DNA from: Escherichia coli
Lineage (GTDB): Bacteria; Pseudomonadota; Gammaproteobacteria; Enterobacterales; Enterobacteriaceae
Length of the DNA: 64,000 nt
Assembly: GCF_030384885.1 (NCBI RefSeq)
Contig: NZ_CP128613.1
Reading direction: 5' to 3' (one strand)
In this document: piece by piece, positions 1 to 64,000 of the stretch
Layout of the letters: each line of letters opens with the position of its first letter
How positions within the stretch are numbered: position 1 is the first letter of the stretch
Translations under genes and position numbers: made by a program
Notes under the pieces: model-generated
What the model saw: the letters and a program-made list of their open reading frames with translations, nothing else
Told to the model about the DNA's origin: nothing
Database searches by the model: none

Positions 1-554
1 TGTCCAAAATCGCTGACCAGCTGATCGTGGGTGGTGGTATCGCTAACACCTTTATCGCGGCACAAGGCCACGATGTGGGTAAATCCCTGTACGAAGCTGA
101 CCTGGTTGACGAAGCAAAACGTCTGCTGACCACCTGCAACATTCCGGTTCCGTCTGACGTTCGCGTAGCAACTGAGTTCTCTGAAACTGCACCGGCTACC
201 CTGAAATCTGTTAACGATGTGAAAGCTGACGAGCAGATCCTGGATATCGGCGATGCTTCTGCGCAGGAACTGGCTGAAATCCTGAAGAATGCGAAAACCA
301 TTCTGTGGAACGGCCCGGTTGGCGTGTTCGAATTCCCGAACTTCCGCAAAGGTACTGAAATCGTGGCTAACGCTATCGCAGACAGCGAAGCGTTCTCCAT
401 CGCTGGTGGCGGTGACACTCTGGCAGCAATCGACCTGTTCGGCATTGCTGACAAAATCTCCTACATCTCCACTGGCGGCGGCGCATTCCTCGAATTCGTG
501 GAAGGTAAAGTACTGCCTGCAGTAGCGATGCTCGAAGAGCGCGCTAAGAAGTAA
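1..554 (+). CDS. pgk: Phosphoglycerate kinase, C-terminal part (5' end lies outside the window)
   Basis: ORF open from the window edge to TAA at 552-554; translation ends ...[14 protein letters not shown], matching Pgk C-terminus; followed by fbaA as in the pgk-fbaA operon. Confidence 0.93.
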
Positions 555-616
555 AAAATCACAGGGCAGGGAAACCTGCCCTTGTTGCAGCGCGCTTTTA
601 GAGCACGCATTTTTTC

Positions 617-742
617 ATACTCTAAATAATTCGAGTTGCAGGAAGGCGACAAGAGAGTGAATCCCCTGGAGCTTACATAAGTAAGTGACTGGGGTGAGCG
701 AACGCAGACGCAGCACATGCAACTTGAAGTATGACGAGTATA
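617..742 (+). repeat. ERIC/IRU enterobacterial repetitive intergenic consensus element (126 bp)
   Basis: Contains GTGAATCCCCTGGAGCTTACAT and AAGTAAGTGACTGGGGTGAGCG (the ERIC1R-complement and ERIC2 primer motifs); 126 bp near-identical (2 mismatches) to the inverted copy at 12369-12494. Confidence 0.9.
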
Positions 743-768
743 AGGCCCGACGATACAGGACAAGAGAC

Positions 769-1848
769 ATGTCTAAGATTTTTGATTTCGTAAAACCTGG
801 CGTAATCACTGGTGATGACGTACAGAAAGTTTTCCAGGTAGCAAAAGAAAACAACTTCGCACTGCCAGCAGTAAACTGCGTCGGTACTGACTCCATCAAC
901 GCCGTACTGGAAACCGCTGCTAAAGTTAAAGCGCCGGTTATCGTTCAGTTCTCCAACGGTGGTGCTTCCTTTATCGCTGGTAAAGGCGTGAAATCTGACG
1001 TTCCGCAGGGTGCTGCTATCCTGGGTGCGATCTCTGGTGCGCATCACGTTCACCAGATGGCTGAACACTATGGTGTTCCAGTGATCCTGCACACCGACCA
1101 CTGCGCGAAAAAACTGCTGCCGTGGATCGACGGTCTGCTGGACGCGGGTGAAAAACACTTCGCAGCTACCGGTAAGCCGCTGTTCTCTTCTCACATGATC
1201 GACCTGTCTGAAGAATCTCTGCAAGAGAACATCGAAATCTGCTCTAAATACCTGGAGCGTATGTCCAAAATCGGCATGACTCTGGAAATCGAACTGGGTT
1301 GCACCGGTGGTGAAGAAGACGGCGTGGACAACAGCCACATGGACGCTTCTGCACTGTACACCCAGCCGGAAGACGTTGATTACGCATACACCGAGCTGAG
1401 CAAAATCAGCCCGCGCTTCACCATCGCAGCGTCCTTCGGTAACGTACACGGCGTATACAAGCCGGGTAACGTTGTTCTGACTCCGACCATCCTGCGTGAC
1501 TCTCAGGAATATGTTTCCAAGAAACACAACCTGCCGCACAACAGCCTGAACTTCGTATTCCACGGCGGTTCCGGTTCTACTGCTCAGGAAATCAAAGACT
1601 CCGTAAGCTACGGCGTAGTGAAAATGAACATCGATACCGATACCCAATGGGCAACCTGGGAAGGTGTTCTGAACTACTACAAAGCGAACGAAGCTTATCT
1701 GCAGGGTCAGTTGGGCAACCCGAAAGGCGAAGATCAGCCGAACAAGAAATACTACGATCCGCGCGTATGGCTGCGTGCCGGTCAGACTTCGATGATCGCT
1801 CGTCTGGAAAAAGCATTCCAGGAACTGAACGCGATCGACGTTCTGTAA
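769..1848 (+). CDS. fbaA: Fructose-bisphosphate aldolase class II (359 aa)
   Basis: Protein begins MSKIFDFVKPGVITGDDVQK; start ATG 769 preferred over the track's in-frame ATG 685, which lies inside the ERIC repeat. Confidence 0.95.
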   Translation: MSKIFDFVKPGVITGDDVQKVFQVAKENNFALPAVNCVGTDSINAVLETAAKVKAPVIVQFSNGGASFIAGKGVKSDVPQGAAILGAISGAHHVHQMAEHYGVPVILHTDHCAKKLLPWIDGLLDAGEKHFAATGKPLFSSHMIDLSEESLQENIEICSKYLERMSKIGMTLEIELGCTGGEEDGVDNSHMDASALYTQPEDVDYAYTELSKISPRFTIAASFGNVHGVYKPGNVVLTPTILRDSQEYVSKKHNLPHNSLNFVFHGGSGSTAQEIKDSVSYGVVKMNIDTDTQWATWEGVLNYYKANEAYLQGQLGNPKGEDQPNKKYYDPRVWLRAGQTSMIARLEKAFQELNAIDVL

Positions 1849-1872
1849 GATATTCCTTTCTGCTTATCTCAA

Positions 1873-1897
1873 GGCCCGCTCTGCGGGTCTTTTTTTC
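1873..1897 (+). terminator. Rho-independent terminator after fbaA
   Basis: GC hairpin GCCCGCTCTGCGGGT followed by a T7 run. Confidence 0.75.
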
Positions 1898-2038
1898 GCC
1901 AAAAGCAAGGTGATGCAGATGAGAAATCTGTGATCTATTTGGCAAAATTATGCTTTATTGTTTACCCTTGTCAGACTGCCCGTCATAAGGCGGCGGAGTG
2001 TATTTCTCCATTTTGAGTCAGTTGAAAAGGAATATTGA

Positions 2039-2899
<861 letters not shown>

Positions 2900-2908
2900 T
2901 CAACGCTG

Positions 2909-2950
2909 AGGCCAGATAATACTCTCTGGCCTCTCTCTTATTAGTTTTTC
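2909..2950 (+). terminator. Putative intrinsic terminator after mscS
   Basis: Inverted repeat GAGGCCAGA...TCTGGCCTC followed by a T-rich tract. Confidence 0.55.
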
Positions 2951-3037
2951 TGATTGCCAATTAATATTATCAATTTCCGCTAATAACAATCCCGCGATAT
3001 AGTCTCTTCATCAGATACTTAATTCGGAATATCCAAC

Positions 3038-3673
3038 GTGTTTTCTTATTACTTTCAAGGTCTTGCACTTGGGGCAGCTATGATCCTGCCGCTCGGTCCA
3101 CAAAATGCTTTTGTGATGAATCAGGGCATTCGTCGTCAGTACCACATTATGATTGCCTTACTTTGTGCTATCAGCGATTTGGTCCTGATTTGCGCCGGGA
3201 TTTTTGGTGGCAGTGCGTTATTGATGCAGTCGCCGTGGTTGCTTGCGCTGGTCACCTGGGGCGGCGTAGCCTTCTTGCTGTGGTATGGTTTTGGCGCTTT
3301 TAAAACCGCAATGAGCAGTAATATTGAGTTAGCCAGTGCCGAAGTCATGAAGCAAGGCAGATGGAAAATTATCGCCACCATGTTGGCAGTGACCTGGCTG
3401 AATCCGCATGTTTACCTGGATACTTTTGTGGTGCTGGGTAGCCTTGGGGGGCAGCTTGATGTTGAACCAAAACGTTGGTTTGCGCTCGGGACAATTAGCG
3501 CCTCTTTCCTGTGGTTCTTTGGTCTGGCTCTTCTCGCAGCCTGGCTGGCACCGCGCCTGCGCACGGCAAAATCACAGCGCATTATCAATCTGGTAGTGGG
3601 ATGTGTTATGTGGTTTATTGCCTTGCAGCTGGCGAGAGACGGTATTGCTCATGCACAAGCCTTGTTCAGTTAG
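3038..3673 (+). CDS. argO: Arginine exporter ArgO (LysE family, 211 aa), GTG start
   Basis: Translation [25 protein letters not shown]...; LysE-type membrane protein in the position of argO/yggA. Confidence 0.9.
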
Positions 3674-3765
3674 GCGCTATCTGATGGAAAAATAAAACAG
3701 AGGCGCTAAGCTTGCCTCCAGAGGTCCTGAATTTTGGGCAAGTCAATTAACACGGAGAGACTAAC

Positions 3766-4506
3766 GTGAAGTTCAAAGTTATCGCCCTGGCGGCATTAAT
3801 GGGTATTAGCGGGATGGCAGCGCAGGCTAACGAATTGCCGGATGGACCGCATATTGTCACCTCCGGTACGGCAAGCGTGGATGCGGTGCCAGACATTGCC
3901 ACTCTTGCGATTGAAGTCAACGTGGCCGCGAAGGATGCCGCTACTGCCAAGAAACAGGCGGATGAGCGCGTCGCACAATACATTTCCTTCCTTGAACTCA
4001 ATCAGATCGCGAAAAAAGATATCAGCTCAGCGAACTTACGCACCCAGCCAGATTATGATTATCAGGATGGTAAAAGTATCCTGAAAGGCTACCGTGCTGT
4101 GAGAACGGTGGAAGTCACGCTCCGTCAGTTAGACAAACTGAATTCCTTGCTGGATGGTGCGCTGAAGGCGGGTCTTAACGAAATTCGTTCTGTATCGCTG
4201 GGCGTGGCGCAGCCGGATGCCTATAAAGACAAAGCGCGTAAGGCAGCGATTGATAACGCGATTCATCAGGCGCAGGAACTGGCGAACGGCTTTCATCGTA
4301 AACTAGGGCCGGTATATAGCGTGCGCTACCATGTTTCCAACTATCAGCCCAGCCCAATGGTGCGGATGATGAAAGCCGATGCCGCGCCGGTCTCAGCCCA
4401 GGAAACTTACGAGCAGGCTGCTATTCAGTTTGATGATCAGGTCGATGTGGTCTTCCAGTTAGAACCTGTGGATCAACAACCCGCTAAAACACCTGCCGCA
4501 CAATAA
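3766..4506 (+). CDS. yggE: YggE, periplasmic DUF541/SIMPL-family oxidative-stress protein (246 aa)
   Basis: Signal peptide MKFKVIALAALMGISGMAAQA; synteny with argO. Confidence 0.88.
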   Translation: MKFKVIALAALMGISGMAAQANELPDGPHIVTSGTASVDAVPDIATLAIEVNVAAKDAATAKKQADERVAQYISFLELNQIAKKDISSANLRTQPDYDYQDGKSILKGYRAVRTVEVTLRQLDKLNSLLDGALKAGLNEIRSVSLGVAQPDAYKDKARKAAIDNAIHQAQELANGFHRKLGPVYSVRYHVSNYQPSPMVRMMKADAAPVSAQETYEQAAIQFDDQVDVVFQLEPVDQQPAKTPAAQ

Positions 4507-4673
4507 TACTTGTAGCCCGACGTATTGGTCGGGCTAATGCCTTTACCCGATATTGCCTCCTTTTTCTGTAATTTTCTGTAAAACCATGACGTAATCACCT
4601 ATCTTTGCTCGCGGTTTCATCAAGGATAGGCTGACTGAAACGGTTAAGCGGACAAGGATGCGGGGGAGCGGGG

Positions 4674-5570
4674 ATGGACATTTTTATTTCGAAAAAGATG
4701 CGCAATTTCATTTTATTAGCGCAAACCAATAATATTGCCCGGGCGGCAGAAAAAATCCATATGACGGCTTCGCCATTTGGCAAAAGCATTGCCGCGCTGG
4801 AAGAACAAATTGGCTATACGCTATTTACCCGCAAAGATAATAATATCAGCCTCAATAAAGCCGGGCAGGAACTGTATCAAAAACTGTTCCCGGTTTATCA
4901 ACGGCTTTCTGCGATTGATAATGAAATCCATAACTCAGGACGTCGTTCACGAGAAATTGTGATAGGCATAGATAATACTTATCCGACCATTATTTTTGAT
5001 CAGTTGATTAGTCTCGGAGATAAGTACGAAGGCGTGACCGCCCAGCCAGTTGAGTTCAGCGAAAACGGCGTTATCGATAATCTTTTTGACCGTCAGTTAG
5101 ATTTTATAATCTCCCCACAGCATGTATCTGCACGAGTTCAGGAACTGGAAAACCTGACTATCAGTGAACTACCACCGCTGCGATTGGGCTTTCTCGTTTC
5201 TCGCCGTTATGAAGAGCGACAAGAGCAAGAGTTGCTTCAGGAGCTACCGTGGCTACAAATGCGCTTTCAGAACCGGGCCAACTTCGAAGCAATGATTGAT
5301 GCGAATATGCGTCCTTGTGGGATCAATCCCACCATTATTTATCGACCTTACAGTTTTATGGCCAAAATCAGCGCCGTGGAGCGCGGACATTTTCTGACGG
5401 TGATCCCGCATTTTGCCTGGCGACTGGTGAATCCGGCAACGCTGAAATATTTTGATGCGCCGCACAAGCCGATGTATATGCAGGAATATCTTTATTCAAT
5501 CAGAAATCATCGATATACCGCCACGATGCTTCAGCATATTGCTGAAGATCGTGACGGGACGAGTCATTAA
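4674..5570 (+). CDS. ygfI: LysR-family transcriptional regulator YgfI (298 aa)
   Basis: N-terminal HTH (NIARAAEKIHMTASPFGKSIAALEEQIG) and LysR substrate-binding domain; sits next to the sbm operon. Confidence 0.85.
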   Translation: MDIFISKKMRNFILLAQTNNIARAAEKIHMTASPFGKSIAALEEQIGYTLFTRKDNNISLNKAGQELYQKLFPVYQRLSAIDNEIHNSGRRSREIVIGIDNTYPTIIFDQLISLGDKYEGVTAQPVEFSENGVIDNLFDRQLDFIISPQHVSARVQELENLTISELPPLRLGFLVSRRYEERQEQELLQELPWLQMRFQNRANFEAMIDANMRPCGINPTIIYRPYSFMAKISAVERGHFLTVIPHFAWRLVNPATLKYFDAPHKPMYMQEYLYSIRNHRYTATMLQHIAEDRDGTSH

Positions 5571-7045
5571 CCCAGCATCGAGCCGGTTGCGATTAAATTA
5601 CGGTGTAAGTCAAAGACGTGGCTAAGATCGTGGTGAATATGTCCGCCGGGCGCATTTTCCAGATAGCGATGCAGATAATCCCGATACATAGGATGTGCAC
5701 AATTATCAATGATGGTGCGGGCGCGTTGAAGCGGGGAAAGACCACGCAGATCGGCGATCCCTTGTTCGGTGATGATCACTTTGACGCTGTGTTCGCTGTG
5801 ATCAACATGGCTGCACATTGGCACGACGGTTGAGATCTTGCCTTCTTTAGCAATCGACGGGGCCATAAAGATCGACAGATACGCGTTGCGTTCAAAATCA
5901 CCGCTGCCACCGATGCCGTTCATCAGATCGACCCCGGCTACGTGCGTTGAGTTGGCATGCCCGTAAATATCAAACTCCAGGCCGACGTTCAGAGCGATGA
6001 CGCCCAGACGACGGATGATTTCCGGGTTATTGGAAATCTCCTGCGGACGCAACACAATGCGGCTGGCAAAGTAATCCATATTGTCGTAAATCTTGCGCAG
6101 GGAATCGGCCGAGATAGTCAGGCTGGAGGCGCTGGCCCCGCTGATTTTGCCCGTTTCCAGTAAATGCACCACCGATTCCTGTAGCACTTCCGAATACATC
6201 ATGAACGGAGGAATTTCCGGGTTTTCCCCTAGTCGCGCCATGACTGCATTATTGATATTGCCCACGCCACTTTGCAGCGGCAGAAATTCCGGCGGAATAC
6301 GCCCATGCGCCATTTCCTGCAACAAGAACGTGACCACGTTATCGGCAATCTGCTGGCACATGGGATTTTGCTTATCCAGCATATTACCGGCGTCGGGCAA
6401 GTTGGTTTCCACGACGGCGACAATCTTTTTCGGATCGATTTGCACATAGCGGGTACCGACGCGATCCATTGCATGGAAGATCGACACGCTATTGCGCCGC
6501 GGTGGCGCGCCAGGAATCACAATATCCGCCAGTTCTGCAACGCGCGGATCGTGATAGTGATTGAGTTCAATGATCACTTTCTTCGCCCGCAGCAGCCAGG
6601 TCGGCGCATTACCGATCCCGCTGGTTAACCAGACTCGACCATCCGGTGCCAGTGCCGATGCTTCAATGACGGCAACATCAATTTCGCCGAAGAAACCGTA
6701 ATTGACCATTTGCGCCACTTCGCTCAAATGCAGGTCAACGAAACTCACCGCGCCCTGATTGATCTTTTTACGTAAACCGGACGATGTTTGATATGGCGCA
6801 CGCCAGGAAACAGCATCGGCGTCAGAAAGTACATCGTCAGCGGCGGCGCTGATTGACGCCCCCGTCAGCAGGCGGATTTGATACGGCTTTTTGGCCTCAT
6901 GCTGTTCGTTAGCTCTGCGGGCAATCGCGTTGGGTAGGGCTTTCGGCGAACCCGCCGGGGTAAAGCCGCTAAATGCCACCATGTCGTTATGCTGGATAAT
7001 TTCTGCCGCTTCATCGGCGGTCATCCTTGTCCACTGAGTTTCCAT
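5567..7045 (-). CDS. scpC: Propionyl-CoA:succinate CoA-transferase (492 aa)
   Basis: Acetyl-CoA hydrolase/transferase-family sequence; last gene of the sbm-argK-scpB-scpC operon. Confidence 0.92.
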   Translation of the reverse strand: METQWTRMTADEAAEIIQHNDMVAFSGFTPAGSPKALPNAIARRANEQHEAKKPYQIRLLTGASISAAADDVLSDADAVSWRAPYQTSSGLRKKINQGAVSFVDLHLSEVAQMVNYGFFGEIDVAVIEASALAPDGRVWLTSGIGNAPTWLLRAKKVIIELNHYHDPRVAELADIVIPGAPPRRNSVSIFHAMDRVGTRYVQIDPKKIVAVVETNLPDAGNMLDKQNPMCQQIADNVVTFLLQEMAHGRIPPEFLPLQSGVGNINNAVMARLGENPEIPPFMMYSEVLQESVVHLLETGKISGASASSLTISADSLRKIYDNMDYFASRIVLRPQEISNNPEIIRRLGVIALNVGLEFDIYGHANSTHVAGVDLMNGIGGSGDFERNAYLSIFMAPSIAKEGKISTVVPMCSHVDHSEHSVKVIITEQGIADLRGLSPLQRARTIIDNCAHPMYRDYLHRYLENAPGGHIHHDLSHVFDLHRNLIATGSMLG

Positions 7046-7068
7046 TTTTACTCCTTCGATCGCAGGGA

Positions 7069-7854
7069 TTAATGACCAACGAAATTAGGTTTACGTTTTT
7101 CGAGGAAAGCGTTCATCCCTTCCTGGTAATCTTCGCTGTCATAAACCGCGCGGCGCATCCCCTGAATACGTTCAAATTCATCGGAGTTCATGGTGTGCGC
7201 TTCGCCCAGTACACGCAGTTCTTCTTTGATAACGGCAATGGCTAACGGCGCTTTCTCAGAGATGTGGTGCGCCATTTGTAAGGTGAAATCTTCCAGTTCT
7301 TCCACTTCCACAACATGGTTGAGGATGCCGACAGCCAGCGCGCGCTGGGCTGTGATTGGCGAAGCGGTAAAAATCAGCTCTTTGACAATGTGGAAGCCCG
7401 CGTCGCGGGTCAGGTTGTGAATGCCGACCAGGTTATACGGGACGCCGAGGTTTACAGGCGTCATTGAGAAGGTTGAGGTACTGGCGGCGATGATCAGATC
7501 GGAACTCATGATCATTTCAAATGCGCCCCCCCAAACACTACCTTCCACCATCGAAATGATCGGTTTCGGGAATTTTTGGATCATGCGGGTGATTTGACGC
7601 AACGGATCATCATAGGAGAGCGGATCGCGACCGCCAGACGGCAGTTCGTGAATATCGTGACCTGCGGAGAAGACTTTGGATCCACTCGGCGCGCGCAAAA
7701 TGATACAGCGAATTTCCGGCCGGTTGAGATCGCTTAATGCCTGCATAAGATCATCAATAAAGACTTTACTTAAGGCATTAAGTTTTCGGCCATAGTTAAA
7801 CTCAATGACCGCCACTTTGTTGATAGTGACAACGTTCACATACTGATAAGACAT
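7069..7854 (-). CDS. scpB: Methylmalonyl-CoA decarboxylase (crotonase fold, 261 aa)
   Basis: Begins MSYQYVNVVTINKVAVIEFNYGRKLNALSK; start 7854 chosen rather than the track's upstream ATG 7896. Confidence 0.9.
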   Translation of the reverse strand: MSYQYVNVVTINKVAVIEFNYGRKLNALSKVFIDDLMQALSDLNRPEIRCIILRAPSGSKVFSAGHDIHELPSGGRDPLSYDDPLRQITRMIQKFPKPIISMVEGSVWGGAFEMIMSSDLIIAASTSTFSMTPVNLGVPYNLVGIHNLTRDAGFHIVKELIFTASPITAQRALAVGILNHVVEVEELEDFTLQMAHHISEKAPLAIAVIKEELRVLGEAHTMNSDEFERIQGMRRAVYDSEDYQEGMNAFLEKRKPNFVGH

Positions 7855-7864
7855 AAAAATTCCT

Positions 7865-8860
7865 TTAATCAAAATATTGCGTCTGGATAAATTCACTGAG
7901 CTGTCGCAGGCCGGTGCGCGGTGAGAGCGTATTGTTTTTGACCGCTAAAAGCGTCTGGCGGTAATAGCGATCGAAATCTTCATTCGCGAACAGGTGATTC
8001 AGTACTTCTTCTTCGGTTTGTTTACGCAGCCATTCCACCGATTGTTGTTGCCGCACTTGCTGTAAACGACCACTGGCAGTTAGCGCGGTTTTGAAGTCGA
8101 TGATGGCGTGCCAGATCTCATCGATTCCACGTTTTTCCAGTGCGCTACAAGTCAGAACTCGTGGCTGCCATTCGTCGTATTTACGTCGCAGAATATGCAG
8201 GGCACTCTCGTACATATGCCGGGCAATGGCGACATTGGTATGGTTATCGCCATCGTCTTTGTTGATAACGATCAGATCTGCCACTTCCATCAGCCCCTTT
8301 TTAATCCCCTGCAGATCATCGCCGCCACCGGCAATTTGCAACGAGATAAAACAGTCCACCATGCGGGCAACTTCCGTTTCCGACTGTCCGACGCCAACCG
8401 TTTCGACAATCACTACGTCATAACCCGCCGCTTCGCATAACAGCATTAATTCCCGCGCTCGCTGACTGGCACCGCCCAGATGGCCGGAGGATGGTACCGG
8501 GCGAATAAACGCCGCCTCGGCACGCGCCAGGTCATTCATGCGGGTTTTATCCCCGAGAATGCTACCGCCAGTGACCGGGCTGCTGGGATCGACCGCAATA
8601 ACTGCAACCTTTAATCCCTCACGAATCAACAACATGCCAAAGGCTTCAAGAAAGGTACTTTTCCCCGCGCCGGGTGTGCCGGTAACACCCAGTCGCAGGG
8701 CGTTACCACAGAACGGCATAATGGCATCAAGCAGTTGCGTACTTAGCGCCTGATGACGCGGGTGACGGCTTTCCACCAGCGTCATGGCCTGGGCGAGCGT
8801 GGCACGCTCACCCTGACGTAAGCGGCGAATACTTTCTGCCAGCGTGGCTTCATTAATCAT
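7865..8860 (-). CDS. argK: MeaB/ArgK-type GTPase, methylmalonyl-CoA mutase accessory protein (331 aa)
   Basis: P-loop GTPGAGKST; overlaps the scpA stop by 8 nt. Confidence 0.92.
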
Positions 8861-10997
8861 GATGCTGGCTTATCAGATTCAGTACGTCGCGCACGCTGTC
8901 GAGCATAGGCGTACCTGGACCATAAATCGCCGCCACGCCGCGCTCCTGCAGGAAGGCGTAATCCTGCGGTGGAATGACGCCACCCGCGACCACGAAAATA
9001 TCTTCGCGATTCCATTTCTTCAGCGCTTCGACCAGTTCCGGGATCAGCGTTTTATGACCGGCAGCCAGTGAAGATGCGCCCACTATGTGAACGTCGTTTT
9101 CTACTGCCAGGCGGGCGATCTCTTCAGGTGTAGAGAACATCGGGCTTAAATCTACGTCGAAACCGAGATCGGAATAGGCGCTGGCGATCACTTTCGCGCC
9201 GCGATCGTGCCCATCCTGGCCCATTTTGGCGATCAGAATGCGCGGGCGACGACCATTGTCGGCAAGGAACTGCTCTGTTTGCGCAACAATGGCATCGAAC
9301 TCGGAGGCCGATTTTTCCGACTGATGATAGCTTTGCGCAATTACGCCGGTAACACACTGGCTTGGCACCAGATAACGGTCAAAAGCGGCTTCCAGCGCAT
9401 CGGATATTTCACCCAGGGTGGCGCGAACGCGAGCGGCATTAACAGCGGCAGCCAGCAGGTTTTCGTTATGCTGTGCGGCGTGAGTCAGGGCGTTCAACGC
9501 GGCGGTTACGGCGGCATCATCACGGGTGGCGCGAATGCGTTCCAGCGAAGCAATTTGCTCGTTACGCACCATCACGTTGTCGATCTCAAGTACATCGGTT
9601 TCGTCTTCGTGATCCAGTTTGTACTTGTTGACACCAACGATGACACGCTTGCCCTGGTCGATCAACGACTGTTCGCGCGCGGAGGCCTCTTCGATCATTC
9701 GTTTTGGCAGACCTGCTTCGATCGCTTTCGCCATGCCACCGGCTTCGTCGATCTGTTGGATAATGGCTCTGGCTTGTTTGACGATTTGATCGGTCAGCGA
9801 TTCAACGTAATAGGATCCGGCCAGTGGATCGACGGTGCGGCAGAGTTCTGATTCTTCCTGAATGATGATCTGGGTATTGCGGGCAATGCGTGCTGAGAAA
9901 TCGGTAGGCAAACCAAGCGCTTCATCAAAGGCGTTGGTATGCAGTGACTGAGTACCGCCCAGCGTTGCAGCCAGTGCTTCAATGGTGGTGCGGATAACGT
10001 TGTTATACGGATCCTGTTCAGTCAGGCTCCAGCCTGAGGTCTGGCAGTGGGTACGCAGCGCCAGTGATTTCGGATCCTGTGCGCCAAATCCACTGACCGC
10101 TTCGCTCCATAAATAACGTGCCGCACGCAACATGGCGACGTTCATAAACAGATCCATGCCAATGCCGAAGAAAAACGACAGGCGAGGAGCGAAGTCATCA
10201 ATTTTCAGCCCAGCGGAGATTGCTGCTTTGATGTACTCAATCCCATCAGCGAGCGTAAATGCTACCTGCTGCACGCAGTTGGCACCCGCTTCACCCATAT
10301 GGTAACCGCTGATACTGATGGTATTAAAGCGAGGCATGTTGCCAGAACACCAGGCAATGATGTCTGCGATAATACGCATTGACGGTTTCGGCGGGTAAAT
10401 ATAGGTGTTGCGGCAGAGATACTCTTTGAGGATATCGTTCTGAATGGTGCCTGTCAGTTTATCGGGCGTAACTCCTTGCTCTTCTGCGGCGACGATATAA
10501 AACGCCAGTACGGGTAACACTGCGCCATTCATGGTCATCGAAACCGACATTTTATCCAGCGGGATCTGGTCGAACAGGACTTTCATATCTTCCACGGTGT
10601 CGATAGCAACGCCCGCTTTGCCGACGTCGCCCGCCACGCGCGGGTTATCGGAGTCGTAGCCACGGTGGGTGGCAAGGTCAAACGCAACGGAAAGACCTTT
10701 TTGCCCGGCGGCCAGGTTACGGCGATAAAAAGCGTTGGACTCTTTTGCTGTTGAAAAACCAGCATACTGACGGATGGTCCACGGTTGGGCGGTATACATA
10801 GTGGCACGCGGGCCACGAACGTAGGGTGGCAAACCAGGAAGGGTACCGGTCACTTCCAGATTATCGAGATCGGCTTCAGTATACAGCGGCTTGATGGCGA
10901 TCCCTTCTGCGGTTTGCTGAACCAGCGAGTCGACAGTTTTCTCCCGACGGCTCAATTCCTTGTTGGCAAGCTGTTGCCACTCCTGCACGTTAGACAT
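8853..10997 (-). CDS. scpA: Methylmalonyl-CoA mutase (cobalamin-dependent, 'sleeping beauty mutase', 714 aa)
   Basis: Begins [24 protein letters not shown]; C-terminal B12-binding domain (DxHxxG-type, ...[13 protein letters not shown]...). Confidence 0.93.
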
Positions 10998-11200
10998 TAT
11001 TTGCTCCATAAAACGCAATCAAAATGAGGGTATTTGCGCTTACGGTGAGCTTTTTACGTGGGTTTGTCGCCAGCAAAAAAAATGCATTCAGACGTCGTTT
11101 TTTGCCGCCTGAGATTTGTCTATTTTGTGATGTGATTCAAGGAATACAAAAAGAACTGGAGGTGATGCCTGGTATGTATTACCAGGCATTATTTGATGGA

Positions 11201-12094
11201 TTATTCCTGACGAAGAACTTTGTGACCATAATCGAGCAACGCATCAGTGACTTTACGCATCATGCGGCTTTCAGGAGCAAAGCGGTGCCAGTAGAGCATC
11301 CGGCGTTGAAATAGCCCTGGCGTTAAGTCAATCAGTTCGCCGCTGGCCAGTTCTTTCTCGATTTGCAGATGTGGGATCATACAGCAGGTGGTCCCCTGAC
11401 GAGCAAGTTGCACGAACGCTTCTGAAGAATTAACGATATGGCAGGGTACGCTGCCTGGAGGCAGATCAAAGTTTTGCTGCAAAAAGGCCTGGTGCATATC
11501 ATCAAGATGGTCAAACGCGACCACTGGCGCTTTCAGTAATGCCGAACGCGTTACGCCGTTAGGGAAATATTTTTCGGCGAACGGTTTTGAGCTGACGAAC
11601 AGATAGTCGAGCGCACCGAGCTTATCGACAAGACAACTCGGTAGCGCCTGATGTTGAATACTCACCGCGCCGACCACTTCGCCGCGACGCAGACGTTCCT
11701 GAGTGCGGGTTTCATCTTCTACCTGCAAGTTGAGGCGGATAGGCGAATCAGCTAACACAGGAGCCAGCGCCGGAAGCAACCACGTCGCCAGACTGTCAGC
11801 GTTGACCGCCAGTGAAAGCAGCAGCGGAGTTGAACCGGTTTGTTCATCGCCCAGCCACTCTTCTTCCAGTAACTCCACCTGGCGTAGCAGTGCCAGCAGT
11901 TTTTGCCCTTGTTCCGTCGGGCGCGGCGGTACGGTACGCACCAACAGCGGCTGCCCGAACATATTTTCCAGTTGCTTAATGCGCTGTGAGACGGCTGATT
12001 GTGTAATGCACAGCTTTTGTGCCGCGCGCTCAAATCCTCGTTCACGTATCACCGCATCCAGTGCCTGTAATGTTCTGTAGTCCGGGCGTTTCAT
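11201..12094 (-). CDS. argP: LysR-family regulator ArgP/IciA (297 aa)
   Basis: Begins [43 protein letters not shown]; the 22-codon upstream extension in the track is rejected. Confidence 0.92.
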
Positions 12095-12368
12095 TGCTGT
12101 TGTCTGCTCCTGGTAAATGCTTTTTCCTGCACTATGACACAATTTTGCGTCAGGTTGCATATACCGAAGCCGTCGGCGGGTACATTTGTATCAGTGGTTA
12201 AACACGCAGCTTAAAAGATCAGGGATTTGCGCTATTGCATTTCGCTCAGCGAGTTCGCGCCCTGGAGCGGCATACCCAGAACTTTATATGCTTTGTTTGC
12301 GGGGCGAAAGTTTATGGATGAGTTAACCACGCGACTTGCCAACGGGGTCTGAATCGCTTTTTTTTGTA

Positions 12369-12494
12369 TATACTCGTCATACTTCAAGTTGCATGTGCTG
12401 CGTCTGCGTTCGCTCACCCCAGTCACTTACTTCTGTAAGCTCCTGGGGATTCACTCTCTTGTCGCCTTCCTGCAACTCGAATTATTTAGAGTAT
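12369..12494 (-). repeat. ERIC/IRU element, inverted copy
   Basis: Reverse complement of 617-742 with 2 mismatches; lies in the argP-rpiA intergenic region. Confidence 0.9.
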
Positions 12495-12531
12495 AATGCG
12501 AGTGAAATTTCATACCACAGGCGAAACGATC

Positions 12532-13191
12532 ATGACGCAGGATGAATTGAAAAAAGCAGTAGGATGGGCGGCACTTCAGTATGTTCAGCCCGGCACCATT
12601 GTTGGTGTAGGTACAGGTTCCACCGCCGCACACTTTATTGACGCGCTCGGCACGATGAAAGGCCAGATTGAAGGGGCCGTTTCCAGTTCGGATGCGTCCA
12701 CTGAAAAACTGAAAAGCCTCGGCATTCACGTTTTTGATCTCAACGAAGTCGACAGCCTTGGCATCTACGTCGACGGTGCAGATGAAATCAACGGCCACAT
12801 GCAGATGATCAAAGGCGGCGGCGCGGCGCTGACCCGTGAAAAAATCATTGCTTCGGTTGCGGAAAAATTTATCTGTATTGCAGACGCTTCTAAGCAGGTT
12901 GATATTCTGGGCAAATTCCCGCTGCCAGTAGAAGTTATCCCGATGGCACGTAGTGCAGTGGCGCGCCAGCTGGTGAAACTGGGCGGTCGTCCGGAATACC
13001 GCCAGGGCGTGGTGACCGATAACGGCAACGTGATCCTCGACGTCCACGGCATGGAAATCCTTGACCCAATAGCGATGGAAAACGCCATAAATGCGATTCC
13101 GGGCGTGGTGACTGTTGGCTTATTTGCTAACCGTGGCGCGGACGTTGCGCTGATTGGCACACCTGACGGTGTCAAAACCATTGTGAAATGA
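12532..13191 (+). CDS. rpiA: Ribose-5-phosphate isomerase A (219 aa)
   Basis: Begins [39 protein letters not shown]; start 12532 sits outside the ERIC repeat (track start 12496 is inside it). Confidence 0.94.
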
Positions 13192-13195
13192 TCTG

Positions 13196-13218
13196 ACGGG
13201 GGAATCTCCCCCGTTAAA
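13196..13218. terminator. Stable hairpin after rpiA (possible terminator)
   Basis: ACGGGGGAATCTCCCCCGT palindrome; the flanking run is A-rich on the + strand, so terminator function is uncertain. Confidence 0.35.
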
Positions 13219-13446
13219 AAAATTCTCTTCGTTAAATTTGGTGACATGTGTCACGTTTTTACCTGGCTATTGTCGATTGCTCTAAATAAATCCTCTAATC
13301 CAGCATATTCATCCAAGAAAAACCTTTGCGTGATATTTCCTCAACATCGCGACGCAAACGTTCATATTGCCGCAATATTATTTTTTGATATGTTGAAAGG
13401 CGGATGCAAATCCGCACACAACATTTCAAAAGACAGGATTGGGTAA

Positions 13447-14679
13447 ATGGCAAAGGTATCGCTGGAGAAAGACAAGATTAAGTTTCTGCTGGTAGAAGGC
13501 GTGCACCAAAAGGCGCTGGAAAGCCTTCGTGCAGCGGGTTACACCAACATCGAATTTCACAAAGGCGCGCTGGATGATGAACAATTAAAAGAATCCATCC
13601 GCGATGCCCACTTCATCGGCCTGCGATCCCGTACCCATCTGACTGAAGACGTGATCAACGCCGCAGAAAAACTGGTCGCTATTGGCTGTTTCTGTATCGG
13701 AACAAACCAGGTTGATCTGGATGCAGCTGCAAAACGCGGGATCCCGGTATTTAACGCACCGTTCTCTAATACGCGCTCTGTTGCGGAGCTGGTAATTGGC
13801 GAACTTCTGCTGCTATTGCGCGGCGTACCGGAAGCCAACGCTAAAGCGCACCGTGGTGTCTGGAACAAGCTGGCAGCTGGCTCTTTTGAAGCGCGCGGCA
13901 AAAAGCTGGGTATCATCGGCTATGGTCATATTGGTACACAGTTGGGCATTCTGGCTGAATCGCTGGGAATGTATGTTTACTTTTATGATATTGAAAACAA
14001 ACTACCGCTGGGCAACGCCACTCAGGTACAGCATCTTTCTGATCTGCTGAATATGAGCGATGTGGTGAGTTTGCATGTGCCAGAGAATCCGTCTACCAAA
14101 AATATGATGGGCGCGAAAGAGATTTCGCTAATGAAGCCCGGCTCGTTGCTGATTAATGCCTCGCGCGGAACGGTGGTGGATATTCCGGCACTGTGCGATG
14201 CGCTGGCAAGCAAGCACCTGGCTGGAGCGGCAATCGACGTATTCCCGACGGAACCGGCGACTAACAGCGATCCGTTTACCTCTCCGCTGTGCGAGTTCGA
14301 CAACGTCCTTCTGACGCCACATATTGGCGGTTCGACTCAGGAAGCACAGGAGAATATCGGCCTGGAAGTTGCAGGTAAATTAATCAAGTACTCTGACAAT
14401 GGCTCAACGCTCTCTGCGGTGAACTTCCCGGAAGTATCGCTGCCACTGCATGGTGGGCGTCGTCTGATGCACATCCACGAAAACCGTCCGGGCGTGCTAA
14501 CTGCGCTCAACAAAATTTTTGCCGAGCAGGGCGTCAACATCGCCGCGCAATATCTGCAAACTTCCGCCCAGATGGGTTATGTAGTTATTGATATTGAAGC
14601 CGACGAAGACGTTGCCGAAAAAGCTCTGCAGGCAATGAAAGCTATTCCGGGTACCATTCGCGCCCGTCTGCTGTACTAA
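13447..14679 (+). CDS. serA: D-3-phosphoglycerate dehydrogenase (410 aa)
   Basis: Begins MAKVSLEKDKIKFLLVEGVHQKALESLRAAGYTNIEFHKGALDDEQLKESIRDAHFIGLRSRT; NAD-binding GxGxxG and C-terminal ACT domain. Confidence 0.96.
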   Translation: MAKVSLEKDKIKFLLVEGVHQKALESLRAAGYTNIEFHKGALDDEQLKESIRDAHFIGLRSRTHLTEDVINAAEKLVAIGCFCIGTNQVDLDAAAKRGIPVFNAPFSNTRSVAELVIGELLLLLRGVPEANAKAHRGVWNKLAAGSFEARGKKLGIIGYGHIGTQLGILAESLGMYVYFYDIENKLPLGNATQVQHLSDLLNMSDVVSLHVPENPSTKNMMGAKEISLMKPGSLLINASRGTVVDIPALCDALASKHLAGAAIDVFPTEPATNSDPFTSPLCEFDNVLLTPHIGGSTQEAQENIGLEVAGKLIKYSDNGSTLSAVNFPEVSLPLHGGRRLMHIHENRPGVLTALNKIFAEQGVNIAAQYLQTSAQMGYVVIDIEADEDVAEKALQAMKAIPGTIRARLLY

Positions 14680-14698
14680 ATCCCCTTCTCTGAAAATC

Positions 14699-14731
14699 AA
14701 CGGGCAGATCACTGACTTGCCCGTTTTTTTA
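14699..14731 (+). terminator. Rho-independent terminator after serA
   Basis: Hairpin CGGGCAGATCACTGACTTGCCCG followed by T7. Confidence 0.8.
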
Positions 14732-14863
14732 TCCCTTCTCCACACCGTTGCCGCATTGCGCATTCTACTTTGCGAGTCTGCTCCAGAAAATAAATCAAAG
14801 TCAGATCAATGCGTTGTGTTTATTTAATGGGGATTTACGATGGCAGGGCAGCATGGGGCTGTA

Positions 14864-15006
14864 ACGGTAAAGCCCTCACCGAAGCGAGGGCTTGAAGGAG
14901 AAGGGTTATGATGCGACTTGTCATCATACTGATTGTACTGTTACTCATAAGTTTCCCAGCTTATTAACAGTCAGTCACAGGGGAGGAGCAATCCTCCCTT
15001 ACCCTT
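14864..15006 (-). ncRNA. sibC: SibC (RygC) antisense antitoxin sRNA, about 140 nt; ends approximate
   Basis: Minus-strand promoter-like TTGACA (15042-15037), 17-nt spacer, TAATTT (15019-15014); hairpin AGCCCTCACCGAAGCGAGGGCT at 14871-14892 near the predicted 3' end; fully covers ibsC on the opposite strand. Confidence 0.6.
14908..14967 (+). CDS. ibsC: Type I toxin IbsC, 19-aa hydrophobic peptide (MMRLVIILIVLLLISFPAY)
   Basis: ATGATG start 8 nt downstream of AAGGAG; a single TM-like hydrophobic peptide matching the Ibs toxin family; located between serA and fau, where K-12 has ibsC/sibC; too short for the ORF track. Confidence 0.75.
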   Translation: MMRLVIILIVLLLISFPAY

Positions 15007-15067
15007 ACTCACTAAATTAGGTTAAAGAATCAACGATGTCAATCAGGGCGATGCAGGTGTGTCGCCC

Positions 15068-15616
15068 TCACCACTCCCAGACTTTCGACGGCGTAACTAC
15101 TGCAGGAAGTGGAATATCCCACTCTTCAACGGGGAGTTTTTCCACCAACTGACAATCATGCGCATAACCCACCGGTTGCATTTGATAGCGCTGCCAGTTT
15201 TGTAAGGTCCGATCATAAAAACCACCGCCCATTCCCAGGCGCTGACCGTACTCATCAAAGGCGACCAGCGGTGTGATCAACACGTCTAATCGGGAAAGGG
15301 GTAGCACGTCACGCACATCCAGTTTTGGCTCATGGATCTTCAACCAGTTCATCACCAGTTCGCTTTGCGGATGGTAATTCAGGAACAGCAAATTACCGGC
15401 ACTAAAGGGATGCAAAACTGGAAGATATACGCGCTTACCGGCGCGCCAGAGTTGTTCTATGAGTGGCTGGGTGTCGAGTTCGCCATCAAAAGAGAGGAAT
15501 ACAGCGACCGTATGTGCCATCACCACCGGGGGATAAGTCATCATCCGGGTAGCGGCTTGTTGACCCATTTCCTGCTGTTGTTCCGGCGTTAACGCACGAC
15601 GACGTTGCCGAATCAT
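15068..15616 (-). CDS. fau: 5-formyltetrahydrofolate cyclo-ligase (182 aa; in-frame upstream ATG at 15670 would give 200 aa)
   Basis: Sequence matches YgfA/Fau; immediately downstream of ssrS in the zapA-ssrS-fau transcription unit. Confidence 0.85.
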   Translation of the reverse strand: MIRQRRRALTPEQQQEMGQQAATRMMTYPPVVMAHTVAVFLSFDGELDTQPLIEQLWRAGKRVYLPVLHPFSAGNLLFLNYHPQSELVMNWLKIHEPKLDVRDVLPLSRLDVLITPLVAFDEYGQRLGMGGGFYDRTLQNWQRYQMQPVGYAHDCQLVEKLPVEEWDIPLPAVVTPSKVWEW

Positions 15617-15688
15617 TTTGCGGATTTCTTGTCGGGATAATGTCAGTGGGATTTCTGGTAGTTGCGTCATGGCTGGTGCCAGATAAGA

Positions 15689-15874
15689 AGGGAATCTCCG
15701 AGATGCCGCCGCAGGCTGTAACCCTTGAACCCTTGGTTCAAGGTGAATGTGTCGTCACAGTTTTAAGGCTTCTCGGACGGACCGAGCATGCTCACCAACC
15801 GCGGAGCGCCACATTCTTGTGGTATGAAATATCGGCTCAGGGGACTGGCCCGCTTGCGAACATCTCAGAGAAAT
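15689..15874 (-). ncRNA. ssrS: 6S RNA (SsrS), regulator of sigma70-RNA polymerase
   Basis: Reverse complement reads AUUUCUCUGAGAUGUUCGCAAGCGGGCCAGUCCCCUGAGCCGAUAUUUCAUACC ... GGCAUCUCGGAGAUUCCCU, the E. coli 6S RNA sequence; ends within a few nt. Confidence 0.93.
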
Positions 15875-15915
15875 TTTGTCTTCACGGTTACTCTACCACA
15901 GTAAACCGAAAAGTG

Positions 15916-16311
<396 letters not shown>

Positions 16312-16412
16312 CTATAGCTACCCTGATGAGAAGAGACAAGCCCTTTTCTGGTCCACCAGGGCCCAAAGTGGTAGCATATCATGAATATTCCTCCCTTTGA
16401 CGACGAATGCTT

Positions 16413-16991
16413 ATGTCTATACAGAACGAAATGCCTGGTTACAACGAAATGAACCAGTATCTGAACCAACAAGGGACGGGTCTGACCCCTGCTGAGATGC
16501 ATGGTTTAATCAGTGGGATGATATGTGGTGGTAACGATGACAGCTCATGGCTGCCGCTGCTTCACGACCTGACGAACGAAGGCATGGCTTTCGGTCATGA
16601 GCTGGCACAGGCATTGCGCAAAATGCACTCTGCTACCAGCGATGCCCTGCAGGATGACGGCTTCCTTTTTCAGCTTTATCTGCCTGATGGCGATGATGTC
16701 AGTGTTTTCGATCGTGCTGATGCGCTGGCAGGTTGGGTCAATCACTTCCTGCTTGGTCTTGGCGTTACGCAACCGAAGCTGGACAAAGTGACCGGCGAAA
16801 CCGGTGAAGCCATCGACGATCTGCGTAACATCGCGCAGCTGGGCTACGACGAAGACGAAGATCAGGAAGAGCTGGAAATGTCGCTTGAAGAGATCATCGA
16901 GTACGTCCGTGTTGCCGCGCTGTTATGCCACGACACCTTTACTCATCCGCAACCGACCGCGCCAGAAGTACAAAAACCGACTCTACACTAA
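16413..16991 (+). CDS. ygfB: UPF0149-family protein YgfB (192 aa)
   Basis: Begins [21 protein letters not shown]; directly upstream of pepP. Confidence 0.88.
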
Positions 16992-17016
16992 AAACAAAAA
17001 ACGTAAGGAGAGTGTT

Positions 17017-18342
17017 ATGAGTGAGATATCCCGGCAAGAATTTCAGCGTCGCCGTCAGGCCCTGGTAGAGCAAATGCAACCCGGCAGCGCCGCGCTGATT
17101 TTTGCTGCACCAGAAGTAACACGTAGCGCCGACAGCGAATACCCCTATCGTCAGAACAGTGACTTTTGGTACTTCACCGGCTTTAACGAACCGGAAGCGG
17201 TGCTGGTGCTGATTAAAAGTGATGACACTCATAACCACAGCGTTCTGTTTAACCGCGTTCGCGACCTGACGGCAGAGATCTGGTTTGGTCGTCGCTTAGG
17301 CCAGGATGCCGCGCCAGAGAAACTGGGCGTTGACCGCGCACTGGCATTCAGCGAAATCAATCAGCAACTTTATCAACTACTTAATGGTCTGGATGTGGTT
17401 TACCACGCCCAGGGCGAATATGCGTATGCTGATGAAATCGTGAACAGTGCGCTGGAAAAACTGCGTAAAGGCTCGCGACAGAATCTCACCGCCCCGGCAA
17501 CGATGATCGACTGGCGTCCTGTTGTTCATGAAATGCGCCTGTTCAAATCGCCGGAAGAGATCGCCGTACTTCGCCGCGCGGGGGAAATCACTGCCCTGGC
17601 GCATACACGGGCGATGGAAAAATGCCGTCCGGGAATGTTTGAGTACCATCTGGAAGGCGAAATTCACCACGAATTTAACCGCCACGGTGCGCGCTATCCT
17701 TCCTATAACACTATTGTCGGCAGCGGTGAAAACGGCTGCATTCTGCACTATACCGAAAACGAGTGTGAACTGCGTGACGGTGACCTGGTGTTGATTGACG
17801 CGGGTTGTGAATACAAAGGTTACGCTGGCGATATTACCCGCACCTTCCCGGTTAACGGTAAATTCACTCAGGCTCAGCGTGAAATCTACGACATTGTGCT
17901 GGAGTCTCTTGAAACCAGCCTGCGCCTGTATCGTCCGGGAACGTCCATTCAGGAAGTCACCGGTGAAGTGGTGCGCATCATGGTTAGCGGCCTGGTAAAA
18001 CTCGGCATCCTGAAAGGTGATGTTGAAGAACTGATCGCCCAAAACGCCCATCGTCCTTTCTTTATGCATGGCCTTAGCCACTGGTTAGGTCTGGATGTCC
18101 ATGATGTTGGTATTTATGGTCAGGATCGCTCGCGCATTCTGGAACCGGGCATGGTACTGACCGTAGAGCCGGGGCTGTACATTGCGCCGGATGCGGATGT
18201 ACCAGAACAATATCGCGGTATCGGCATTCGTATCGAAGACGACATTGTGATTACCGAAACCGGCAATGAAAACCTCACTGCCAGCGTAGTGAAAAAGCCG
18301 GAAGAAATTGAAGCGTTGATGGCTGCTGCGAGAAAGCAATGA
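17017..18342 (+). CDS. pepP: Xaa-Pro aminopeptidase (aminopeptidase P II, 441 aa)
   Basis: Begins MSEISRQEFQRRRQALVEQMQPGSAALIF with RBS TAAGGAG at 17004-17010; M24 metal-binding motifs; the track's ORF from 16804 is an upstream extension overlapping ygfB. Confidence 0.94.
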   Translation: MSEISRQEFQRRRQALVEQMQPGSAALIFAAPEVTRSADSEYPYRQNSDFWYFTGFNEPEAVLVLIKSDDTHNHSVLFNRVRDLTAEIWFGRRLGQDAAPEKLGVDRALAFSEINQQLYQLLNGLDVVYHAQGEYAYADEIVNSALEKLRKGSRQNLTAPATMIDWRPVVHEMRLFKSPEEIAVLRRAGEITALAHTRAMEKCRPGMFEYHLEGEIHHEFNRHGARYPSYNTIVGSGENGCILHYTENECELRDGDLVLIDAGCEYKGYAGDITRTFPVNGKFTQAQREIYDIVLESLETSLRLYRPGTSIQEVTGEVVRIMVSGLVKLGILKGDVEELIAQNAHRPFFMHGLSHWLGLDVHDVGIYGQDRSRILEPGMVLTVEPGLYIAPDADVPEQYRGIGIRIEDDIVITETGNENLTASVVKKPEEIEALMAAARKQ

Positions 18343-19517
18343 GCGTAATCATCGTCGGTGGCGGCATGGCGGGCGCGACGCTGGCGCTGGCTATTTCCCG
18401 GTTAAGTCACGGGGCGCTGCCGGTACATTTGATTGAAGCGACCGCGCCAGAGTCTCATGCTCATCCGGGCTTTGATGGACGAGCTATTGCGCTGGCGGCG
18501 GGTACTTGTCAGCAACTGGCGCGCATCGGCGTCTGGCAATCTCTGGCTGATTGCGCAACCGCCATCACCAGCGTGCATGTCAGCGATCGTGGTCATGCCG
18601 GATTCGTCACCCTCGCCGCAGAAGATTACCAACTGGCGGCGCTGGGGCAGGTTGTCGAATTGCATAATGTCGGGCAACGGCTGTTTGCATTGCTGCGCAA
18701 AGCACCTGGCGTAACGCTGCATTGCCCTGATCGCGTGGCTAACGTTGCCCGTGCTCAGAGTCACGTTGAAGTGACGCTGGAGAGTGGCGAGACGCTGACG
18801 GGCTGCGTGCTGGTAGCCGCTGATGGCACCCATTCAGCGTTAGCCACTGTGTGCGGCGTTGACTGGCAGCAGGAGCCTTACGAACAACTGGCCGTGATTG
18901 CGAACGTTGCGACTTCCGTTGCGCACGAAGGCCGGGCGTTTGAGCGTTTCACACAATATGGCCCGTTGGCGATGTTGCCGATGTCTGACAGACGCTGTTC
19001 GCTGGTCTGGTGCCATCCACTGGAACGGCGCGAAGAGGTGCTGTCGTGGAGCGACGAGACGTTTTGCCGTGAACTCCAGTCGGCCTTTGGCTGGCGACTG
19101 GGGCAAATTACCCACGCTGGTAAACGCAGTGCTTACCCGCTGGCGTTAACCCGCGCCGCCAGACCTGTTACCCATCGTACCGTGCTGGTGGGCAATGCGG
19201 CGCAAACTCTGCACCCGATTGCCGGGCAAGGGTTCAACCTCGGTATGCGAGATGTGATGAGCCTTGCGGAAACCCTGACTCAGGCGCAAGAGCGCGGAGA
19301 AGACATAGGTGATTACGGCGTATTGTGCCGTTATCAGCAGCGTCGGCAGAGCGATCGCGAAGCAACCATCGGCGTCACGGACAGCCTTGTACATCTTTTT
19401 GCCAACCGTTGGACGCCGCTGGTTGTCGGGCGCAACATCGGGCTGATGGCAATGGAATTATTCACTCCGGCACGCGATGTGCTGGCGCAGCGCACCCTCG
19501 GTTGGGTGGCGCGTTAA
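18339..19517 (+). CDS. ubiH: 2-octaprenyl-6-methoxyphenol hydroxylase (FAD monooxygenase, 392 aa)
   Basis: N-terminal FAD fold VIIVGGGMAGATLALA; ATGA overlap with the pepP stop. Confidence 0.93.
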   Translation: MSVIIVGGGMAGATLALAISRLSHGALPVHLIEATAPESHAHPGFDGRAIALAAGTCQQLARIGVWQSLADCATAITSVHVSDRGHAGFVTLAAEDYQLAALGQVVELHNVGQRLFALLRKAPGVTLHCPDRVANVARAQSHVEVTLESGETLTGCVLVAADGTHSALATVCGVDWQQEPYEQLAVIANVATSVAHEGRAFERFTQYGPLAMLPMSDRRCSLVWCHPLERREEVLSWSDETFCRELQSAFGWRLGQITHAGKRSAYPLALTRAARPVTHRTVLVGNAAQTLHPIAGQGFNLGMRDVMSLAETLTQAQERGEDIGDYGVLCRYQQRRQSDREATIGVTDSLVHLFANRWTPLVVGRNIGLMAMELFTPARDVLAQRTLGWVAR

Positions 19518-19539
19518 AGGCGGCTTTAAGGAATAAACA

Positions 19540-20742
19540 ATGCAAAGTGTTGATGTAGCCATTGTTGGCGGCGGCATGGTGGGGCTGGCGGTTGCCTGCG
19601 GCTTGCAGGGCAGTGGCTTACGCGTTGCCGTACTGGAGCAGCGCGTACCGGAACCCCTGGCGGCGGATGCACCACCACAACTGCGCGTTTCGGCTATCAA
19701 TGCCGCCAGCGAAAAATTACTCACCCGTCTTGGCGTCTGGCAGGAGATCCTCTCCCGCAGGGCCAGTTGCTATCACGGCATGGAAGTGTGGGACAAAGAC
19801 AGTTTTGGTCACATTTCGTTTGACGATCAAAGCATGGGCTATAGCCATCTTGGGCATATCGTTGAAAATTCAGTCATTCACTACGCGCTGTGGAACAAAG
19901 CACAGCAGTCCTCAGATATCAGCCTGCTAGCCCCTGCAGAATTACAGCAAGTCGCCTGGGGAGAGAACGAAACCTTCCTGACGCTGAAAGACGGCAGCAT
20001 GTTAACGGCGCGTCTGGTAATTGGCGCAGACGGCGCTAATTCCTGGTTGCGCAACAAAGCCGATATTCCGCTGACTTTCTGGGATTATCAGCATCACGCG
20101 CTGGTGGCGACCATTCGCACGGAAGAACCGCATGATGCGGTGGCGCGACAGGTTTTCCATGGCGAAGGCATTCTGGCCTTTTTGCCGCTTAGCGATCCGC
20201 ATCTTTGCTCAATTGTCTGGTCACTGTCGCCAGAGGAAGCACAGCGGATGCAGCAGGCAGGCGAAGACGAATTTAACCGCGAGTTAAATATCGCTTTTGA
20301 TAATCGCCTGGGCTTATGCAAGGTTGAGAGTGAACGCCTGGTGTTCCCGCTGACTGGGCGTTATGCGCGCCAGTTTGCCGCGCACCGTCTGGCGCTGGTG
20401 GGCGACGCCGCGCATACCATTCACCCGTTGGCGGGGCAGGGGGTGAATCTCGGCTTTATGGATGCTGCAGAGCTGATTGCTGAACTGAAACGGTTGCATC
20501 GTCAGGGTAAAGACATCGGGCAGTACATTTACCTGCGTCGCTATGAGCGTAGCCGCAAGCACAGTGCGGCGCTGATGCTGGCAGGTATGCAGGGATTCCG
20601 CGATCTGTTTTCCGGGGCTCATCCGGCGAAAAAACTGCTGCGTGATATTGGCCTGAAACTGGCCGACACGCTTCCTGGCGTTAAACCACAACTTATCCGT
20701 CAGGCAATAGGATTAAACGATTTGCCTGAATGGCTGCGCTAA
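19540..20742 (+). CDS. ubiI: 2-octaprenylphenol hydroxylase UbiI (VisC, 400 aa)
   Basis: UbiH paralog with FAD-binding VAIVGGGMVGLAVACGL; position downstream of ubiH. Confidence 0.93.
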   Translation: MQSVDVAIVGGGMVGLAVACGLQGSGLRVAVLEQRVPEPLAADAPPQLRVSAINAASEKLLTRLGVWQEILSRRASCYHGMEVWDKDSFGHISFDDQSMGYSHLGHIVENSVIHYALWNKAQQSSDISLLAPAELQQVAWGENETFLTLKDGSMLTARLVIGADGANSWLRNKADIPLTFWDYQHHALVATIRTEEPHDAVARQVFHGEGILAFLPLSDPHLCSIVWSLSPEEAQRMQQAGEDEFNRELNIAFDNRLGLCKVESERLVFPLTGRYARQFAAHRLALVGDAAHTIHPLAGQGVNLGFMDAAELIAELKRLHRQGKDIGQYIYLRRYERSRKHSAALMLAGMQGFRDLFSGAHPAKKLLRDIGLKLADTLPGVKPQLIRQAIGLNDLPEWLR

Positions 20743-20784
20743 AAATTTCTCTTCTGCTGTTTATTTGATACCCATCACACTTTC

Positions 20785-20815
20785 ATCTCCCGGTTTTTTC
20801 GCCGGGAGATTTTCC
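20785..20815 (+). terminator. Rho-independent terminator after ubiI
   Basis: ATCTCCCGG TTTTTTCG CCGGGAGAT hairpin followed by TTTTCC. Confidence 0.75.
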
Positions 20816-21189
20816 TCATTTGAAATAAACTAATTTCACCTCCGTTTTCGCATTATATTTTCTAATGTTACGAATTTTTGATTTAGTGTTTTTTGACATT
20901 TTTTCAGTTCTTAATATTGTCTTATTCAAATTAAGTTTCTCATCACATCATCTTTGTATAGAAAGTGGAATGTTTTTTGGTTTTTTATTCTGTTGCTATT
21001 CTGGCGTTTTTTAACCATAAGCTAATGTGATGATCAATTTTACCTTATGGTTAACAGTCTGTTTCGGTGGTAAGTTCAGGGAAAAGAGAACGATTGCGTT
21101 GGGGACCGGGAGTGGCTCCGATGCTGGGTTTCGTGGTGATAATTTCACCATGAAAAAGTTGTCAGCCCCGCTTATTCAATGAGGACAAG
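20816..21189 (+). promoter_or_regulatory. gcvT promoter/control region (AT-rich)
   Basis: About 370 bp AT-rich untranslated region upstream of gcvT; from established knowledge this is the GcvA/Lrp/PurR/CRP-controlled gcv promoter. Individual sites not mapped here. Confidence 0.5.
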
Positions 21190-22284
21190 ATGGCACAACA
21201 GACTCCTTTGTACGAACAACACACGCTTTGCGGCGCCCGCATGGTGGATTTCCACGGCTGGATGATGCCGCTGCATTACGGTTCGCAAATCGACGAACAT
21301 CATGCGGTACGTACCGATGCCGGAATGTTTGATGTGTCACATATGACCATCGTCGATCTTCGCGGCAGTCGCACCCGGGAGTTTCTGCGTTATCTGCTGG
21401 CGAACGATGTGGCGAAGCTCACCAAAAGCGGCAAAGCCCTCTACTCGGGGATGTTGAATGCCTCTGGCGGTGTGATAGATGACCTCATCGTCTACTACTT
21501 TACTGAAGATTTCTTCCGCCTCGTTGTTAACTCCGCCACCCGCGAAAAAGACCTCTCCTGGATTACCCAACACGCTGAACCCTTCGGTATCGAAATTACC
21601 GTTCGTGATGACCTCTCCATGATTGCCGTACAAGGGCCGAATGCGCAGGCAAAAGCTGCCACACTGTTTAATGATGCTCAGCGTCAGGCGGTGGAAGGGA
21701 TGAAACCCTTCTTTGGCGTGCAGGCGGGCGATCTGTTTATTGCCACCACCGGTTATACCGGTGAAGCGGGCTACGAAATTGCGCTGCCCAATGAAAAAGC
21801 GGCGGATTTCTGGCGAGCGCTGGTGGAAGCGGGCGTTAAGCCCTGCGGTCTGGGCGCGCGTGACACGCTGCGTCTGGAAGCGGGTATGAATCTTTATGGT
21901 CAGGAGATGGACGAAACCATTTCTCCTTTAGCAGCCAACATGGGCTGGACCATCGCCTGGGAACCGACTGATCGTGACTTTATCGGTCGTGAAGCTCTGG
22001 AAGCGCAGCGTGAACATGGCACAGAAAAACTGGTTGGTCTGGTGATGACCGAAAAAGGCGTGCTGCGTAATGAACTGCCGGTACGTTTTACCGATGCGCA
22101 GGGCAATCAGCATGAAGGCATTATCACCAGCGGTACTTTCTCCCCGACGTTGGGTTACAGCATTGCGCTGGCACGCGTGCCGGAAGGTATTGGCGAAACG
22201 GCGATTGTGCAAATTCGCAACCGTGAAATGCCAGTAAAAGTGACGAAACCTGTTTTTGTGCGTAACGGCAAAGCCGTCGCGTGA
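21190..22284 (+). CDS. gcvT: Glycine cleavage system T protein, aminomethyltransferase (364 aa)
   Basis: Begins [41 protein letters not shown]. Confidence 0.96.
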
Positions 22285-22307
22285 TTTACTTTTTTGGAGA
22301 TTAATTG

Positions 22308-22697
22308 ATGAGCAACGTACCAGCAGAACTGAAATACAGCAAAGAACACGAATGGCTGCGTAAAGAAGCCGACGGCACTTACACTGTTGGCATCACTGAG
22401 CACGCTCAGGAGCTGTTAGGCGATATGGTGTTTGTTGACCTGCCGGAAGTGGGCGCAACGGTAAGCGCGGGCGATGACTGCGCGGTTGCCGAATCGGTAA
22501 AAGCGGCGTCAGACATTTATGCGCCAGTAAGCGGTGAAATCGTGGCGGTAAACGACGCACTGAGCGATTCTCCGGAACTGGTGAACAGCGAACCGTATGC
22601 AGGCGGCTGGATCTTCAAAATCAAAGCCAGCGATGAAAGCGAACTGGAATCACTGCTGGATGCGACCGCATACGAAGCATTGTTAGAAGACGAGTAA
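22308..22697 (+). CDS. gcvH: Glycine cleavage system H protein (lipoyl carrier, 129 aa)
   Basis: Begins [19 protein letters not shown]; lipoyl-lysine motif in ...[16 protein letters not shown]... Confidence 0.95.
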
Positions 22698-22815
22698 CGG
22701 CTTTATTCCTCTTCTGCGGAAGAGGATTAGGGTGAGGAACATTTACGCCTCACCCTCACTCTCTTCGCAAGGAGAGAGGTTCACAATTCACTGCACGTTT
22801 CAGGAACCATCGCTC

Positions 22816-25689
22816 ATGACACAGACGTTAAGCCAGCTTGAAAACAGCGGCGCTTTTATTGAACGCCATATCGGACCGGACGCCGCGCAACAGCAAGAAA
22901 TGCTGAATGCCGTTGGCGCACAATCGTTAAACGCGCTGACCGGCCAGATTGTGCCGAAAGATATTCAGCTTGCGACACCACCGCAGGTTGGCGCACCGGC
23001 GACCGAATACGCCGCGCTGGCAGAACTCAAGGCTATTGCCAGTCGCAATAAACGCTTCACGTCTTACATCGGCATGGGTTACACCGCCGTGCAGCTACCG
23101 CCGGTTATCCTGCGTAACATGCTGGAAAATCCGGGCTGGTATACCGCGTATACTCCGTATCAACCTGAAGTCTCCCAGGGCCGGCTTGAAGCACTGCTTA
23201 ACTTCCAGCAGGTAACGCTGGATTTGACCGGGCTGGATATGGCCTCTGCTTCTTTGTTGGATGAAGCCACCGCTGCCGCCGAAGCAATGGCGATGGCAAA
23301 ACGCGTCAGTAAACTGAAAAATGCCAACCGCTTCTTCGTTGCTTCTGACGTGCATCCGCAAACCTTAGATGTAGTACGTACACGCGCAGAAACCTTTGGT
23401 TTTGAAGTGATTGTCGACGATGCGCAAAAAGTTCTCGATCACCAGGACGTCTTCGGTGTGCTGTTACAGCAGGTTGGCACTACCGGTGAAATTCACGACT
23501 ACACTGCGCTTATCAGCGAACTGAAATCACGCAAAATTGTAGTCAGCGTCGCCGCCGATATTATGGCGCTGGTGCTGTTAACTGCACCGGGTAAACAGGG
23601 CGCGGATATTGTCTTTGGTTCGGCGCAACGCTTTGGCGTACCGATGGGCTACGGTGGCCCACATGCGGCATTCTTTGCGGCGAAAGATGAATACAAACGC
23701 TCAATGCCGGGCCGTATTATCGGTGTATCGAAAGATGCAGCTGGCAATACCGCTCTGCGCATGGCGATGCAGACTCGCGAGCAACATATTCGCCGTGAGA
23801 AAGCGAACTCCAATATTTGTACTTCCCAGGTACTGCTGGCAAACATCGCCAGTCTGTATGCCGTTTATCACGGTCCGGTTGGCCTGAAACGTATCGCTAA
23901 CCGCATCCACCGTCTGACCGATATCCTGGCGGCGGGCCTGCAACAAAAAGGTCTGAAGCTGCGCCATGCGCACTATTTCGATACTTTGTGTGTGGAAGTG
24001 GCCGACAAAGCGGGCGTGCTGGCGCGTGCCGAAGCGGCTGAAATCAACCTGCGTAGCGATATTCTGAATGCGGTTGGGATCACCCTTGATGAAACCACCA
24101 CGCGCGAAAACGTGATGCAGCTTTTCAGCGTACTGCTGGGCGATAATCACGGACTGGACATCGACACGCTGGACAAAGACGTGGCTCACGACAGCCGTTC
24201 TATTCAGCCTGCAATGCTGCGCGATGACGAAATTCTCACCCATCCGGTGTTTAATCGCTACCACAGCGAAACCGAAATGATGCGCTATATGCACTCGCTG
24301 GAGCGTAAAGATCTGGCGCTGAATCAGGCTATGATCCCGCTGGGTTCCTGCACCATGAAACTGAACGCCGCCGCCGAGATGATCCCAATCACCTGGCCGG
24401 AATTTGCCGAACTGCACCCGTTCTGCCCGCCGGAACAGGCCGAAGGTTATCAGCAGATGATCGCGCAACTGGCTGACTGGCTGGTGAAACTGACCGGTTA
24501 CGACGCCGTCTGTATGCAGCCGAACTCTGGCGCTCAGGGCGAATACGCGGGGCTGCTGGCGATTCGTCATTATCATGAAAGCCGCAACGAAGGGCATCGC
24601 GATATCTGCCTGATCCCGGCTTCTGCGCATGGCACTAACCCGGCTTCCGCGCATATGGCAGGAATGCAGGTGGTGGTTGTGGCGTGTGATAAAAACGGCA
24701 ACATCGATCTGACTGACCTGCGCGTGAAAGCGGAACAGGCGGGCGATAATCTCTCCTGCATTATGGTGACCTATCCTTCCACCCACGGCGTGTATGAAGA
24801 AACGATCCGTGAAGTGTGTGAAATCGTGCATCAGTTCGGCGGTCAGGTTTACCTTGATGGTGCGAACATGAACGCCCAGGTTGGCATCACTTCGCCGGGC
24901 TTTATTGGCGCGGACGTTTCGCACCTTAACCTGCATAAAACTTTCTGCATTCCGCACGGCGGTGGTGGTCCGGGTATGGGACCGATCGGCGTGAAAGCGC
25001 ATTTGGCACCGTTTGTTCCGGGTCATAGCGTGGTGCAAATCGAAGGCATGTTAACCCGTCAGGGCGCGGTTTCTGCAGCACCGTTCGGTAGCGCTTCTAT
25101 TCTGCCAATTAGCTGGATGTACATCCGCATGATGGGCGCAGAAGGGCTGAAAAAAGCAAGCCAGGTGGCAATCCTCAACGCCAACTATATTGCCAGCCGC
25201 CTGCAGGATGCTTTCCCGGTGCTGTATACCGGTCGCGACGGTCGCGTGGCGCATGAATGTATTCTCGATATTCGCCCGTTGAAAGAAGAAACCGGCATCA
25301 GCGAGCTGGATATTGCCAAGCGCCTGATCGACTATGGTTTCCACGCGCCGACTATGTCGTTCCCGGTGGCGGGTACGCTGATGGTTGAACCGACTGAATC
25401 TGAAAGCAAAGTGGAACTGGATCGTTTTATCGATGCGATGCTGTCTATCCGCGCAGAAATCGACCAGGTGAAAGCCGGTGTTTGGCCGCTGGAAGATAAC
25501 CCGCTGGTGAACGCGCCGCACATTCAGAGCGAACTGGTCGCCGAGTGGGCGCATCCGTACAGCCGTGAAGTTGCAGTATTCCCGGCAGGCGTGGCAGACA
25601 AATACTGGCCAACAGTGAAACGTCTGGATGATGTTTACGGCGACCGTAACCTGTTCTGCTCCTGCGTACCGATTAGCGAATACCAGTAA
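22816..25689 (+). CDS. gcvP: Glycine dehydrogenase (decarboxylating), P protein (957 aa)
   Basis: Begins [30 protein letters not shown]; PLP-dependent; the track's start at 22732 is an upstream extension. Confidence 0.95.
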
Positions 25690-25711
25690 TTTACTGATTC
25701 GACTATCTTCT

Positions 25712-25738
25712 AAAGGCGCTTTGGCGCCTTTATTTTTG
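25712..25738 (+). terminator. Rho-independent terminator after gcvP
   Basis: AAAGGCGC TTTG GCGCCTTT hairpin followed by ATTTTTG. Confidence 0.8.
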
Positions 25739-25748
25739 GGGAAAACAA

Positions 25749-26492
25749 ATGGCTATAGCACTTGTGACGGGTGGCAGTCGTGGCATCGGGCGAGCAACGG
25801 CGTTACTGTTGGCGCAAGAAGGATATACGGTGGCGGTTAATTATCAGCAAAACCGCCACGCAGCGCAGGAAGTTGTGAACTTAATAACTGAAGCAGGTGG
25901 CAAAGCGTTTGCGCTCCAGGCGGATATCAGTGACGAAAACCAGGTGGTGGTGATGTTTGCGGCAATCGACCAGCGCGATGAACCGCTAGCCGCACTGGTC
26001 AATAACGCAGGAATTTTGTTTACCCAATGCTCAGTGGAAAATCTCACCGCAGAGCGAATCAACCGGGTACTTTCCACCAATGTGACGGGATATTTTCTTT
26101 GTTGCCGCGAGGCGGTAAAACGCATGGCGCTTAAAAATGGCGGTAATGGCGGTGCTATCGTCAACGTCTCTTCAGTAGCCTCACGGCTGGGATCTCCGGG
26201 GGAATACGTTGATTATGCGGCCTCGAAAGGGGCGATTGATACGTTAACCACAGGGCTGTCGCTGGAAGTCGCCGCGCAGGGGATCCGCGTTAACGGCGTG
26301 CGGCCAGGGTTTATTTATACCGAAATGCACGCCAGCGGTGGCGAACCTGGACGCGTTGATCGCGTTAAGTCGAACATCCCCATGCAGCGTGGCGGACAGG
26401 CGGAAGAGGTCGCGCAGACCATCGTCTGGCTGTTAAGTGATAAAGCCTCTTATGTCACGGGAAGTTTTATCGATTTGGCGGGTGGAAAATAA
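25749..26492 (+). CDS. ygfF: Short-chain dehydrogenase/reductase YgfF (247 aa)
   Basis: SDR glycine-rich motif TGGSRGIG and catalytic YxxxK (YAASK). Confidence 0.88.
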   Translation: MAIALVTGGSRGIGRATALLLAQEGYTVAVNYQQNRHAAQEVVNLITEAGGKAFALQADISDENQVVVMFAAIDQRDEPLAALVNNAGILFTQCSVENLTAERINRVLSTNVTGYFLCCREAVKRMALKNGGNGGAIVNVSSVASRLGSPGEYVDYAASKGAIDTLTTGLSLEVAAQGIRVNGVRPGFIYTEMHASGGEPGRVDRVKSNIPMQRGGQAEEVAQTIVWLLSDKASYVTGSFIDLAGGK

Positions 26493-26507
26493 AACAGGAA
26501 AGTTATC

Positions 26508-26540
26508 TGACCGGATGCAACGAGTATTGCATCCGGTACT
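26508..26540. terminator. Hairpin between convergent ygfF and bglA (probable bidirectional terminator)
   Basis: ACCGGATGCAA CGAGTAT TGCATCCGGT inverted repeat. Confidence 0.55.
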
Positions 26541-26548
26541 TCATCGAC

Positions 26549-28009
<1,461 letters not shown>

Positions 28010-28026
28010 TTACAGGAAATAGTACC

Positions 28027-28338
28027 ATGCAGCCAAACGACATCACTTTTTTTCAACGTTTCCAGGATGACATTCTGGCTGGGCGTAAAACCATCACCAT
28101 CCGCGACGAGTCTGAATCGCACTTCAAAACGGGTGATGTGCTTCGTGTCGGGCGCTTTGAAGATGACGGTTATTTTTGCACGTTTGAAGTCACTGCAACC
28201 TCAACCGTAACGCTGGATACACTGACGGAAAAACATGCAGAGCAGGAAAATATGACCCTGACTGATCTGAAAAAGGTCATTGCCGATATCTATCCCGGCC
28301 AGACACAGTTTTATGTGATTGAATTTAAATGCCTTTAA
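28027..28338 (+). CDS. yqfB: ASCH-domain protein YqfB (N4-acetylcytidine amidohydrolase, 103 aa)
   Basis: 103-aa [31 protein letters not shown] matching YqfB. Confidence 0.85.
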
Positions 28339-28498
28339 ATTGAACTCACGCCTGTTAGTTGAAATTTCGCATTTAATTTCATGATTTTTCGGAGATTAGT
28401 CTCAAATCAGAATTTATTTTAGCTAACAGGTGTTCACTGGAACTATTCTCAGTTACGCTGGAGAAGTGTTCACGTGCGTGTACGTTTCTCCGGAGTAA

Positions 28499-29161
<663 letters not shown>

Positions 29162-29169
29162 TTGGTGCG

Positions 29170-29350
<181 letters not shown>

Positions 29351-29356
29351 AGAGAT

Positions 29357-30337
29357 TTACTCTTCCAGCGAATAGGGCAGCGGCTCGATATGCAATGTAT
29401 TCGCATCGTCGCGTACGCGGAAGATGCTGTCCGGTTCCATATCGTTATTCATGACGACCTGTACCACGACCTGACCATCTTCCAGTTTTACCGCAGCCAG
29501 CACCGTACCGGTACGACGCCAGTTCTCGCCCATTTTCAGCTCTAAATCTTCACCCGCTTCCGGCAGTCGGCTGGCGCTACCTGCCAGCAGCCAGAGGGCG
29601 CGTTTGTTGGCACCGCGGAATTTAGCTCGTGCCACCATCTCTTGTCCGGTATAGCAGCCTTTTTTAAAGCTGATGCCGCCCAGCGCCTGGAGGTTGGTCG
29701 CCTGTGGGATAAACTGCCCGCTGTTGGCGGCATCAATCACCGGAAAACCCGCTTCAATGTTTAATGCCAGCCACTGTTGGCTATTGTTCAGTTCCGCTTC
29801 ACCGCGCAGTTTATCGGTCAGCGTATTGGCGGTAGCTTCATCGGTTACGATCAGGAAACGTTCTGCCGGGTGTTCAAACCATAGCAAAGTGGTCGCGCCT
29901 TCTTTAACTACCTGTTTTTCTTTCGTAGGCAGTTCACTAAAGAGATTTGCCAGCGCGGCGCGCGCCTGAAAACCGGCAACACCAAGCAGCACACGTTCAT
30001 CGTCTGGCGCGATGGTCACTTTAGAGAACACCGCATATTTTTTCAGTTCAGTCAGCTGCGGTTCACGCACGCTGCGCCGTTCAATCCATGCAAAGCCATC
30101 GCCGTCGCGGAACAGACGTAAATTGCTCCACATTTTACCTTTGGCGTCGCAATGGGCGGCGAGCAGGTGCTGATCTTCTGTCATCTGGCTGACATCTGCT
30201 GTCACCTGACCCTGCATATATTTTTCGCTGTCCGTGCCAGTAATGGTGGCAAGCGCCCAGTCATCAAGCGTCATCAGCGTCAGCGGTAAACGGGCAGAAG
30301 CCGTAGGCTGACGGGGAGGAAAAGGTGTAAAAGCCAT
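29357..30337 (-). CDS. ygfZ: Folate-binding Fe-S cluster repair protein YgfZ (326 aa)
   Basis: Begins [44 protein letters not shown]; conserved KGCYTGQE motif; the track start at 30403 is extended. Confidence 0.9.
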
Positions 30338-30576
30338 AATGGAGTCCTGTTTTACAAACGGCGTATTTATGACTAATGGTAAAAGAGCTATGAGGCAATG
30401 CAAGTGCTTTCACTACGCGATCTGTGCCTTCTGATATGCTTTGCGAGGCGACTTCCAAAAAAATGAATCCCTTGAAATATTGTGGGTTAATTTCGCGATC
30501 GCGATTGTGTTTACTGATATTCCCGCAAAAGAAGTCGAAAAACACGTTACAATAGCCTGGTACTGGATTTTCGTGA

Positions 30577-31243
<667 letters not shown>

Positions 31244-31282
31244 AGATGACGGCAAAGCCTGTGCGCTAAGCCGTCAGTGACG

Positions 31283-31804
31283 TCAGGCGTAATGCTCTGC
31301 CATTTCGTTGAGGATTTGCTCGCACCAGCTCTGAATACGCTCGTCGCTAAGGTCATACTGATTAGTTTCGTCCAGCGCCAGACCCACGAACAGTTGCCCG
31401 TCAGCAATCACCGGTTTCGGGCTGGTAAACTCATATCCTTCCGTTGGCCAGTAGCCGACGAACTTCACGCCTTTGGTCGAGAGTTTGTCATGCAGCATGC
31501 CGAGCGCATCGAGGAACCACTCGCCGTACCCCAGTTGATCGCCAAGCCCATACAGCGCAACAATTTTACCTTCGAGATTCAGGTCGTCGAGCTGATCCCA
31601 GACAGCTTCCCAGTCTTCCTGGATTTCGCCAAAATCCCAGGTCGGGATACCCAGAATGAGCACATCGTACTGCTCCATTAATTTCGGGGAGTCGTCCTTG
31701 AGGTTATGTAAGGTCACCAGTTCTGGGCCGATAATATCGCGGATTTTTTCTGCCGCCATTTCGGTATAACAGGTGCTGGAACCATAAAAAAGACCCATAT
31801 TCAT
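31283..31804 (-). CDS. fldB: Flavodoxin 2 (173 aa)
   Basis: Begins [21 protein letters not shown], with the flavodoxin FMN-binding signature. Confidence 0.93.
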
Positions 31805-31915
31805 AACGTAAGCTTCTCGATTCTGCTGTGGCTTTTGCGGCTAGTGTATCAGAATCGCTTTAGTCACGGCACAATAAGGCATAATGGATCAAATGAGTGA
31901 CCATAAGGGGCGCAA

Positions 31916-32812
31916 GTGAAACAGGATCTGGCACGCATCGAGCAGTTTCTTGATGCTCTGTGGCTGGAAAAAAATCTGGCTGAAAATACGTTGAACGCAT
32001 ACCGTCGCGATCTGTCAATGATGGTGGAGTGGTTGCATCACCGCGGGTTGACGCTGGCGACGGCGCAAAGTGACGATTTGCAGGCATTACTGGCAGAACG
32101 GCTGGAGGGGGGGTATAAAGCCACCAGCTCAGCGCGTTTGCTGAGTGCAGTGCGCCGATTGTTCCAGTATCTTTATCGCGAAAAGTTTCGTGAAGACGAT
32201 CCCAGCGCGCATCTCGCTTCGCCGAAATTGCCCCAGCGTTTGCCAAAAGATTTAAGCGAAGCGCAGGTCGAACGATTATTACAGGCACCATTAATTGATC
32301 AGCCACTGGAGCTGCGCGATAAAGCCATGCTTGAAGTGTTGTATGCTACCGGGCTGCGAGTCTCTGAACTGGTCGGGCTGACAATGAGTGATATCAGCCT
32401 GCGTCAGGGCGTAGTGCGGGTCATTGGTAAAGGCAACAAAGAACGCCTTGTGCCGTTAGGTGAAGAGGCGGTTTACTGGCTGGAAACTTATCTGGAACAC
32501 GGGCGACCGTGGTTGCTAAACGGTGTGTCAATTGACGTGTTGTTTCCCAGCCAGCGCGCGCAGCAGATGACGAGACAAACCTTCTGGCACCGCATTAAAC
32601 ATTATGCTGTGCTGGCGGGGATCGACAGCGAAAAGTTGTCACCGCATGTGTTGCGTCACGCCTTTGCCACTCATTTATTAAATCATGGTGCGGATTTACG
32701 CGTGGTTCAGATGCTACTGGGCCACAGCGATCTCTCCACCACGCAAATTTATACGCATGTCGCTACCGAGCGTCTGCGGCAACTTCATCAACAGCATCAC
32801 CCGCGGGCGTGA
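31916..32812 (+). CDS. xerD: Site-specific tyrosine recombinase XerD (298 aa), GTG start
   Basis: Catalytic R..HxxR..Y motif (...LRHAFATHLLNHGADLRVVQMLLGHSDLSTTQIYTHV...). Confidence 0.95.
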   Translation: MKQDLARIEQFLDALWLEKNLAENTLNAYRRDLSMMVEWLHHRGLTLATAQSDDLQALLAERLEGGYKATSSARLLSAVRRLFQYLYREKFREDDPSAHLASPKLPQRLPKDLSEAQVERLLQAPLIDQPLELRDKAMLEVLYATGLRVSELVGLTMSDISLRQGVVRVIGKGNKERLVPLGEEAVYWLETYLEHGRPWLLNGVSIDVLFPSQRAQQMTRQTFWHRIKHYAVLAGIDSEKLSPHVLRHAFATHLLNHGADLRVVQMLLGHSDLSTTQIYTHVATERLRQLHQQHHPRA

Positions 32813-32836
32813 TGTCTGAAAAGAACGGGAAGATTT

Positions 32837-33547
32837 ATGAAGAAAGGTTTTATGTTATTTACGTTGTTGGCGGCGTTTTCTGGTTTTGCTCAGGCTGATG
32901 ACGCGGCAATTCAACAAACGTTAGCCAAAATGGGCATCAAAAGCAGTGATATTCAGCCTGCGCCCGTGGCTGGTATGAAGACAGTTCTGACTAACAGCGG
33001 TGTGTTGTACATCACTGATGATGGTAAACATATCATTCAGGGACCAATGTATGACGTTAGCGGAACGACTCCGGTCAATGTCACTAATAAGATGTTGTTA
33101 AAGCAGCTGAACGCGCTTGAAAACGAGATGATCGTTTATAAAGCGCCGCAGGAAAAACACGTCATTACCGTGTTTACTGATATTACCTGTGGTTACTGCC
33201 ACAAACTGCATGAGCAAATGGCAGACTACAACGCGCTGGGGATCACCGTGCGTTATCTTGCTTTCCCTCGCCAGGGGCTGGAGAGCCAGGCTGAGCAACA
33301 AATGAAAGCCATCTGGTGTGCGAAAGATAAAAAGAAAGCGTTTGATGATGTGATGGCGGGTAAAGCTGCCACTCCGGCAAGTTGCGATATCGATATTGCC
33401 GATCATTACGCACTTGGCGTCCAGCTTGGCGTTAGTGGCACTCCGGCAATTGTGCTGAGCAATGGCACACTTGTTCCGGGTTACCAGCCGCCGAAAGAGA
33501 TGAAAGAATTCCTCGACGAACACCAAAAAATGACCAGCGGTAAATAA
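32837..33547 (+). CDS. dsbC: Periplasmic disulfide isomerase DsbC (236 aa)
   Basis: Signal peptide and CGYC active site (TDITCGYCHKLH). Confidence 0.95.
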   Translation: MKKGFMLFTLLAAFSGFAQADDAAIQQTLAKMGIKSSDIQPAPVAGMKTVLTNSGVLYITDDGKHIIQGPMYDVSGTTPVNVTNKMLLKQLNALENEMIVYKAPQEKHVITVFTDITCGYCHKLHEQMADYNALGITVRYLAFPRQGLESQAEQQMKAIWCAKDKKKAFDDVMAGKAATPASCDIDIADHYALGVQLGVSGTPAIVLSNGTLVPGYQPPKEMKEFLDEHQKMTSGK

Positions 33548-33552
33548 TTCGC

Positions 33553-35286
33553 GTGAAACAACAGATACAACTTCGTCGCCGTGAAGTCGATGAAACGGCA
33601 GACTTGCCCGCTGAATTGCCTCCCTTGCTGCGCCGTTTATATGCCAGCCGGGGAGTACGCAGTGCGCAAGAACTGGAACGTAGTGTAAAAGGTATGCTGC
33701 CCTGGCAGCAACTGAGCGGCGTCGAAAAGGCCGTTGAGATCCTTTACAACGCTTTTCGCGAAGGAACGCGGATTATGGTGGTCGGTGACTTCGACGCCGA
33801 CGGTGCCACCAGCACGGCTCTAAGCGTGCTGGCGATGCGTTCGCTTGGTTGCAGCAATATCGACTATCTGGTACCAAACCGTTTCGAAGACGGTTACGGC
33901 TTAAGCCCGGAAGTGGTCGATCAGGCCCATGCCCGTGGCGCGCAGTTAATTGTCACGGTGGATAACGGCATTTCCTCCCATGCGGGGGTTGAACATGCTC
34001 GATCGTTGGGCATTCCGGTTATTGTTACCGATCACCATTTGCCGGGCGAAACATTACCCGCGGCGGAAGCGATCATTAACCCTAACTTGCGCGACTGCAA
34101 TTTCCCGTCGAAATCACTGGCAGGCGTGGGTGTGGCGTTTTATCTAATGCTGGCGCTGCGCACCTTTTTGCGCGATCAGGGCTGGTTTGATGAGCGCGAC
34201 ATCGCAATTCCTAACCTGGCAGAACTGCTGGATCTGGTCGCATTGGGGACAGTGGCAGACGTCGTGCCGCTGGATGCTAATAATCGCATTCTGACCTGGC
34301 AGGGGATGAGTCGCATCCGTGCCGGAAAGTGCCGTCCAGGGATTAAAGCGTTGCTGGAAGTGGCCAACCGCGATGCGCAAAAACTCGCCGCCAGCGATTT
34401 AGGTTTTGCGCTGGGGCCACGTCTCAATGCAGCCGGGAGACTGGATGATATGTCCGTTGGTGTGGCGCTGTTGCTGTGCGACAACATCGGCGAAGCGCGA
34501 GTACTGGCAAATGAACTCGATGCGCTAAACCAGACGCGAAAAGAGATCGAACAGGGAATGCAGGTTGAAGCCCTGACCCTGTGCGAGAAACTGGAGCGCA
34601 GCCGCGACACGCTACCCGGCGGGCTGGCAATGTATCACCCGGAATGGCATCAGGGCGTGGTTGGTATTCTGGCTTCGCGTATTAAAGAGCGTTTTCACCG
34701 TCCGGTTATCGCTTTTGCGCCTGCGGGTGACGGTACGCTGAAAGGTTCCGGTCGCTCCATTCAGGGGCTGCATATGCGTGATGCGCTGGAGCGGCTAGAC
34801 ACACTCTACCCCGGCATGATGCTGAAGTTTGGCGGTCATGCGATGGCGGCAGGCCTGTCGCTGGAAGAGGATAAATTCGAACTCTTTCAGCAACGGTTTG
34901 GCGAACTGGTTACTGAGTGGCTGGACCCTTCGCTATTGCAAGGCGAAGTGGTGTCAGACGGCCCGCTAAGCCCAGCCGAAATGACCATGGAAGTGGCGCA
35001 ACTGCTGCGCGATGCTGGCCCGTGGGGGCAGATGTTCCCGGAGCCGCTGTTTGACGGTCATTTCCGTCTGCTGCAACAGCGGCTGGTGGGCGAGCGTCAT
35101 TTGAAAGTCATGGTCGAACCGGTCGGCGGCGGTCCGCTGCTGGACGGTATTGCTTTTAATGTCGATACCGCCCTCTGGCCGGATAACGGCGTGCGCGAAG
35201 TGCAACTGGCTTACAAGCTGGATATCAACGAGTTTCGCGGCAACCGCAGCCTGCAAATTATCATCGACAATATCTGGCCAATTTAG
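33553..35286 (+). CDS. recJ: Single-stranded-DNA-specific 5'-3' exonuclease RecJ (577 aa), GTG start
   Basis: DHH phosphoesterase motifs (VVGDFDADGATS, ITDHH). Confidence 0.95.
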   Translation: MKQQIQLRRREVDETADLPAELPPLLRRLYASRGVRSAQELERSVKGMLPWQQLSGVEKAVEILYNAFREGTRIMVVGDFDADGATSTALSVLAMRSLGCSNIDYLVPNRFEDGYGLSPEVVDQAHARGAQLIVTVDNGISSHAGVEHARSLGIPVIVTDHHLPGETLPAAEAIINPNLRDCNFPSKSLAGVGVAFYLMLALRTFLRDQGWFDERDIAIPNLAELLDLVALGTVADVVPLDANNRILTWQGMSRIRAGKCRPGIKALLEVANRDAQKLAASDLGFALGPRLNAAGRLDDMSVGVALLLCDNIGEARVLANELDALNQTRKEIEQGMQVEALTLCEKLERSRDTLPGGLAMYHPEWHQGVVGILASRIKERFHRPVIAFAPAGDGTLKGSGRSIQGLHMRDALERLDTLYPGMMLKFGGHAMAAGLSLEEDKFELFQQRFGELVTEWLDPSLLQGEVVSDGPLSPAEMTMEVAQLLRDAGPWGQMFPEPLFDGHFRLLQQRLVGERHLKVMVEPVGGGPLLDGIAFNVDTALWPDNGVREVQLAYKLDINEFRGNRSLQIIIDNIWPI

Positions 35287-35376
35287 CGTCATATTATCTA
35301 TAAAAAAGAGCGTGGATTGGGTACAATCCCGCTCTTATCACCGCATTTTGACTAGCTCAATAAAAGAAATCAGACC

Positions 35377-36475
35377 ATGTTTGAAATTAATCCGGTAAAT
35401 AATCGCATTCAGGACCTCACGGAACGCTCCGACGTTCTTAGGGGGTATCTTTGACTATGACGCCAAGAAAGAGCGTCTGGAAGAAGTAAACGCCGAGCTG
35501 GAACAGCCGGATGTCTGGAACGAACCCGAACGCGCACAGGCGCTGGGTAAAGAGCGTTCCTCCCTCGAAGCCGTTGTCGACACCCTCGACCAAATGAAAC
35601 AGGGGCTGGAAGATGTTTCTGGTCTGCTGGAGCTGGCTGTAGAAGCTGACGACGAAGAAACCTTTAACGAAGCCGTTGCTGAACTCGACGCCCTGGAAGA
35701 AAAACTGGCGCAGCTTGAGTTCCGTCGTATGTTCTCTGGCGAATATGATAGCGCCGACTGCTACCTCGATATTCAGGCAGGTTCTGGCGGTACGGAAGCA
35801 CAGGACTGGGCGAGCATGCTTGAGCGTATGTATCTGCGCTGGGCTGAATCGCGTGGTTTCAAAACTGAAATTATCGAAGAGTCGGAAGGTGAAGTGGCGG
35901 GTATTAAATCCGTGACTATCAAAATCTCCGGCGATTACGCTTACGGCTGGCTGCGTACAGAAACTGGCGTTCACCGCCTGGTGCGTAAGAGCCCGTTTGA
36001 CTCCGGCGGTCGTCGCCACACGTCGTTCAGCTCCGCGTTTGTTTACCCGGAAGTCGATGATGATATCGATATCGAAATCAATCCGGCGGATCTGCGCATC
36101 GACGTTTATCGCGCATCCGGCGCGGGTGGTCAGCACGTTAACCGTACCGAATCTGCGGTGCGTATTACTCACATCCCAACCGGGATTGTGACCCAATGCC
36201 AGAACGACCGTTCCCAGCACAAGAACAAAGACCAGGCCATGAAGCAGATGAAAGCGAAGCTTTATGAACTGGAGATGCAGAAGAAAAATGCCGAGAAACA
36301 GGCGATGGAAGATAATAAATCTGATATCGGCTGGGGCAGCCAGATTCGTTCTTATGTCCTTGATGACTCCCGCATTAAAGATCTGCGCACCGGGGTAGAA
36401 ACCCGCAACACGCAGGCAGTGCTGGACGGCAGCCTGGATCAATTTATCGAAGCAAGTTTGAAAGCAGGGTTATGA
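35377..36475 (+). CDS. prfB: Peptide chain release factor 2, made by programmed +1 frameshift (365 aa)
   Basis: Frame 1 encodes [25 protein letters not shown] then an in-frame TGA at 35452-35454; the +1 frame continues [11 protein letters not shown]... through SPF and GGQ motifs to 36475. Confidence 0.93.
35440..35455 (+). promoter_or_regulatory. prfB autoregulatory +1 frameshift site
   Basis: AGGGGG TAT CTT TGA C: an internal Shine-Dalgarno-like element 3 nt upstream of the slippery CUU-UGA-C. Confidence 0.93.
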
Positions 36476-36484
36476 GGAACCAAC

Positions 36485-38002
36485 ATGTCTGAACAACACG
36501 CACAGGGCGCTGACGCGGTAGTCGATCTTAATAATGAGCTGAAAACGCGTCGTGAGAAGCTGGCGAACCTGCGTGAGCAGGGGATTGCCTTCCCGAACGA
36601 TTTCCGTCGCGATCATACCTCTGACCAATTGCACGCAGAATTCGACGGCAAAGAAAACGAAGAACTGGAAGCGCTGAACATCGAAGTTGCCGTTGCTGGC
36701 CGCATGATGACCCGTCGTATTATGGGTAAAGCCTCCTTCGTTACTCTGCAGGATGTCGGTGGTCGCATTCAGCTGTATGTGGCTCGTGACGATCTGCCGG
36801 AAGGTGTTTATAACGATCAATTCAAAAAATGGGATCTCGGCGATATCCTCGGCGCGAAAGGTAAACTGTTCAAAACCAAAACTGGCGAACTGTCGATCCA
36901 TTGCACCGAGCTGCGTCTGCTGACCAAAGCACTGCGTCCGCTGCCGGACAAATTCCACGGTTTGCAGGATCAGGAAGCGCGCTATCGTCAGCGTTATCTG
37001 GATCTCATTTCTAACGATGAATCCCGCAACACCTTTAAAGTGCGTTCGCAGATCCTCTCTGGCATTCGCCAGTTCATGGTGAATCGTGGCTTTATGGAAG
37101 TTGAAACGCCGATGATGCAGGTGATCCCAGGCGGCGCGGCGGCGCGTCCGTTTATCACCCATCACAATGCGCTGGATCTCGACATGTACCTGCGTATCGC
37201 GCCGGAACTGTACCTCAAGCGTCTGGTGGTTGGTGGCTTCGAGCGTGTATTCGAAATCAACCGTAACTTCCGTAACGAAGGTATCTCCGTACGTCATAAC
37301 CCAGAGTTCACCATGATGGAACTCTATATGGCTTACGCGGATTACAAAGATTTGATCGAGCTGACCGAATCGCTGTTCCGTACTCTGGCACAGGATATTC
37401 TCGGTAAGACCGAAGTGACCTACGGCGACGTGACGCTGGACTTCGGTAAACCGTTCGAAAAACTGACCATGCGTGAAGCGATCAAGAAATATCGCCCGGA
37501 AACCGACATGGCGGATCTGGACAACTTCGACTCTGCGAAAGCGATTGCTGAATCTATCGGCATCCACGTTGAGAAGAGCTGGGGTCTGGGCCGTATCGTT
37601 ACCGAGATCTTCGAAGAAGTGGCAGAAGCACATCTGATTCAGCCGACCTTCATTACTGAATATCCGGCAGAAGTTTCTCCGCTGGCGCGTCGTAATGACG
37701 TTAACCCGGAAATCACTGACCGCTTTGAGTTCTTCATTGGTGGTCGTGAAATCGGTAACGGTTTTAGCGAGCTGAATGACGCGGAAGATCAGGCGCAGCG
37801 CTTCCTGGATCAGGTTGCCGCGAAAGACGCAGGCGACGACGAAGCGATGTTCTACGACGAAGATTACGTCACCGCACTGGAACACGGCTTACCGCCGACA
37901 GCAGGTCTGGGAATTGGTATCGACCGTATGGTAATGCTGTTCACCAACAGCCATACCATCCGCGACGTTATTCTGTTCCCGGCGATGCGTCCGGTGAAAT
38001 AA
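36485..38002 (+). CDS. lysS: Lysyl-tRNA synthetase, constitutive (505 aa)
   Basis: Class II aaRS motifs; begins [33 protein letters not shown]; cotranscribed downstream of prfB. Confidence 0.96.
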
Positions 38003-38020
38003 GCATTACGTTATGCTCAC

Positions 38021-38048
38021 AACCCCGGCAAATGTCGGGGTTTTTTAT
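38021..38048 (+). terminator. Rho-independent terminator after lysS (overlaps the idi stop)
   Basis: CCCCGGCAAATGTCGGGG hairpin followed by TTTTTTATTT. Confidence 0.8.
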
Positions 38049-38593
38049 TTAAGCTGGGTAAATGCAGATAATCGTTTTCTGGCTTCGCGATTTGTCGCCT
38101 GCATCACCATCCACGGACTGAACGCCCACGGCGTGGCATCAATACCGCGTAAAACCGCTGCTAAATCACACCATTGATAATCCATCACTTCATCATCGTT
38201 GATCTGTAACGCACTGGTCGTGCGTGCGGCAAATACCGGACATACTTCATTTTCTACAATGCCATTCGGATCGGTGGCGCGGTAGCGAAAGTCAGGATAG
38301 ACCGGTTCTGGTGCTGTTATTTCCACACCCAGTTCAAAGCGGCAACGGCGGATCACCGCGTCTTCGTTGCTTTCGCCCAGTTGTGGGTGCCCACAAACCG
38401 AGTTAGTCCACACGCCCGGCCATGCTTTTTTGCTAAGGGCGCGGCGGGTAACTAATAATTGCCCTTTGGCATTAAACAGCCAGCAGGAGAACGCGAGATG
38501 TAAGAGAGTGTCTGCCGTGTGTGCGGCATACTTTTCCAGCGTACCCGTGGGAACTCCCTGTGCATTCAATAAAATGACGTGTTCCGTTTGCAT
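38045..38593 (-). CDS. idi: Isopentenyl-diphosphate delta-isomerase (Nudix-type, 182 aa)
   Basis: Begins [41 protein letters not shown]; conserved Cys/Glu active-site region. Confidence 0.93.
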
Positions 38594-38841
38594 AATTTCT
38601 CACATGTAATTCTAATCACTCATCATTATAGATAATTGAAGAGTGAAATGATTAACCAAGTGAGCGTTTATCGACAACCGCCCGTTTTGAGCGGATGTCG
38701 ACAGGTAAAACCATTTAAAAAAGCAGCATCATATATTTGAAGCGACTTTCAATGGCCATTGCAACACAGTCAGAAATGACAGGAATAGAGAGAGTAAAAA
38801 GCAACAACAGACTGAATATAGCGCGCATTAAAAGATTCATA

Positions 38842-40290
38842 TTATTCTCCATGCTCATTTTTCTTCAGCTTGCGCATCAGAAGCCACATACGTACTGTCC
38901 TGACTTTTAAATCTTTATCAGAGACGGATTCCTTCACCAGATCAGCATGATGCTGATAGCCATTAAAGAAGACGTTCAGCACAACGGCGCTAAGGGTTGC
39001 GAGCATAATGCCGCTATGCAGCAACGGTTGCAGTACGGCCGGTAACTTAGAAAAGAAATCGTGAGAAAGCGTCGGAGTCATGCCAACGCCGAGACTGATC
39101 GCCACAATATAGAGGTTGTAACGGTTAGTGGTGTAGTTACAGCGCGACAGAATTCGAATCCCCGTCGCCAGTACCATGCCGAACATCACCAGCCCTGCGC
39201 CGCCAAGCACAAATTGCGGAATCGAGGCTACCAGCACCGCCATTTTGGGCACCATGCCAAACATGATTAATATGATCCCCGAAGAAATACACACCCAGCG
39301 ACTATGAACGCGAGTCACGCTAACCAGGCCAACGTTTTGAGAAAATGACGTGTGGGGGAAGCTGTTAAACGTTCCGCCTAACATTGTCCCTACACCATCG
39401 ACACGCAGCCCGCGAATAATATCGTGCGAAGAGAGTTTACGACCGACTATTTCACCCAGTGCCAGGAACATCCCCATCGACTCGATAAACACGATGATTA
39501 ACACAGCGGTCATGGTTAGAATAGAAACGGGGTCAAATACCGGCATACCAAACGACATTGGGGTGACAATCGCAAACCACGAAGCATCATGTAGCCCGGA
39601 CAAATTGACTTCATTCATCATCCACGAAAGTAAAAAGCCAAATACAATCCCCAGTAATACGGCGACGTTGGACATAAATCCTTTCGCATAGCGAGTAATG
39701 AGCAAGATAAAAATTAAGACGGCAAAGGAGATACCTAAATAAACGGGATTACCATATTGCGGATTCCCTTTACCTCCAGCGGCCCAGTCAATACCGACCT
39801 GAATAATGCTAAGCCCGATAGAAGTAATAACCACACCGGTAACCAGTGGCGGGAATAAAGGCATTAAGCGACCGATAAGTGGTGCTAATAATGTGGTGAT
39901 AAATCCCGCGGCGATAGTGGCACCAAATATCCCCAGCAGGCCGATATCCGGGTTCATGCCAATGGCTATCATTGGTGTTACAGCAGCAAAGGTTACCGAC
40001 ATAATCACCGGCAGACGGATCCCCATAAAGCGGCCGATGCCGATACATTGTAATAATGTGACGATCCCGCAGCAAAAGAGATCCGAGCTAATGAGCATCG
40101 CAATAGCTTCTTTTGAGAGGCCCAGTCGGTCACCAATCATAAGAGGAACAGCGACTGCACCTGCGTACATTACAAGGACGTGTTGCAGACCGAGTATGAT
40201 CAGCTTTCCTGGTGATAATATGCGGTCAACCTCATCAGTTGGGCGGTCTTGCCCTTGAGATGAGGGAAGTTGGGAATCTATGGCGCTCAT
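38842..40290 (-). CDS. uacT: Uric acid/xanthine permease UacT (YgfU, NCS2/NAT family, 482 aa)
   Basis: NAT-family polytopic membrane protein; begins MSAIDSQLPSSQGQDRPTDEV; the track start at 40419 is extended. Confidence 0.88.
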   Translation of the reverse strand: MSAIDSQLPSSQGQDRPTDEVDRILSPGKLIILGLQHVLVMYAGAVAVPLMIGDRLGLSKEAIAMLISSDLFCCGIVTLLQCIGIGRFMGIRLPVIMSVTFAAVTPMIAIGMNPDIGLLGIFGATIAAGFITTLLAPLIGRLMPLFPPLVTGVVITSIGLSIIQVGIDWAAGGKGNPQYGNPVYLGISFAVLIFILLITRYAKGFMSNVAVLLGIVFGFLLSWMMNEVNLSGLHDASWFAIVTPMSFGMPVFDPVSILTMTAVLIIVFIESMGMFLALGEIVGRKLSSHDIIRGLRVDGVGTMLGGTFNSFPHTSFSQNVGLVSVTRVHSRWVCISSGIILIMFGMVPKMAVLVASIPQFVLGGAGLVMFGMVLATGIRILSRCNYTTNRYNLYIVAISLGVGMTPTLSHDFFSKLPAVLQPLLHSGIMLATLSAVVLNVFFNGYQHHADLVKESVSDKDLKVRTVRMWLLMRKLKKNEHGE

Positions 40291-40725
40291 CAGTGTTTCT
40301 CCTTTCGCCCGCCAGAGTAAAAAGCAACCGTTTACGTTATTGAAACTGTCTAAACATATGCTCGTGGAGTGCCAGTTTTTGCGAGGAAGGGGAGTTAGAG
40401 ACAGGAATTGCGGAGGCAATCACATAATCGTGGTTAAACCATGAAAATGAGAAGAGAACCTGACAATGGAATTATCTGTAATTTTCTCATATTGATATTT
40501 CATTAATCATTCTGGCATGTCGCACTCTCGCATTTAATCGTTTTTATCTGGATAGCGCTCTTTTGGTCGGCAATGTTGAAATAATGAAAGCGGCACAGAT
40601 TGAGGGGCAATAATTTGAACTCAGTCGCAAAATTATAATTAAAACGGTCATGCTACCTAATATATGCCCGTTTATTGCATCGCGAAATTTGAGAAGACAT
40701 AACTCATTAAATGAAAGGGATGCAA

Positions 40726-42645
40726 ATGAATAAGTTTATCGCTGCTGAAGCTGCGGAATGTATAGGCTGTCATGCTTGTGAAATTGCCTGTGCGGTGGCA
40801 CATAATCAAGAAAACTGGCCGCTGAGTCACAGTGACTTTCGACCGCGTATCCACGTTGTAGGGAAAGGCCAGGCTGCGAATCCGGTGGCCTGTCATCACT
40901 GCAACAATGCTCCTTGCGTTACGGCTTGTCCGGTTAATGCTCTGACTTTCCAGCCCGATAGCGTACAACTGGACGAGCAAAAATGTATTGGTTGTAAAAG
41001 ATGCGCAATCGCTTGCCCCTTTGGCGTCGTTGAGATGGTCGATACGATTGCGCAGAAATGCGACCTTTGTAACCAGCGCAGTTCCGGCACGCAAGCCTGT
41101 ATTGACGTATGCCCAACACAGGCGTTACGGCTGATGGACGATAAAGGGTTGCAGCAGATAAAGGTGGCCCGCCAGCGCAAAACGGCAGCAGGAAAAGCGT
41201 CATCAGACGCTCAGCCATCTCGCAGTGCAGCATTGCTCCCCGTTAACTCGCGTAAAGGCGCAGATAAAATTTCAGCGAGTGAACGGAAAACCCACTTTGG
41301 CGAAATTTATTGCGGGCTGGATCCACAACAAGCGACTTATGAGAGTGACCGCTGTGTTTATTGTGCCGAAAAAGCTAACTGCAACTGGCATTGCCCGCTG
41401 CATAACGCTATTCCGGATTACATCCGTCTGGTACATGAAGGAAAGATTATTGAAGCGGCAGAACTCTGCCACCAGACCAGCTCCTTACCAGAAATCTGCG
41501 GCAGGGTATGTCCACAGGACCGTCTTTGTGAAGGCGCATGTACTTTGAAAGATCACTCTGGCGCAGTCTCTATCGGTAATCTGGAGCGCTACATCACCGA
41601 TACTGCGTTGGCGATGGGCTGGCGTCCCGATGTCAGCATGGTAGTTCCCCGTATCGAAAAAGTGGCGGTGATTGGCGCTGGGCCTGCAGGATTAGGGTGT
41701 GCTGATATCCTGGCGCGCGCGGGAGTTCAGGTTGATGTCTTTGATCGCCATCCAGAAATTGGCGGTATGCTGACTTTTGGCATTCCTCCTTTCAAACTCG
41801 ATAAAACAGTCTTAAGCCAGCGGCGAGAGATATTCACCGCAATGGGAATCGACTTTCATCTTAACTGTGAAATTGGCCGCGATATTACCTTTAGCGATTT
41901 AACTTCTGAATATGATGCAGTTTTCATCGGCGTGGGGACTTACGGGATGATGCGAGCAGATCTGCCGCATGAAGATGCGCCCGGTGTCATTCAGGCTCTA
42001 CCGTTCCTGACTGCCCATACCCGCCAGTTGATGGGATTGCCGGAGTCTGAAGAGTATCCGCTGACGGATGTGGAAGGTAAGCGAGTCGTGGTATTGGGCG
42101 GTGGCGATACGACCATGGATTGTTTGCGTACCTCCATCCGCCTCAATGCTGCCAGCGTGACCTGCGCCTATCGTCGTGATGAAGTCAGTATGCCGGGCTC
42201 GCGTAAAGAGGTGGTCAATGCGCGCGAGGAAGGTGTCGAGTTTCAATTCAATGTTCAGCCGCAATATATCGCTTGTGACGAAGATGGGCGTTTAACTGCG
42301 GTGGGCCTTATTCGTACCGCTATGGGTGAGCCGGGTCCGGATGGACGCCGTCGTCCTCGTCCGGTAGCGGGTTCAGAGTTTGAGCTGCCTGCCGATGTTC
42401 TGATTATGGCCTTTGGTTTCCAGGCGCATGCCATGCCGTGGTTGCAAGGCAGCGGAATTAAGCTCGATAAATGGGGCCTGATTCAAACCGGGGACGTCGG
42501 GTATTTACCTACCCAGACGCACCTGAAAAAAGTCTTTGCTGGTGGGGATGCAGTTCATGGCGCGGATCTGGTTGTCACTGCAATGGCCGCAGGAAGGCAG
42601 GCGGCGCGCGATATGTTATCTCTGTTTGATTCGAAGGCATCGTGA
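40726..42645 (+). CDS. ygfT: Fused 4Fe-4S ferredoxin / GltD-like NAD(P)H-dependent oxidoreductase YgfT (639 aa)
   Basis: N-terminal CxxCxxCxxxCP clusters ([13 protein letters not shown]..., [12 protein letters not shown]) and a C-terminal pyridine-nucleotide disulfide-oxidoreductase fold ([14 protein letters not shown]). Confidence 0.88.
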
Positions 42646-43133
42646 TGAAATCGTTAATTATCGTTAATCCGGCTGATTGTATTGGCTGCCGTACTTGTGA
42701 AGTAGCCTGTGTGGTCGCTCACCTTTCAGAACAGGAGTTGAATGCCGATGTCTTTTTGCCTCGGCTGAAGGTACAGCGACTGGACAGCATCAGTGCGCCG
42801 GTGATGTGCCATCAGTGTGAAAACGCCCCTTGTGTCGGCGCTTGCCCCGTGCAGGCGCTGACGATGGGCGAGCAGGTGGTGCAGGCAAATTCTGCCCGTT
42901 GTATTGGCTGTCAGAGTTGCGTCAGTGCGTGTCCGTTTGGGATGATCACCATTCAGTCGTTGCCGGGGGATACCCGGCAACAAATTGTGAAATGCGATCT
43001 CTGTGAACAGCGGGAAGAGGGGTCTGCCTGCGTTGAATCTTGCCCGACACAGGCGCTGCAGTTGCTTACTGAAAGAGAACTCAGGCGAGTCCGCCAGCAG
43101 CGTATTGTTGCCAGCGGTGAGAATCCTCTCTGA
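42642..43133 (+). CDS. ygfS: 4Fe-4S ferredoxin-type protein YgfS (162-163 aa)
   Basis: Multiple Cys4 ferredoxin motifs ([24 protein letters not shown]); ATGA overlap with ygfT. Confidence 0.87.
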
Positions 43134-43137
43134 AAGA

Positions 43138-43165
43138 ATTCTCCGCGCTGAAAGGCGCGGAGAAT
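43138..43165. terminator. Bidirectional terminator hairpin between convergent ygfS and ghxQ
   Basis: ATTCTCCGCGC TGAAAG GCGCGGAGAAT perfect 11-bp stem. Confidence 0.65.
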
Positions 43166-43168
43166 CTA

Positions 43169-44536
43169 TTAGATAGCCCATCCACCCGCGTAAAATGCGA
43201 CCAGTGCGGCAGTAATGATTACCGTACCAATATTCAGCTTTTGCCATTCGCGTGCAAAGACGCGGCCTACGACCAGTGTCACAAAGCCCAGCATAATACC
43301 GGTAACGATATTACAAGTCAGAACGATAAACACGGCACACACCAGGCCAGCCATTGCGTCAATAAAATCGTTGAAATCCAGCTTCGAGACGTTACTTAAC
43401 ATCAGCAAACCTACGTACATCAGAGCGGGTGCAGTGGCGTAACCAGGGATCAAAAATGACAGTGGTGATAAAAACAGAATCAACAGGAATAACGCCCCCA
43501 CTACGGTTGCGGTCAACCCTGTTTTACCCCCGGCGGCGGTTCCTGCCGCTGATTCGATATAAACCGCTGCGGGCGCAGCACCCACCAGGCCGGAGAATAT
43601 TGAACTTACTGAGTCACTGGTCAGGGCTTTACCGCCGTTGATGATCTGGTTGTCTTTATCTAACAAATTCGCCTGACCGGCGACGGCACGGATGGTACCG
43701 GTGGCGTCGAACACTGCGGTCATCACCAATGCCAGTACACTCGGAAGTACAGTTGGCTGGAGTGCCCCCATAATATCGAGGCTGAAAATCAGAGACTTAC
43801 CATCTTCGCCAGTCAGACTGGGCATCGCCACCAGACCGTGGTACTTCACCGCTGGATCAAAGATTAAGCCGATGATCGAAATTGCAATAATCACCAACAA
43901 GATCCCGCCAGGTACGCGGCACTTTTCCAGACCGAAGATGACCGCCAGACCCAGTAAGCTCATCATCACCGGGAAGGAGGTAAACGCACCGAGCGCCACC
44001 GGCAAGCCTTCAATCGGGTTTTTGATAACCATTCCCACACCGTTAGCAGCAATCAGCAGCAGAAACAGGCCGATACCGATACCTGTGCCGTGAGCGATAC
44101 CCATCGGTAAATTACGTAATATCCAGGTTCGCACACCGGTTACAGAAATGGCGGTGAAGATGACGCCCATCAGAAAGACCGCACCCAGTGCGACAGGAAC
44201 GCTAATTTGTTGCCCGAGTACCAGACTGAATGCGGTAAATGCCGTTAAGGAAATAGCGCAACCAATCGCCATTGGCAAGTTGGCCCACAAGCCCATCAGC
44301 AACGAGCCGAAGCCCGCGACCAGACAGGTGGCAACAAACACAGCTGCGGGAGGAAAACCTGCTTTGCCCAGCATTCCCGGAACGACGATAACGGAATAAA
44401 CCATGGCCAGAAAGGTCGTTAAGCCAGCCAGTACTTCCTGACGAACGGTACTGCCACGAGCGGTAATTTTAAAATAATTATCCAGCGCGCCTTGTGGCTT
44501 TGGTGCGTCCGGTGTTTGTAGGATGTCTCCAGACAT
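43169..44536 (-). CDS. ghxQ: Guanine/hypoxanthine permease GhxQ (YgfQ, AzgA-like NCS2, 455 aa)
   Basis: AzgA-family membrane transporter sequence; synteny with guaD. Confidence 0.88.
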
Positions 44537-44571
44537 AATGATGTCCTCACGAGGATGTTAAAGTTTTATTA

Positions 44572-45891
44572 TTAGTTGCGTTCGTACACCAGACGACCAT
44601 CAACGTAGGTGCGGTAGATCGAACGGTCATCGCCCAACGTCATCATCACGAACAATTTGTCGACTAAAGAAACAGAGTTGTCATAGCGCAGCTGCTGTAG
44701 CGGGGTGGCGGTGGGTTCCATCACCACGAAATCAGCCTCTTTGCCAGGTAAAAAGTTGCCAATCAAATCGTCAAGGCCCAGAGATTTCGCCCCGCCGAGC
44801 GTGGCAAGGTAAAACGCTTCATATGCCGAGAGGCGATAGCCTTGTAATTGCAACACTTTGTAGGCTTCGTTCAGCGTTTGCAGCATGTTGAAAGTTGTTC
44901 CTGCGCCAATGTCAGTCCCCATGCCCACTTTGACTTTCTTCTGCCATGCTTTTTTCAAGTTGAATAAGCCACTGCCGAGGTAAAGGTTGGAGGTAGGACA
45001 GAAAGCAATGCTGGATTTGGTTTCGCTGAGACGATCCCACTCTTTCTCTTCGAGATGGACGCAGTGAGCAAAGACACAATTTTTACCTGTCAGACCGTAC
45101 TGATGGTAAACATCCAGATAACCATCATGGTCAGGATAAAGCGATTTGACCCAGGCAATTTCATCTTTATTTTCACAAAGATGGGTATGTACCCATGTGT
45201 CGGGATACTCTTCTTTCAGGCGTTGCGCCATCGCCATCTGTTCAGGAGATGAGGTTGGGGCGAAGCGTGGCGTAATCGCATACAACAGACGACCATTTTT
45301 GTGCCAGCGTTCGATCAGTTCTTTGCTTTGGTGATAGCTGCTTTCGGCAGTGTCGAGCAGATAATCCGGTGCGTTGCGGTCCATCATCACCTTACCGGCA
45401 ATCATACGCATATTGATATGACTGGCGGCTTCAAACAGCGCATCAACGGATTGCGGATGAACGGTACCAAACACCAACGCTGTGGTGGTTCCGTTACGTA
45501 AAAGCTGCTTGATGAAGAACGCCGACATTTCGCGGGCGTACTCTAAATCCTCATAACGACGTTCAGTAGGGAAGGTGTGTTTATTCAACCACTCCAACAA
45601 TTGTTCACCATAGGCCCCAACCATTTCACTTTGCGGATAATGGATATGTGTATCGACAAAGCCCGGTACTACCAGTTTGCCGCGATAGTCGCGCACGCGA
45701 ATGGTGTCAGGAATTTGATGCTTTCCGTCTTCCCATTCGCCAAACCATTCCACTTTTCCCTGTTTAATGAGTAATAAACCATCCTCAATAAACCGCAGCG
45801 CAGAGGCAATCTCTTCCGGGTTATCGACCGTACGGGTGACATCAATAAAACTGCCTCGTACCGCTTTTAACGTGTGTTCTCCTGACATCAT
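44572..45891 (-). CDS. guaD: Guanine deaminase (amidohydrolase, 439 aa)
   Basis: Begins MMSGEHTLKAVRGSFIDV; metal-binding HxH (FVDTHIHYPQ); the track start at 46011 is extended. Confidence 0.92.
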   Translation of the reverse strand: MMSGEHTLKAVRGSFIDVTRTVDNPEEIASALRFIEDGLLLIKQGKVEWFGEWEDGKHQIPDTIRVRDYRGKLVVPGFVDTHIHYPQSEMVGAYGEQLLEWLNKHTFPTERRYEDLEYAREMSAFFIKQLLRNGTTTALVFGTVHPQSVDALFEAASHINMRMIAGKVMMDRNAPDYLLDTAESSYHQSKELIERWHKNGRLLYAITPRFAPTSSPEQMAMAQRLKEEYPDTWVHTHLCENKDEIAWVKSLYPDHDGYLDVYHQYGLTGKNCVFAHCVHLEEKEWDRLSETKSSIAFCPTSNLYLGSGLFNLKKAWQKKVKVGMGTDIGAGTTFNMLQTLNEAYKVLQLQGYRLSAYEAFYLATLGGAKSLGLDDLIGNFLPGKEADFVVMEPTATPLQQLRYDNSVSLVDKLFVMMTLGDDRSIYRTYVDGRLVYERN

Positions 45892-45905
45892 TGACTCCTT
45901 TACTG

Positions 45906-47306
45906 TTAATCCATCTCTTCCGCTGAGGTAATACCAGGCAGAACGTTTTCCTGTCGATAGCCACCAGGGAGGATAATATTTAATAAAATCGCAGTTAATC
46001 CACCAGCACAAATAGGGTTTTCAACTAATACATAAATAGAGGCTGGCAATATTTTAAAAATTTCCGGGTCGTAGGAGACGCCAAGCCCTAAACCTAAAGA
46101 AGTGGCGACAATAAGTGTTTCACGGCGCTTTAATCCGTTGGTGATGATGATGCGAATCCCAGCGATGGCAATCATGGAAAACATCAACGTCATTGCGCCT
46201 CCCAGAACAGCCGAGGGAATGGTCGTGAAGAAGCCGCCAATCATTGGAAACAAGCCGAGAATAACCAACATGACCGCGATGGTTCGCCCGACATAACGTG
46301 AAGCGACACCGGTCATCTGAATAACCCCATTATTTTGCGCAAACGTGGTTAACGGTAATGAACCGACAGCGGAAGCGATAACCGAAACCAGGCCATCTGC
46401 CAGTACGCCGCCTTTCAGACGCGACTGATACTCTTCTCCCTGGATGGGGCGGCGGGAAACCATTGCCGTGGCGGTGATATCGCCGACAGCTTCCAGCACG
46501 CTAAGCAAATAAATCGTGCCGACCACCAGGAACTGATGGAAGCTGAAACTAAACCCGTATTTGAACGGATGCGGGATGGTGATTAACGGCAAATTGCGCA
46601 TACTGCTGAAATCCACCATGCCCAGGCATAACGACGCGATATAACCGACACATAGCCCAATGGCAATCCCTCCCATGCGTAGTAACGGACTGCGGCAGCA
46701 GTTAAAGCCGATCACCACAATCAAAACCAATAAACCAACGCCGAGATGTTCGTAATTGCCGAACGTACCGCTGCTTTTGGCAGCAAATCCTCCACCAAAA
46801 TCGATAATGCCGACTTTAATCAGGCTTAAGCCGATCATCAGCACCACAATGCCGCTAACGGTAGGTGTAATAACCCGACGTAAATAGGGCAGGATAAAAG
46901 AAGAGCCGACAACCAGAAATGCGCCAACGAAGGAGACGCCGAGAAGCGACGACATGATTAACTCTTCGTGAAAACCATCGCTTTTCATGCTGCTGCCCAG
47001 CGCAATCATGACTGTAACAAATGAAAAATTGACTGACTGAATTGAGAGTAGGCCAGAACCGACGATGCCATAGCGGTTTACCTGTAACCAGGTACCAATA
47101 CCAGAGGCGATCATCGCCATAGAAACAAGATAGGCGGTTGTTTCAGCGGAAAGCTGTAAGGCCGCACCCACGATTAACGCAGGGGTTACCATCGGAACGA
47201 AAATTGCCAACAGATGGGTAATGGCACCAACGAAAGCCTGATGAAAGGGAGGGCGATCCTCCAGTTCAAATATAAGGTCAGAACCTGCATGGTTTATATC
47301 AGACAT
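45906..47306 (-). CDS. xanQ: Xanthine permease XanQ (YgfO, NAT family, 466 aa)
   Basis: Begins MSDINHAGSDLIFELEDRPPFHQAF; NAT-family signature region. Confidence 0.9.
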   Translation of the reverse strand: MSDINHAGSDLIFELEDRPPFHQAFVGAITHLLAIFVPMVTPALIVGAALQLSAETTAYLVSMAMIASGIGTWLQVNRYGIVGSGLLSIQSVNFSFVTVMIALGSSMKSDGFHEELIMSSLLGVSFVGAFLVVGSSFILPYLRRVITPTVSGIVVLMIGLSLIKVGIIDFGGGFAAKSSGTFGNYEHLGVGLLVLIVVIGFNCCRSPLLRMGGIAIGLCVGYIASLCLGMVDFSSMRNLPLITIPHPFKYGFSFSFHQFLVVGTIYLLSVLEAVGDITATAMVSRRPIQGEEYQSRLKGGVLADGLVSVIASAVGSLPLTTFAQNNGVIQMTGVASRYVGRTIAVMLVILGLFPMIGGFFTTIPSAVLGGAMTLMFSMIAIAGIRIIITNGLKRRETLIVATSLGLGLGVSYDPEIFKILPASIYVLVENPICAGGLTAILLNIILPGGYRQENVLPGITSAEEMD

Positions 47307-47470
47307 CCCTTCACTCCTTTTAAAGTAAATTTGATCATCTGAATCAGTAAAATAAATTCCCACGAATTTGGGGCGCAGGACGCCTTGAGAACGGCTTATC
47401 TCATTTTCGCAGTCACTATTTAGTCATCGTTCAAACAGAGAAACAGGCCGCCGAAGCGGCCATTTATTAT

Positions 47471-50341
47471 TTATATTTTTTCCAGCGCGGTGAGTATTTT
47501 CTCCGGTGTGAAATGCCATTCGCGTAACCAGATGCCGCAGGCATCGTGAATTGCGGTAGCAATCGCCGGAGCTGCGCCATTTACACCGATTTCTGAGATT
47601 GATTTCGCCCCGAATGGGCCGACTTTATCGTCGCTCGGCACCAGCACAGCGCGGAAATCACGCGGAATGTCACCAATTTTCGGTGCGCCGTAACTGCGTA
47701 AATCACGCGTTAACGGGTGGCCTTCGGCGTCATAAATGATTTCTTCGCTCATACTGTGCCCGATAGCACGCAGGGTGGCTCCGTAGATTTGTCCCAACGC
47801 TAACTCTGGATTGACCGGTGTACCACAGTCCAGCAAGGCATAGAATTTATCCAGGCGGATTTCACCCGTACGTGTGTTGACGGCAACTTCAGCAAAGTTT
47901 GCGCCATACGGGAAGGCGAAATCAGGCGTGATATAACTGGCAGTTCCCACCAGTGAACCAAAACCGGTGCCGGTTTCGCCTTTATGGGCAATATCCCCGA
48001 AACTAACTTCGCCTTTCTTGCCGCGCACGACGCCCGGCGTTGCCAGTTGAACATCCTCCAGGGGTTCCCCCAGCATTTGTGCACCGTGGAACAGGATTTT
48101 CTCTCGGAGGTTTTCTGCCGCCATACGCGCCGCGTTGCCGGAGAAACATGTACCGGACGAGGCATATGCGCCTTTATCAAACAGCGCATGATCGGTATCA
48201 CCGGAGATAACATGCACGTCCTGCGGTGGGCAGTGCAGCACTTCTGCTGCCAGTTTCGTCACCACGGTATCCAGACCAGTACCAATATCCGCACCGCCAG
48301 AATGAACGATAAAGGTACCGTCTGATTCCAGTTTGATCATGCAGTTAGCCTGATCGATATCCGGGATCCCTGATTTCTGCATGATAATGGCGACGCCACG
48401 ACCGATGTGCCAGTCACCGTTTTGTGGTTTTGGTGAAGACCATTGGATCATCTCGCGACCCTGACGCAGGATCTCTTCCAGTGCGCAGCTGGCGGCGGAA
48501 GGAACGGAGGTCGGCGCTTTACCTTCACCGATTGCACCGAGAATTTTCAGCTCTTGCCCTTCGTGTACCCGGTTACGTTCGATAATTTCCAGTTGGTCGA
48601 TCTGTAACTGTTCAGCCAGTTCCGCTAATGCCATGGTGATAGCGAAGTTACCTTTCGGTGCGCCATAACCCTGATAAGCACCATTTGGGCAAATGTTGCT
48701 GTAGTAGGTGGTGACCTGGAAATCGACGTTATCGCACGGATATAACGGCAGCGACAGCGCCGGTCCGTTACACGGTACGGTGAGTGAGTGGTTGCCGTAA
48801 GGGCCTGTGTTGGCGCGGAAATCCATCTTCACAGCCGTCAGGCGACCATCTTTCTTTGCCCCCAGTTTGACGGTGACTTTCGCGACGTGACGGGAGGTGT
48901 TAGCAATAAACTCTTCTTCACGGGTGTAGCGGAACAGTACCGGACGCCCGGTCACGCAGGTTGCCCAAGCGCACACTTCTTCCAGCAGGATGTCCTGTTT
49001 AGACCCAAAACCGCCGCCAACTCGCTCTTTAATGACATGAACTTTATGTTGTTTCATGCCCACGAGGCGCGCGACCTGGCGGCGTAAGTGCCATGGTACC
49101 TGGGTGGAGGCGTGGATAACCAGACGATCGCCGTCCATACGGGTAAAGCAGATATGAGTTTCAGTCGGGCACTGCTGCGCCTGAGTTGAGTTATAGGTTC
49201 GCTCAATGATCACATCGGCATCGGCAAAGCCTTTATCCATATCGCCAATATGACCATGAATACTGGCGGCGATATTTTTACGAGGGCGAGAACCGATAGG
49301 GAAGTTGATAATCATATGCTCGCCGCGCTGGGCTGCATGGCTGTTATCGTCTTCCAGAGTGTCTGGCGCACCCGCCACATACACCACCGGTTCATCGTGT
49401 ACGACAGGCGCATCTTCCGCCATTGCTTCGTCGATCGACATTACAGGTTTAAGCACTTCATATTCAACGTCGATGAGCTTCAGTGCTTCGAGCGCAATTT
49501 CTTCACTTTCTGCGACGACCGCAGCAACGCGATCGCCGACGTGACGCATTTTCTTGCCGAACATACGGCGGTCAAGCGGTGACGGTTCCGGTGCGCTCTG
49601 ACCACCCGGGGTATAGTAGATATCCGGGCAATTCAGGTGAGTAATAACGTGAACGACGCCCGGTAAGGCTTCAGCTTTGCTGACATCCAGATGAGTAATC
49701 AGTGCGTGAGCGTGTGGGCTACGTAACATTTTAATGACGCAGGCGTCAGCCGTTACGCGGTCTTCAACATAGCAGGGTTTCGCCTGCACCATTTTTGCGG
49801 CATCAGTTTTAGGATAATGCTTACCAATGACTTCAAGGTCATCGCGGAAAGTCGGAGCGATATCAATGGTGGCCTGCGGGTTATTTTTACGTGCAATTGC
49901 CAGTTCAACGACCTGATAGTATTGTTGCCAGCCTGCATCGCGACTGAACAAACCAGAAAGCGCGTCGTCGATCTCTTCGCGGGTCGGTGCGGCGATACGC
50001 TCGAGCAGATCAGTGATAATCAGAGCCGCAGCTGGATCGTTATAACCAGACTGCACCACGCCAACATCAACCATGGCCTGTTGAACCAGACTTAACTCAT
50101 TCCATTTGCCCAGAGATTCTGCGGTACGAATATCTGCCTTCTCTAACTGTGCGGCAATAAGCAAGGACGCGTTAACGATATTACCGTTAAAGATTATTGC
50201 GTCAGAACCGGCAAACCCGAAGCCATCATCACTGTTGCGTACAGAGTGCATTCCCATGTTAAACAACAGCTTTTGCACGTTTTCGCCTGGATTAACGGTT
50301 AGCTCCTGAGGCGCGCCATTTAAAGTAAAGTGGATGATCAT
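47471..50341 (-). CDS. xdhD: Molybdopterin-binding xanthine-dehydrogenase-family hydroxylase XdhD (956 aa)
   Basis: N-terminal 2Fe-2S-like region plus aldehyde-oxidase/xanthine-dehydrogenase Mo-binding domains; ATGA overlap with ygfM. Confidence 0.9.
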   Translation of the reverse strand: MIIHFTLNGAPQELTVNPGENVQKLLFNMGMHSVRNSDDGFGFAGSDAIIFNGNIVNASLLIAAQLEKADIRTAESLGKWNELSLVQQAMVDVGVVQSGYNDPAAALIITDLLERIAAPTREEIDDALSGLFSRDAGWQQYYQVVELAIARKNNPQATIDIAPTFRDDLEVIGKHYPKTDAAKMVQAKPCYVEDRVTADACVIKMLRSPHAHALITHLDVSKAEALPGVVHVITHLNCPDIYYTPGGQSAPEPSPLDRRMFGKKMRHVGDRVAAVVAESEEIALEALKLIDVEYEVLKPVMSIDEAMAEDAPVVHDEPVVYVAGAPDTLEDDNSHAAQRGEHMIINFPIGSRPRKNIAASIHGHIGDMDKGFADADVIIERTYNSTQAQQCPTETHICFTRMDGDRLVIHASTQVPWHLRRQVARLVGMKQHKVHVIKERVGGGFGSKQDILLEEVCAWATCVTGRPVLFRYTREEEFIANTSRHVAKVTVKLGAKKDGRLTAVKMDFRANTGPYGNHSLTVPCNGPALSLPLYPCDNVDFQVTTYYSNICPNGAYQGYGAPKGNFAITMALAELAEQLQIDQLEIIERNRVHEGQELKILGAIGEGKAPTSVPSAASCALEEILRQGREMIQWSSPKPQNGDWHIGRGVAIIMQKSGIPDIDQANCMIKLESDGTFIVHSGGADIGTGLDTVVTKLAAEVLHCPPQDVHVISGDTDHALFDKGAYASSGTCFSGNAARMAAENLREKILFHGAQMLGEPLEDVQLATPGVVRGKKGEVSFGDIAHKGETGTGFGSLVGTASYITPDFAFPYGANFAEVAVNTRTGEIRLDKFYALLDCGTPVNPELALGQIYGATLRAIGHSMSEEIIYDAEGHPLTRDLRSYGAPKIGDIPRDFRAVLVPSDDKVGPFGAKSISEIGVNGAAPAIATAIHDACGIWLREWHFTPEKILTALEKI

Positions 50342-51117
50342 ACGGCTTCCTCCCCAGCCTGTTGGCAGTCGGCATAAAGGTCGGCTACCAGAACTCCCGT
50401 GATATAGCGTTTATAGGCCACGCTGCCCCGCAAATCTTCCTGCGGGAAAATGGCGTTGGCGACAGCCTGTTCAAGGGCATCGCCTTCCAGGTTTTGTTTT
50501 TCAACATCGTGCAGACGCAGTGCTTTACTGGCCACGCCATCCAACGCAATTCGCATACCGTCGTGATCGGTTAACGCAACGGCTGCCGTTACTACCGTTA
50601 ACCCAGCCTGAGAACGGCTAATTTTGCGAGTCGCACAGGTGCGATACGGATCTTTAATGATGATTTCGGTTAGCAGGCGATCGCATGGGCAGGCCAGGTA
50701 CTCCTCAATTGACAGAGTTTCACCGTTGCCAAAAACCAGTTCGGCATCCAGTGCCAGCAGGACGGGAAGCAGCACCGACTCTTCCTGCCGGGCGGCGATT
50801 TCACCACCAATGGTCGACTGATTACGAATATGGCGAGAGTAGACAAAGCCGAGAGCCTCACGCAGTGCTGCAGGAATAAACCGTGCATCACGCAGTGTTT
50901 GCAAGCGAGACATCGCGCCAATCCGCAATGCACCGTTATCCCAGTCAACCCAGTCCAGTTCCAGATCCTGTAAGGATATGGCAATCTTTTTATCGGTACG
51001 GGTTGGTGTGGCGTTGAGTTTACTGCCTCCGGCGAACCAGACGGCTTCATCCTGGTAGCGGCGCTTCAGTTCCAGCGCCTGTTCGACAGAGTCGGGCCTG
51101 AAAAATTGTTCAATCAT
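50338..51117 (-). CDS. ygfM: FAD-binding subunit of a molybdo-hydroxylase, YgfM (259 aa)
   Basis: CO-dehydrogenase/XdhB-type FAD-binding domain; operon position. Confidence 0.88.
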   Translation of the reverse strand: MIEQFFRPDSVEQALELKRRYQDEAVWFAGGSKLNATPTRTDKKIAISLQDLELDWVDWDNGALRIGAMSRLQTLRDARFIPAALREALGFVYSRHIRNQSTIGGEIAARQEESVLLPVLLALDAELVFGNGETLSIEEYLACPCDRLLTEIIIKDPYRTCATRKISRSQAGLTVVTAAVALTDHDGMRIALDGVASKALRLHDVEKQNLEGDALEQAVANAIFPQEDLRGSVAYKRYITGVLVADLYADCQQAGEEAV

Positions 51118-51167
51118 CTTCTTTCCTTATTTAACCCTCTTCCCTGCGGGAAGAGGGTATTTGTCAT

Positions 51168-52496
51168 TTATGCCAGCGCATCCATCCGACGCCACATAGC
51201 AGCGGCGGCTTTTTGGGCTTGCGCATAAATGGAATCGCAATCGAAGTTAAACTGACGGTCTTCATAGACCATAACGCCGTTGACCATCACGCTGTGGACG
51301 CTGCCTGAACCCATGCCGAAAGCGATATGTCCAGCGATATTGTCTGCCAGCAGTGGCGTCGGCGAGTTGTAATCGCAAATGGTTAAATCGGCTTTATAAC
51401 CGGTTTCCAGCAGGCCAAATTTCGCGCCAAAGTTGCGGCTCATCAGTTCGTTGCCGTTAGACAGAGCTTTGGCAAAGCTGTCAGGCCACAGCGGACCACC
51501 CGCATCGCGATGTTTAAAGAAGGCAAATTTCATCTCTTCAAACATATCTGAACCAATACCGTCCGTACCCAACGCCAGATTGCGGATGTCGCAAAGATGA
51601 TGGTTGTAGCCGACATGGTTGTTCATGTTTGAACGGGCGTTATGCACCAGGAATGCATCACGCTGATTGAGCAACGCGATGTCGTCTTTAGACAGATAAA
51701 GCCCATGAGCGACCAGCGTTTTGCTGTCGATGAGATCGAATTGCGCTAATCGTGCCAGCAGATCTTTGCCGTACCAGTGATGACTATGGGAAACATCGTA
51801 AAGGTCTTCCGCAGCGTGAATATGTAAACCACGGCCTGTGGCTTTCACGGCCTCACGCAGCATTTCCAGACCGGCATCCGGCACAGTAAACGGCGCGTGA
51901 GCACCAATATGAGCTTCTACCAGATACGGTTCAGTTGCCGCTTTCTTCGCATCATCAATCTGACGGGCGAAGCGGATATTTTCCTCTACTCCTTCCTGTA
52001 GTTCTTTAATGCCGTTGTTACGGTCAGTGGTTTCAAAACAGGTCATCGCACGCAAGCCAACTTTTAAAAATGCGTTGCGCAATGTGGAGAGCGACCCGCT
52101 GATATACGCCGGAGAGGCATGGTGATCGATAACAGATGTACAGCCGCTCTTAATCGCTTCCAGTGAACAAATCAGCCCGCTGTAATAGAGCGACTCTTCA
52201 TCAAGGGCGCGATCGAGCCGCCACCAGAGATTTTTCAGCGTTGAAATGAAATCCGGGCAGGGGGCGATGTTTGCCATAATTCCACGGGAAAGCCCCGAGT
52301 AAAAATGGTTGTGCGAGCAGACAATTCCCGGCATCACAATCCGACCATGCATCTCTTTGTAGTTGGCATCGGGGTAGCGTTGCGTCAGCGCATCGCCGAT
52401 AGCGACAATCACATCATTTTCGATGGCGATATCAACGCCTTCCTGCACTTTCGCCGGGTGTAACTGCACTGCGGTGACATTCTTCAGAATCAACAT
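51168..52496 (-). CDS. ssnA: Putative aminohydrolase SsnA (chlorohydrolase/cytosine-deaminase-like, 442 aa)
   Basis: Amidohydrolase metal-binding motif (GIVCSHNHFYS...) and fold. Confidence 0.88.
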   Translation of the reverse strand: MLILKNVTAVQLHPAKVQEGVDIAIENDVIVAIGDALTQRYPDANYKEMHGRIVMPGIVCSHNHFYSGLSRGIMANIAPCPDFISTLKNLWWRLDRALDEESLYYSGLICSLEAIKSGCTSVIDHHASPAYISGSLSTLRNAFLKVGLRAMTCFETTDRNNGIKELQEGVEENIRFARQIDDAKKAATEPYLVEAHIGAHAPFTVPDAGLEMLREAVKATGRGLHIHAAEDLYDVSHSHHWYGKDLLARLAQFDLIDSKTLVAHGLYLSKDDIALLNQRDAFLVHNARSNMNNHVGYNHHLCDIRNLALGTDGIGSDMFEEMKFAFFKHRDAGGPLWPDSFAKALSNGNELMSRNFGAKFGLLETGYKADLTICDYNSPTPLLADNIAGHIAFGMGSGSVHSVMVNGVMVYEDRQFNFDCDSIYAQAQKAAAAMWRRMDALA

Positions 52497-52498
52497 GA

Positions 52499-55400
52499 TT
52501 ACACCTCCACGCGGCCCAGCAGATAATGATGATGCTGGTGGACATGGCTAATGATGCGGCACATATCGTTCAGCTCCGGTGGTACGTTGTTGAACTGACC
52601 TTCGCTGTCGATGTTTAACACCCAGCTTTGGTTATTCAGACGTATGCGTACCTGGCAATCTTCCACAAGGAAGCCTGGGTTGCTGCTGTTATCAAAGTCT
52701 TGCGACAGGCTGAATACGGTGATTTTGTCTTTATATGGTTTACCGTTCCACGGGCAGAACTGGGCGCAGTTGCCGCATTCGTTACAGTAAGCGTCGAGGT
52801 GCAGCGTCTGGAAACGGTTCTGGAATCCAGGGACCGCAATTGAGACATTGGCGCGGTTAGGGCAGACATCCACACACTTGCTGCAAACGTAGTTACATTC
52901 AAGACAGCGAGAAGCTTCCTGAGCGACAAACGCATCACGATCGTCGCTGTTCACCAGGGTGACTGAGATATCGCCTTTACGTTGGTAGATTTCCGCCGGA
53001 TTGACGTTGTTCCAGTATTTATCGTTCTGGTGGGAACGGATATTTTCCCGACTAAGGATGGCATCGGTCGCCCGACGCGCGGTTCCGACAGCAGCGACAA
53101 TGGAGGATGGTCCGCGCTGTACGTCGCCGATCATAAAGACGTCAGTCAGACGAGTTTCGCCATTATGGTCGACGTCTGGCCAGCCGTTTTTGTCCAGCGG
53201 CACGCCCATCGCATTCAGGGCTTCAGTATCCTGCTGTTCACCAATGGCGGTGATCAGGCTGTCTACATGCAGTGTTACTGTTTCGTTGGTTTCAACCGGA
53301 CGGCGACGACCTTTCTCATCAGGTTCGCCAAGCGACATAACGCGCAAGGTTAAGGTGCCATCAGCATCGAAACGTTCCGGATTATTCAGGAAACGGAACT
53401 CCACGCCGTCGTGCAACGCTTCTTCATACTCTTCGCGCCATGCTGGCATCTCTTGCAGTGAACGACGGTAAACGACCGTTGCTTTTTCTACGCCTGGAAC
53501 GCGTAACGCCGCACGAGCGCAGTCCATTGCGGTGTTACCCGCCCCGACAACGACCACATGTTTGCCCAGCTTGAGCGCTGTGCCCTTGTTGTATTCACGC
53601 AGGAAGGGGAGTGATTTCCAGACATTTTGGTTGTCGCCCGCCAGTTTCACACCGCTATTTTTATCAGTGCCGGTGGCAATCAGAACATAGTGGAAGCCCT
53701 GATTTTTTAACTGTTCAACGGTCAGATCGGGTGAGCAGCCATACTCAAATTTCACGCCGTGAGCGGCAACAAAATCGATATCGTGCTGAATTAACTCTGC
53801 AGGAATACGGAACTGAGGAATGATATTTTTCACCACGCCGCCCGCATTGGCTTCGCGTTCAAACAGCGTAACCGGATGGCCCGCTCTGGCAAGGAAGTAA
53901 CCTGCTGCCAGACCCGCCGGACCTGCACCAATCACGGCAACTGGATGGCGTGAACCAGAACCGGCTGGTTTGTGCCAGCGTTGCTTATATTCATCCCAAC
54001 CTTTTTCCAGCGCGACTTTTTTCAGTTCGCGGATATTCAGCGCACTGTCGTAATCCAGGCGGGTACAGTTGTATTGGCACTGGTGATCGCAAATATGACC
54101 GGTAATGGCGGGCAGGGCGTTGCGTTGGTAGATGAGTTCCAGTGCGTCGGCATAGCGGTGTTCGCCAAGCAGACGTATGTATTCCGGAATATCCTGTTTA
54201 ATGGCGCAAGCAGTAACGCACGGTGCAACGTAGCAGTCGGTCAGCGGCAGGTCTTCTGCCACTTCAATACGCTCTTCTGGCTTCCAGTGTTTCTGAGTGT
54301 ATTCCATGGTTAACGCGTCTGCTGCCAGTTTGTTCAGTCGTTCGACGTCAACATGGTCAAGCCCCCAGGCGTCGGAGCCTTCCAGCTCGCGCATGCAGGC
54401 ACTTAAGCGCAGATAGCCGCCAGGTTTCAGCAGGTCGGTTGCCATAGTAATAGGGCGAATACCAGTATCAAAAATATCGCGGATAGTCAGCTGACTGGCA
54501 CCACCGGAATAAGAAATGGGCAGTTTGCCGTCAAAGGCGCGAGAGAGAACTGCTGCAACATTGATGGAGAGCGGGAACAGCGCACGGCCTGACATATACA
54601 TCTCTTCACCAGGCAGTGCGCCTTTATTGTTGATGGTGCCGAGAGTGTTAGTCAGTTTTACGCCAAAGCCGAGTGATTTTTCTTTTGCCAGTACCATCAG
54701 GCGTTCCAGCATTTCCAGCGCTTGCGTCAGCTTGAGGTCGTGATCAAATGACTCTTCTTTTAAGCCTATGTAACCGAAACCGCAGACATCGAGGATCTCA
54801 CGAACACGCGCGTACCCCAGTAAGGTCGGGTTGAGTTTCACAAAGGTATTGAGCCCTTTTTCTTCCAGCATGTAGCGGCAAATGGCTTCGATTTCATGCG
54901 GAGGACAGCCGTGCATCGTGGAGAGGGTAACGCCTTGTACCATGCTGGTGGGGATGCGTGCCGGTAAGGCCTGCAAGCATTCGCGTTTTTCCTGTAAGCC
55001 GTGGCGGGCTAAAAATGCGTCATCCTGGAGTAATTCATTCAGCGTATCGCGATATTGAGCGAATTTCGGATGGTCAGATGCGTCCATCATATTGTCGATG
55101 AACTGTTGCATCGGCGGTTGCTTAATACCTTCGAGGTTGTAACCGACGCTCATATTAAAGATGAACGATTTACCGGAATCAGAAGGCTGGAACATCGCTT
55201 CGAGAAGGTGCAGGGCAAACCAGGCTTTGAGGTATTCATCCCAGGCTTTAAGCAGGGTAAATTCGGTGGACCATTCGGTGTTAAAGCACTCGTCTTCGGC
55301 ATCAATACAGGGCTTTTCCAGCTCCAGGCGGTCAAGAATTTGGACGGTTTTTAGTTCGATGAAGCGTCCGCCAGTCAGCCAGGATGTGACAATATTTTGC

Positions 55401-55597
55401 GCGAGCTGCGTGTGCGGACCAGCGGCAGGGCCGACGGGAGTGGCACAGGTTTCACCGAAGACGCTAATAGTTTTACCTTTTACGGGTGAGTAAAACTGTT
55501 GCTCGGGAATACCAAAGATTGAGCGTTGTTGTTGGTATTCATCAAATATGCGCGTCAAAAGTTCCTCAAACGGAATGGGACGCATAATATCCCCCAT
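52499..55597 (-). CDS. ygfK: Large Fe-S/flavin oxidoreductase YgfK (GltD-like plus dihydropyrimidine-dehydrogenase-like and ferredoxin domains; putative selenate-reductase-associated, 1032 aa)
   Basis: 1032-aa ORF with pyridine-nucleotide disulfide-oxidoreductase GxGxxG motifs ([14 protein letters not shown]) and C-terminal Cys clusters. Confidence 0.88.
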   Translation of the reverse strand: MGDIMRPIPFEELLTRIFDEYQQQRSIFGIPEQQFYSPVKGKTISVFGETCATPVGPAAGPHTQLAQNIVTSWLTGGRFIELKTVQILDRLELEKPCIDAEDECFNTEWSTEFTLLKAWDEYLKAWFALHLLEAMFQPSDSGKSFIFNMSVGYNLEGIKQPPMQQFIDNMMDASDHPKFAQYRDTLNELLQDDAFLARHGLQEKRECLQALPARIPTSMVQGVTLSTMHGCPPHEIEAICRYMLEEKGLNTFVKLNPTLLGYARVREILDVCGFGYIGLKEESFDHDLKLTQALEMLERLMVLAKEKSLGFGVKLTNTLGTINNKGALPGEEMYMSGRALFPLSINVAAVLSRAFDGKLPISYSGGASQLTIRDIFDTGIRPITMATDLLKPGGYLRLSACMRELEGSDAWGLDHVDVERLNKLAADALTMEYTQKHWKPEERIEVAEDLPLTDCYVAPCVTACAIKQDIPEYIRLLGEHRYADALELIYQRNALPAITGHICDHQCQYNCTRLDYDSALNIRELKKVALEKGWDEYKQRWHKPAGSGSRHPVAVIGAGPAGLAAGYFLARAGHPVTLFEREANAGGVVKNIIPQFRIPAELIQHDIDFVAAHGVKFEYGCSPDLTVEQLKNQGFHYVLIATGTDKNSGVKLAGDNQNVWKSLPFLREYNKGTALKLGKHVVVVGAGNTAMDCARAALRVPGVEKATVVYRRSLQEMPAWREEYEEALHDGVEFRFLNNPERFDADGTLTLRVMSLGEPDEKGRRRPVETNETVTLHVDSLITAIGEQQDTEALNAMGVPLDKNGWPDVDHNGETRLTDVFMIGDVQRGPSSIVAAVGTARRATDAILSRENIRSHQNDKYWNNVNPAEIYQRKGDISVTLVNSDDRDAFVAQEASRCLECNYVCSKCVDVCPNRANVSIAVPGFQNRFQTLHLDAYCNECGNCAQFCPWNGKPYKDKITVFSLSQDFDNSSNPGFLVEDCQVRIRLNNQSWVLNIDSEGQFNNVPPELNDMCRIISHVHQHHHYLLGRVEV

Positions 55598-55918
55598 AAC
55601 CCTCTCCTTAGCTTATACAGATATCATTGAATGACCGGTGTTGAGAAATCCGGTGGTTTACGGGGATAGAGCAACAATCGCACCACTCTTGCCAGGTTTA
55701 GTGGGAAATATAAAAAAATGTGAGGCGGCTCGAAACTTAAGGGCTTTTTGTGAATGAACTCACAGGTGCCAAATGAGAATTAAAATCACTCCTGAAAATT
55801 ATTATTACCAGCCCATTTATCACTTTTTCTCTTTTCTCAAAATCAGTGATTCCTTATCATAATGATAAAGAAGGCTGGATGGTTTAAATATTTGAACGCA
55901 AACGTTTAACTACGTTTT

Positions 55919-56497
55919 CTAAATTTCAGTATACCTTTTTTGCGCTGTAATAAAGTCGTCCGGAGTATCAATATCTAAAATTATTTCTGCATTTTCTATT
56001 TCGACGGAATAATGTTCTCCCATAAGGAGTGCCTGACGCATATTGGTGACATTGGGTCGCTGGGTTGCCTGCATCAGGCATGGCTTTGACACTAAAATCG
56101 GATGGCCGGGGATACCTTTATGGAGTGGCAGTATTGAGCCATCATTACGTAACGACCAGATTTTTCTAAAAATATCGATGGTGAGGGTTGGCATGTCACC
56201 GTGGGTGAGAAAACAATGTTCGGTTTGCACCGCGGGTACTGCGGCCTTTACTGATGTCAGTAAACCCTGCGCATAATTTGGGTTGTGGATAATAGTGATA
56301 TTACTCTGGTTCGCATAACGTTCGTGCAGTTCATTACCACGATAGCCGGTGACTAAAATAATTCGGCTACAAAACTGCAACGCATTTTTGATACTTGCAT
56401 CAAGAATTGTTCCCTCTTGCCAGGGTAACATCATTTTCCATTGCCCCATTCTTGATGATAATCCGGCAGCGGTAATTATACAGTCGATGGCTGACAT
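55919..56497 (-). CDS. mocA: Molybdenum cofactor cytidylyltransferase MocA (YgfJ, 192 aa)
   Basis: MobA-like nucleotidyltransferase N-terminus (AIDCIITAAGLSSRMG). Confidence 0.88.
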   Translation of the reverse strand: MSAIDCIITAAGLSSRMGQWKMMLPWQEGTILDASIKNALQFCSRIILVTGYRGNELHERYANQSNITIIHNPNYAQGLLTSVKAAVPAVQTEHCFLTHGDMPTLTIDIFRKIWSLRNDGSILPLHKGIPGHPILVSKPCLMQATQRPNVTNMRQALLMGEHYSVEIENAEIILDIDTPDDFITAQKRYTEI

Positions 56498-56599
56498 AGT
56501 GGTTCCATTATTTATAGGGGCTAATAACGCCTGATAATTGCGTTACTTCCTGATGGATTAAGTTGGGGATAATTTATCCCAGAGAGGTCATAAAGACTC

Positions 56600-57370
56600 G
56601 TGAAAAGTATAGTTGACCCATCGGCATTATTCATTGATTTAGGCGCGCAGAAACGTCCCACTGTGATTTCTGTTGTTGGGGCTGGGGGGAAAACCAGCTT
56701 GCTTTTTTGGCTGGCAGAACTGCTCCAGGCTAGCGGCAGGCGAGTGTTAATCACTACGACGACACATATGTTTATGCCAACGTCTCACTGGCCCGTGGTT
56801 TTCTGTCGTGATCCCGCCATGCTTCCTCATGCGTCTCTTACATCCCCCATTTCATTTTGTTTTCACAGCTGGAAAGCGAACCAGGGAAAAGTGCAGGGAT
56901 TTATGCCAGAAGCGATTGATGCACTGGTGCAACGACCAGAGTGTGACGTAATTCTCATTGAGGCAGATGGCTCGCGTGGAATGCCGTTAAAAGCGCCTGA
57001 TGAGCACGAACCTTGCATACCCAAAAGCAGTTGCTGCGTGATTGCTGTGATGGGAGGACATATTTTGGGTGCGAAAGTGAGCACAGAAAATGTCCATCGC
57101 TGGTCGCAGTTTGCTGATATTACCGGGTTAACACCTGATGCAACCTTGCAACTGAGCGATCTCGTTGCGCTGGTTCGCCACCCTCAGGGCGCATTTAAAA
57201 ACGTACCGCAAGGTTGTCGGCGAGTCTGGTTCATTAACCGTTTTTCTCAATGTGAGAATGCGATTGCGCAAAGCGAGCTCCTTCAACCGCTGCAACAACA
57301 CGACGTAGAGGCAATCTGGCTGGGCGATATACAAGAACATCCTGCAATCGCGCGCAGATTTGTGAATTAG
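56600..57370 (+). CDS. yqeC: YqeC, marker protein of selenium-dependent molybdenum hydroxylase loci (256 aa)
   Basis: P-loop-like VVGAGGKTS; pairs with yqeB. Confidence 0.85.
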   Translation: MKSIVDPSALFIDLGAQKRPTVISVVGAGGKTSLLFWLAELLQASGRRVLITTTTHMFMPTSHWPVVFCRDPAMLPHASLTSPISFCFHSWKANQGKVQGFMPEAIDALVQRPECDVILIEADGSRGMPLKAPDEHEPCIPKSSCCVIAVMGGHILGAKVSTENVHRWSQFADITGLTPDATLQLSDLVALVRHPQGAFKNVPQGCRRVWFINRFSQCENAIAQSELLQPLQQHDVEAIWLGDIQEHPAIARRFVN

Positions 57371-57417
57371 CGGCCCGGGTATTCCGGGTTACTGAAAGGA
57401 TATCCATTGAGGTTGGT

Positions 57418-59042
57418 ATGAATATTTTCACAGAGGCTGCAAAACTTGAAGAGCAAAATTGTCCGTTTGCGATGGCGCAAATTGTTGATAGCCGAGGCTC
57501 GACTCCCCGCCATTCTGCACAAATGTTAGTGCGCGCCGATGGTTCTATCGTCGGTACAATTGGTGGTGGAATGGTTGAGCGGAAGGTGATTGAAGAGTCG
57601 CTTCAGGCATGCAGGAACGTAAGCCGCGATTATTCCATGGACGTATGGCTCGTAACGGTGTGGATGCTGTCGGGTCAGATTGTGGAGGTGCAATGTCCGT
57701 GTTTATCAGCGTCCATGGTATGCGTCCTCGTCTGGTGTTGATTGGCGCGGGGCATGTCAATCGGGCGATAGCCCAGAGTGCGGCGCTATTAGGATTTGAT
57801 ATTGCCGTTGCCGATATTTATCGCGAAAGCCTTAATCCTGAATTATTCCCATCATCAACCACGCTTCTCCATGCTGAGTCGTTTGGTGCGGCAGTGGAAG
57901 CACTGGATATTCGCCCTGATAATTTTGTCCTGATTGCCACGAATAATCAGGATCGTGAAGCCCTCGACAAACTCATTGAACAGCCCATTGCATGGCTGGG
58001 GTTGCTGGCAAGTCGCCGCAAGGTTCAGCTTTTCCTACGTCAATTGCGTGAGAAAGGCGTGGCTGAAGAACATATTGCCCGTTTACATGCGCCCGTTGGT
58101 TACAACATAGGTGCGGAAACGCCGCAGGAGATCGCCATCAGCGTGCTGGCAGAAATATTACAGGTGAAAAATAACGCGCCGGGTGGGCTGATGATGAAAC
58201 CTTCTCATCCTTCCGGACACCAGCTGGTGGTGATTCGCGGTGCGGGGGATATCGCCAGTGGTGTGGCGCTACGTCTGTATCATGCGGGTTTTAAAGTGAT
58301 CATGCTGGAAGTGGAAAAACCGACAGTGATTCGTTGTACCGTGGCGTTTGCCCAGGCCGTGTTCGATGGCGAAATGACGGTCGAAGGCGTCACTGCCCGC
58401 CTGGCAACCAGCTCTGCGGAAGCGATGAAACTTACCGAACGCGGATTCATCCCTGTGATGGTAGATCCCGCCTGTTCATTGCTTGATGAACTGAAACCGC
58501 TTTGCGTGGTGGACGCTATTCTGGCGAAACAGAATTTGGGTACGCGGGCAGATATGGCACCAGTAACAATCGCGCTTGGGCCGGGCTTTACTGCTGGGAA
58601 GGATTGCCATGCGGTAATTGAAACAAATCGCGGGCACTGGCTCGGTCAGGTGATTTACTCTGGTTGTGCGCAGGAGAATACCGGTGTTCCCGGCAATATT
58701 ATGGGGCATACCACCCGACGGGTGATCCGTGCTCCTGCTGCAGGCATTATGCGATCCAACGTGAAATTAGGCGATCTGGTGAAAGAGGGCGATGTGATTG
58801 CCTGGATTGGTGAGCATGAAATTAAAGCACCGTTGACGGGGATGGTGCGTGGCTTGTTGAACGACGGACTGGCGGTGGTCGGTGGTTTTAAAATTGGTGA
58901 TATCGATCCACGTGGTGAAACGGCTGATTTCACCAGCGTTTCTGATAAAGCCCGGGCAATTGGCGGCGGCGTACTTGAGGCGTTAATGATGTTGATGCAT
59001 CAGGGCGTTAAAGCGACAAAAGAAGTGCTGGAAGTGGCTTAA
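57418..59042 (+). pseudogene. yqeB: XdhC-family molybdo-hydroxylase maturation protein YqeB, reading frame interrupted in this sequence (N-terminal 107-aa ORF and 477-aa ORF in different frames)
   Basis: XdhC N-domain (MNIFTEAAKLEEQNCPFAMAQIVDSRGSTPRHSAQMLVRADGSIVGTIGGGMVERKVIEESLQA) is in frame 1 and stops at 57741; the rest (RKPRLFHGRMARNGVDAVGSDCGGAMSVF..., Rossmann LVLIGAGHV...) is in frame 0, open from 57594. The span is 1625 nt, one short of the 1626 nt needed for a single 541-aa reading frame. Confidence 0.55.
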
Positions 59043-59047
59043 ATGAA

Positions 59048-59080
59048 AATGGCCGGATGGTATTACCCACCCGGCCTTTA
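59048..59080. terminator. Hairpin between convergent yqeB and yqeA (probable bidirectional terminator)
   Basis: GGCCGGATGGTATTACCCACCCGGCC inverted repeat flanked by A/T. Confidence 0.55.
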
Positions 59081-59082
59081 AA

Positions 59083-60015
59083 TTACTGACAAATCACCGT
59101 TCCGGTTTTGCCTTCAATCCCTTCTTTCGCTTTGCTCAATACGGTAATCAGTGCTTCGCGTCCAGCGCGAGAGCGAGCAAACGAGGCGGCTGCTTCCACT
59201 TTAGGCAGCATAGAACCTTTCGCAAAATGACCTTCTTCGATAAAGCGTTCAGCATCACTTAATGACAGGCGATCGAGCCACTGTTCGTTCTCTTTACCGA
59301 AGTTAATGGCCACTTTTTCTACCGCAGTCAGAATGATCAGCATATCGGCATCAATCATTTCTGCTAAACGGGCGCTGGCCCAGTCTTTATCAATAACCGC
59401 GCTGGCACCACGCAGATGGTTACCTTCACGAATAACAGGAATACCACCACCGCCAACGGTGATCACTACCTGGCCTGCATCTACCAGAGCTTTAACCGTT
59501 TCTTTTTCAATGATATCAACCGGTTTTGGCGAGGCAACAACACGGCGATAGCCGCGACCAGCATCTTCTTTCAGAGTGTAACCCTGTTTTGTCAGTTGCT
59601 CGGCTTCCTGCTCGGTAAAGAACGAACCGATCGGCTTGGTCGGGTTGAGGAATGCCGGATCGTTAGCGTCGACTTCGACCTGGGTAACCAGCGTTGCTAC
59701 AGGTTTATTAATGCCACGAGAAAGCAGTTCTTCTCTTAAGGCGTTTTGTAGATCGTAACCAATATAACCCTGGCTTAAGGCAACACAGACAGACATCGGC
59801 AGCATTGGCGAGTGCGCTTCAGTTTTTGCCGCGGCTTCAAAGGCCTGGTTAATCATGCCTACCTGCGGCCCGTTACCATGAGTGACGATGACCTCATGTC
59901 CCTGGGCAATTAAATCAACAATTGCCTGAGACGTAATTTTTACCGCTTTCATTTGTCCGGCTAGATCGTCGCCCAGCGCATTCCCGCCCAGGGCGAGAAC
60001 AATTTTCTTACTCAT
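59083..60015 (-). CDS. yqeA: Carbamate kinase-like protein YqeA (310 aa)
   Basis: Amino-acid kinase family, ArcC-like N-terminus (MSKKIVLALGGNALG). Confidence 0.9.
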   Translation of the reverse strand: MSKKIVLALGGNALGDDLAGQMKAVKITSQAIVDLIAQGHEVIVTHGNGPQVGMINQAFEAAAKTEAHSPMLPMSVCVALSQGYIGYDLQNALREELLSRGINKPVATLVTQVEVDANDPAFLNPTKPIGSFFTEQEAEQLTKQGYTLKEDAGRGYRRVVASPKPVDIIEKETVKALVDAGQVVITVGGGGIPVIREGNHLRGASAVIDKDWASARLAEMIDADMLIILTAVEKVAINFGKENEQWLDRLSLSDAERFIEEGHFAKGSMLPKVEAAASFARSRAGREALITVLSKAKEGIEGKTGTVICQ

Positions 60016-60062
60016 TTTTCCTCACTCATCATTCTTGATTGTGTATAGATCCCTGGCAGTGG

Positions 60063-61448
60063 TTAGAGCACGGGAGGGACAAACGGTTTGCGTCGCAGGA
60101 AACGACCTCGCCCGGCTTTACCTGTAAAGGTGCCGTCACAGAAAATCGTTTCACCACGGGATAATGTTCTGACAATTGCGCCCTGACAGGTAAAACCCTC
60201 CCAGGGCGAGTAGTCGGCGTTGTCGTGGAGATGGCGGTGTTGAATTTGTTGACTCTGACGTGGGTCGATAATTACCACATCACCATCTGAGCCGGGCGCT
60301 AATAATCCTTTTTGTGGCCACAGGCCAAATAGCCTGGCGGGCATCGCACTGGTCAATTCAACAAAACGCTCCGGTGTGATACGTCCCGTCATCACGCCAC
60401 TGGAGAACAGCAACTGCATGCGGTTTTCCACACCGGGCAAGCCATTTGGGCAGCGGCTGAAATCGCCTTTAGAAATTTGCAGGCGTTGAGCCATCGAGAA
60501 GGTGCAGTGATCGGTCGCCACCACGTCAATCGCACCATCACTAATGCCACACCACAGTTTGTCCTGCTCACGCACGTTACGCAGTGGTGGGCTAAGAATG
60601 AACTTCATGCCGTCTTCTGTATCGTAACTGCGTTCGTCCAGCAGGAGATATTGCGGGCAGGTTTCAACCCAGACTGGCTGGTGATTCGCGCGGGCAAGAC
60701 GCAGATAATCCAGACCTAAGCCGTTAGAGAGGTGGACGATATAGAGCGGGGCGTTACCGGCAATTTGTGCCAGGTTAATCATGCGTGCGATGGCTTCCGC
60801 TTCGCATTCCAGAGGGCGACTCAAGGCGTGATAGCGCGGCGCGGTTAACCCTGCGGCGATAAACTCCGCCCGCTTGCTGGCGATAGCTGCATCATTTTCC
60901 GGGTGCACGGTGGTCAGCGCGCCGGACTCATGCAAGCGGCGTAACGCCTGCAAAACCTCGTCATCGTTGAGTTTGTATTGATAGGTTAAATAGAGTTTAA
61001 AACTGCTCAGTCCTTCTTCGACCATCATCGGAATTTCGTCGAGGATGGCGTGATTAATGTGCTGGATAACACCGTGAAAGCTGTAGTCAATAACCGCTTT
61101 ATGGGCGGCATAACCACGATAAACTTCCAGTTGATGGCGTAATCGGCAGCCATTTGGTCCAAATCCCATATGGTCAATAATGGTTGTTGTACCGCCACAC
61201 GCAGCTGCGCGGGTACCGGTAAAAAAATCATCACAACTGCGCGCGATGCCGACATCAATATTGAAGTGTGTATGGACATCTACGCCGCCAGGGAAAACGT
61301 AACAGCCAGTAGCATCAATTTCTTCATAAGGGAGCTGCGGCGAAATATCGGTGCCCAACTGGCGAACAATCCCGCTTTCAATCAGCAAATCCTGTTTGGC
61401 TTGTCCATCTGCGTTAACGATAGTGCCGTTTTTGATCAATACGCGCAT
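60063..61448 (-). CDS. hyuA: D-phenylhydantoinase / dihydropyrimidinase-like cyclic amidohydrolase HyuA (YgeZ, 461 aa)
   Basis: Begins MRVLIKNGTIVNADGQ; metal-binding GGVDVHTHF motif. Confidence 0.9.
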   Translation of the reverse strand: MRVLIKNGTIVNADGQAKQDLLIESGIVRQLGTDISPQLPYEEIDATGCYVFPGGVDVHTHFNIDVGIARSCDDFFTGTRAAACGGTTTIIDHMGFGPNGCRLRHQLEVYRGYAAHKAVIDYSFHGVIQHINHAILDEIPMMVEEGLSSFKLYLTYQYKLNDDEVLQALRRLHESGALTTVHPENDAAIASKRAEFIAAGLTAPRYHALSRPLECEAEAIARMINLAQIAGNAPLYIVHLSNGLGLDYLRLARANHQPVWVETCPQYLLLDERSYDTEDGMKFILSPPLRNVREQDKLWCGISDGAIDVVATDHCTFSMAQRLQISKGDFSRCPNGLPGVENRMQLLFSSGVMTGRITPERFVELTSAMPARLFGLWPQKGLLAPGSDGDVVIIDPRQSQQIQHRHLHDNADYSPWEGFTCQGAIVRTLSRGETIFCDGTFTGKAGRGRFLRRKPFVPPVL

Positions 61449-61500
61449 AGCAAACTCCAAAAACCCTCCGGCGAACCGGAGGGGAATAAGTTAAGAATAA

Positions 61501-62712
61501 TTATTCGGTTGCCAGCCAGCTTAACGGGATTGCAGCGTACATAGCGGCACAGGTCACCAGGTGAGATTTCCAGGTTTTTTCGTTAGGTGCGTGCGCTTCA
61601 GGTTCTTTACCAGGGCCAAAACCGATCACCGGAATGCCGTGACGACCCATGATGGAGACGCCGTTAGTTGAGAAGGTCCACTTATCAACAACCGGCGCTT
61701 TGCCAAACAGCCCTTCGTAGGCATTCACCAGTGCTTTAACAGTGAAGTGATCTTCTTCCACTTTCCAGGTCGGGAAGTAGCATTCGGTTGGGTAAACCAG
61801 GCCAGTCCAGGACGGACGGTCGTAGTTGTACATAGAAACAACCGCGTTAGCTTTCTGTACCGCAGGCAGGGCGCGGATTTCGTCCAGCGCGCCTTCCCAG
61901 GTTTCGCCCCAGGTCAGACGACGGTCAATTGAAACTGCGCAGCTGTCTGCTACAGCGCAACGGCTTGGAGATGTGAAGAAGATTTCAGAAACGGTGAGGG
62001 TGCCTTTGCCGAGGAATTCGTCATAGCCCAGGCGCTGGGAGAGTTCCTGCAATTCGCCAAGAATCGGACCCATTTTGAAAATGGCGTTATCACCGCGCTC
62101 TGGCGCAGAGCCGTGGCAGCTAACGCCCTGAACATCAATGCGAATTTCCATACGACCGCGTTGACCACGATATACCTGGCAGTCGGTTGGTTCGGTACTG
62201 ACCACAAATTCCGGGCGAATGCCAGATTGTTCAATAATGTACTGCCAGCACAGACCGTCGCAGTCTTCTTCCTGCACAGTGCCGGTGACCAGCAGGGTGT
62301 ATTCATCTTCCAGACCGAGGTCTTTAATGATTTTACCGGCATAAACCATAGATGCCATGCCGCCTTCCTGGTCGGAAGTACCACGGCCGCCGATCAGCTC
62401 ATCAGTTTCCATGCCTTCGTACGGATCGAAGTCCCAGTTTTTGATGTTGCCAATGCCGACGGTGTCGATATGCGCGTCCATCGCCACCAGACGCGGGCCG
62501 TGACCGATATAACCGAGCACGTTGCCCATCGGGTCGATTTCAACTTTATCGAAGCCGACTTTTTCCATCTCTTCTTTAATACGATGTACTACGCGTTTTT
62601 CATCGCAGCTTTCACTGGGAATAGCAACCATATCGCGCAGAAAGCGAGTCATGTCTGCCTGGTAATCTTTTGCTTTTTCAAGAATCAGTTTGAATGGAAT
62701 ATTCTTAGCCAT
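61501..62712 (-). CDS. ygeY: M20-family peptidase / amidohydrolase YgeY (403 aa)
   Basis: ArgE/DapE/CPG2-type metallopeptidase fold and motifs. Confidence 0.88.
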
Positions 62713-62769
62713 TATTTTTCTCCAGATTTTTTACTCCCCGTTTGGCGGGGAGCAGTTCCAATAGGGTGA

Positions 62770-63966
62770 TTAAGGTGCTACAGAGTGTTTGCCTTCCCAG
62801 ACAACTTCGCGGTAGTGCTTCACGTCGGTGTCGCCTTCAGTGCTGATAACCAGCACCACTGCATCTTTGTTCAGCGCCAGTTTTTCCATCAGGCTTTGAC
62901 GTTGCGGGTGATAATGAACCGCCGCGAGAACGCCTAAACCGACAGCGCCGGATTCACCGGAGATGATGCGCGGGTCGTTGCCGTACGGATTACCCAGCAC
63001 GCGCATACCTAATGCGGCAACGCTGTCCTGGCAGGAGATGAATTGGGTGGCGCAGTTACGTAGGATTTCCCAGCCCAGTGGGTTAGGTTCGCCGCAAGCC
63101 AGGCCCGCCATGATAGTGGCCATATCGCCGCCAACGTTGACGATGTCGCCTTTGACACCAGAACGATAGATACAGTCAGCTTTGTCAGGTTCAACAATAA
63201 TGCTGTGCAGATTTTGCGGGCTGTAGACGTCGACCAGATAACCCAGTACGCCGCCGGCCATCGCGCCGACACCGGCTTGCAGCAGAACGTGTGTTGGGGT
63301 TACGCCCATTTCACGCATTTGCTCGACGGCTTCATCTGCCAGAGTGGCATAGCCCTGCATGATCCAGGTTGGGATTTTGGTGTAGCCTTCCCAGGCGGTA
63401 TCTTGCACCACTTCCCAGCCGTGTTGCTGCGCGTGTTGCATGGTCAGACGAACGGTATCGTCATAGTTCATATCAGTGACGATGCACTCGGCTCCGAGGT
63501 TCAGAATGGCGTCAACGCGTTCCTGAGCGGAACCTTTCGGCATGTAAATTACCGCGTTCTGACCGAGTTGCTGTGCTGCCCAGGCAACACCGCGCCCGTG
63601 GTTGCCGTCGGTCGTTGTAGCAAATGTCATTTTTTCGCCGATGGCACTTTTCAGATGCTCGAATGACAGTGTTTCGATATCAAGATGATATTTTTCGCAC
63701 AACAACTGAGCGATGGCATATGCGCCGCCGAGCATTTTGAATGCGTTCAGACCGAATCGTTTTGATTCGTCCTTAACGAGAATTTTTTTCACCCCAAAAA
63801 GGTTTGCGAGATCGTCCAGCGCGCAAAGTGGTGTTGGGCGATAGCCAGCAATTTTCTGGTGGAACTGGCGCGCCAGTTTTGCCTGGCTTTGCGAAAAGAG
63901 CGGTGATGTTTCGCCGTTGAAAAATTTGTTATCGGCGATATCAATCTTCAATGAGAAAACGGACAT
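62770..63966 (-). CDS. ygeX: 2,3-diaminopropionate ammonia-lyase (PLP-dependent, 398 aa)
   Basis: PLP fold-type II sequence; begins MSVFSLKIDIADNKFFNGETSPLFSQSQAKLARQFHQKIAGYRPTPL. Confidence 0.9.
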   Translation of the reverse strand: MSVFSLKIDIADNKFFNGETSPLFSQSQAKLARQFHQKIAGYRPTPLCALDDLANLFGVKKILVKDESKRFGLNAFKMLGGAYAIAQLLCEKYHLDIETLSFEHLKSAIGEKMTFATTTDGNHGRGVAWAAQQLGQNAVIYMPKGSAQERVDAILNLGAECIVTDMNYDDTVRLTMQHAQQHGWEVVQDTAWEGYTKIPTWIMQGYATLADEAVEQMREMGVTPTHVLLQAGVGAMAGGVLGYLVDVYSPQNLHSIIVEPDKADCIYRSGVKGDIVNVGGDMATIMAGLACGEPNPLGWEILRNCATQFISCQDSVAALGMRVLGNPYGNDPRIISGESGAVGLGVLAAVHYHPQRQSLMEKLALNKDAVVLVISTEGDTDVKHYREVVWEGKHSVAP

Positions 63967-64000
63967 ATCCTATCCTTTTGGCCTCTGGAAATAGAGAGCC

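Follow-up and report, generated by a model that had tools for sequence, protein, structure and literature searches.

A conserved Escherichia coli gene cluster, very likely the central part of the reductive uric-acid degradation locus, with a private frameshift in yqeB

[quoted passage not shown] In two 2025 studies (Li et al., PMC12507026; Liu et al., bioRxiv 10.1101/2025.04.24.650524), purified enzymes, for the most part those of E. coli MG1655, were used to assign all of its catalytic steps; mutants and isotope tracing backed the assignments, and E. coli enzymes served to reconstitute the route. A 2025 commentary regards the pathway as elucidated (PMC12990295), and MG1655 deletion phenotypes have been published as well (bioRxiv 10.1101/2022.07.24.501321). 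K-12 XdhD-YgfM was found to turn urate into 2,8-dioxopurine, YgfM co-purified with XdhD, and YgfK plus SsnA, like YgeY plus YgeX, were tested together in coupled assays (PMC12507026), YgfK activity being shown in both studies. The HyuA step was assayed with the C. difficile orthologue (PMC12507026), and E. coli HyuA was used in pathway reconstitution (bioRxiv 10.1101/2025.04.24.650524). YgeW and YqeA together form ATP, the carbamoyl phosphate from YgeW being the substrate of YqeA, and labeled diaminopropionate derived from urate builds up in ygeX mutants (bioRxiv 10.1101/2025.04.24.650524). The two studies differ on the ureido group taken by YgeW (2-amino-3-ureido- versus 3-amino-2-ureidopropionate; PMC12507026; bioRxiv 10.1101/2025.04.24.650524; PMC12990295).

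Here, we describe positions 47471 to 63966 of a 64,000-nucleotide stretch of E. coli DNA (the window), which in all likelihood constitute the central part of this locus for the reductive degradation of uric acid (the 2,8-dioxopurine, or "yanthine," pathway). Eleven genes are located there (Table 1), according to the open reading frame list and the RefSeq annotation of NZ_CP027579.1, a near-identical genome. Specific NCBIfam models were matched over full length by 10 of the 11, with scores above the curated cut-offs, gene content and order agree with the K-12 locus, and the proteins are 94.8 to 100% identical to their K-12 MG1655 counterparts (MocA, 94.8%; XdhD, 99.3%; YqeA and YgeY, 100%). In 5,148 of 5,426 complete E. 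coli genomes, 80% or more of the stretch is present. Apart from the private frameshift in yqeB, the cluster is ordinary, and no sequence features contradicting the pathway were found in the stretch.

The gene set, order, and orientation given in the original prediction are confirmed by these data, and the gene identities and logic that it proposed (a urate-like purine, reduction, ring opening, and carbamoyl-phosphate-linked ATP formation under anaerobic conditions) agree with the published work (PMC12507026; bioRxiv 10.1101/2025.04.24.650524). The connection that it drew between the locus and anaerobic breakdown of urate by gut bacteria is correct in the light of the 2025 studies. Its statement that most steps had no biochemically assigned substrate, with enzyme assignments open, is out of date, all catalytic steps having been assigned in 2025 (PMC12507026; bioRxiv 10.1101/2025.04.24.650524), and the deletion experiments that it proposed have already been carried out in published work. 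As for the extent of the cluster, the stretch does hold the 11 genes, but the functional unit reaches upstream to uacT at 38842 and, in the nearest genome, to ygeW, ygeV, and xdhABC just past 64000, so that the window end cuts it. YgeW is the carbamoyltransferase that makes carbamoyl phosphate and YgeV is a sigma-54 activator. Because ygeW is absent from the window, only half of the step that yields ATP is encoded there, and the claim of a complete route did not hold. The neighbors comprise NCS2 permeases (uacT, xanQ, and ghxQ in RefSeq), a guanine deaminase, and YgfT/YgfS. Taken as a whole, the earlier interpretation is partly supported.

Table 1. Features of the locus and its surroundings, with predicted functions and NCBIfam scores
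Feature	Position	Strand	NCBIfam model, bits (cut-off)	Description
uacT	38842-40290	-		Associated gene (RefSeq name), outside 47471-63966
ygfT sigma-54 site	40663-40679	+		Outside 47471-63966
ygfT	40726-42645	+		Associated gene, outside 47471-63966
ygfS	42645-43133	+		Associated gene, outside 47471-63966
ghxQ	43169-44536	-		Associated gene (RefSeq name), outside 47471-63966
guaD	44572-45888	-		Associated gene, outside 47471-63966
xanQ	45906-47306	-		Associated gene (RefSeq name), outside 47471-63966
xdhD	47471-50341	-	TIGR03313, 2118 (1101.9), full length	Mo/Fe-S subunit of urate 6-dehydroxylase (2,8-dioxopurine dehydrogenase)
ygfM	50338-51117	-	TIGR03312, 486 (241.5)	FAD-binding subunit of XdhD
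ssnA	51168-52496	-	TIGR03314, 737 (455.5)	Amidohydrolase cleaving pyrimidine ring of reduced 2,8-dioxopurine
ygfK	52499-55597	-	TIGR03315, 1780	NAD(P)H:2,8-dioxopurine oxidoreductase
Sigma-54 -24/-12 element of ygfK-ssnA-ygfM-xdhD operon	55670-55686	-		GTGGTGCGATTGTTGCT; exact match to ChIP-seq site OS31 (PMC4591121)
Perfect CRP-type palindrome	55749-55764			TGTGA-N6-TCACA, ~63 bp upstream of sigma-54 element of ygfK
mocA	55919-56497	-	TIGR03310, 212.8 (186.45)	Molybdenum cofactor cytidylyltransferase
yqeC	56600-57370	+	TIGR03172, 239.8	P-loop protein, marker of selenium-cofactor trait; Pfam YqeC PF19842
Intragenic sigma-54 promoter in yqeC, driving yqeB	57001-57017	+		Exact match to site IS34 (PMC4591121)
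yqeB, disrupted	57418-59042	+		XdhC-like Moco chaperone module fused to EF2563-type domain (Pfam on intact allele)
GC-rich hairpin, terminator-like	59051-59076			Between convergent yqeB and yqeA; 10-bp stem, 8 GC pairs, T-run
yqeA (arcC)	59083-60015	-	TIGR00746, 385.6 (358.25)	Carbamate kinase
hyuA	60063-61448	-	TIGR02033, 673	Hydantoinase
ygeY	61501-62712	-	TIGR03526, 721.6	M20-family hydrolase, forms 2,3-diaminopropionate by taking off last ureido group
ygeX (dpaL)	62770-63966	-	TIGR03528, 650.7 (532.25)	PLP-dependent 2,3-diaminopropionate ammonia-lyase, giving pyruvate and ammonia

At these identities to K-12, the functions reported in the literature probably apply to the proteins of the present strain. 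XdhD, a molybdenum hydroxylase, and its FAD subunit YgfM would use NADH to dehydroxylate urate, imported via UacT or generated by XdhABC from xanthine, at C6, giving 2,8-dioxopurine. YgfK, a dihydropyrimidine-dehydrogenase-like Fe-S flavoprotein with a predicted N-terminal FMN barrel, would reduce the pyrimidine ring with NAD(P)H, and SsnA would hydrolyze the reduced ring to mainly ureidomethyl-hydantoin. HyuA, which opens this compound as well as 5-ureido-dihydrouracil to 2,3-diureidopropionate, would act next. One ureido group would be phosphorolyzed by YgeW to carbamoyl phosphate, from which YqeA would make ATP, and hydrolysis of the second by YgeY would leave 2,3-diaminopropionate for conversion to pyruvate and ammonia by YgeX, whose gene is the first in-window member of its operon, with ygeW upstream. 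MocA makes Moco in its MCD form, on which the enzyme family of XdhD relies, and would provide this cytosine-dinucleotide form here, with YqeB and YqeC as putative accessory factors for a selenium-modified cofactor.

XdhD consists of an N-terminal [2Fe-2S] part (approximately residues 3 to 148) followed by a molybdopterin-binding part, and its start codon region overlaps the ygfM stop by 4 nt. Glu606, proposed by Li et al. to orient urate (PMC12507026), is retained. One could instead take XdhD for an oxidative enzyme, a second dehydrogenase of xanthine/hypoxanthine, with hyuA-ygeY-ygeX devoted to unrelated hydantoin or diaminopropionate metabolism. This would fit the annotation of the K-12 product as a "fused putative xanthine/hypoxanthine oxidase," the strong likeness to XdhA-type models, which yet stays under the cut-off (520 versus 780 bits), and the earliest characterization of HyuA as a D-phenylhydantoinase and of YgeX as a diaminopropionate ammonia-lyase. 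However, a delta-xdhD mutant uses xanthine, accumulates urate, and forms no 2,8-dioxopurine, and a delta-xdhA mutant does not consume xanthine (PMC12507026). Together with the labeled diaminopropionate in ygeX mutants, these published mutant data refute the oxidative reading, and co-regulation of the genes in a single iModulon also argues against it; we consider it highly improbable.

In YgfK, Pfam detects Fer4_20, Pyr_redox_2, and ferredoxin motifs, and the domain layout comprises an FMN-type TIM barrel (residue 1 to about 440), Fer4_20 (453 to 532), an FAD/NAD(P) domain (552 to 839), and a C-terminal 2x[4Fe-4S] motif (about 897 to 950). The N-terminal domain has no Pfam annotation, and its barrel went undetected by Pfam or phmmer. 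The AF2 model of residues 1 to 450 has a pLDDT of 94.7, and its top Foldseek matches are pig DPD and DHODH (probability 1.00), with 12 to 17% sequence identity to their barrels. That this domain models as a DPD/DHODH-type FMN barrel is an addition of the present analysis. Such a pyrimidine-reductase-type substrate domain speaks against an older reading as a selenate reductase made up of YgfK, YgfM, and XdhD, which is kept in NCBIfam names and in the RefSeq name "putative selenate reductase subunit YgfK." A genetic study by Bebien et al. in 2002 (Microbiology) reportedly associated mutation of ygfK/M/N with a lost ability to reduce selenate. In contrast, purified YgfK neither needs nor is stimulated by selenate and selectively reduces 2,8-dioxopurine (bioRxiv 10.1101/2025.04.24.650524), and XdhD-YgfM acts on urate (PMC12507026). 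By the purified enzyme data, this activity, and the modeled fold, the selenate reductase reading is largely refuted, and we deem it very unlikely.

Within the reductive uric-acid locus, the yqeB/yqeC pair deserves separate discussion. Both genes named in the original prediction were located, but yqeB is broken by a previously overlooked 1-nt deletion at 57611 (CATTGC to CATGC). The frame is lost after codon 64, inside the XdhC_CoxI domain, leaving fragments at 57418 to 57741 (107 aa) and 57609 to 59042 (477 aa), with no Shine-Dalgarno sequence ahead of the ATG at 57609. YqeB probably acts as a chaperone, and YqeC, with a Walker A motif (GAGGKTS, residues 27 to 33) read from the translation, is predicted to bind nucleotides. 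Selenium (SelD) dependence has been demonstrated for the C. sporogenes first enzyme (bioRxiv 10.1101/2025.04.24.650524), the E. coli paper on the pathway does not discuss selenium, and urate-dependent growth of C. difficile needs yqeB. If real, the deletion may impair cofactor maturation in the present strain and could deprive XdhD, and XdhA, of mature cofactor. Possibly, then, the locus is as described but non-functional or weakened, the strain being a natural yqeB mutant in which the selenium-containing molybdenum cofactor of XdhD (perhaps XdhA) stays unmatured. The site of the deletion, the missing ribosome-binding site at the downstream ATG, and the C. difficile result are consistent with this, as are the truncated yqeB products of further E. 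coli assemblies (P0153, P0162, and P0168 among them). However, the deletion is private: it occurs in none of the complete E. coli genomes, and no protein among 15 billion matches either fragment exactly. An assembly error is equally plausible because the 64 kb show just two indels relative to the nearest genome, this deletion and one in a homopolymer. Moreover, a restart product could keep activity because the EF2563 domain occurs as a stand-alone protein in many taxa. Either a genuine mutation or an error in sequencing may account for the deletion, and we regard a natural yqeB mutant as conceivable but somewhat doubtful.

Transcription of the uric-acid locus would proceed from sigma-54 promoters under YgeV, with additional catabolite control. 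The sigma-54 element of the ygfK operon ends 72 nt upstream of the ygfK ATG, site IS34 has been validated by mutation, qRT-PCR, and western blotting (PMC4591121), and the cluster genes are listed together in the YgeV iModulon, ygfT and uacT included. The perfect CRP-type palindrome is the sole match in the 64-kb window (0.04 expected) and is the same in K-12. We add it as a candidate site for the reported glucose repression.

In conclusion, the closest known counterpart of the stretch is the K-12 MG1655 locus treated by Li et al. and Liu et al. in 2025 (b2866-b2888), where genes, order, orientation, and sigma-54 sites are the same and the region upstream of ygfK agrees at 306 of 321 positions. 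In contrast to K-12, yqeB is frameshifted in the stretch and the window is cut ahead of ygeW; the stretch also lacks the repeat-bearing 180-bp insert that separates yqeA from yqeB in K-12 and around which the hairpin is duplicated there. The uricolytic clusters of C. sporogenes and C. difficile (XdhAC/DOPDH, YgfK or UacX, SsnA, HyuA, YgeW or UacY, YgeY, and YgeX) share the chemistry and core families, and it is in those organisms that SelD dependence of the first enzyme and the yqeB requirement were established. The clostridial first enzyme, however, works without NAD(P)H and has no YgfM FAD subunit, and C. difficile has the PydA-like UacX in place of YgfK and the hydrolase UacY in place of YgeW/YqeA, and therefore no ATP gain. 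Reductive pyrimidine degradation (PydA/DPD, dihydropyrimidinase PydB, and beta-ureidopropionase) follows the same logic of flavin-dependent ring reduction, opening by an amidohydrolase, and ureido hydrolysis; DPD has its Fe-S, FAD/NADPH, and FMN-barrel modules in common with YgfK, and HyuA matches the dihydropyrimidinase equivalog. The urate route differs in that its substrate is a purine that requires prior dehydroxylation by a molybdenum enzyme, and the FMN barrel, which follows the NADPH domain in DPD, is N-terminal in YgfK. Likewise, the arginine deiminase pathway (ornithine carbamoyltransferase and carbamate kinase) proceeds by ureido phosphorolysis to carbamoyl phosphate and substrate-level ATP formation by carbamate kinase, whereas in the urate route 2,3-diureidopropionate donates the carbamoyl group and the "knotted" YgeW, encoded outside the window, acts as the transferase.

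The locus is a correctly recognized, highly conserved, and by now biochemically solved cluster of E. coli that was already known. At least 80% of the cluster stretch was found in 5148 of the 5426 complete RefSeq E. coli genomes, nearly always at 95 to 99% identity. Four substitutions and two single-base indels separate the entire 64-kb window from the nearest genome, that of strain 2013C-4282 (NZ_CP027579.1), whose RefSeq annotation of xdhD, ygfM, ssnA, ygfK, mocA, yqeC, yqeB, arcC (yqeA), hyuA, ygeY, and dpaL (ygeX) coincides with the open reading frames (ORFs) in the window. Ten of the 11 proteins matched their own specific NCBIfam models along their full length with scores exceeding the curated cut-offs, and the same 10 have the lengths of their K-12 MG1655 counterparts at 94.8 to 100% identity. 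SsnA, which belongs to the amidohydrolase family used by Li et al. (PMC12507026) as the marker gene of the cluster, matched IPR017700/TIGR03314 over its full length with 737 bits (cut-off, 455.5). The molybdenum hydroxylase and the ring reductase, both encoded within one four-gene operon, scored 2118 bits (TIGR03313) and 1780 bits (TIGR03315), and the downstream module is represented by HyuA, YgeY, and YgeX, each above its NCBIfam cut-off. Together, the ORFs, the nearest-genome annotation, the NCBIfam matches, and the identity to K-12 bear out the gene identities and positions of the original prediction. The purine transporters it had named as neighbors are likewise present, UacT and XanQ being NCS2 permeases and GhxQ being 100% identical to its K-12 namesake; guaD, ygfT, and ygfS also lie in the neighborhood. 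As a description of the whole unit, the predicted extent is too small, since the unit reaches back to uacT and is cut by the window end before ygeW. In the nearest genome, ygeW, ygeV, and xdhABC follow directly after position 64000. The carbamate kinase gene yqeA is thus present in the window, whereas the carbamoyltransferase that feeds it is absent because ygeW, adjacent in the near-identical NZ_CP027579.1, lies beyond the end.

Features of the window, with coordinates and strand
Feature	Coordinates	Strand	Remark
Cluster under study	47471-63966		xdhD to ygeX
uacT, ygfT, ygfS	38842-43133		Upstream of the cluster
Sigma-54 site, ygfT	40663-40679	+	Unchanged versus K-12 ChIP-seq site (PMC4591121)
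Sigma-54 site, ygfK promoter	55670-55686	-	Unchanged versus K-12 ChIP-seq site (PMC4591121)
Sigma-54 site, intragenic in yqeC	57001-57017	+	Drives yqeB, validated; unchanged versus PMC4591121
CRP-type palindrome (perfect)	55749-55764		TGTGAATGAACTCACA; identical in K-12
Further palindrome	55854-55868		TTATCATTATGATAA
yqeB	57418-59042		Frameshifted
Missing T in yqeB	57611		CATTGC to CATGC
Stop of the shifted yqeB frame	57741		Frame shifts after codon 64
EF2563-type domain of YqeB	58179-59039		C-terminal 287 residues
yqeB-yqeA gap	59043-59082		40 bp
Inverted repeat pair	617-742 / 12369-12494		126 bp, 98.4% identical; pgk-fbaA and argP-rpiA gaps
Extra C in a C-run	13212		Intergenic; versus NZ_CP027579.1

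The catalytic steps are now beyond question. Li et al. (PMC12507026) showed that XdhD-YgfM with NADH reduces urate to 2,8-dioxopurine ("yanthine"), that YgfK and SsnA with NAD(P)H convert this compound mainly to ureidomethyl-hydantoin, that HyuA opens the latter to 2,3-diureidopropionate, and that YgeW with phosphate, followed by YgeY and YgeX, leads on to pyruvate. The same route was found independently by Liu et al. 2025 (bioRxiv 10.1101/2025.04.24.650524), who reported in addition that YgeW and YqeA generate ATP. The conversion of urate via 2,8-dioxopurine to pyruvate has thus been demonstrated with the K-12 counterparts of the proteins encoded here. By these assays, the predicted route from a urate-like purine through ring opening to carbamoyl-phosphate-linked ATP formation was right, and the accompanying statement that most steps had no biochemically assigned substrate is outdated. 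For the product of YgeW, Li et al. and Liu et al. differ, the candidates being 2-amino-3-ureidopropionate (albizziin) and 3-amino-2-ureidopropionate. A commentary (PMC12990295) takes up the ureido group removed by YgeW along with stereochemistry, the electron donor in clostridia, and kinetics as points yet to be settled. Database names such as "putative selenate reductase subunit YgfK," "D-phenylhydantoinase," and "selenium metabolism-linked hydrolase" trail the biochemistry; what RefSeq calls the products of ygfK, hyuA, and ygeY still goes back to guesses made before 2025. Urate removal by gut bacteria is relevant to hyperuricemia, gout, and engineered probiotics, an importance already recognized and published.

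XdhD and YgfM together have the make-up of the xanthine oxidase family, with [2Fe-2S] domains, a domain for molybdopterin binding, and a subunit that binds FAD: residues 3 to 148 of XdhD matched XdhC/PucE-type Fe-S subunits, residues 351 to 955 matched XdhA-type Mo subunits, and YgfM matched the FAD subunit model. A PDB search returned no solved structure for XdhD or YgfK; among proteins of solved structure, XdhD is closest to 4-hydroxybenzoyl-CoA reductase, aldehyde oxidoreductase, and XDH, all of the xanthine oxidase family. Glu606, proposed to orient urate (Li et al., PMC12507026), is retained, and MocA matched the cytidylyltransferase equivalog of NCBIfam. As to selenium, no in-frame TGA was found in any of the 11 ORFs, including xdhD, and therefore none of them encodes selenocysteine. 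The window lacks selD, the product of which is needed by the clostridial first enzyme (Liu et al. 2025, bioRxiv 10.1101/2025.04.24.650524); selenium dependence has been demonstrated only for clostridial enzymes. Of the gene pair that marks selenium-dependent Mo hydroxylases, yqeC is intact and yqeB is frameshifted; every other complete E. coli genome in the comparison has yqeB intact.

The original prediction had listed yqeB among the genes of the cluster; in the window sequence, the gene is broken by a single missing T. Pfam analysis of the intact allele places XdhC_CoxI at residues 12 to 74 and the XdhC Rossmann domain at residues 106 to 247; the break, at codon 64, therefore falls inside the first domain. 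NCBIfam matched the two halves separately. The second ORF starts at an ATG made by the deletion itself and comprises 477 codons that hold the remaining 476 native residues. Translation restart at this ATG is poorly supported, since no Shine-Dalgarno sequence precedes it. A 60-mer spanning the deletion had no match among the complete E. coli genomes, and an exact look-up of both fragments in a collection of 15 billion proteins returned neither. The deletion may be a real private mutation or an assembly error, a question on which the extra C in an intergenic C-run bears, being the sole other indel across the 64 kb relative to the nearest genome. We consider it less likely than not that the frameshift is real and that the strain is an E. 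coli with a naturally mutated yqeB. If it were, the strain would offer a ready-made test of the need of E. coli XdhD (and XdhA) for a YqeB-dependent selenium cofactor, and also of the dispensability of the XdhC-like N-terminal module, which is of interest because the EF2563 domain mostly stands alone in other bacteria. The maturation factor encoded in the window sequence may be broken.

In its N-terminal half, YqeB is similar to XdhC-family proteins of solved structure. In E. coli, the C-terminal EF2563-type domain is fused to this XdhC-like module; elsewhere among bacteria, it mostly occurs by itself, as a protein of about 270 to 290 amino acids. A confident model of the domain (pLDDT, 91.9) gave no whole-domain match in a PDB search (TM, 0.2 to 0.27), and some 65 to 70 of its residues matched biotinyl/lipoyl-type barrel-sandwich domains at 1.3 to 1.8 Å. 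This element agrees with the similarity to AccB remarked by Johnstone and Self (PMC11448449) and yields no mechanism. In Clostridioides difficile, growth on urate and xanthine requires yqeB, and yqeC is without phenotype. By analogy with XdhC, YqeB would most likely bind the cofactor and present it for selenium transfer before insertion. YqeC is probably a nucleotide-binding protein, judging from its Walker A motif (GAGGKTS) and a hydrophobic-D-G stretch.

With respect to regulation, the -24/-12 elements of the YgeV/sigma-54 regulon are present as exact copies for ygfK, yqeC, and ygfT; the gene for the activator, ygeV, lies outside the window. Only literature-mapped sigma-54 sites were kept because a generic consensus scan was uninformative (39 matches versus 44 expected). 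Listed in the YgeV iModulon are the pathway genes other than yqeA (carbamate kinase) and the accessory trio mocA, yqeC, and yqeB. A perfect CRP-type palindrome, the sole TGTGA-N6-TCACA in the 64-kb window (0.04 expected by chance), lies upstream of the ygfK -24 element at a distance of about 63 bp. Li et al. (PMC12507026) described repression by glucose and a Crp site between ygeV and ygeW, and a literature search found no description of a CRP-type site upstream of ygfK. Conceivably, CRP acts directly at the sigma-54 promoter of ygfK via this candidate site, which would be an uncommon arrangement. A further palindrome was noted in the same region (see the table), and the gap between mocA and ygfK yielded no inverted repeats at the search thresholds used. 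Sigma-70 promoter predictions were at shuffle level (16 versus 16.4 expected), and terminator predictions were slightly above it (27 versus 20.7 expected; standard deviation, 4.4); among the latter, only the hairpins that lie between genes merit mention. An Rfam scan of positions 38000 to 64000 at gathering thresholds found no riboswitch and no other RNA family.

Two intergenic observations stand apart. The yqeB-yqeA gap is much shorter here than in K-12, where it measures 220 bp (positions 16395 to 16614 of L003, the K-12 sequence of the same locus) and contains a 180-bp insert that includes REP-like sequence and around which the terminator hairpin is duplicated. Far from the cluster, the gaps pgk-fbaA and argP-rpiA hold an inverted repeat pair whose size fits an ERIC/IRU-type intergenic repeat, for which it is a candidate.

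Finally, YgfK could be placed more closely among known enzymes. Pfam covers only residues 453 to 950, with Fer4_20 (453 to 532), Pyr_redox_2 (552 to 839), and a ferredoxin-type motif. Residues 1 to 450 had no Pfam match, and a PDB sequence search with them yielded chance-level matches only, which made a structure-based comparison necessary. From 1441 representative clusters of homologues collected for this N-terminal part, 74 were aligned, and a confident AF2 model was obtained (pLDDT, 94.7; pTM, 0.93). Its best Foldseek matches were dihydroorotate dehydrogenases (DHODH) and, in the pig enzyme dihydropyrimidine dehydrogenase (DPD), the FMN barrel, with E values of about 1e-9 to 1e-10, a probability of 1.00, and 12 to 17% identity. 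The TM scores were 0.47 to 0.50 normalized to the query and 0.55 to 0.67 normalized to DHODH. The model thus supports a DPD/DHODH-like TIM barrel of the FMN type, with FMN binding predicted. Within it, the stretch S226-T-M-H229-G-C231-P is invariant or nearly so across the 74-sequence alignment and is similar to the S-C-P loop in the active site of DPD and class 1 DHODH; from this likeness, Cys231 may be the proton donor. YgfK depends on NADPH, and selenate makes no difference to it (Liu et al. 2025, bioRxiv 10.1101/2025.04.24.650524); its naming as a selenate reductase can largely be set aside, selenate being neither required nor stimulatory in the literature. In DPD, an N-terminal Fe-S domain is followed by the FAD, NADPH, and FMN barrel domains and a C-terminal Fe-S domain, whereas in YgfK the barrel comes first (residues 1 to approximately 440), before Fer4_20 and Pyr_redox_2. 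The structural matches favor the published idea of a DPD-like mode of action for YgfK, and its domain order marks it as a permuted relative of that enzyme.

What the first reader, a model, noticed from the sequence alone, without database searches (positions are those of the whole stretch)
51118..51167. Strong hairpin in the ygfM-ssnA intercistronic gap
A CCCTCTTCCC TGCG GGAAGAGGG perfect 10-bp stem sits between two genes of one operon, on the transcribed strand. It could be an internal attenuator or an RNase-protective element setting differential expression of upstream and downstream genes.
Basis: seen in the sequence. Interest (0 to 1): 0.2.

Follow-up and report, generated by a model that had tools for sequence, protein, structure and literature searches.

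The report
Conserved hairpin between ssnA and ygfM
A strong RNA hairpin really does sit in the 50-base gap between two genes of the E. coli uric-acid-degradation operon and is kept by evolution, but it lacks a terminator's U tail and most likely belongs to the ordinary class of nuclease-blocking hairpins that tune operon mRNA stability.

Summary
The hairpin is real. It lies at window 51134-51158 and has 10 perfect pairs plus an A-U pair and a 3-nt loop (about -19.5 kcal/mol; z -5.2 against shuffles). It sits in the 50-nt ssnA-ygfM gap of a minus-strand operon, ygfK-ssnA-ygfM-xdhD, which belongs to the reductive uric-acid pathway.

It occurs once per genome and has no Rfam match. The same place holds a hairpin of similar strength in Escherichia, Citrobacter, Atlantibacter, Trabulsiella and Pluralibacter, although the arm sequences differ. 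In a hand-registered alignment all nine core pairs show compensatory double changes. In five of six Escherichia-group comparisons the gap is several-fold more conserved than synonymous sites.

The stem always starts 6-9 nt after the ssnA stop codon and ends 15-18 nt before the ygfM AUG, so the Shine-Dalgarno sequence stays free. Only 0-3 U occur in the 8 nt after the stem on the mRNA strand, so it is not a canonical intrinsic terminator.

My best reading, at moderate confidence, is a protective stem-loop without a U tract, of the malE-malF / Dar-Sorek kind. It would separate two translationally coupled gene pairs and give them different mRNA stability. No transcript-end data exist for this poorly expressed operon. 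Interest is low: a new member of a known kind.

The parts
51134..51158 (-). The stem-loop: 11 bp (10 perfect pairs plus A-U) with triloop GCA on the mRNA. The mRNA 5' arm is the complement of 51148-51158, the loop is 51145-51147, and the 3' arm is the complement of 51134-51144.
51168..51170 (-). ssnA stop codon UAA. Nine unpaired nt (51159-51167) separate it from the base of the stem.
51124..51128 (-). ygfM Shine-Dalgarno AAGGA. It lies 5 nt after the stem and 6 nt before the AUG, and is unpaired in the MFE and centroid structures.
51115..51117 (-). ygfM start codon AUG, 16 nt after the last paired base.
51168..55597 (-). Upstream module ygfK (52499-55597) and ssnA (51168-52496), separated by only 2 nt and so likely translationally coupled. 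Together the two enzymes convert yanthine.
   Evidence: PMC12507026
47471..51117 (-). Downstream module ygfM (50338-51117) and xdhD (47471-50341), which overlap by 4 nt. They encode the XdhD-YgfM uric-acid reductase complex.
   Evidence: PMC12507026

Best explanation
This is a selected mRNA stem-loop without a U tract in the only sizeable untranslated gap of the ygfK-ssnA-ygfM-xdhD transcript. ygfK/ssnA are 2 nt apart and ygfM/xdhD overlap by 4 nt, so the hairpin marks the boundary between two translationally coupled enzyme modules.

Most likely mechanism (inferred, not shown): it acts after transcription as a nuclease-resistant barrier. After an endonucleolytic cut in the downstream segment, 3'-to-5' exonucleases (PNPase, RNase II) stall at the stem. 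The ygfK-ssnA segment would then outlive ygfM-xdhD, as in the malE-malF type. If instead the cut falls in the 9 nt upstream of the stem, the hairpin becomes a protective 5' end for ygfM-xdhD, as in the papBA type. Either way it would uncouple the mRNA levels of the two modules.

The stem starts 6-9 nt past the stop codon, so by my estimate of the ribosome's reach a terminating ribosome stops just short of it and it stays folded. It ends 15-18 nt before the AUG, which leaves the ygfM ribosome-binding site free.
For: Shown:
- The hairpin is real and far stronger than chance.
- It is single-copy in all 3977 matching E. coli genomes.
- A hairpin of -12.6 to -19.7 kcal/mol occupies the same place in every ssnA-ygfM gap examined except Klebsiella indica, although the arms differ: CCCUCUUCCC, CCCUCUCCU, CGCCUCCCG, CCUCCCCGC, UCUCCCCC.
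- Within the Escherichia group, 93.8% of cells pair and 3 pairs carry double changes.
- In a hand-registered cross-genus alignment, 96.5% of cells pair against 74% in shuffles (0 of 2000 reach the observed value), and 9 of 9 pairs have a double change.
- Within clades, substitutions fall in the loop and flanks while the stems stay intact.
- The gap is more conserved than 4-fold synonymous sites: window vs K-12, 2/50 against 48/222.
- The mRNA-strand tail has 0-3 U in 8 nt.
- No promoter-like site lies near the gap on the gene strand. The sigma-54 site mapped for this gene group lies upstream of ygfK (PMC4591121). All four genes are in the YgeV iModulon.

From the literature:
- Stable hairpins not followed by U tracts sit at the 3' ends of stabilised operon segments in 26 of 34 E. 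coli cases, and are usually conserved (PMC5927463).
- 5' hairpins generated by RNase E stabilise downstream segments.
- U-less stem-loops protect against PNPase and RNase II (PMC6061677).
Against: - There is no direct evidence of a 3' or 5' RNA end at the hairpin, or of unequal ssnA and ygfM mRNA or protein levels. The only 3' end listed for these genes in the Adams et al. term-seq tables is inside xdhD at K-12 3022649, with none near 30205xx. The operon is poorly expressed under laboratory conditions, so this absence is uninformative.
- Klebsiella indica has no strong hairpin (-8 to -9 kcal/mol), and Citrobacter MGH106 carries an internal mismatch (-12.6 to -13.4). The element is therefore dispensable in some lineages.
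- Folding energies do not favour the mRNA strand over the antisense strand.
- Most protective hairpins in the Dar-Sorek set (17 of 26) lie inside the downstream ORF rather than in a gap.
- The cross-genus pair count rests on an alignment I registered by hand on each sequence's own hairpin.
Confidence: 0.4

Rival explanations
1. Translational insulator or organiser of the ygfM initiation region. The folded stem would block sliding or re-initiation by ribosomes that terminate at ssnA. It would also keep the purine-rich ygfM ribosome-binding site from pairing with upstream pyrimidine-rich sequence. ygfM-xdhD would then be translated by independent initiation at a rate set apart from ygfK-ssnA.
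For: The distance from stem to AUG is tightly kept at 15-18 nt, and the Shine-Dalgarno sequence is always single-stranded 5-7 nt after the stem. The stem starts 6-9 nt after the stop codon. By my estimate from what is known of the ribosome's reach, that is just beyond what a terminating ribosome unwinds. This is the only junction in the four-gene cluster that is not of the overlap/2-nt coupling type.
Against: There are no translation data. The Shine-Dalgarno sequence and AUG are not part of the structure in Escherichia, so there is no masking or unmasking switch of the atpHA type. The short outer helices that touch the Shine-Dalgarno sequence in Atlantibacter and Trabulsiella are only 2-4 bp and are not conserved.
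Confidence: 0.2
2. Weak intrinsic terminator or attenuator on the mRNA strand. A fraction of polymerases would stop after ssnA, lowering ygfM-xdhD transcription.
For: The stem is GC-rich and 11 bp long. In Escherichia the 8 nt after it (UAAAUAAG, or UUAAAUAA after the 10-bp core) are mostly or entirely A/U, which would give a weak RNA-DNA hybrid. The four other perfect hairpins of at least 10 bp in the window all lie at transcription-unit ends.
Against: There is no U tract: 2 of 8 in Escherichia and 0 of 8 in Atlantibacter, Trabulsiella and Pluralibacter, where the hairpin is equally well kept. The terminator scan does not call it on the gene strand. No 3' end is listed there in the published term-seq tables.
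Confidence: 0.12
3. A relic with little or no present function, for example the decayed terminator of a once-separate ygfK-ssnA unit. The stem would persist by inertia or weak selection.
For: ygfM-xdhD occurs without ssnA upstream in Kluyvera and Photobacterium, so the two modules are separable. K. indica and Citrobacter MGH106 have weakened stems.
Against: Compensatory double changes occur at all 9 core pairs across genera. Stems stay intact while loops vary within clades. The gap is 3-5 times more conserved than synonymous sites in most comparisons.
Confidence: 0.12
4. Terminator for antisense transcription. On the + strand the same stem is followed by AUUUGUCAUU and would stop RNA polymerases that run against the operon.
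For: The + strand is the only strand on which the consensus scan calls a terminator. In the window, 4 of the first 8 tail bases are U.
Against: The antisense tail has 3 U of 8 in K-12 and 1-3 of 8 in other genera. Much of it is simply the complement of the stop codon and the last ssnA codons. No antisense promoter or transcript is documented, and the + strand promoter-like hits are at chance level.
Confidence: 0.05
5. A translated relay mini-ORF. In most Escherichia, an AUG directly follows the ssnA UAA (UAAAUG), and 17 codons later a UGA overlaps the ygfM AUG (AUGA). Ribosomes would be handed from ssnA through the hairpin to ygfM.
For: Both junctions are of the classic coupling type, and the frame is open in the window, K-12, EcN, E69, E. 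whittamii, E1V33 and Citrobacter MGH106.
Against: The start codon is ATA in strains 2022H048 and R12. The frame is broken by the 1-nt deletion in O157:H7. There is no AUG or equivalent ORF in Citrobacter R56, Atlantibacter, Trabulsiella or Pluralibacter, which all keep the hairpin. I saw no clear Shine-Dalgarno sequence upstream of the mini-ORF AUG by eye.
Confidence: 0.05
6. A DNA-level palindrome bound by a dimeric regulator.
For: It is a perfect 10-bp inverted repeat with a 3-bp spacer. Folding energies do not favour one strand.
Against: The arm sequences change almost completely between genera while complementarity is kept. That is the signature of a structure, not of a sequence-specific protein site. 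Loop (spacer) length varies from 3 to 5. The site is inside an operon, 16 nt from a start codon.
Confidence: 0.03

Closest known systems
[quoted passage not shown]
   Same: It is an energetically stable stem-loop, not followed by a U tract, inside a polycistronic unit and just after a stop codon. The structure is conserved across enterobacterial genera.
   Different: No 3' end, half-life difference or exonuclease dependence has been measured here. It lies in an intergenic gap, whereas 17 of 26 of the catalogued cases lie inside the next ORF. It is not a REP element, unlike the malE-malF structure (that the malE-malF structure is a REP is from my own knowledge).
papBA-type 5' protective hairpin generated by RNase E cleavage (described in PMC5927463)
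   Same: The hairpin lies in an intercistronic region immediately upstream of the downstream gene's ribosome-binding site, with an A/U-rich single-stranded stretch (AUGACAAAU) just 5' of it.
   Different: No RN|WUU RNase E motif is visible in the 9 nt upstream of the stem in most alleles, and no cleavage data exist.
Rho-independent (intrinsic) terminator
   Same: GC-rich stem of 10-11 bp with a short loop, downstream of a stop codon.
   Different: It lacks the U tract on the mRNA strand, with 0-3 U in 8 nt across genera. The next gene's start codon follows 16 nt later, and no promoter-like site was found near the gap on the gene strand.
REP/BIME intergenic palindromes of E. coli
   Same: A stable intergenic palindrome inside an operon, with possible mRNA-stabilising activity.
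   Different: It is single-copy in every genome that carries it and I see no resemblance to the REP consensus as I recall it. Its arms are polypyrimidine/polypurine.

Membership tests
Protective operon hairpin (Dar-Sorek / malE-malF type) | Energetically stable stem-loop, more stable than the genomic background | tested here: met
   -19.4 to -19.9 kcal/mol, z -5.2, 0 of 200 shuffles as good. It is one of 5 perfect stems of at least 10 bp in 64 kb.
Protective operon hairpin (Dar-Sorek / malE-malF type) | Not followed by a uridine tract | tested here: met
   The mRNA-strand tail has 2 U in 8 nt in Escherichia and 0-3 in other genera. The scan does not call a terminator on the gene strand.
Protective operon hairpin (Dar-Sorek / malE-malF type) | Lies inside a polycistronic transcript, between segments | tested here: inconclusive
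   The geometry fits: a 50-nt gap, the same strand, no promoter-like site near the gap, the mapped sigma-54 site upstream of ygfK, and shared membership of the YgeV iModulon. Co-transcription across the gap was not measured.
Protective operon hairpin (Dar-Sorek / malE-malF type) | A steady-state RNA 3' end maps immediately downstream of the stem | tested here: inconclusive
   No 3' end near K-12 30205xx appears in the held term-seq supplements. The operon is barely expressed in those conditions, and some supplements are not held.
Protective operon hairpin (Dar-Sorek / malE-malF type) | Flanking genes differ in mRNA half-life or abundance, dependent on PNPase/RNase II | not testable with these tools
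   This needs rifampicin-chase RNA-seq in wild type and pnp/rnb mutants under inducing conditions.
Protective operon hairpin (Dar-Sorek / malE-malF type) | Structure conserved in related species | tested here: met
   A hairpin is present at the same place in 5 genera, with compensatory changes.
Intrinsic terminator | U-rich tract directly after the stem on the transcribed strand | tested here: not met
REP/BIME repeat | Many dispersed copies per genome | tested here: not met
   One place per genome in 3977-3978 genomes, using both megablast and blastn word-11 searches. It is also unique in the window.
Bacterial SECIS element | Hairpin shortly downstream of an in-frame UGA | tested here: not met
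   The ssnA stop codon is UAA or UAG in every ortholog. This was considered only because the cluster is linked to selenium-dependent molybdenum hydroxylases (PMC2276186, listed).
Translational-coupling switch (atpHA type) | The downstream Shine-Dalgarno sequence or start codon is sequestered in the structure | tested here: not met
   The Shine-Dalgarno sequence and AUG are unpaired in the MFE and centroid structures of all Escherichia sequences.
Any curated RNA family (Rfam 15) | Match to a covariance model | tested here: not met
   Nothing at the site even at E <= 10.

The most novel reading that the evidence does not exclude
The hairpin could be one element of a coordinated post-transcriptional 'punctuation' of the YgeV/sigma-54 uric-acid regulon. 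Three of the four roughly 50-nt gaps in the sister operon ygeW-ygeX-ygeY-hyuA-yqeA also carry strong hairpins, one of them with similar CCUCC/GGAGG arms. In Escherichia this hairpin is additionally embedded in a stop-start/start-stop relay mini-ORF. Together these features would set the stoichiometry of the pathway's enzyme modules.
Probability: 0.07. Interest if true: 0.4.

Novelty: new member of a known kind. Interest (0 to 1): 0.15.

Why it matters
The operon encodes the recently worked-out anaerobic uric-acid (2,8-dioxopurine/yanthine) pathway of gut bacteria. That pathway is being engineered into E. coli as a possible therapy for hyperuricaemia (PMC12507026). A conserved structure at the boundary between the YgfK-SsnA and YgfM-XdhD modules is a plausible control point for their relative expression, and should be kept or deliberately altered when the cluster is refactored. 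Beyond that, it is one more example of a common, already described way of tuning operons.

Tried and rejected
- Rfam scan of 13 kb around the site at E <= 10: nothing at the site.
- Repeat-family idea: rejected, one copy per genome.
- SECIS idea: rejected, no UGA.
- Strand test by folding both strands of 11 orthologs: inconclusive. My early impression that G-U wobbles favour the mRNA strand did not hold up, because the antisense fold is better in Citrobacter MGH106, Trabulsiella and Pluralibacter.
- MAFFT alignments of the gap across genera put the arms out of register (A2, A5). I therefore counted cross-genus pairs in a script, on a hand-registered alignment.
- A covariance model built from the Escherichia group (R1) reached only Escherichia and Citrobacter R56, not the other genera.
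- A metagenome scan for non-Escherichia junctions returned a single locus identical to Pluralibacter.
- Published 3'-end maps gave no entry at the site, or their supplements were not held: Adams 2021, TERMITe 2025, and Dar & Sorek 2018 (two papers).
- The purine-pathway preprint 10.1101/2025.04.24.650524 contains no transcript data.
- A paper found via 'ssnA' (RIBOSS) actually refers to human SSNA1.
- The relay mini-ORF is not conserved.

Full report
**What is there.** The genes around the finding lie on the minus strand. In order they are ygfK (52499-55597), ssnA (51168-52496), ygfM (50338-51117) and xdhD (47471-50341). ygfK and ssnA are 2 nt apart, and ygfM and xdhD overlap by 4 nt. The 50-nt ssnA-ygfM gap (51118-51167) is the only real untranslated spacer in the four-gene block.

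On the mRNA the gap reads UAA AUGACAAAU A-CCCUCUUCCC-GCA-GGGAAGAGGG-U UAAAUAAGGAAAGAAG AUG. The hairpin occupies 51134-51158. It has ten perfect pairs plus an A-U pair and a triloop.

**Is it more than chance?**
- The 56-nt stop-to-start segment folds at -19.9 kcal/mol, against -8.0 +/- 2.3 for dinucleotide shuffles (z -5.2).
- The pattern is unique in the window, with zero expected.
- The whole 64-kb window has only five distinct perfect stems of at least 10 bp with loops of 3-8 nt. They are listed as 8 entries, against a mean of 0.6 entries in shuffles.
- The other four all sit at ends of transcription units.
- Hairpins as such are common in E. coli intergenic DNA. What is unusual here is only the position, between co-directional genes 50 nt apart.

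**Identity and context.** The window is E. coli. It is near-identical to strain 2013C-4282, apart from a few 1-nt indels elsewhere in the window. K-12 MG1655 has the same hairpin at about 3020499-3020523. RefSeq annotates nothing in the gap, and Rfam has no match.

The cluster encodes the reductive uric-acid pathway. XdhD-YgfM form a complex that reduces urate to yanthine, and YgfK and SsnA act together on yanthine (PMC12507026). A sigma-54 binding site was mapped by ChIP-seq upstream of ygfK (PMC4591121). All four genes belong to the YgeV iModulon (PMC12133099). No promoter-like site lies near the gap on the gene strand. The hairpin therefore sits at the border between two functional, translationally coupled gene pairs of what is most likely one transcript. 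Co-transcription is inferred, not measured.

**Comparative evidence.** The hairpin is single-copy in all 3977-3978 E. coli genomes that match, so it is not a REP-like repeat.

Within E. coli, variation falls in three places:
- the loop (GCA to GUA in one strain);
- the flanks;
- paired positions, where both sides change together. In the B2-type allele the second pair from the loop goes from C-G to U-A, the loop-closing pair becomes a U-G wobble, and the basal pair goes from A-U or G-U to C-G.

O157:H7 has a 1-nt deletion that converts the hairpin to 9 bp plus the closing G-U pair, with a tetraloop.

A scan of one genome per species recovered 20 ygfM loci. Wherever ssnA lies upstream, the gap is 45-50 nt. 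All of these except Klebsiella indica hold a hairpin of -12.6 to -19.7 kcal/mol at the same place, with different arm sequences:
- Escherichia: CCCUCUUCCC
- Citrobacter R56: CCCUCUCCU
- Atlantibacter and C. freundii M21: CGCCUCCCG
- Trabulsiella: CCUCCCCGC
- Pluralibacter: UCUCCCCC

In the Atlantibacter group and in Trabulsiella, the loops and tails differ between species while the stems are identical.

On the unambiguous Escherichia-group alignment, 93.8% of cells pair, three pairs carry double changes, and sliding the partner columns drops pairing to 54-75%.

MAFFT and a covariance model could not put the distant genera in register. I therefore registered a 9-bp core by hand, anchored on the distance to the ygfM AUG. 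On that alignment 96.5% of cells pair, against 74% after shuffling partners (0 of 2000 shuffles reach the observed value), and all nine pairs show a double change. This alignment leans towards the structure, and I treat it as supporting evidence, not proof.

The gap as a whole is also more conserved than 4-fold synonymous sites of the flanking genes:

| Comparison with the window | Differences in the gap | Differences at 4-fold sites |
|---|---|---|
| K-12 | 2/50 | 48/222 |
| E69, E. whittamii, E1V33 | 4/50 each | about 30% |
| Citrobacter MGH106 | 10/50 | 45% |
| B2-type allele (strain 2022H048) | 12/50 | 43/220 |

The B2-type allele is the one exception, with no excess conservation.

**What it is not.**
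- It is not a canonical intrinsic terminator on the mRNA strand. The eight bases after the stem contain 2 U in Escherichia and 0-3 in the other genera. The consensus scan calls a terminator only on the antisense strand, and that antisense U-richness is not conserved either.
- It is not a SECIS element, because the stop codon is UAA or UAG.
- It is not a switch that sequesters the Shine-Dalgarno sequence, which stays unpaired together with the AUG.
- Folding energies do not tell the two strands apart. The assignment to the mRNA strand rests on the direction of the genes.

**Geometry.** The stem begins 6-9 nt after the stop codon and ends 15-18 nt before the AUG in every genus. The following is my own inference from what is known of ribosome footprints and the position of the mRNA helicase, about 11 nt from the first base of the P-site codon. 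A ribosome stopped at the ssnA stop codon would reach the base of the stem without opening it. The hairpin can therefore persist on a translated message while the ygfM ribosome-binding site, 5-7 nt downstream, stays free.

**Most likely mechanism.** The closest documented class is the protective hairpin without a U tract. Dar and Sorek found stable hairpins lacking U tracts at the 3' ends of the stabilised segment in 26 of 34 differentially decaying E. coli operons. These hairpins were usually conserved in Salmonella and Enterobacter, and they act like the malE-malF structure. The same authors also described papBA-like 5' hairpins created by RNase E cleavage (PMC5927463). They further showed that such stem-loops protect against PNPase and RNase II (PMC6061677).

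The ssnA-ygfM hairpin meets the sequence-level criteria: stability, no U tract, operon-internal position and conservation. The functional criteria (a mapped RNA end, unequal half-lives) cannot be checked. The operon is essentially silent in the published datasets, and the only 3' end listed for these genes is inside xdhD.

| Reading | Confidence |
|---|---|
| Nuclease barrier | about 0.4 |
| Translational insulator | 0.2 |
| Weak sense-strand terminator | about 0.12 |
| Relic with little present function | about 0.12 |
| Antisense terminator | 0.05 |
| Translated relay mini-ORF | 0.05 |
| Protein-binding DNA palindrome | 0.03 |

That the structure itself is under selection I consider likely, at about 0.85.

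**Verdict.** This is an unannotated but ordinary member of a known kind of operon-internal RNA structure. It is of practical interest mainly to people engineering the uric-acid pathway. Interest 0.15.

Noticed in passing
window 51114-51167 (minus strand): A 17-codon mini-ORF fills the gap exactly. Its AUG directly follows the ssnA UAA (UAAAUG), and its UGA overlaps the ygfM AUG (AUGA). The product is MTNTLFPQGRGLNKERR. It is open in most Escherichia and in Citrobacter MGH106. The start codon is ATA in strains 2022H048 and R12, the frame is shifted in O157:H7, and the ORF is absent in the other genera.
   Followed up: partly
window 61464-61484 and 62732-62754 (minus strand); K-12 locus L001 4454-4510: The sister operon of the same pathway (ygeW-ygeX-ygeY-hyuA-yqeA) has gaps of 47-57 nt, and three of the four carry strong hairpins. 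The ygeY-hyuA gap has CCCCUCCGG-UUCG-CCGGAGGG followed by UUUUU, which looks like a terminator and has arms of the same CCUCC/GGAGG flavour. The ygeX-ygeY gap has UGCUCCCCG-CCAAA-CGGGGAGUA followed by AAAAAA, with no U tract. The ygeW-ygeX gap in K-12 has GGGCCGAUC-AGCU-GGUCGGCCC.
   Followed up: partly
window 50419-51866 compared with K-12 (L003): The window's ssnA/ygfM alleles are unusually divergent for E. coli: 6.9% overall and 21.6% at 4-fold sites against K-12. Only 3 of 5177 genomes are at least 99% identical over 501 nt. Yet the 91 nt around the gap are 100% identical in 358 genomes. This suggests a mosaic, recombined locus.
   Followed up: partly
L006 (E. coli O157:H7 strain 2149): In O157:H7, ssnA is annotated as a frameshifted pseudogene (1328 nt). 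The same lineage carries a 1-nt deletion in the 3' arm of the hairpin, shortening the gap to 49 nt.
   Followed up: no
L025 (NZ_JAUFQN010000014.1, 'Flavobacterium paronense' CECT 8460, 7.7-kb contig): In the 135 nt shown, this contig carries the E. coli ssnA-ygfM junction with the K-12-type gap and hairpin unchanged and one difference in the ssnA 3' end. It is almost certainly E. coli contamination of that assembly.
   Followed up: no
L023 (Trabulsiella odontotermitis strain 01), about 2440-2500: The sequence runs from a damaged hairpin (CCCCUCCCCGCCAGCCGCGGGGCGGG) straight into codon 3 of ygfM. The 3' part of the gap and the ygfM start are missing. This is either a real deletion or an assembly error; the other T. 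odontotermitis strain (L026) is intact.
   Followed up: no
L013, L014, L016 (Kluyvera) and L024, L027 (Photobacterium), upstream of position 2501: In these genera no long ORF (at least 150 codons) ends within about 200 nt upstream of ygfM, and the upstream sequence does not resemble the ssnA 3' end. The ygfM-xdhD module therefore appears to exist apart from ygfK-ssnA.
   Followed up: no
window 47446-47461: GGCCGC-UUCG-GCGGCC followed by UGUUUCUCUG lies 9 nt after the xdhD stop codon. It is the likely terminator that ends the ygfK-xdhD unit ahead of xanQ, and the scan calls it on both strands.
   Followed up: no

Follow-up and report, generated by a model that had tools for sequence, protein, structure and literature searches.

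A sigma-54 promoter and its probable upstream enhancer in the spacer between mocA and ygfK of Escherichia coli

The untranslated spacer between mocA and ygfK is, with a probability that we put at about three in four, an enhancer-promoter region that drives ygfK-ssnA-ygfM-xdhD, an operon for the anaerobic degradation of uric acid and purines. A preliminary description of this DNA had placed a promoter and regulatory input for these genes here, and that expectation is borne out by sigma-54 occupancy in K-12, by blocks of conserved sequence and by a YgeV iModulon that includes the operon and leaves out mocA. In the mechanism that we propose, sigma-54 RNA polymerase sits on 55686..55670 as a closed complex, as published ChIP-seq shows for K-12, whose sequence is the same here. 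This complex would be unable to open alone and would require the enhancer-binding protein YgeV (PAS, AAA+, Fis-type HTH), which would most likely bind the dyad at 55868..55854, aided by nearby half-sites, and reach the polymerase by DNA looping. CRP-cAMP, centred at -97.5 and -67.5, may bend the intervening DNA, where other sigma-54 promoters use IHF, and its sites would confer glucose sensitivity; CRP binding has been published in vitro. The transcript would begin some 62 nt ahead of the ygfK ATG, and its short leader would contain a small stem-loop at the 5' end and a strong ribosome-binding site. YgeV probably senses uric acid, or a metabolite derived from it, as the inducer.

The window, that is the whole stretch of 64,000 nt that was analysed, carries mocA at 56497..55919 and ygfK at 55597..52499, both on the minus strand, as the ORF listing and the RefSeq annotations of K-12 and an identical strain show. 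The two genes thus lie on the same strand, as had been described, and are read from right to left in window coordinates. Their products belong to the Pfam families NTP_transf_3 (MocA) and Fer4_20 plus Pyr_redox_2 (YgfK). The gap is 321 bp here and equally 321 bp in K-12 (3015739-3016059), and the RefSeq annotation places no feature inside it. Its GC content is 37%, the whole window having 51.5%, and 100-bp segments within it dip to 29-33%. Among the 16 same-strand intergenic gaps of the annotated K-12 cluster it is the largest, the runner-up being the 164 bp between xdhD and xanQ, so that its description as unusually long and AT-rich holds. The A/T tracts and inverted repeats that had been mentioned are also present: ATTTTTTTATATTT at 55718..55705, a palindrome with 11-nt arms at 55850-55872 and an AT palindrome at 55882-55897 (both from a repeat search), and the CRP core at 55749-55764. 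A 701-bp query around the spacer matched E. coli 2013C-4282 and ST3 at 100% identity; some 5,170 further complete genomes matched it at 95-99%. Two small ORFs on the opposite strand of the spacer (39 aa and 34 aa) are without support. The features discussed below are as follows, from the mocA side to ygfK.

55598..55918, minus strand: mocA-ygfK intergenic region, 321 bp, 37% GC
55891..55911, minus strand: upstream conserved element AGTTAAACGTTTGCGTTCAAA, consensus TTAAnCGATTGCGYTCAMA
55854..55868, no strand assigned: dyad TTATCAT-T-ATGATAA, core TATCA-N3-TGATA, proposed YgeV enhancer (UAS)
55833..55842, minus strand: TTTTGAGAAA block with a TGAGA/TGATA half-site, some 20 bp from the right half of the dyad on its ygfK side
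55771..55789, minus strand: conserved block GTGATTTTAATTCTCATTT, which holds a left half-site TTCTCAT
55749..55764, no strand assigned: CRP site TGTGAGTTCATTCACA, TGTGA-N6-TCACA core 10/10, centre about -97.5
55719..55734, no strand assigned: second, CRP-like site TTCGAGCCGCCTCACA, core 8/10, centre about -67.5
55705..55718, minus strand: T/A tract, read from the sequence, between the CRP-like site and the promoter
55670..55686, minus strand: sigma-54 promoter GTGGTGCGATTGTTGCT, -24 GG and -12 GC
55658..55660, minus strand: predicted transcription start, 12 nt past the -12 C
55634..55654, minus strand: 5'-proximal stem-loop ACCGG-N11-CCGGT, in the MFE and the centroid structure, within a 5' UTR of about 62 nt
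55604..55609, minus strand: Shine-Dalgarno AAGGAG, conserved context ctAAGGAGAGGGTT
55595..55597, minus strand: ygfK start codon

The promoter is the best documented of these features. Sigma-54 has been mapped genome-wide in K-12 by ChIP-seq (Bonocora et al. 2015, PMC4591121), and peak OS31 of that study is an intergenic, sense site with the motif GTGGTGCGATTGTTGCT, a fold-above-threshold (FAT) of 26 and a distance of 62 nt from ygfK, flagged as a promoter previously predicted by EcoCyc. The 17-mer at 55686..55670 in the window equals the OS31 motif with no changes. On the ygfK strand, TGGTGCGATTGTTGCT at 55685..55670 agrees with TGGCAC-N5-TTGCW at 9 of the 11 specified positions and has its GG and GC doublets 10 nt apart; the -24 element reads TGGTGC here, deviating from TGGCAC. 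An alternative sigma-54 reading, TGGCAAGAGTGGTGCG, was rejected, as it has 3 mismatches, is worse and differs from the published site. Work cited in PMC4591121 presents ygfK as responsive to sigma-54 overexpression. Four further sigma-54 sites lie in the same cluster, upstream of xdhA, ygeW and ygfT and inside yqeC, the last being a validated promoter that drives yqeB (PMC4591121). The ygfK promoter is therefore already in the literature, and the dyad, its phasing and the common CRP grammar described below are what this analysis adds.

Conservation of the promoter was followed in 80 loci around ygeY orthologs, one genome per species, in each of which the genes of the cluster were mapped. A full ygfK start was present in 49 of them, and in 48 of these TGG-N8-TTGC(T/A) stands 57-130 nt ahead of the ATG, in genera from Escherichia via Serratia, Erwinia and Edwardsiella to Aeromonas and a Vibrio. 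The lone exception is an Ideonella MAG, in which ygfK stands behind a coding region, within an operon; this locus has no nearby ygeV, no sigma-54 element and no dyad. We found no mapped ygfK transcription start in the literature, and the start listed above was predicted from sigma-54 geometry; it fits the distance of 62 given in PMC4591121. Since this geometry puts the start at about 55659 and makes the 5' UTR 62 nt long, some 260 of the 321 bp would lie upstream of it. The spacer had been called a 320-bp leader, a term that does not fit, because only about 62 nt would be transcribed from this promoter and the other 260 bp or so would be enhancer and architectural DNA.

Among the upstream elements, the dyad has its centre at about -202 from the predicted start and 176 bp upstream of the -24 TGG. 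When the regions upstream of the four intergenic sigma-54 promoters of K-12 (xdhA, ygeW, ygfK and ygfT) were compared, with at most 1 mismatch and on either strand, TCATATTGATA was the only 11-mer common to all. It is exact at xdhA, ygeW and ygfT, and at ygfK reads TCATAATGATA. Dinucleotide-preserving shuffles matched a four-region 11-mer in 2 of 500 cases, and an 11-mer exact in three regions in none of 500. Of 48 regions upstream of ygfK orthologs, 45 contain the pattern T(A/C)TCA-N3-TGA(T/G)A, with its centre at -155/-156, -166 or -176/-177 from the -24 TGG and its 3-bp spacer freely variable, G/C included. Orthologs of ygeW also keep the dyad upstream (mostly at -208/-209, also at -188, -198 and -221), as do those of xdhA (-105 and -124). 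In K-12 the distances are -105/-126 at xdhA, -208 at ygeW and -173 at ygfT. At xdhA there are two dyads 21 bp apart, while the ygfK spacer has one full dyad plus half-sites. The 23 distance classes, which are phylogenetically not fully independent, are phased at 10.3-10.5 bp (Rayleigh R of about 0.6 and p of about 1e-4; at 10.5 bp, R=0.61 and p of about 9e-5); the same test gave no signal at 9, 9.5, 11.5 or 12 bp.

Over the 64 kb and 40 kb that were scanned, the dyad is also specific to these promoters. A PWM was trained on non-Escherichia ygfK sites only and scanned over 40 kb of K-12 and over the 64-kb window. Its five best matches in the 40 kb of K-12 were mocA/ygfK (23.4 bits), ygfT/uacT (20.9), ygeV/ygeW (20.6), the yqeC-internal place (18.0) and actS/xdhA (15.1), and these coincide with the five sigma-54-bound places of the cluster in K-12. 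The dyad of the ygfK spacer is the top match in the 64-kb window as well as in the K-12 locus, and is the most symmetric and highest-scoring copy in the cluster. Specificity for one set of promoters, conservation across genera and placement on one face of the helix together form the signature expected of an enhancer for an enhancer-binding protein. Among the proteins of the cluster only YgeV, with its PAS, Sigma54_activat and HTH_8 domains, is a DNA-binding protein, and the dyad is, judged from sequence, most likely the enhancer for this activator. The literature that we searched yielded no published YgeV operator and no YgeV DNA-binding data.

Expression data link the operon with YgeV. The YgeV iModulon, in which membership is a matter of correlation, comprises ygfK, ssnA, ygfM, xdhD, xdhABC, ygeWXY, hyuA, ygfT and uacT, with mocA outside. 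In the original iModulon paper, the activity of this iModulon was connected with ethanol stress in baeR/cpxR knockouts and not with purines. Published accounts indicate that ygfT expression falls in a ygeV mutant and that formate-dependent consumption of uric acid requires ygeV. Uric acid is reported to induce ygfK strongly under anaerobic conditions (bioRxiv 10.1101/2022.07.24.501321), and the purine input proposed in the preliminary description is thus plausible, presumably by way of YgeV.

It is also conceivable, if unlikely, that the sigma-54 promoter is as described and the dyad is the operator of another protein, either Fur-like or some other repressor or co-regulator, with YgeV binding elsewhere, for example at the 55771-55789 block or the 55891-55911 element. 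The E. coli dyad is AT-rich and loosely resembles a Fur box, a 19-mer of K-12 agreeing at 12 of 19 positions by eye. Enhancer-binding proteins usually occupy two or more sites, and the ygfK spacer offers one full dyad only, together with two more conserved blocks to which no protein is assigned. However, the 3-bp spacer of the dyad varies, G/C included, unlike that of a Fur box; the dyad follows the sigma-54 promoters of the cluster specifically and in helical phase; and the cluster encodes no DNA-binding protein other than YgeV. These points argue against this alternative.

Several further copies of the dyad, or sequences like it, were seen outside the spacer. Between ygfT and uacT there is an exact copy at 40485-40497 (TTCTCATATTGATAT), about 173 bp upstream of the ygfT sigma-54 motif TATGCCCGTTTATTGCA at 40663-40679, a published, weak motif; the ygfT/uacT spacer of K-12 holds a perfect 17-bp palindrome, TCGTGGTTAAACCACGA (about 35213-35229 of the locus L003). 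A weaker dyad-like palindrome, ATATCAAGATGATAT, with a PWM score of 14 bits, lies at 63678-63690 in the coding sequence of ygeX and may be due to chance. Within the coding sequence of yqeC there is a dyad TCTCA-ATG-TGAGA at 57245-57257, with a sigma-54 motif at 57001-57017 and a CRP-like site at 56942-56957. This dyad is about 235 bp downstream of the yqeC-internal sigma-54 promoter, with about 167 bp left between it and the yqeB ATG. Nearly all Enterobacterales orthologs keep it though the encoded residues change, and its half-sites mostly co-vary, TCTCA with TGAGA and TATCA with TGATA, which suggests a putative enhancer embedded in the gene.

Both CRP sites are located between the dyad and the sigma-54 promoter. 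The first holds the sole perfect TGTGA-N6-TCACA core in the 64 kb and is conserved as gTGa-N6-TCAcaaa in an alignment of 31 Enterobacterales orthologs. The second, conserved as TT.GA-N6-cTCACaa in the same 31, has its centre 41.5 bp before the -24 TGG. CRP-like sites occur at similar offsets from the -24 element at the other sigma-54 promoters in the cluster, namely -41.5 at xdhA, -42.5 at ygfT, -51.5 at ygeW and -52.5 at the yqeC-internal promoter, the last two being one helical turn farther than at xdhA, ygfK and ygfT. Like ygfK, the xdhA, ygeW, ygfT and yqeC-internal promoters combine a sigma-54 ChIP-seq site (PMC4591121) with a dyad and a CRP-like site, and like ygfK the genes of the first three, with the yqeC-internal promoter's excepted, belong to the YgeV iModulon. 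The ygfK promoter differs from the others in its extra, perfect CRP site. We regard it as an even bet that T(A/C)TCA-N3-TGA(T/G)A, 13 bp long, is the operator of YgeV (IsrR) and that the five promoters share a grammar of phased dyad and CRP or CRP-like site, in which the latter precedes the -24 element by 41.5-52.5 bp and CRP stands in for IHF as the architectural factor.

Consensus scans of the spacer for other regulators gave little. The IHF consensus WATCAANNNNTTR was not found with up to 1 mismatch, nor the FNR consensus TTGAT-N4-ATCAA with up to 2 mismatches, nor the Nac core; the ArcA scan gave a single weak match (4 mismatches in 15) and the Fur scan weak matches (6-7 mismatches in 19). 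An anaerobic input had been foreseen, and in the form of an FNR site it finds no counterpart here at this threshold; none of the signals seen bears on the selenium input named with it. With CRP sites present and IHF and FNR consensuses absent, we propose that CRP-cAMP may bend the DNA between enhancer and promoter and tie the operon to carbon status. Such a position would also explain repression by glucose. At the sigma-54 promoters glnAp2 and dctA, CRP acts negatively, so that its effect at ygfK could be of either sign. The targets predicted from genomic SELEX of CRP include ygfK, ygeV<>ygeW and ygfT<>ygfU (PMC3105977). Glucose apparently suppresses the use of uric acid, though not in every glucose-containing medium (bioRxiv 10.1101/2022.07.24.501321), and the authors of a 2025 study describe the pathway as repressed by glucose and report a native Crp site at ygeV-ygeW. 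CRP-cAMP is thus the clearest additional input, one that the preliminary description had not foreseen, and the identifiable inputs of the ygfK control region are YgeV, probably with uric acid as its signal, and CRP.

Beyond the dyad and the promoter, the alignment of the 31 Enterobacterales orthologs showed four conserved blocks, the two CRP sites among them being described above. The TTTTGAGAAA block has the consensus TTTTGA(G/T)AA among the 31 orthologs and forms a direct repeat with the right half of the dyad; an additional TGATA is found at 55822..55818. The block at 55789..55771, with the consensus TGATTTTAATTCTCATT (TGAtTtt.ATTCtCAtt) in the 31 orthologs, is invariant within Escherichia, and its TTCTCAT is identical to the left half of the dyad at ygeW and ygfT; from its sequence it may be a weak second activator site. 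The element at 55911..55891, with the pattern TTAAnCGATTGCG(T/C)TCA(A/C)A, lies 43-44 bp upstream of the dyad centre. This position is fixed in E. coli, Citrobacter amalonaticus, Edwardsiella, Buttiauxella, Serratia, Trabulsiella and Pluralibacter, and the element is kept also where the upstream gene is other than mocA. It matches the PurR box ACGCAAACGTTTGCGT at 13 of 16 positions in the window and at 12 of 16 in K-12, with a poor left half. Across genera this likeness is conserved only in the right half and the central CG, and for that reason the element, which lies near the mocA stop, is not called a PurR operator here.

Polymorphism within Escherichia avoids the same blocks. An alignment of the spacer from the window, K-12 and a divergent Escherichia (E69) has 51 variable columns. 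Among these three sequences, 6 of 140 columns vary in the marked blocks, against 45 of 185 outside them (Fisher p=4e-7). The six in-block variants lie in loops or spacers, at the centres of the dyad and of the upstream element, in the N6 of the two CRP sites and in the hairpin loop. Between the window strain and K-12, 15 of the 321 spacer positions (4.7%) differ, and 7 of these crowd into 55869-55883. These 15 bp, directly upstream of the dyad, are a local divergence hot spot between conserved blocks.

Very little speaks for the spacer being a long transcribed leader, produced by read-through from mocA or from an upstream sigma-70 promoter, in which control would act on the RNA through a riboswitch or attenuator for purines, molybdenum cofactor or selenium, and we consider this reading highly improbable. 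Its support is the absence of an intrinsic terminator after mocA, where the scan did no better than shuffles, and the small conserved stem-loop in the last 60 nt. The only terminator-like match on the minus strand is at 55593..55577, inside the start of ygfK, so read-through from mocA is possible and read-through RNA probable. Such RNA is unnecessary to explain ygfK expression. In the iModulon data mocA and ygfK are not co-regulated, which also argues against the leader. Read-through with no internal promoter had been named as the case that would overturn the promoter; read-through may occur, but it is not the sole source of transcription. A permissive Rfam scan of 2.5 kb around the spacer found no match inside it at E up to 10, riboswitches included; the single match, IS009 (E=3.3), is at 56502-56550, outside the spacer. 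No sigma-70-like promoter was found on the coding strand of the spacer, the scan again finding no more than shuffles. What is conserved are palindromes in the DNA and promoter elements, held at fixed helical phase, and not helices that covary, and the 66-nt leader was not more stable than its shuffles (z=+0.98).

The stem-loop itself is supported by pairing in 94.8% of cells against at most 47% in slid controls among 23 Enterobacterales sequences, with one pair covarying AU/GC. The conserved part of the UTR folding is the 5-bp stem only, and more distant genera have unrelated hairpins at this position. At most it would be a hairpin that stabilises the 5' end. The 5' end of the UTR at 55654-55660, AAACC (ATCC or ACCC in relatives), is complementary to GGGTT between the Shine-Dalgarno and the AUG. 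This pairing with 55598-55609 appears in many single-sequence folds, and its covariation is not convincing.

The least probable reading by far is that the spacer is a functionless AT-rich gap whose motif matches arise by chance from composition: AT-rich DNA does give many weak matches to AT-rich consensuses, and the promoter and terminator scans yielded no more than shuffles, but sigma-54 occupies the site in vivo in the published K-12 ChIP-seq, the blocks are conserved across genera with shuffle controls seldom as good, and Escherichia polymorphisms avoid them.

The enhancer-promoter region proposed here resembles known sigma-54 systems. In promoters of the glnAp2/NtrC type, a closed-complex -24/-12 promoter is combined with a dyad activator site more than 100 bp upstream, in a face-of-helix relation that goes with looping. 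The ygfK region shares the -24/-12 promoter, the distant upstream dyad and a helix-face relation that implies looping; it differs in the operator sequence and in having one full dyad instead of tandem sites, and its spacer lacks an IHF consensus and has CRP sites in the intervening DNA instead. The prpBCDE operon is a sigma-54 catabolic operon with an enhancer-binding protein, PrpR, encoded nearby, CRP catabolite control and the use of IHF. Likewise, ygfK belongs to a sigma-54 catabolic operon with the activator gene nearby and CRP in the control region, and by analogy the CRP sites may be parallel in function, although regulator and operator differ and prp works with IHF as well.

Sigma-54 control of these genes is also predicted outside Enterobacterales. 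In Clostridiales, the sigma-54 enhancer-binding protein DioR has been predicted to control the orthologs of ygeW-ygfK-ssnA-ygeY, dpaL, yqeB and yqeC-ygfJ (PMC6615313), which means that sigma-54 control of the pathway recurs across phyla. As described, DioR is set apart from YgeV as a different member of the regulator family, with a different gene order and operator. Rearranged forms of the cluster were also observed (loci L038, L040, L044, L046 and similar; Cedecea sulfonylureivorans, Buttiauxella sp., Rahnella, Mixta and Erwinia). There mocA adjoins ygeV, and ygfK stands behind yqeA at a distance of about 1.2 kb. In these loci ygfK retains its own sigma-54 element and mostly the dyad too, of which L038 and L040 have no exact copy. 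The control region therefore travels with ygfK and not with mocA.

In the window, yqeB (plus strand, start at 57418), which serves in selenium-dependent molybdenum cofactor maturation, has a one-base deletion at 57609-57610, GGCATTGCAGG to GGCATGCAGG, relative to 2013C-4282 and K-12, in 8 kb that are otherwise identical (8000/8001). The deletion splits the gene into the ORFs 57418..57741 and 57609..59042; a true pseudogene, an error in sequencing and an edit are all conceivable.

The pathway has recently been tied to the disposal of urate by gut bacteria and to engineered probiotics for gout (bioRxiv 10.1101/2022.07.24.501321 and the 2025 study). In the probiotic strains the native control regions were replaced, because, according to the authors, native regulation is poorly understood. 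What is gained here is a concrete map of one such control region, with a probable activator site, its phase-locking to the promoter and the CRP sites in between. For a pathway of current medical interest this enhancer grammar adds a modest but useful detail, which is ordinary in kind and no new type of biology. If it is true, the region would offer a natural example of sigma-54 promoters that use CRP as a looping co-factor, and the shared grammar of dyad and CRP site would be the cis-regulatory code of a gut-relevant anaerobic uric-acid regulon.

Follow-up and report, generated by a model that had tools for sequence, protein, structure and literature searches.

A missing nucleotide in the recorded sequence of yqeB raises the question of whether this Escherichia coli isolate has lost the gene or whether the loss exists only in its genome record. 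We addressed this question in a window of 64,000 bases (the window being the whole stretch of DNA that was analyzed). The list of open reading frames (ORFs) for positions 56500-60000 was inspected together with the raw sequence, and the locus is laid out as follows.

56600..57370, + strand: yqeC, the upstream partner, intact according to the ORF list, the annotation of a relative, and a translation check
57418..59042, + strand: yqeB as recorded, 1625 nt, a frameshifted, pseudogene-like copy of a 541-codon gene
57418..57741, + strand: frame A ORF, 107 aa, consisting of 64 native YqeB codons and 43 out-of-frame codons, ending at TGA 57739-57741
57594..59042, + strand: frame B open frame, native codons 65-541

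The frame A ORF opens with MNIFTEAAKLEEQN, which is the N terminus of YqeB (MNIFTEAAKLEEQNCPFAMAQIVDSRGSTPRH...EESLQA), and then runs out of frame as CRNVSRDY...VWC*. The frame B ORF is listed as 57609..59042 (+ strand), encodes 477 aa, and opens with MQERKPRLFHGRMARNGVDAVGSDCGGAMSVF; the remaining YqeB sequence in this frame is QERKPRLFHGRMARNGVDAVGSDCGGAMSVF.... The nearest upstream stop codon in frame B is at 57591-57593, so the frame is open from 57594 and overlaps frame A for 148 nt (57594-57741). From start to stop, yqeB measures 59042-57418+1 = 1625 nt, and 542 codons would need one more nucleotide. An earlier note on this DNA had described two frames overlapping at 57594-57741 and a gene 1625 nt long, one nucleotide short for a single frame. 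The ORF list and the frame B stop at 57591-57593 bear out the first description, and the length recomputed from 57418 and 59042 agrees with the second.

The nature of the interruption is apparent from comparison with the intact yqeB of 2013C-4282. In a pairwise alignment, intact GCATTGCAGG is opposed to GCATGCAGG in the window; this is the sole gap in 402 alignment columns, and the rest is 100% identical. Exactly one T is absent. It was lost from the TT pair right after the Ala64 codon, turning codon 65 from TTG (Leu) into TGC.

57610, + strand: deletion site, the surviving T of the Leu65 TT pair; intact GCA TTG CAG, window GCA TGC AGG

With one T put back, the coding sequence (CDS) is 1626 nt long and identical to that of 2013C-4282 yqeB (annotated protein, WP_001020407.1). 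The 1-nt deletion that had been put forward as the explanation is thus the one seen in the alignment, and the frame switch, which had been placed between EESLQA and GSDCGG, lies just past Ala64. The string GCATGCAGG, proposed as a candidate site, does hold the lesion, but it occupies 57607-57615; the coordinates 57606-57614 given for it were off by one. There is practically no doubt that the recorded sequence contains the lesion. Since it was read off a direct comparison with intact copies and not from a statistical pattern, chance is not at issue.

The deletion also alters the sequence around it. It yields GCATGC, an SphI site at 57607-57612 that is the sole one between 54391 and 60416, and it makes an ATG at 57609-57611 in frame B. 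The missing T was the midpoint of an imperfect inverted repeat at 57602-57617 (TTC-AG-GCA-T-TGC-AG-GAA), and its loss turns the center of the repeat into a perfect palindrome, GCATGC; the SphI site could serve in a PCR-RFLP assay. The stems of the repeat are of only 3 + 3 bp, and we draw no mechanistic inference from it.

According to Pfam, residues 12-74 of intact YqeB form XdhC_CoxI and residues 106-247 the XdhC_C Rossmann domain. TIGR03309, the NCBIfam YqeB equivalog, covers residues 271-526; it scores 417 bits, with the cut-off at 220, and is matched along the whole model (positions 1-256 of 256). A frameshift at codon 65 therefore falls inside the first domain, XdhC_CoxI, and not between domains. 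Hence, where the earlier note had assigned the XdhC N-terminal domain and the rest of YqeB to separate frames, the two frames stand, whereas a break between domains does not. NCBIfam XdhC-type models match only residues 5-64 of the 107-aa frame A product, in which XdhC_CoxI is truncated. Frame B retains the last part of XdhC_CoxI, followed by the Rossmann domain XdhC_C and the YqeB domain TIGR03309. The TIGR03309 score is 417 bits in both the intact relative and the 477-aa frame B product of the window, which identifies the family. The position of the gene agrees, with yqeC immediately upstream in a purine-catabolism/molybdenum-hydroxylase locus; the molybdenum-hydroxylase cluster around yqeB is as described previously (PMC2276186). 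XdhC_CoxI, XdhC_C, and TIGR03309 do not stand in one 541-aa chain in the window, where the frame breaks at codon 65. We concluded that the locus is yqeB by descent, yet the family protein is not encoded.

TIGR03309 proteins are described as accessory proteins of selenium-dependent molybdenum hydroxylases; they are confined to selD-positive genomes, and fusion to an XdhC-like domain is frequent (Haft and Self, PMC2276186). Deletion of yqeB in Clostridioides difficile abolished the growth benefit of urate and severely reduced that of xanthine, a phenotype resembling that of selD mutants (PMC11448449). YqeB and YqeC are markers of the selenium-cofactor trait and of the anaerobic 2,8-dioxopurine urate-degradation pathway (bioRxiv 10.1101/2025.04.24.650524). 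E. coli YqeB is thought to be a maturation factor of selenium-dependent molybdenum hydroxylases, a putative role, and WP_001020407.1 is annotated [quoted passage not shown]

Comparison with known proteins places the window copy more precisely. With intact E. coli YqeB (b2875 in K-12; WP_001020407.1 in 2013C-4282 and ST3), it shares the locus, the neighbors, and the sigma-54 promoter; unlike that gene, it has a frame broken at codon 65, and normal translation gives no 541-aa product. The short-form YqeB/EF2563 proteins (E. faecalis EF_2563 and C. difficile CD3478) correspond to residues 271-526 of E. coli YqeB, a stretch that matches TIGR03309 over its full length. Only some TIGR03309 members have an XdhC-like N-terminal half fused to them (PMC2276186); E. 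coli YqeB does, and it is this part that the frameshift hits. YqeB resembles the XdhC chaperones for molybdenum-cofactor insertion, such as Rhodobacter capsulatus XdhC, at residues 12-74 (XdhC_CoxI) and 106-247 (XdhC_C), and its nearest solved relatives are XdhC-like (PDB 2WE7/2WE8 and 3ON5; E = 7e-27 and 7e-21). In contrast to XdhC, it has the additional TIGR03309 domain, and the NCBIfam XdhC equivalogs score under their cut-offs (110/162 and 201/350 bits). YqeB is therefore XdhC-like and not an XdhC orthologue.

Two readings of the missing T have to be weighed, both of them already named in the earlier note. The one that we propose, to which we assign a probability of about 0.5, is that the deletion is real in the organism and arose very recently, in this isolate alone. 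The other is that one T was dropped at consensus calling and that the organism has an intact yqeB of 541 codons; we regard this as a serious competitor with somewhat less than an even chance. Real mutation and artefact are thus rated near even, and much of the evidence bears on both.

The state of the surrounding DNA was assessed against clonal relatives. Over 64,000 bases, the window and its best match, 2013C-4282, are separated by 4 substitutions and 2 indels of one base each (a one-base overhang at the final alignment column, in 2013C-4282, is a slicing artefact). Differences were assigned by three-way alignment of the window, 2013C-4282, and ST3. Private to the window are the yqeB T deletion and two substitutions: C to T at 2389, a synonymous change (AAC to AAT) in mscS, and C to A at 12281, in the intergenic region between argP and rpiA, ~90 nt from the second of two ERIC copies. 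Two substitutions and an indel at 13208 are private to 2013C-4282, and 4 substitutions are private to ST3. The window thus carries substitutions of its own within the clone of 2013C-4282 and ST3, as a distinct isolate would, and in such a lineage a private indel is unremarkable. On the other side, the deletion is one of just three window-private differences in 64 kb, and 1 indel among 3 private events is a high share for indels.

The indel at ~13208 lies in a hairpin at 13196-13214, GGGGGAATCTCCCCC, just past rpiA and probably its terminator. The window and ST3 have C5 where 2013C-4282 has C4, and the state in the window is found exactly in 16 other genomes. Because C5 is common to those 16 genomes, the indel belongs to the reference, 2013C-4282, and not to the window. 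It was accordingly discarded as a sign of sloppy assembly of the window. The C4 of 2013C-4282 may itself be a consensus error. As a C5-to-C4 change contradicted by 16 genomes, it suggests that finished genomes do carry errors of the kind that the artefact reading supposes. That reading also draws on chromosome-sized assemblies with multiply frameshifted yqeB fragments resembling long-read noise (P0066 and P0132).

Other properties of the window speak for a real deletion. Long-read consensus errors cluster in long homopolymers. The yqeB deletion is in a 2-nt run and is not associated with a Dam (GATC) or Dcm (CCWGG) motif, and the assembly is clean elsewhere: the window has 238 homopolymer runs of at least 5 nt, all equal in length to those of ST3, with no private indel. 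The window assembly is therefore not generally error-prone. From recJ to dpaL, 19 of the 20 annotated genes checked translate uninterrupted, the sole broken frame being yqeB. Its surroundings are intact, with mocA, ygfK, ssnA, ygfM, xdhD, and yqeC upstream and arcC, hyuA, ygeY, and dpaL downstream.

The promoter of yqeB is likewise preserved.

57001..57017, + strand: sigma-54 promoter of yqeB, inside yqeC; an exact match to the 17-nt TGAGCACGAACCTTGCA, unchanged

Experiments in MG1655 showed that a sigma-54 promoter within yqeC drives yqeB and that YqeB can no longer be detected once the site is mutated (PMC4591121). As in a pseudogene, the frame in the window is disrupted relative to intact orthologues, both in the clonal relatives and in the 4,859 genomes described below. 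The further decay of an old pseudogene is absent: after repair, the CDS matches that of the relatives at 100% identity, the promoter is exact, and the pathway partners show no decay. If the lesion is real, it must therefore be very recent. An otherwise undecayed gene, with cluster and promoter intact, that a single added base restores to identity with its clonal relatives is also what an assembly error looks like, and this counts against the proposed reading.

We compared the locus with a set of 5,426 complete E. coli genomes, using positions 57300-59100 as the megablast query. The yqeB region was matched in 5,170 of the 5,426, with yqeC, yqeB, and arcC annotated, and single-piece alignments covering the whole query span 1802 bases in the genomes versus 1801 in the window. 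A 60-nt probe centered on the deletion site, run against all 5,426 genomes, found the deletion in 0 of the 4,859 that it matched. Every match listed covers 61 bases, and the identity band of at least 99% is empty; hence, no matched genome bears the deletion. A two-frame layout in intact orthologues would have undone the deletion reading, and the search found none among the 4,859 complete genomes, so that reading stands.

The allele was also sought in metagenomes and protein collections. A deleted-allele 40-mer (GAAGAGTCGCTTCAGGCATGCAGGAACGTAAGCCGCGATT) matched 0 metagenome contigs, and the intact 41-mer, the positive control, was found in at least 60 stretches. Among the metagenome stretches listed, 39 of 39 full-length yqeB copies have an intact single frame of 541 codons. 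A collection of ~15 billion proteins, in which the intact protein occurs on 749 contigs, contains neither the exact 107-aa product nor the exact 477-aa product, and exact look-ups of the 465-aa and 440-aa products gave no match there. The allele is thus unique to this record among all public data searched. Its lack of any counterpart in the 4,859 genomes, the metagenome contigs, and the exact protein products counts against a real mutation and favors a dropped base.

When the 107-aa product was used as the query of a homology search, other 107-aa products with the same out-of-frame tail and TGA were returned. In P0017, a G is deleted one codon ahead of the lesion in the window; P0018 lacks a T in codon 58; and P0019 and P0020 leave the native frame later than the window does. 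Each related product exits the native frame at a different position, so none represents the event in the window. Between codons 58 and 85 of yqeB (P0017-P0023), at least 6 other assemblies carry different frameshifts or deletions over ~150 nt. These are mostly short ENA or Logan contigs with the same +1-frame TGA, and some of the clusters have 4-6 members. We concluded that frameshifts in the codon 58-85 stretch recur in public data and that the one in the window is unique to it.

In 256 of the 5,426 complete genomes, nothing matches the yqeB region. A few others, such as NCTC9967, retain just the first ~12% of it, annotated "XdhC family protein." These genomes and fragments indicate that the yqeB locus has been lost or truncated in some lineages and is dispensable in nature. 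Dispensability, together with the other frameshifts in the same 150-nt stretch, some of them in clusters of 4-6 members, supports a real mutation.

If the T deletion is real, the consequences for YqeB would be severe. The native ATG (57418) opens onto a 107-aa peptide of which only residues 1-64 are native and which has neither the Rossmann domain nor the TIGR03309 domain. Translation would leave the native frame past Ala64, as the T is lost from the TTG of codon 65, and would run through 43 wrong codons to the TGA at 57739-57741. The 107-aa peptide is predicted to be nonfunctional, and the allele would be either null or strongly hypomorphic. Anaerobic purine/urate catabolism would probably lose the selenium-dependent steps that the surrounding cluster encodes (xdhD, ygfM, ygfK, ssnA, and others). 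Since yqeB closes its transcription unit and the downstream gene, arcC, is convergent, polar effects are not expected.

A deletion that is real could still leave part of the protein. The TIGR03309 domain (residues 271-526) is untouched by the frameshift, and a strong internal start signal lies downstream of it.

57684..57695, + strand: internal GGAGG (57684-57688), then 4 nt, then the Met93 ATG (57693-57695), in frame B

This is the sole strong ribosome-binding context within the gene downstream of the frameshift, and it is present in the intact yqeB of 2013C-4282 also. The duplex with the anti-Shine-Dalgarno sequence is -10.6 kcal/mol at Met93, exceeding the -6.3 kcal/mol of the native start. 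At the new ATG (57609) it is -2.4 kcal/mol, and this codon was rejected as a restart site because of its weak Shine-Dalgarno sequence. The frame A stop overlaps a GTG (57735) and a TTG (57738) in frame B, the latter as TTGA at 57738-57741. A C-terminal fragment beginning at Met93 (57693), or formed by reinitiation at GTG 57735 or TTG 57738, would make the allele less than a full null. With its Rossmann and TIGR03309 domains, such a fragment might by analogy keep the selenium-cofactor function, as in YqeB proteins that naturally lack XdhC; TIGR03309 proteins have been described both with and without the XdhC fusion (Haft and Self, PMC2276186).

We consider this outcome improbable. It is entirely inferential, the GGAGG-ATG spacing is just 4 nt, and ribosomes in frame A pass through the Met93 start site. 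The 449-aa product from Met93 would lack the entire XdhC_CoxI domain, and a start at residue 107 or 108 would fall at the very edge of the Rossmann domain (106-247). Gene callers do choose the Met93 start on 9 unrelated, truncated contigs, which carry the 449-aa product (P0016). These are no trace of the allele: the contigs begin 12-80 nt upstream of Met93, and the deletion site is 83 nt upstream. Because they end before that site, they are contig-end artefacts and uninformative on the deletion. A C-terminal fragment bearing TIGR03309 could be made at some level, a speculation to which we give little weight. A natural separation of domains, in which the 449-aa fragment keeps selenium-cofactor maturation and XdhC_CoxI is dispensable for it, seems to us slightly more improbable again.

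A programmed -1 frameshift within the overlap would restore full-length YqeB and make the two-frame layout a functional design. The sole point in its favor is the 148-nt overlap (57594-57741), where slipping by -1 would bring ribosomes back into the native frame. The window contains a natural case of programmed frameshifting that serves as a control.

35377-36475: prfB, with a natural programmed +1 frameshift at CTT TGA C (shift site, 35449-35455)

Like yqeB in the window, prfB consists of two overlapping frames, and its shift site is conserved and annotated in the relatives 2013C-4282 and ST3. In contrast, the arrangement of yqeB is peculiar to this sequence and lacks a shift signal. No X_XXY_YYZ heptamer occurs in frame A within 57594-57741, where the longest runs are GGG and TTT. 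The layout was seen in 0 of the 4,859 complete genomes, and the 39 full-length metagenome copies are all single-frame. With neither a slippery site nor a conserved layout, programmed frameshifting is rejected; its chance of being correct is negligible.

A one-base frameshift in a known gene, found in this window alone, is an ordinary event of a known kind. Isolate-private single-gene frameshifts are commonplace in E. coli assemblies, and neither a real deletion nor an artefact reveals a new mechanism. If the deletion is real, the isolate is a natural yqeB knock-out in which the cluster for selenium-dependent molybdenum hydroxylases and anaerobic purine catabolism is otherwise intact. Judging from the yqeB deletion mutant of C. 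difficile, the isolate would be expected to lack the selenium-dependent steps. Together with its clonal relatives 2013C-4282 and ST3, such an isolate would offer a ready isogenic comparison, of modest practical value, in a pathway of current interest for the removal of urate by gut bacteria. If the deletion is an error, one genome record has a wrong pseudogene call, and nothing more follows.

Several noncoding features were recorded elsewhere in the window.

617-742, + strand: ERIC/IRU repeat, copy 1, between pgk and fbaA
12369-12494, - strand: ERIC/IRU repeat, copy 2, between argP and rpiA
14892-15042, - strand: Sib antitoxin RNA, above the Rfam gathering threshold, opposite the ibsC toxin gene annotated in relatives
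15691-15874, - strand: 6S RNA (ssrS), above the Rfam gathering threshold
29178-29255, - strand: naRNA4, above the Rfam gathering threshold

The two ERIC copies are 126 nt each, lie in inverted orientation, and are 98.4% identical. The 22-mer AAGTAAGTGACTGGGGTGAGCG, which we take to be the ERIC2 PCR primer, occurs exactly in both 126-nt repeats (0 occurrences expected by chance), and this match identifies the repeats as ERIC/IRU elements.

Follow-up and report, generated by a model that had tools for sequence, protein, structure and literature searches.

The minus-strand segment at positions 59083–63966 very probably forms the distal four-fifths of the ygeW-ygeX-ygeY-hyuA-yqeA unit, the lower half of the anaerobic uric-acid pathway. 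It lies in the window, the whole stretch of 64,000 nt that was analysed, which is Escherichia coli chromosome and barely differs from strain 2013C-4282. The system is not new: its pathway was worked out and rebuilt in vitro in two papers from 2025 (Liu et al., bioRxiv 10.1101/2025.04.24.650524; Li et al., Life Metab, PMC12507026), both summarised by an independent commentary. An earlier synteny-based prediction had tied the ygeW–yqeA cluster to purine catabolism. Gene identity, gene order, active-site motifs, purifying selection and synteny were established for this strain, and the enzymatic steps are predicted from published work on the K-12 proteins.

An ORF search identified four co-directional, tightly spaced minus-strand ORFs that exactly fill the segment, and the RefSeq annotation of the closest genome (100% identical over 59000–64000) contains the same four genes. 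In transcript order they are ygeX/dpaL (62770–63966, 398 aa), encoding a PLP-dependent 2,3-diaminopropionate ammonia-lyase; ygeY (61501–62712, 403 aa), encoding an M20 metallohydrolase of the ArgE/DapE type; hyuA, also called ygeZ (60063–61448, 461 aa from the ATG), encoding a cyclic amidohydrolase/D-hydantoinase; and yqeA (59083–60015, 310 aa; RefSeq name arcC), encoding a carbamate kinase. Gaps of 57, 52 and 47 nt separate successive genes. The longest hyuA ORF reaches a TTG at 61460; the RefSeq start is the ATG, with a GGAG 8–9 nt on its 5' side. The ORFs, the NCBIfam scores and the RefSeq annotation confirmed the four co-directional genes reported by the initial annotation, whose gene list follows the transcript order of lyase, M20 hydrolase, hydantoinase and kinase, whereas the order in its title does not.

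Family membership was assigned by comparing NCBIfam profile scores with curated cut-offs, and all four proteins passed. YgeX matched TIGR03528, diaminopropionate ammonia-lyase, with 650.7 bits (cut-off 532.25), shared 396 of 398 residues (99.5%) with the E. coli DAPAL crystal structure 4D9G and retained the PLP-binding Lys77 within an NAFK motif; its activity and mutant phenotype have been described (Liu et al. 2025). YgeY, which contains Peptidase_M20 (PF01546) and M20_dimer (PF07687) domains, scored 721.6 bits against TIGR03526, the YgeY family (cut-off 321.5). Its metal-binding and catalytic motifs AHID, SDQEG, QEED and TEPT (H81, D114, E148/E149 and E174) align with E. coli ArgE 7RSF, and a C-terminal His ligand is predicted from an EAHAPNE motif. 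The nearest solved structures are the deacylases ArgE and DapE, with an E value of only about 1e-16.

HyuA scored 673.1 bits against TIGR02033, D-hydantoinase/dihydropyrimidinase (cut-off 393.25), and aligned over its full length with D-hydantoinase 1YNY (E = 4.6e-109). The binuclear-metal motifs DVHTH (H59/H61), SFKLY (Lys at about 150–151), VHPEN (H182), VHLS (H239) and TDHC (D313) were all present. YqeA scored 385.6 bits against TIGR00746, the arcC equivalog of carbamate kinase (cut-off 358.25), matched Enterococcus carbamate kinase 1B7B (E = 5.5e-90) and contained the amino-acid-kinase motifs GGNAL, HGNGPQVG and DKD.

These assignments also bear on the possibility of a different ureide fermentation, either reductive pyrimidine catabolism, with a dihydropyrimidinase and a ureidopropionase-type hydrolase, or an anaerobic allantoin/oxalurate route, with an oxamate carbamoyltransferase and a carbamate kinase. 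The best HMM of HyuA carries the name dihydropyrimidinase and allantoinase models also match this protein, but the allantoinase score was below the cut-off (254 vs 358). The E. coli allantoin genes, the allB/allC/arcC cluster, are located at a different locus. The pairing of a carbamoyltransferase with a carbamate kinase follows arginine deiminase/oxalurate logic, an analogy also drawn by Liu et al. (2025); however, neither the pyrimidine nor the allantoin/oxalurate route has a use for a diaminopropionate lyase. Furthermore, the compounds identified as intermediates were diureido and diamino C3 acids derived from urate, with none of the classic Clostridium purine intermediates detected (Liu et al. 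2025). Such a fermentation thus appears exceedingly improbable.

The module was present in 5174 of 5426 complete E. coli genomes. Compared with three other E. coli lineages, each gene showed 26–78 nucleotide differences, nearly all at third codon positions, and only 0–5 amino-acid changes; ygeY showed no amino-acid change against 45–66 synonymous differences. The four genes are under strong purifying selection. Outside E. coli, YgeY was 82–91% identical in Salmonella, Aeromonas, Mixta, Erwinia, Shewanella, Photobacterium and Vibrio. Aeromonas, Mixta and Shewanella keep the order of a sigma-54 activator followed by OTCase-family (at the ygeW position), PALP, M20, amidohydrolase and AA_kinase genes, and their clusters adjoin YgfK-like or XdhC/YqeC genes.

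The conserved arrangement argues against the reading current in annotation before 2023, in which four adjacent genes have separate and unrelated jobs: HyuA as a D-phenylhydantoinase for exogenous 5-aryl-hydantoins, YgeX as a detoxifier of free diaminopropionate, YgeY as a peptidase or deacylase and YqeA as a spare carbamate kinase. RefSeq retains 'D-phenylhydantoinase' and 'YgeY family selenium metabolism-linked hydrolase' as product names, and the distant deacylase structures nearest to YgeY fit this reading as well. Aryl-hydantoins are said to have been the only substrates first found for HyuA, reportedly by Kim et al. in J Bacteriol in 2000. Against it stand the gene order, which together with ygeW and ygfK/ssnA-type neighbours is retained in distant gamma-proteobacteria, and co-regulation, with ygeW, ygeX, ygeY and hyuA listed together in one YgeV iModulon. 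It is also contradicted by mutants that accumulate consecutive intermediates and by sequential reconstitution in vitro, in which each purified enzyme hands its product on to the next step (Liu et al. 2025; Li et al. 2025). We consider unrelated jobs very improbable. The lack of any shared intermediate, which the initial annotation had named as the result that would speak against a common pathway, was addressed by these experiments with the opposite outcome. Published data likewise oppose deletions of hyuA, ygeY, ygeX or yqeA that would leave anaerobic consumption of urate or 2,8-dioxopurine, the build-up of intermediates and the ATP yield unchanged, inactivity of purified HyuA, YgeY or YgeX on ureidomethyl-hydantoin, mono-ureido-diaminopropionate and diaminopropionate respectively, and a YqeA that makes no ATP from carbamoyl phosphate.

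The pathway to which the module very probably belongs is the anaerobic reductive degradation of uric acid through 2,8-dioxopurine ('yanthine'), reconstituted stepwise from urate to pyruvate with E. coli proteins, every enzymatic step being shown (Liu et al. 2025; Li et al. 2025). By analogy with these proteins, XdhD–YgfM would reduce urate to 2,8-dioxopurine, YgfK, a flavin/Fe-S reductase, would reduce and dearomatise the 2,8-dioxopurine ring, and SsnA would open the six-membered (pyrimidine) ring to yield 5-ureidomethyl-hydantoin, the substrate of HyuA. HyuA would then open the hydantoin ring of this compound (also 5-ureido-dihydrouracil) to form 2,3-diureidopropionate. YgeW is expected to remove one ureido group by phosphorolysis with release of carbamoyl phosphate, with which YqeA would phosphorylate ADP, giving ATP and carbamate, a substrate-level phosphorylation yielding one ATP per urate. 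YgeY would hydrolyse the other ureido group, on a mono-ureido-diaminopropionate, to give 2,3-diaminopropionate, and YgeX would complete the pathway by converting the latter to pyruvate and two NH3. The two 2025 papers differ on the mono-ureido intermediate, given as albizziin or as 3-amino-2-ureidopropanoate.

The proposal in the initial annotation that the four activities serve a single ATP-yielding fermentative ureide pathway matches the published genetics and the reconstitution with E. coli proteins; the substrate, which it held not to be evident from sequence, is now published as uric acid via 2,8-dioxopurine. The ATP yield it expected holds at the level of the pathway, as YgeW and YqeA of E. 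coli form ATP from 2,3-diureidopropionate (Liu et al. 2025), but not for the four genes alone: hydrolytic M20 cleavage gives carbamate and carbamoyl phosphate comes from YgeW, the sole supplier of the carbamate kinase, which it had missed.

The E. coli K-12 cluster matches the segment in gene content, gene order and chromosomal position, and a K-12-like strain carries YgeY and YqeA proteins identical to those of the window, under the same accessions (WP_001107125.1 and WP_000037992.1). At synonymous sites, the window allele differs from that of most E. coli by about 3–6%. K-12-like strains contain a 180-bp REP-like insertion between yqeA and yqeB that the window lacks; unlike the K-12 cluster, the window shows a unique frameshift in yqeB, and ygeW falls past its edge.

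Three other systems resemble the module. The arginine deiminase pathway (ArcA-ArcB-ArcC) shares its logic, in which a carbamoyltransferase phosphorolyses a ureido group and carbamate kinase makes ATP. That pathway uses citrulline, whereas the substrate here is the urate-derived 2,3-diureidopropionate, and the carbamoyltransferase of the E. coli module is of the knotted YgeW type, unlike that of the arginine deiminase pathway. Neither arcA nor arcB occurs in the window or the 29-kb locus, and RefSeq's naming of yqeA as 'arcC' reflects family membership alone. In the 'hydantoinase process' and the PydA-B-C route of reductive pyrimidine catabolism, a cyclic amidohydrolase likewise opens a hydantoin or dihydropyrimidine ring before an amidohydrolase removes the N-carbamoyl group, and HyuA fits the D-hydantoinase/dihydropyrimidinase model of those systems. 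The module differs from them in that the decarbamoylating enzyme is an ArgE/DapE-type M20 protein with its own family (YgeY), the ring substrate bears a second ureido group, and one of the two ureido groups leaves by phosphorolysis rather than hydrolysis. The uricolytic cluster of Clostridioides difficile (UacX, UacY) has the HyuA, YgeY and YgeX steps in common with E. coli (Li et al. 2025). There, the D-aminoacylase homologue UacY stands in for YgeW and YqeA; it is hydrolytic and that step therefore brings no ATP, whereas the E. coli-type module keeps the energy-conserving version.

The upper-pathway genes xdhD-ygfM, ygfK and ssnA are all present within the window. From ORFs and the RefSeq annotation of the closest genome, the minus strand carries xdhD-ygfM (47471–51117), a molybdenum hydroxylase at the pathway entry (function from Li et al. 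2025); the amidohydrolase gene ssnA (51168–52496) and the flavin/Fe-S reductase gene ygfK (52499–55597), both with functions from Liu/Li 2025; and mocA (55919–56497), a molybdenum cofactor cytidylyltransferase. The plus strand carries yqeC (56600–57370), a selenium cofactor biosynthesis accessory gene. At 38842–43133 lie uacT on the minus strand, for a urate/H+ symporter, and ygfT-ygfS on the plus strand, for formate-dependent uric acid utilisation. Further purine-pathway neighbours in the window or closest genome are xanQ and guaD, and xdhABC lies just past the window edge in the closest genome.

A further reading gives YgeY and its neighbours a direct part in selenium metabolism, which the family name 'selenium metabolism-linked hydrolase' suggests and which draws on co-occurrence with yqeB, yqeC and SelD-dependent molybdenum hydroxylases (cf. 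Haft & Self 2008). In vitro, however, what YgeY itself hydrolyses is a ureido group (Liu et al. 2025; Li et al. 2025), and no selenium-containing substrate or product of YgeY has been reported. The selenium link of the family is indirect because the first pathway enzyme is a selenium-dependent molybdenum hydroxylase, and we assign a direct role in selenium metabolism a negligible probability.

The window ends 34 nt 5' of the ygeX ATG, and ygeW, the promoter region and ygeV fall outside it. The genome identical over 59000–64000 has ygeW as the first gene of the unit, with its stop about 58 nt upstream of ygeX, and this carbamoyltransferase gene adjoins ygeX in all other loci examined; this strain is therefore predicted, from the near-identical genome, to carry ygeW and its promoter. 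The closest genome has a sigma-54-like site, TGGCACACTTATTGTT, some 95 nt upstream of ygeW, although the locus as a whole showed no enrichment of the sigma-54 pattern beyond chance (24 matches vs 19.8 expected). The five genes are probably transcribed from a sigma-54/YgeV-dependent promoter upstream of ygeW.

The short hairpins that the initial annotation placed between some cistrons were present at two of the three internal junctions, all on the minus strand. The stem-loop after ygeX (62732–62754) starts 15 nt past the stop and has 9 bp, a 5-nt loop and an A-rich 3' side without a U-tract (dG −17.5, z −3.2; 2 of 200 shuffles fold as well). In other E. coli lineages its stem carries a C-to-U change, with a G.U pair kept on the sense strand only. 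A terminator scan found a terminator-like stem-loop after ygeY (61464–61483), directly 5' of the hyuA Shine-Dalgarno, with 8 bp (7 G-C), a UUCG loop and a UUUUU tail (dG −18.5, z −2.9). Its stem is invariant in four E. coli lineages, and hairpins of different sequence occupy the ygeY–hyuA junction in Aeromonas (z −3.5), Mixta (z −3.4), Shewanella (z −3.3) and Salmonella (z −1.8). The hyuA–yqeA junction, when folded, gave no structure (z +0.5). Between the convergent yqeA and yqeB, a strong intrinsic terminator follows yqeA (59051–59076; 10 bp, 8 G-C, tail ATTTTCATTT), which folds on both strands (dG −22.6, z −5.3 on the minus strand; −16.7, z −3.7 on the plus strand). A further hairpin of 11 bp lies between ssnA and ygfM (51134–51158; dG −19.9, z −4.85).

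GC-rich hairpins directly behind the stop codons of ygeW, ygeX and especially ygeY, and behind ssnA, keep their position but not their sequence in E. coli, Salmonella, Aeromonas, Mixta and Shewanella, and may be functional. We infer that the GC hairpins after ygeW, ygeX and ygeY tune read-through or the stability of the mRNA and do not fully isolate the cistrons from one another. The ygeY hairpin may serve as a partial terminator or protect an mRNA end, and its presence could indicate that hyuA-yqeA and ygeWXY do not simply share one transcript; with its U-tail beside the hyuA ribosome-binding site, it could also act as an attenuator.

The accessory gene yqeB (57418–59042, plus strand), a marker of selenium-dependent molybdenum cofactor maturation, is frameshifted, whereas yqeC is intact. 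A 1-bp deletion near 57609 (GGCATTGCAGG to GGCATGCAGG, compared with NZ_CP027579.1) shifts the frame after about residue 64 and leads to a premature stop at 57741, leaving two overlapping ORFs in different frames. The deletion is unique to the window: 4859 complete E. coli genomes contain this stretch, and not one of them has it. Either a true mutation or an error of sequencing could account for it. YqeB is believed to be required for maturing the selenium-dependent molybdenum enzyme that starts the pathway; should the frameshift be real, urate may supply the module of this strain with no substrate. The frameshift bears on pathway function in this strain, not on the identity of the four genes.

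Two separate readings, one in which the hairpins form a conserved functional layer of uricolytic operons and one in which the yqeB frameshift marks a natural mutant, are offered tentatively and seem to us rather doubtful. If the first is true, the hairpins, as partial terminators or 3'-end protectors, could set the ratio of the early enzymes YgeW/X/Y to the late enzymes HyuA/YqeA. If the yqeB deletion is real, the strain would be a natural mutant with the lower module cut off from urate.

The four co-directional genes proposed in the initial annotation were confirmed on the minus strand, where their open reading frames fill window positions 59083-63966 exactly. The ORF listing placed ygeX at 63966-62770 (398 aa), ygeY at 62712-61501 (403 aa), hyuA at 61460 or 61448 to 60063 (465 aa with a TTG start, 461 aa with an ATG start) and yqeA at 60015-59083 (310 aa). 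The internal spacers were 57, 52, and 47 nt, and a Shine-Dalgarno (SD) sequence was present for each gene. For hyuA, the TTG start at 61460 was dropped because the RefSeq start is the ATG at 61448, which is properly spaced from a GGAG motif. The order of lyase, M20 enzyme, hydantoinase, and kinase agreed with the earlier gene list but not with the title given to the module.

All four proteins passed the curated cut-offs of their NCBIfam models. The scores were 650.7 bits against a cut-off of 532 for YgeX (TIGR03528, diaminopropionate ammonia-lyase), 721.6 against 321.5 for YgeY (TIGR03526, YgeY family), 673.1 against 393 for HyuA (TIGR02033, D-hydantoinase/dihydropyrimidinase), and 385.6 against 358 for YqeA (TIGR00746, carbamate kinase). 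The Pfam domains were PALP (ygeX), Peptidase_M20 with M20_dimer (ygeY), Amidohydro_1 (hyuA), and AA_kinase (yqeA), and all expected catalytic and metal-binding motifs were kept. YgeX was identical to the E. coli DAPAL structure 4D9G at 396 of 398 residues, HyuA aligned over its whole length with D-hydantoinase 1YNY (E = 4.6e-109), and YqeA matched the Enterococcus carbamate kinase 1B7B (E = 5.5e-90). YgeY had no close relative among solved structures, and its top match was ArgE 7RSF (E = 7.6e-16). The window belongs to the E. coli chromosome, and positions 59000-64000 were 100% identical to the nearest genome, E. coli strain 2013C-4282 (NZ_CP027579.1), in which RefSeq labels the matching stretch dpaL (ygeX), ygeY, hyuA, and arcC (yqeA), in agreement with these assignments. 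The name arcC could suggest an arginine deiminase operon; this reading was dropped because arcA and arcB were both absent.

The window ends 34 nt upstream of the ygeX start codon. In the nearest genome, the carbamoyltransferase gene ygeW ends with its stop codon 58 nt upstream of ygeX. Divergent from ygeW is ygeV, which codes for the sigma-54 activator, and xdhABC is next. The initial annotation saw four of the five genes of the unit ygeW-ygeX-ygeY-hyuA-yqeA; ygeW itself and the control sequences are past the window edge. On the other strand, downstream of the module, are yqeB and yqeC, followed by mocA, ygfK, ssnA, ygfM, and xdhD, and further by xanQ, guaD, ghxQ, ygfS/ygfT, and uacT.

The system is already known, with the E. 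coli operon in print and the pathway published in 2025. The unit ygeW-yqeA and ssnA had been tied to purine catabolism by 2013 in a synteny study, and the uric-acid pathway was set out by two independent 2025 studies using genetics, isotope tracing, and purified E. coli proteins. The pathway begins with XdhD-YgfM, which reduces urate to 2,8-dioxopurine; YgfK and SsnA convert 2,8-dioxopurine to ureidomethyl-hydantoin, HyuA opens this ring to give 2,3-diureidopropionate, YgeW with phosphate forms a mono-ureido product, and YgeY and YgeX convert that product to pyruvate (Li et al., PMC12507026). The same scheme was reached by Liu et al. (bioRxiv 10.1101/2025.04.24.650524), who rebuilt the route from urate to pyruvate by stepwise enzyme addition with a yield of about 50%. 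ATP was formed from 2,3-diureidopropionate, ADP, and Mg2+ with E. coli YgeW plus YqeA, and with neither enzyme alone (Liu et al.). Inferred from the published scheme, the yield per urate would be pyruvate, four NH3, and two CO2, with one ATP made at the YgeW/YqeA step, and pyruvate can be a source of further ATP.

The proposal of an ATP-yielding fermentative ureide pathway therefore matches the published genetics and purified-protein reconstitution, with one correction concerning ygeW. M20 hydrolysis does not supply the carbamate kinase, because its product is carbamate; YqeA is supplied by YgeW, which the initial annotation did not see.

The order in which the two ureido groups are removed was considered next to the families of the enzymes. 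ArgE/DapE enzymes target N-alpha-acyl groups, and in N-alpha-acylated diamino acids the distal nitrogen is the site used by the YgeW-related acetyl- and succinyl-ornithine transcarbamylases. According to a commentary, the YgeW/YgeY removal order is disputed between the two studies. In one, YgeW takes the 2-ureido group to leave albizziin and YgeY takes the 3-ureido group (Li et al., PMC12507026), whereas the opposite order, with 3-amino-2-ureidopropanoate as the intermediate, was reported in the other (Liu et al., bioRxiv 10.1101/2025.04.24.650524). By analogy, the ArgE/DapE and ornithine transcarbamylase families would both favour Liu et al., and the D-aminoacylase analogy for UacY would favour Li et al. 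These family analogies conflict, and therefore sequence by itself does not settle the choice between 2- and 3-ureido removal.

Short hairpins had been described between some cistrons, and these were found at two of the three internal junctions. The hairpin after ygeX (62732-62754) had a 9-bp stem and no U-tract (dG -17.5 kcal/mol, z -3.2). The hairpin after ygeY (61464-61483), immediately upstream of the hyuA SD, had an 8-bp GC stem, a UUCG loop, and a UUUUU tail (dG -18.5 kcal/mol, z -2.9). The hyuA/yqeA spacer had no structure (z +0.5), and a 10-bp terminator followed yqeA at 59051-59076 (dG -22.6 kcal/mol, z -5.3). A hairpin was also present in the ygeW-ygeX spacer of the nearest genome, of which the window holds only the last 5 nt. 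Separately, a perfect 11-bp hairpin (51134-51158; dG -19.9, z -4.85) was observed in the 50-nt ssnA-ygfM spacer, and therefore the upper-pathway operon has intercistronic hairpins too.

Two stem substitutions were seen in E. coli, one in the ygeX hairpin and one in the ygeW-ygeX hairpin. Both form G.U pairs on the sense strand and would be A.C mismatches on the antisense strand. In other genera, unrelated GC hairpins occupy the same junctions. The ygeY hairpin was the most consistent (z -3.5 in Aeromonas, -3.4 in Mixta, -3.3 in Shewanella, and -1.8 in Salmonella), the ygeW hairpin was strong in Aeromonas (-4.8) and Shewanella (-4.7), and the post-ygeX hairpins were weaker outside E. coli. An Rfam scan of the whole window found no known RNA family in 59-64 kb, and thus the hairpins correspond to no catalogued element. 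Membership of ygeW, ygeX, ygeY, and hyuA in one YgeV iModulon is an argument that transcription reads through the ygeY hairpin. The hairpins are candidate partial terminators or 3'-end stabilisers that may tune relative expression.

The yqeA-yqeB spacer was short in the window (59043-59082) and in two other lineages, with 40 nt and one copy of the terminator hairpin. K-12-like strains such as USML2 (comparison locus L003, 144-363) have an insertion of 180 bp, REP/BIME-like, at this site between the two convergent genes; a copy of the terminator hairpin GGCCGGGTGGGTAATACCATCCGGCC stands on either side of the insertion.

A sigma-54-like site with one mismatch (TGGCACACTTATTGTT) was located outside the window, in the ygeV-ygeW spacer of the nearest genome, some 95 nt ahead of the ATG of ygeW. 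Across the 29-kb locus the pattern showed no excess over chance (24 matches, 19.8 expected), and this site is therefore a lead rather than a result. A sigma-70 promoter scan of 58900-64000 gave three weak sites against 4.5 by chance, so that internal promoters were unsupported.

Compared with three other E. coli lineages, the module genes had 26-78 nucleotide differences per gene, almost all at third codon positions, and only 0-5 amino-acid changes; YgeY had 45-66 nucleotide differences and no amino-acid change. This pattern and the spread of the module are evidence for a functional, conserved unit. The module stretch was found in 5174 of 5426 complete E. coli genomes. YgeY was 82-91% identical in Salmonella, Aeromonas, Rahnella, Mixta, Erwinia, Arsenophonus, Shewanella, Photobacterium, and Vibrio. 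Aeromonas, Mixta, and Shewanella keep the sigma-54 activator beside the order carbamoyltransferase, PALP lyase, M20, amidohydrolase, and amino-acid kinase, with XdhC/YqeB-like, YqeC, MocA-like, or YgfK-like genes adjoining.

The module is missing from about 5% of the complete E. coli genomes. One example is strain 100416 (locus L010, 7155-9084), with IS1B at a deletion running from inside ghxQ to ygeX that removes guaD, xanQ, xdhD, ygfM, ssnA, ygfK, mocA, yqeC, yqeB, yqeA, hyuA, ygeY, and ygeX and leaves ygeW intact. A Salmonella enterica contig (GCA_005424755.1; locus L006, 4937-17049) carries ygeV-ygeW-ygeX-ygeY-yqeA with a short ygeX (316 aa) and a 1.47-kb gap between ygeY and yqeA in which no hyuA gene was called. 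Its neighbours are HipA/HTH, KfrA_N, and Phage_GPA genes, and it resembles a decaying copy carried by a mobile island.

The uricolytic region (47500-64000) was at least 99% identical to just 2-4 complete genomes and about 4-6% divergent from most E. coli, with about 1000 genomes below 95%. In the gcv region, by contrast, all 5425 matching genomes were at least 95% identical. Possible reasons are that the lineage is rarely sampled, or that the locus has more diversity or recombination; the strain itself is rarely sampled, and the identity bands are too coarse for a decision on recombinant import.

Over 64 kb, the window differed from NZ_CP027579.1 by just four substitutions and two single-base indels. 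One indel is a 1-bp insertion at 13212 in the hairpin downstream of rpiA (GGGGGAATCTCCCCC versus ...CCCC), and with this insertion the stem becomes perfect. The sole Rfam matches in the window, all on the minus strand, were SIB RNA, antitoxin to the toxin ibsC (14892-15042), 6S RNA (ssrS; 15691-15874), and naRNA4, a REP-derived nucleoid-associated RNA (29178-29255); these are ordinary E. coli features far from the module.

The other indel is a 1-bp deletion near 57609 (GGCATTGCAGG to GGCATGCAGG), which splits yqeB (57418-59042) into two overlapping ORFs, with the frame shifted past about residue 64 and a stop at 57741. The deletion was absent from all 4859 complete E. coli genomes carrying the stretch. 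YqeB is a marker of selenium-dependent molybdenum cofactor maturation; the C. sporogenes enzyme requires SelD, and purine-dependent growth of C. difficile requires YqeB. The deletion may be a strain-specific loss of a maturation gene or, equally, a sequencing error. If real, urate may fail to enter the pathway in this strain, and the frameshift could be a natural test of the E. coli need for YqeB.

The window supplies a further E. coli allele of an operon already in print and adds no new biology for the pathway. The position-conserved intercistronic hairpins and the actual ygeW-yqeA transcript structure lie outside the published descriptions and, together with the disputed order in which the ureido groups leave and the frameshifted yqeB, hold a modest residual value. 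The pathway itself is important: with it, gut Enterobacteria, and many anaerobes, clear urate secreted by the host and gain both pyruvate and ATP, and probiotics against hyperuricaemia and gout are being engineered to carry it.
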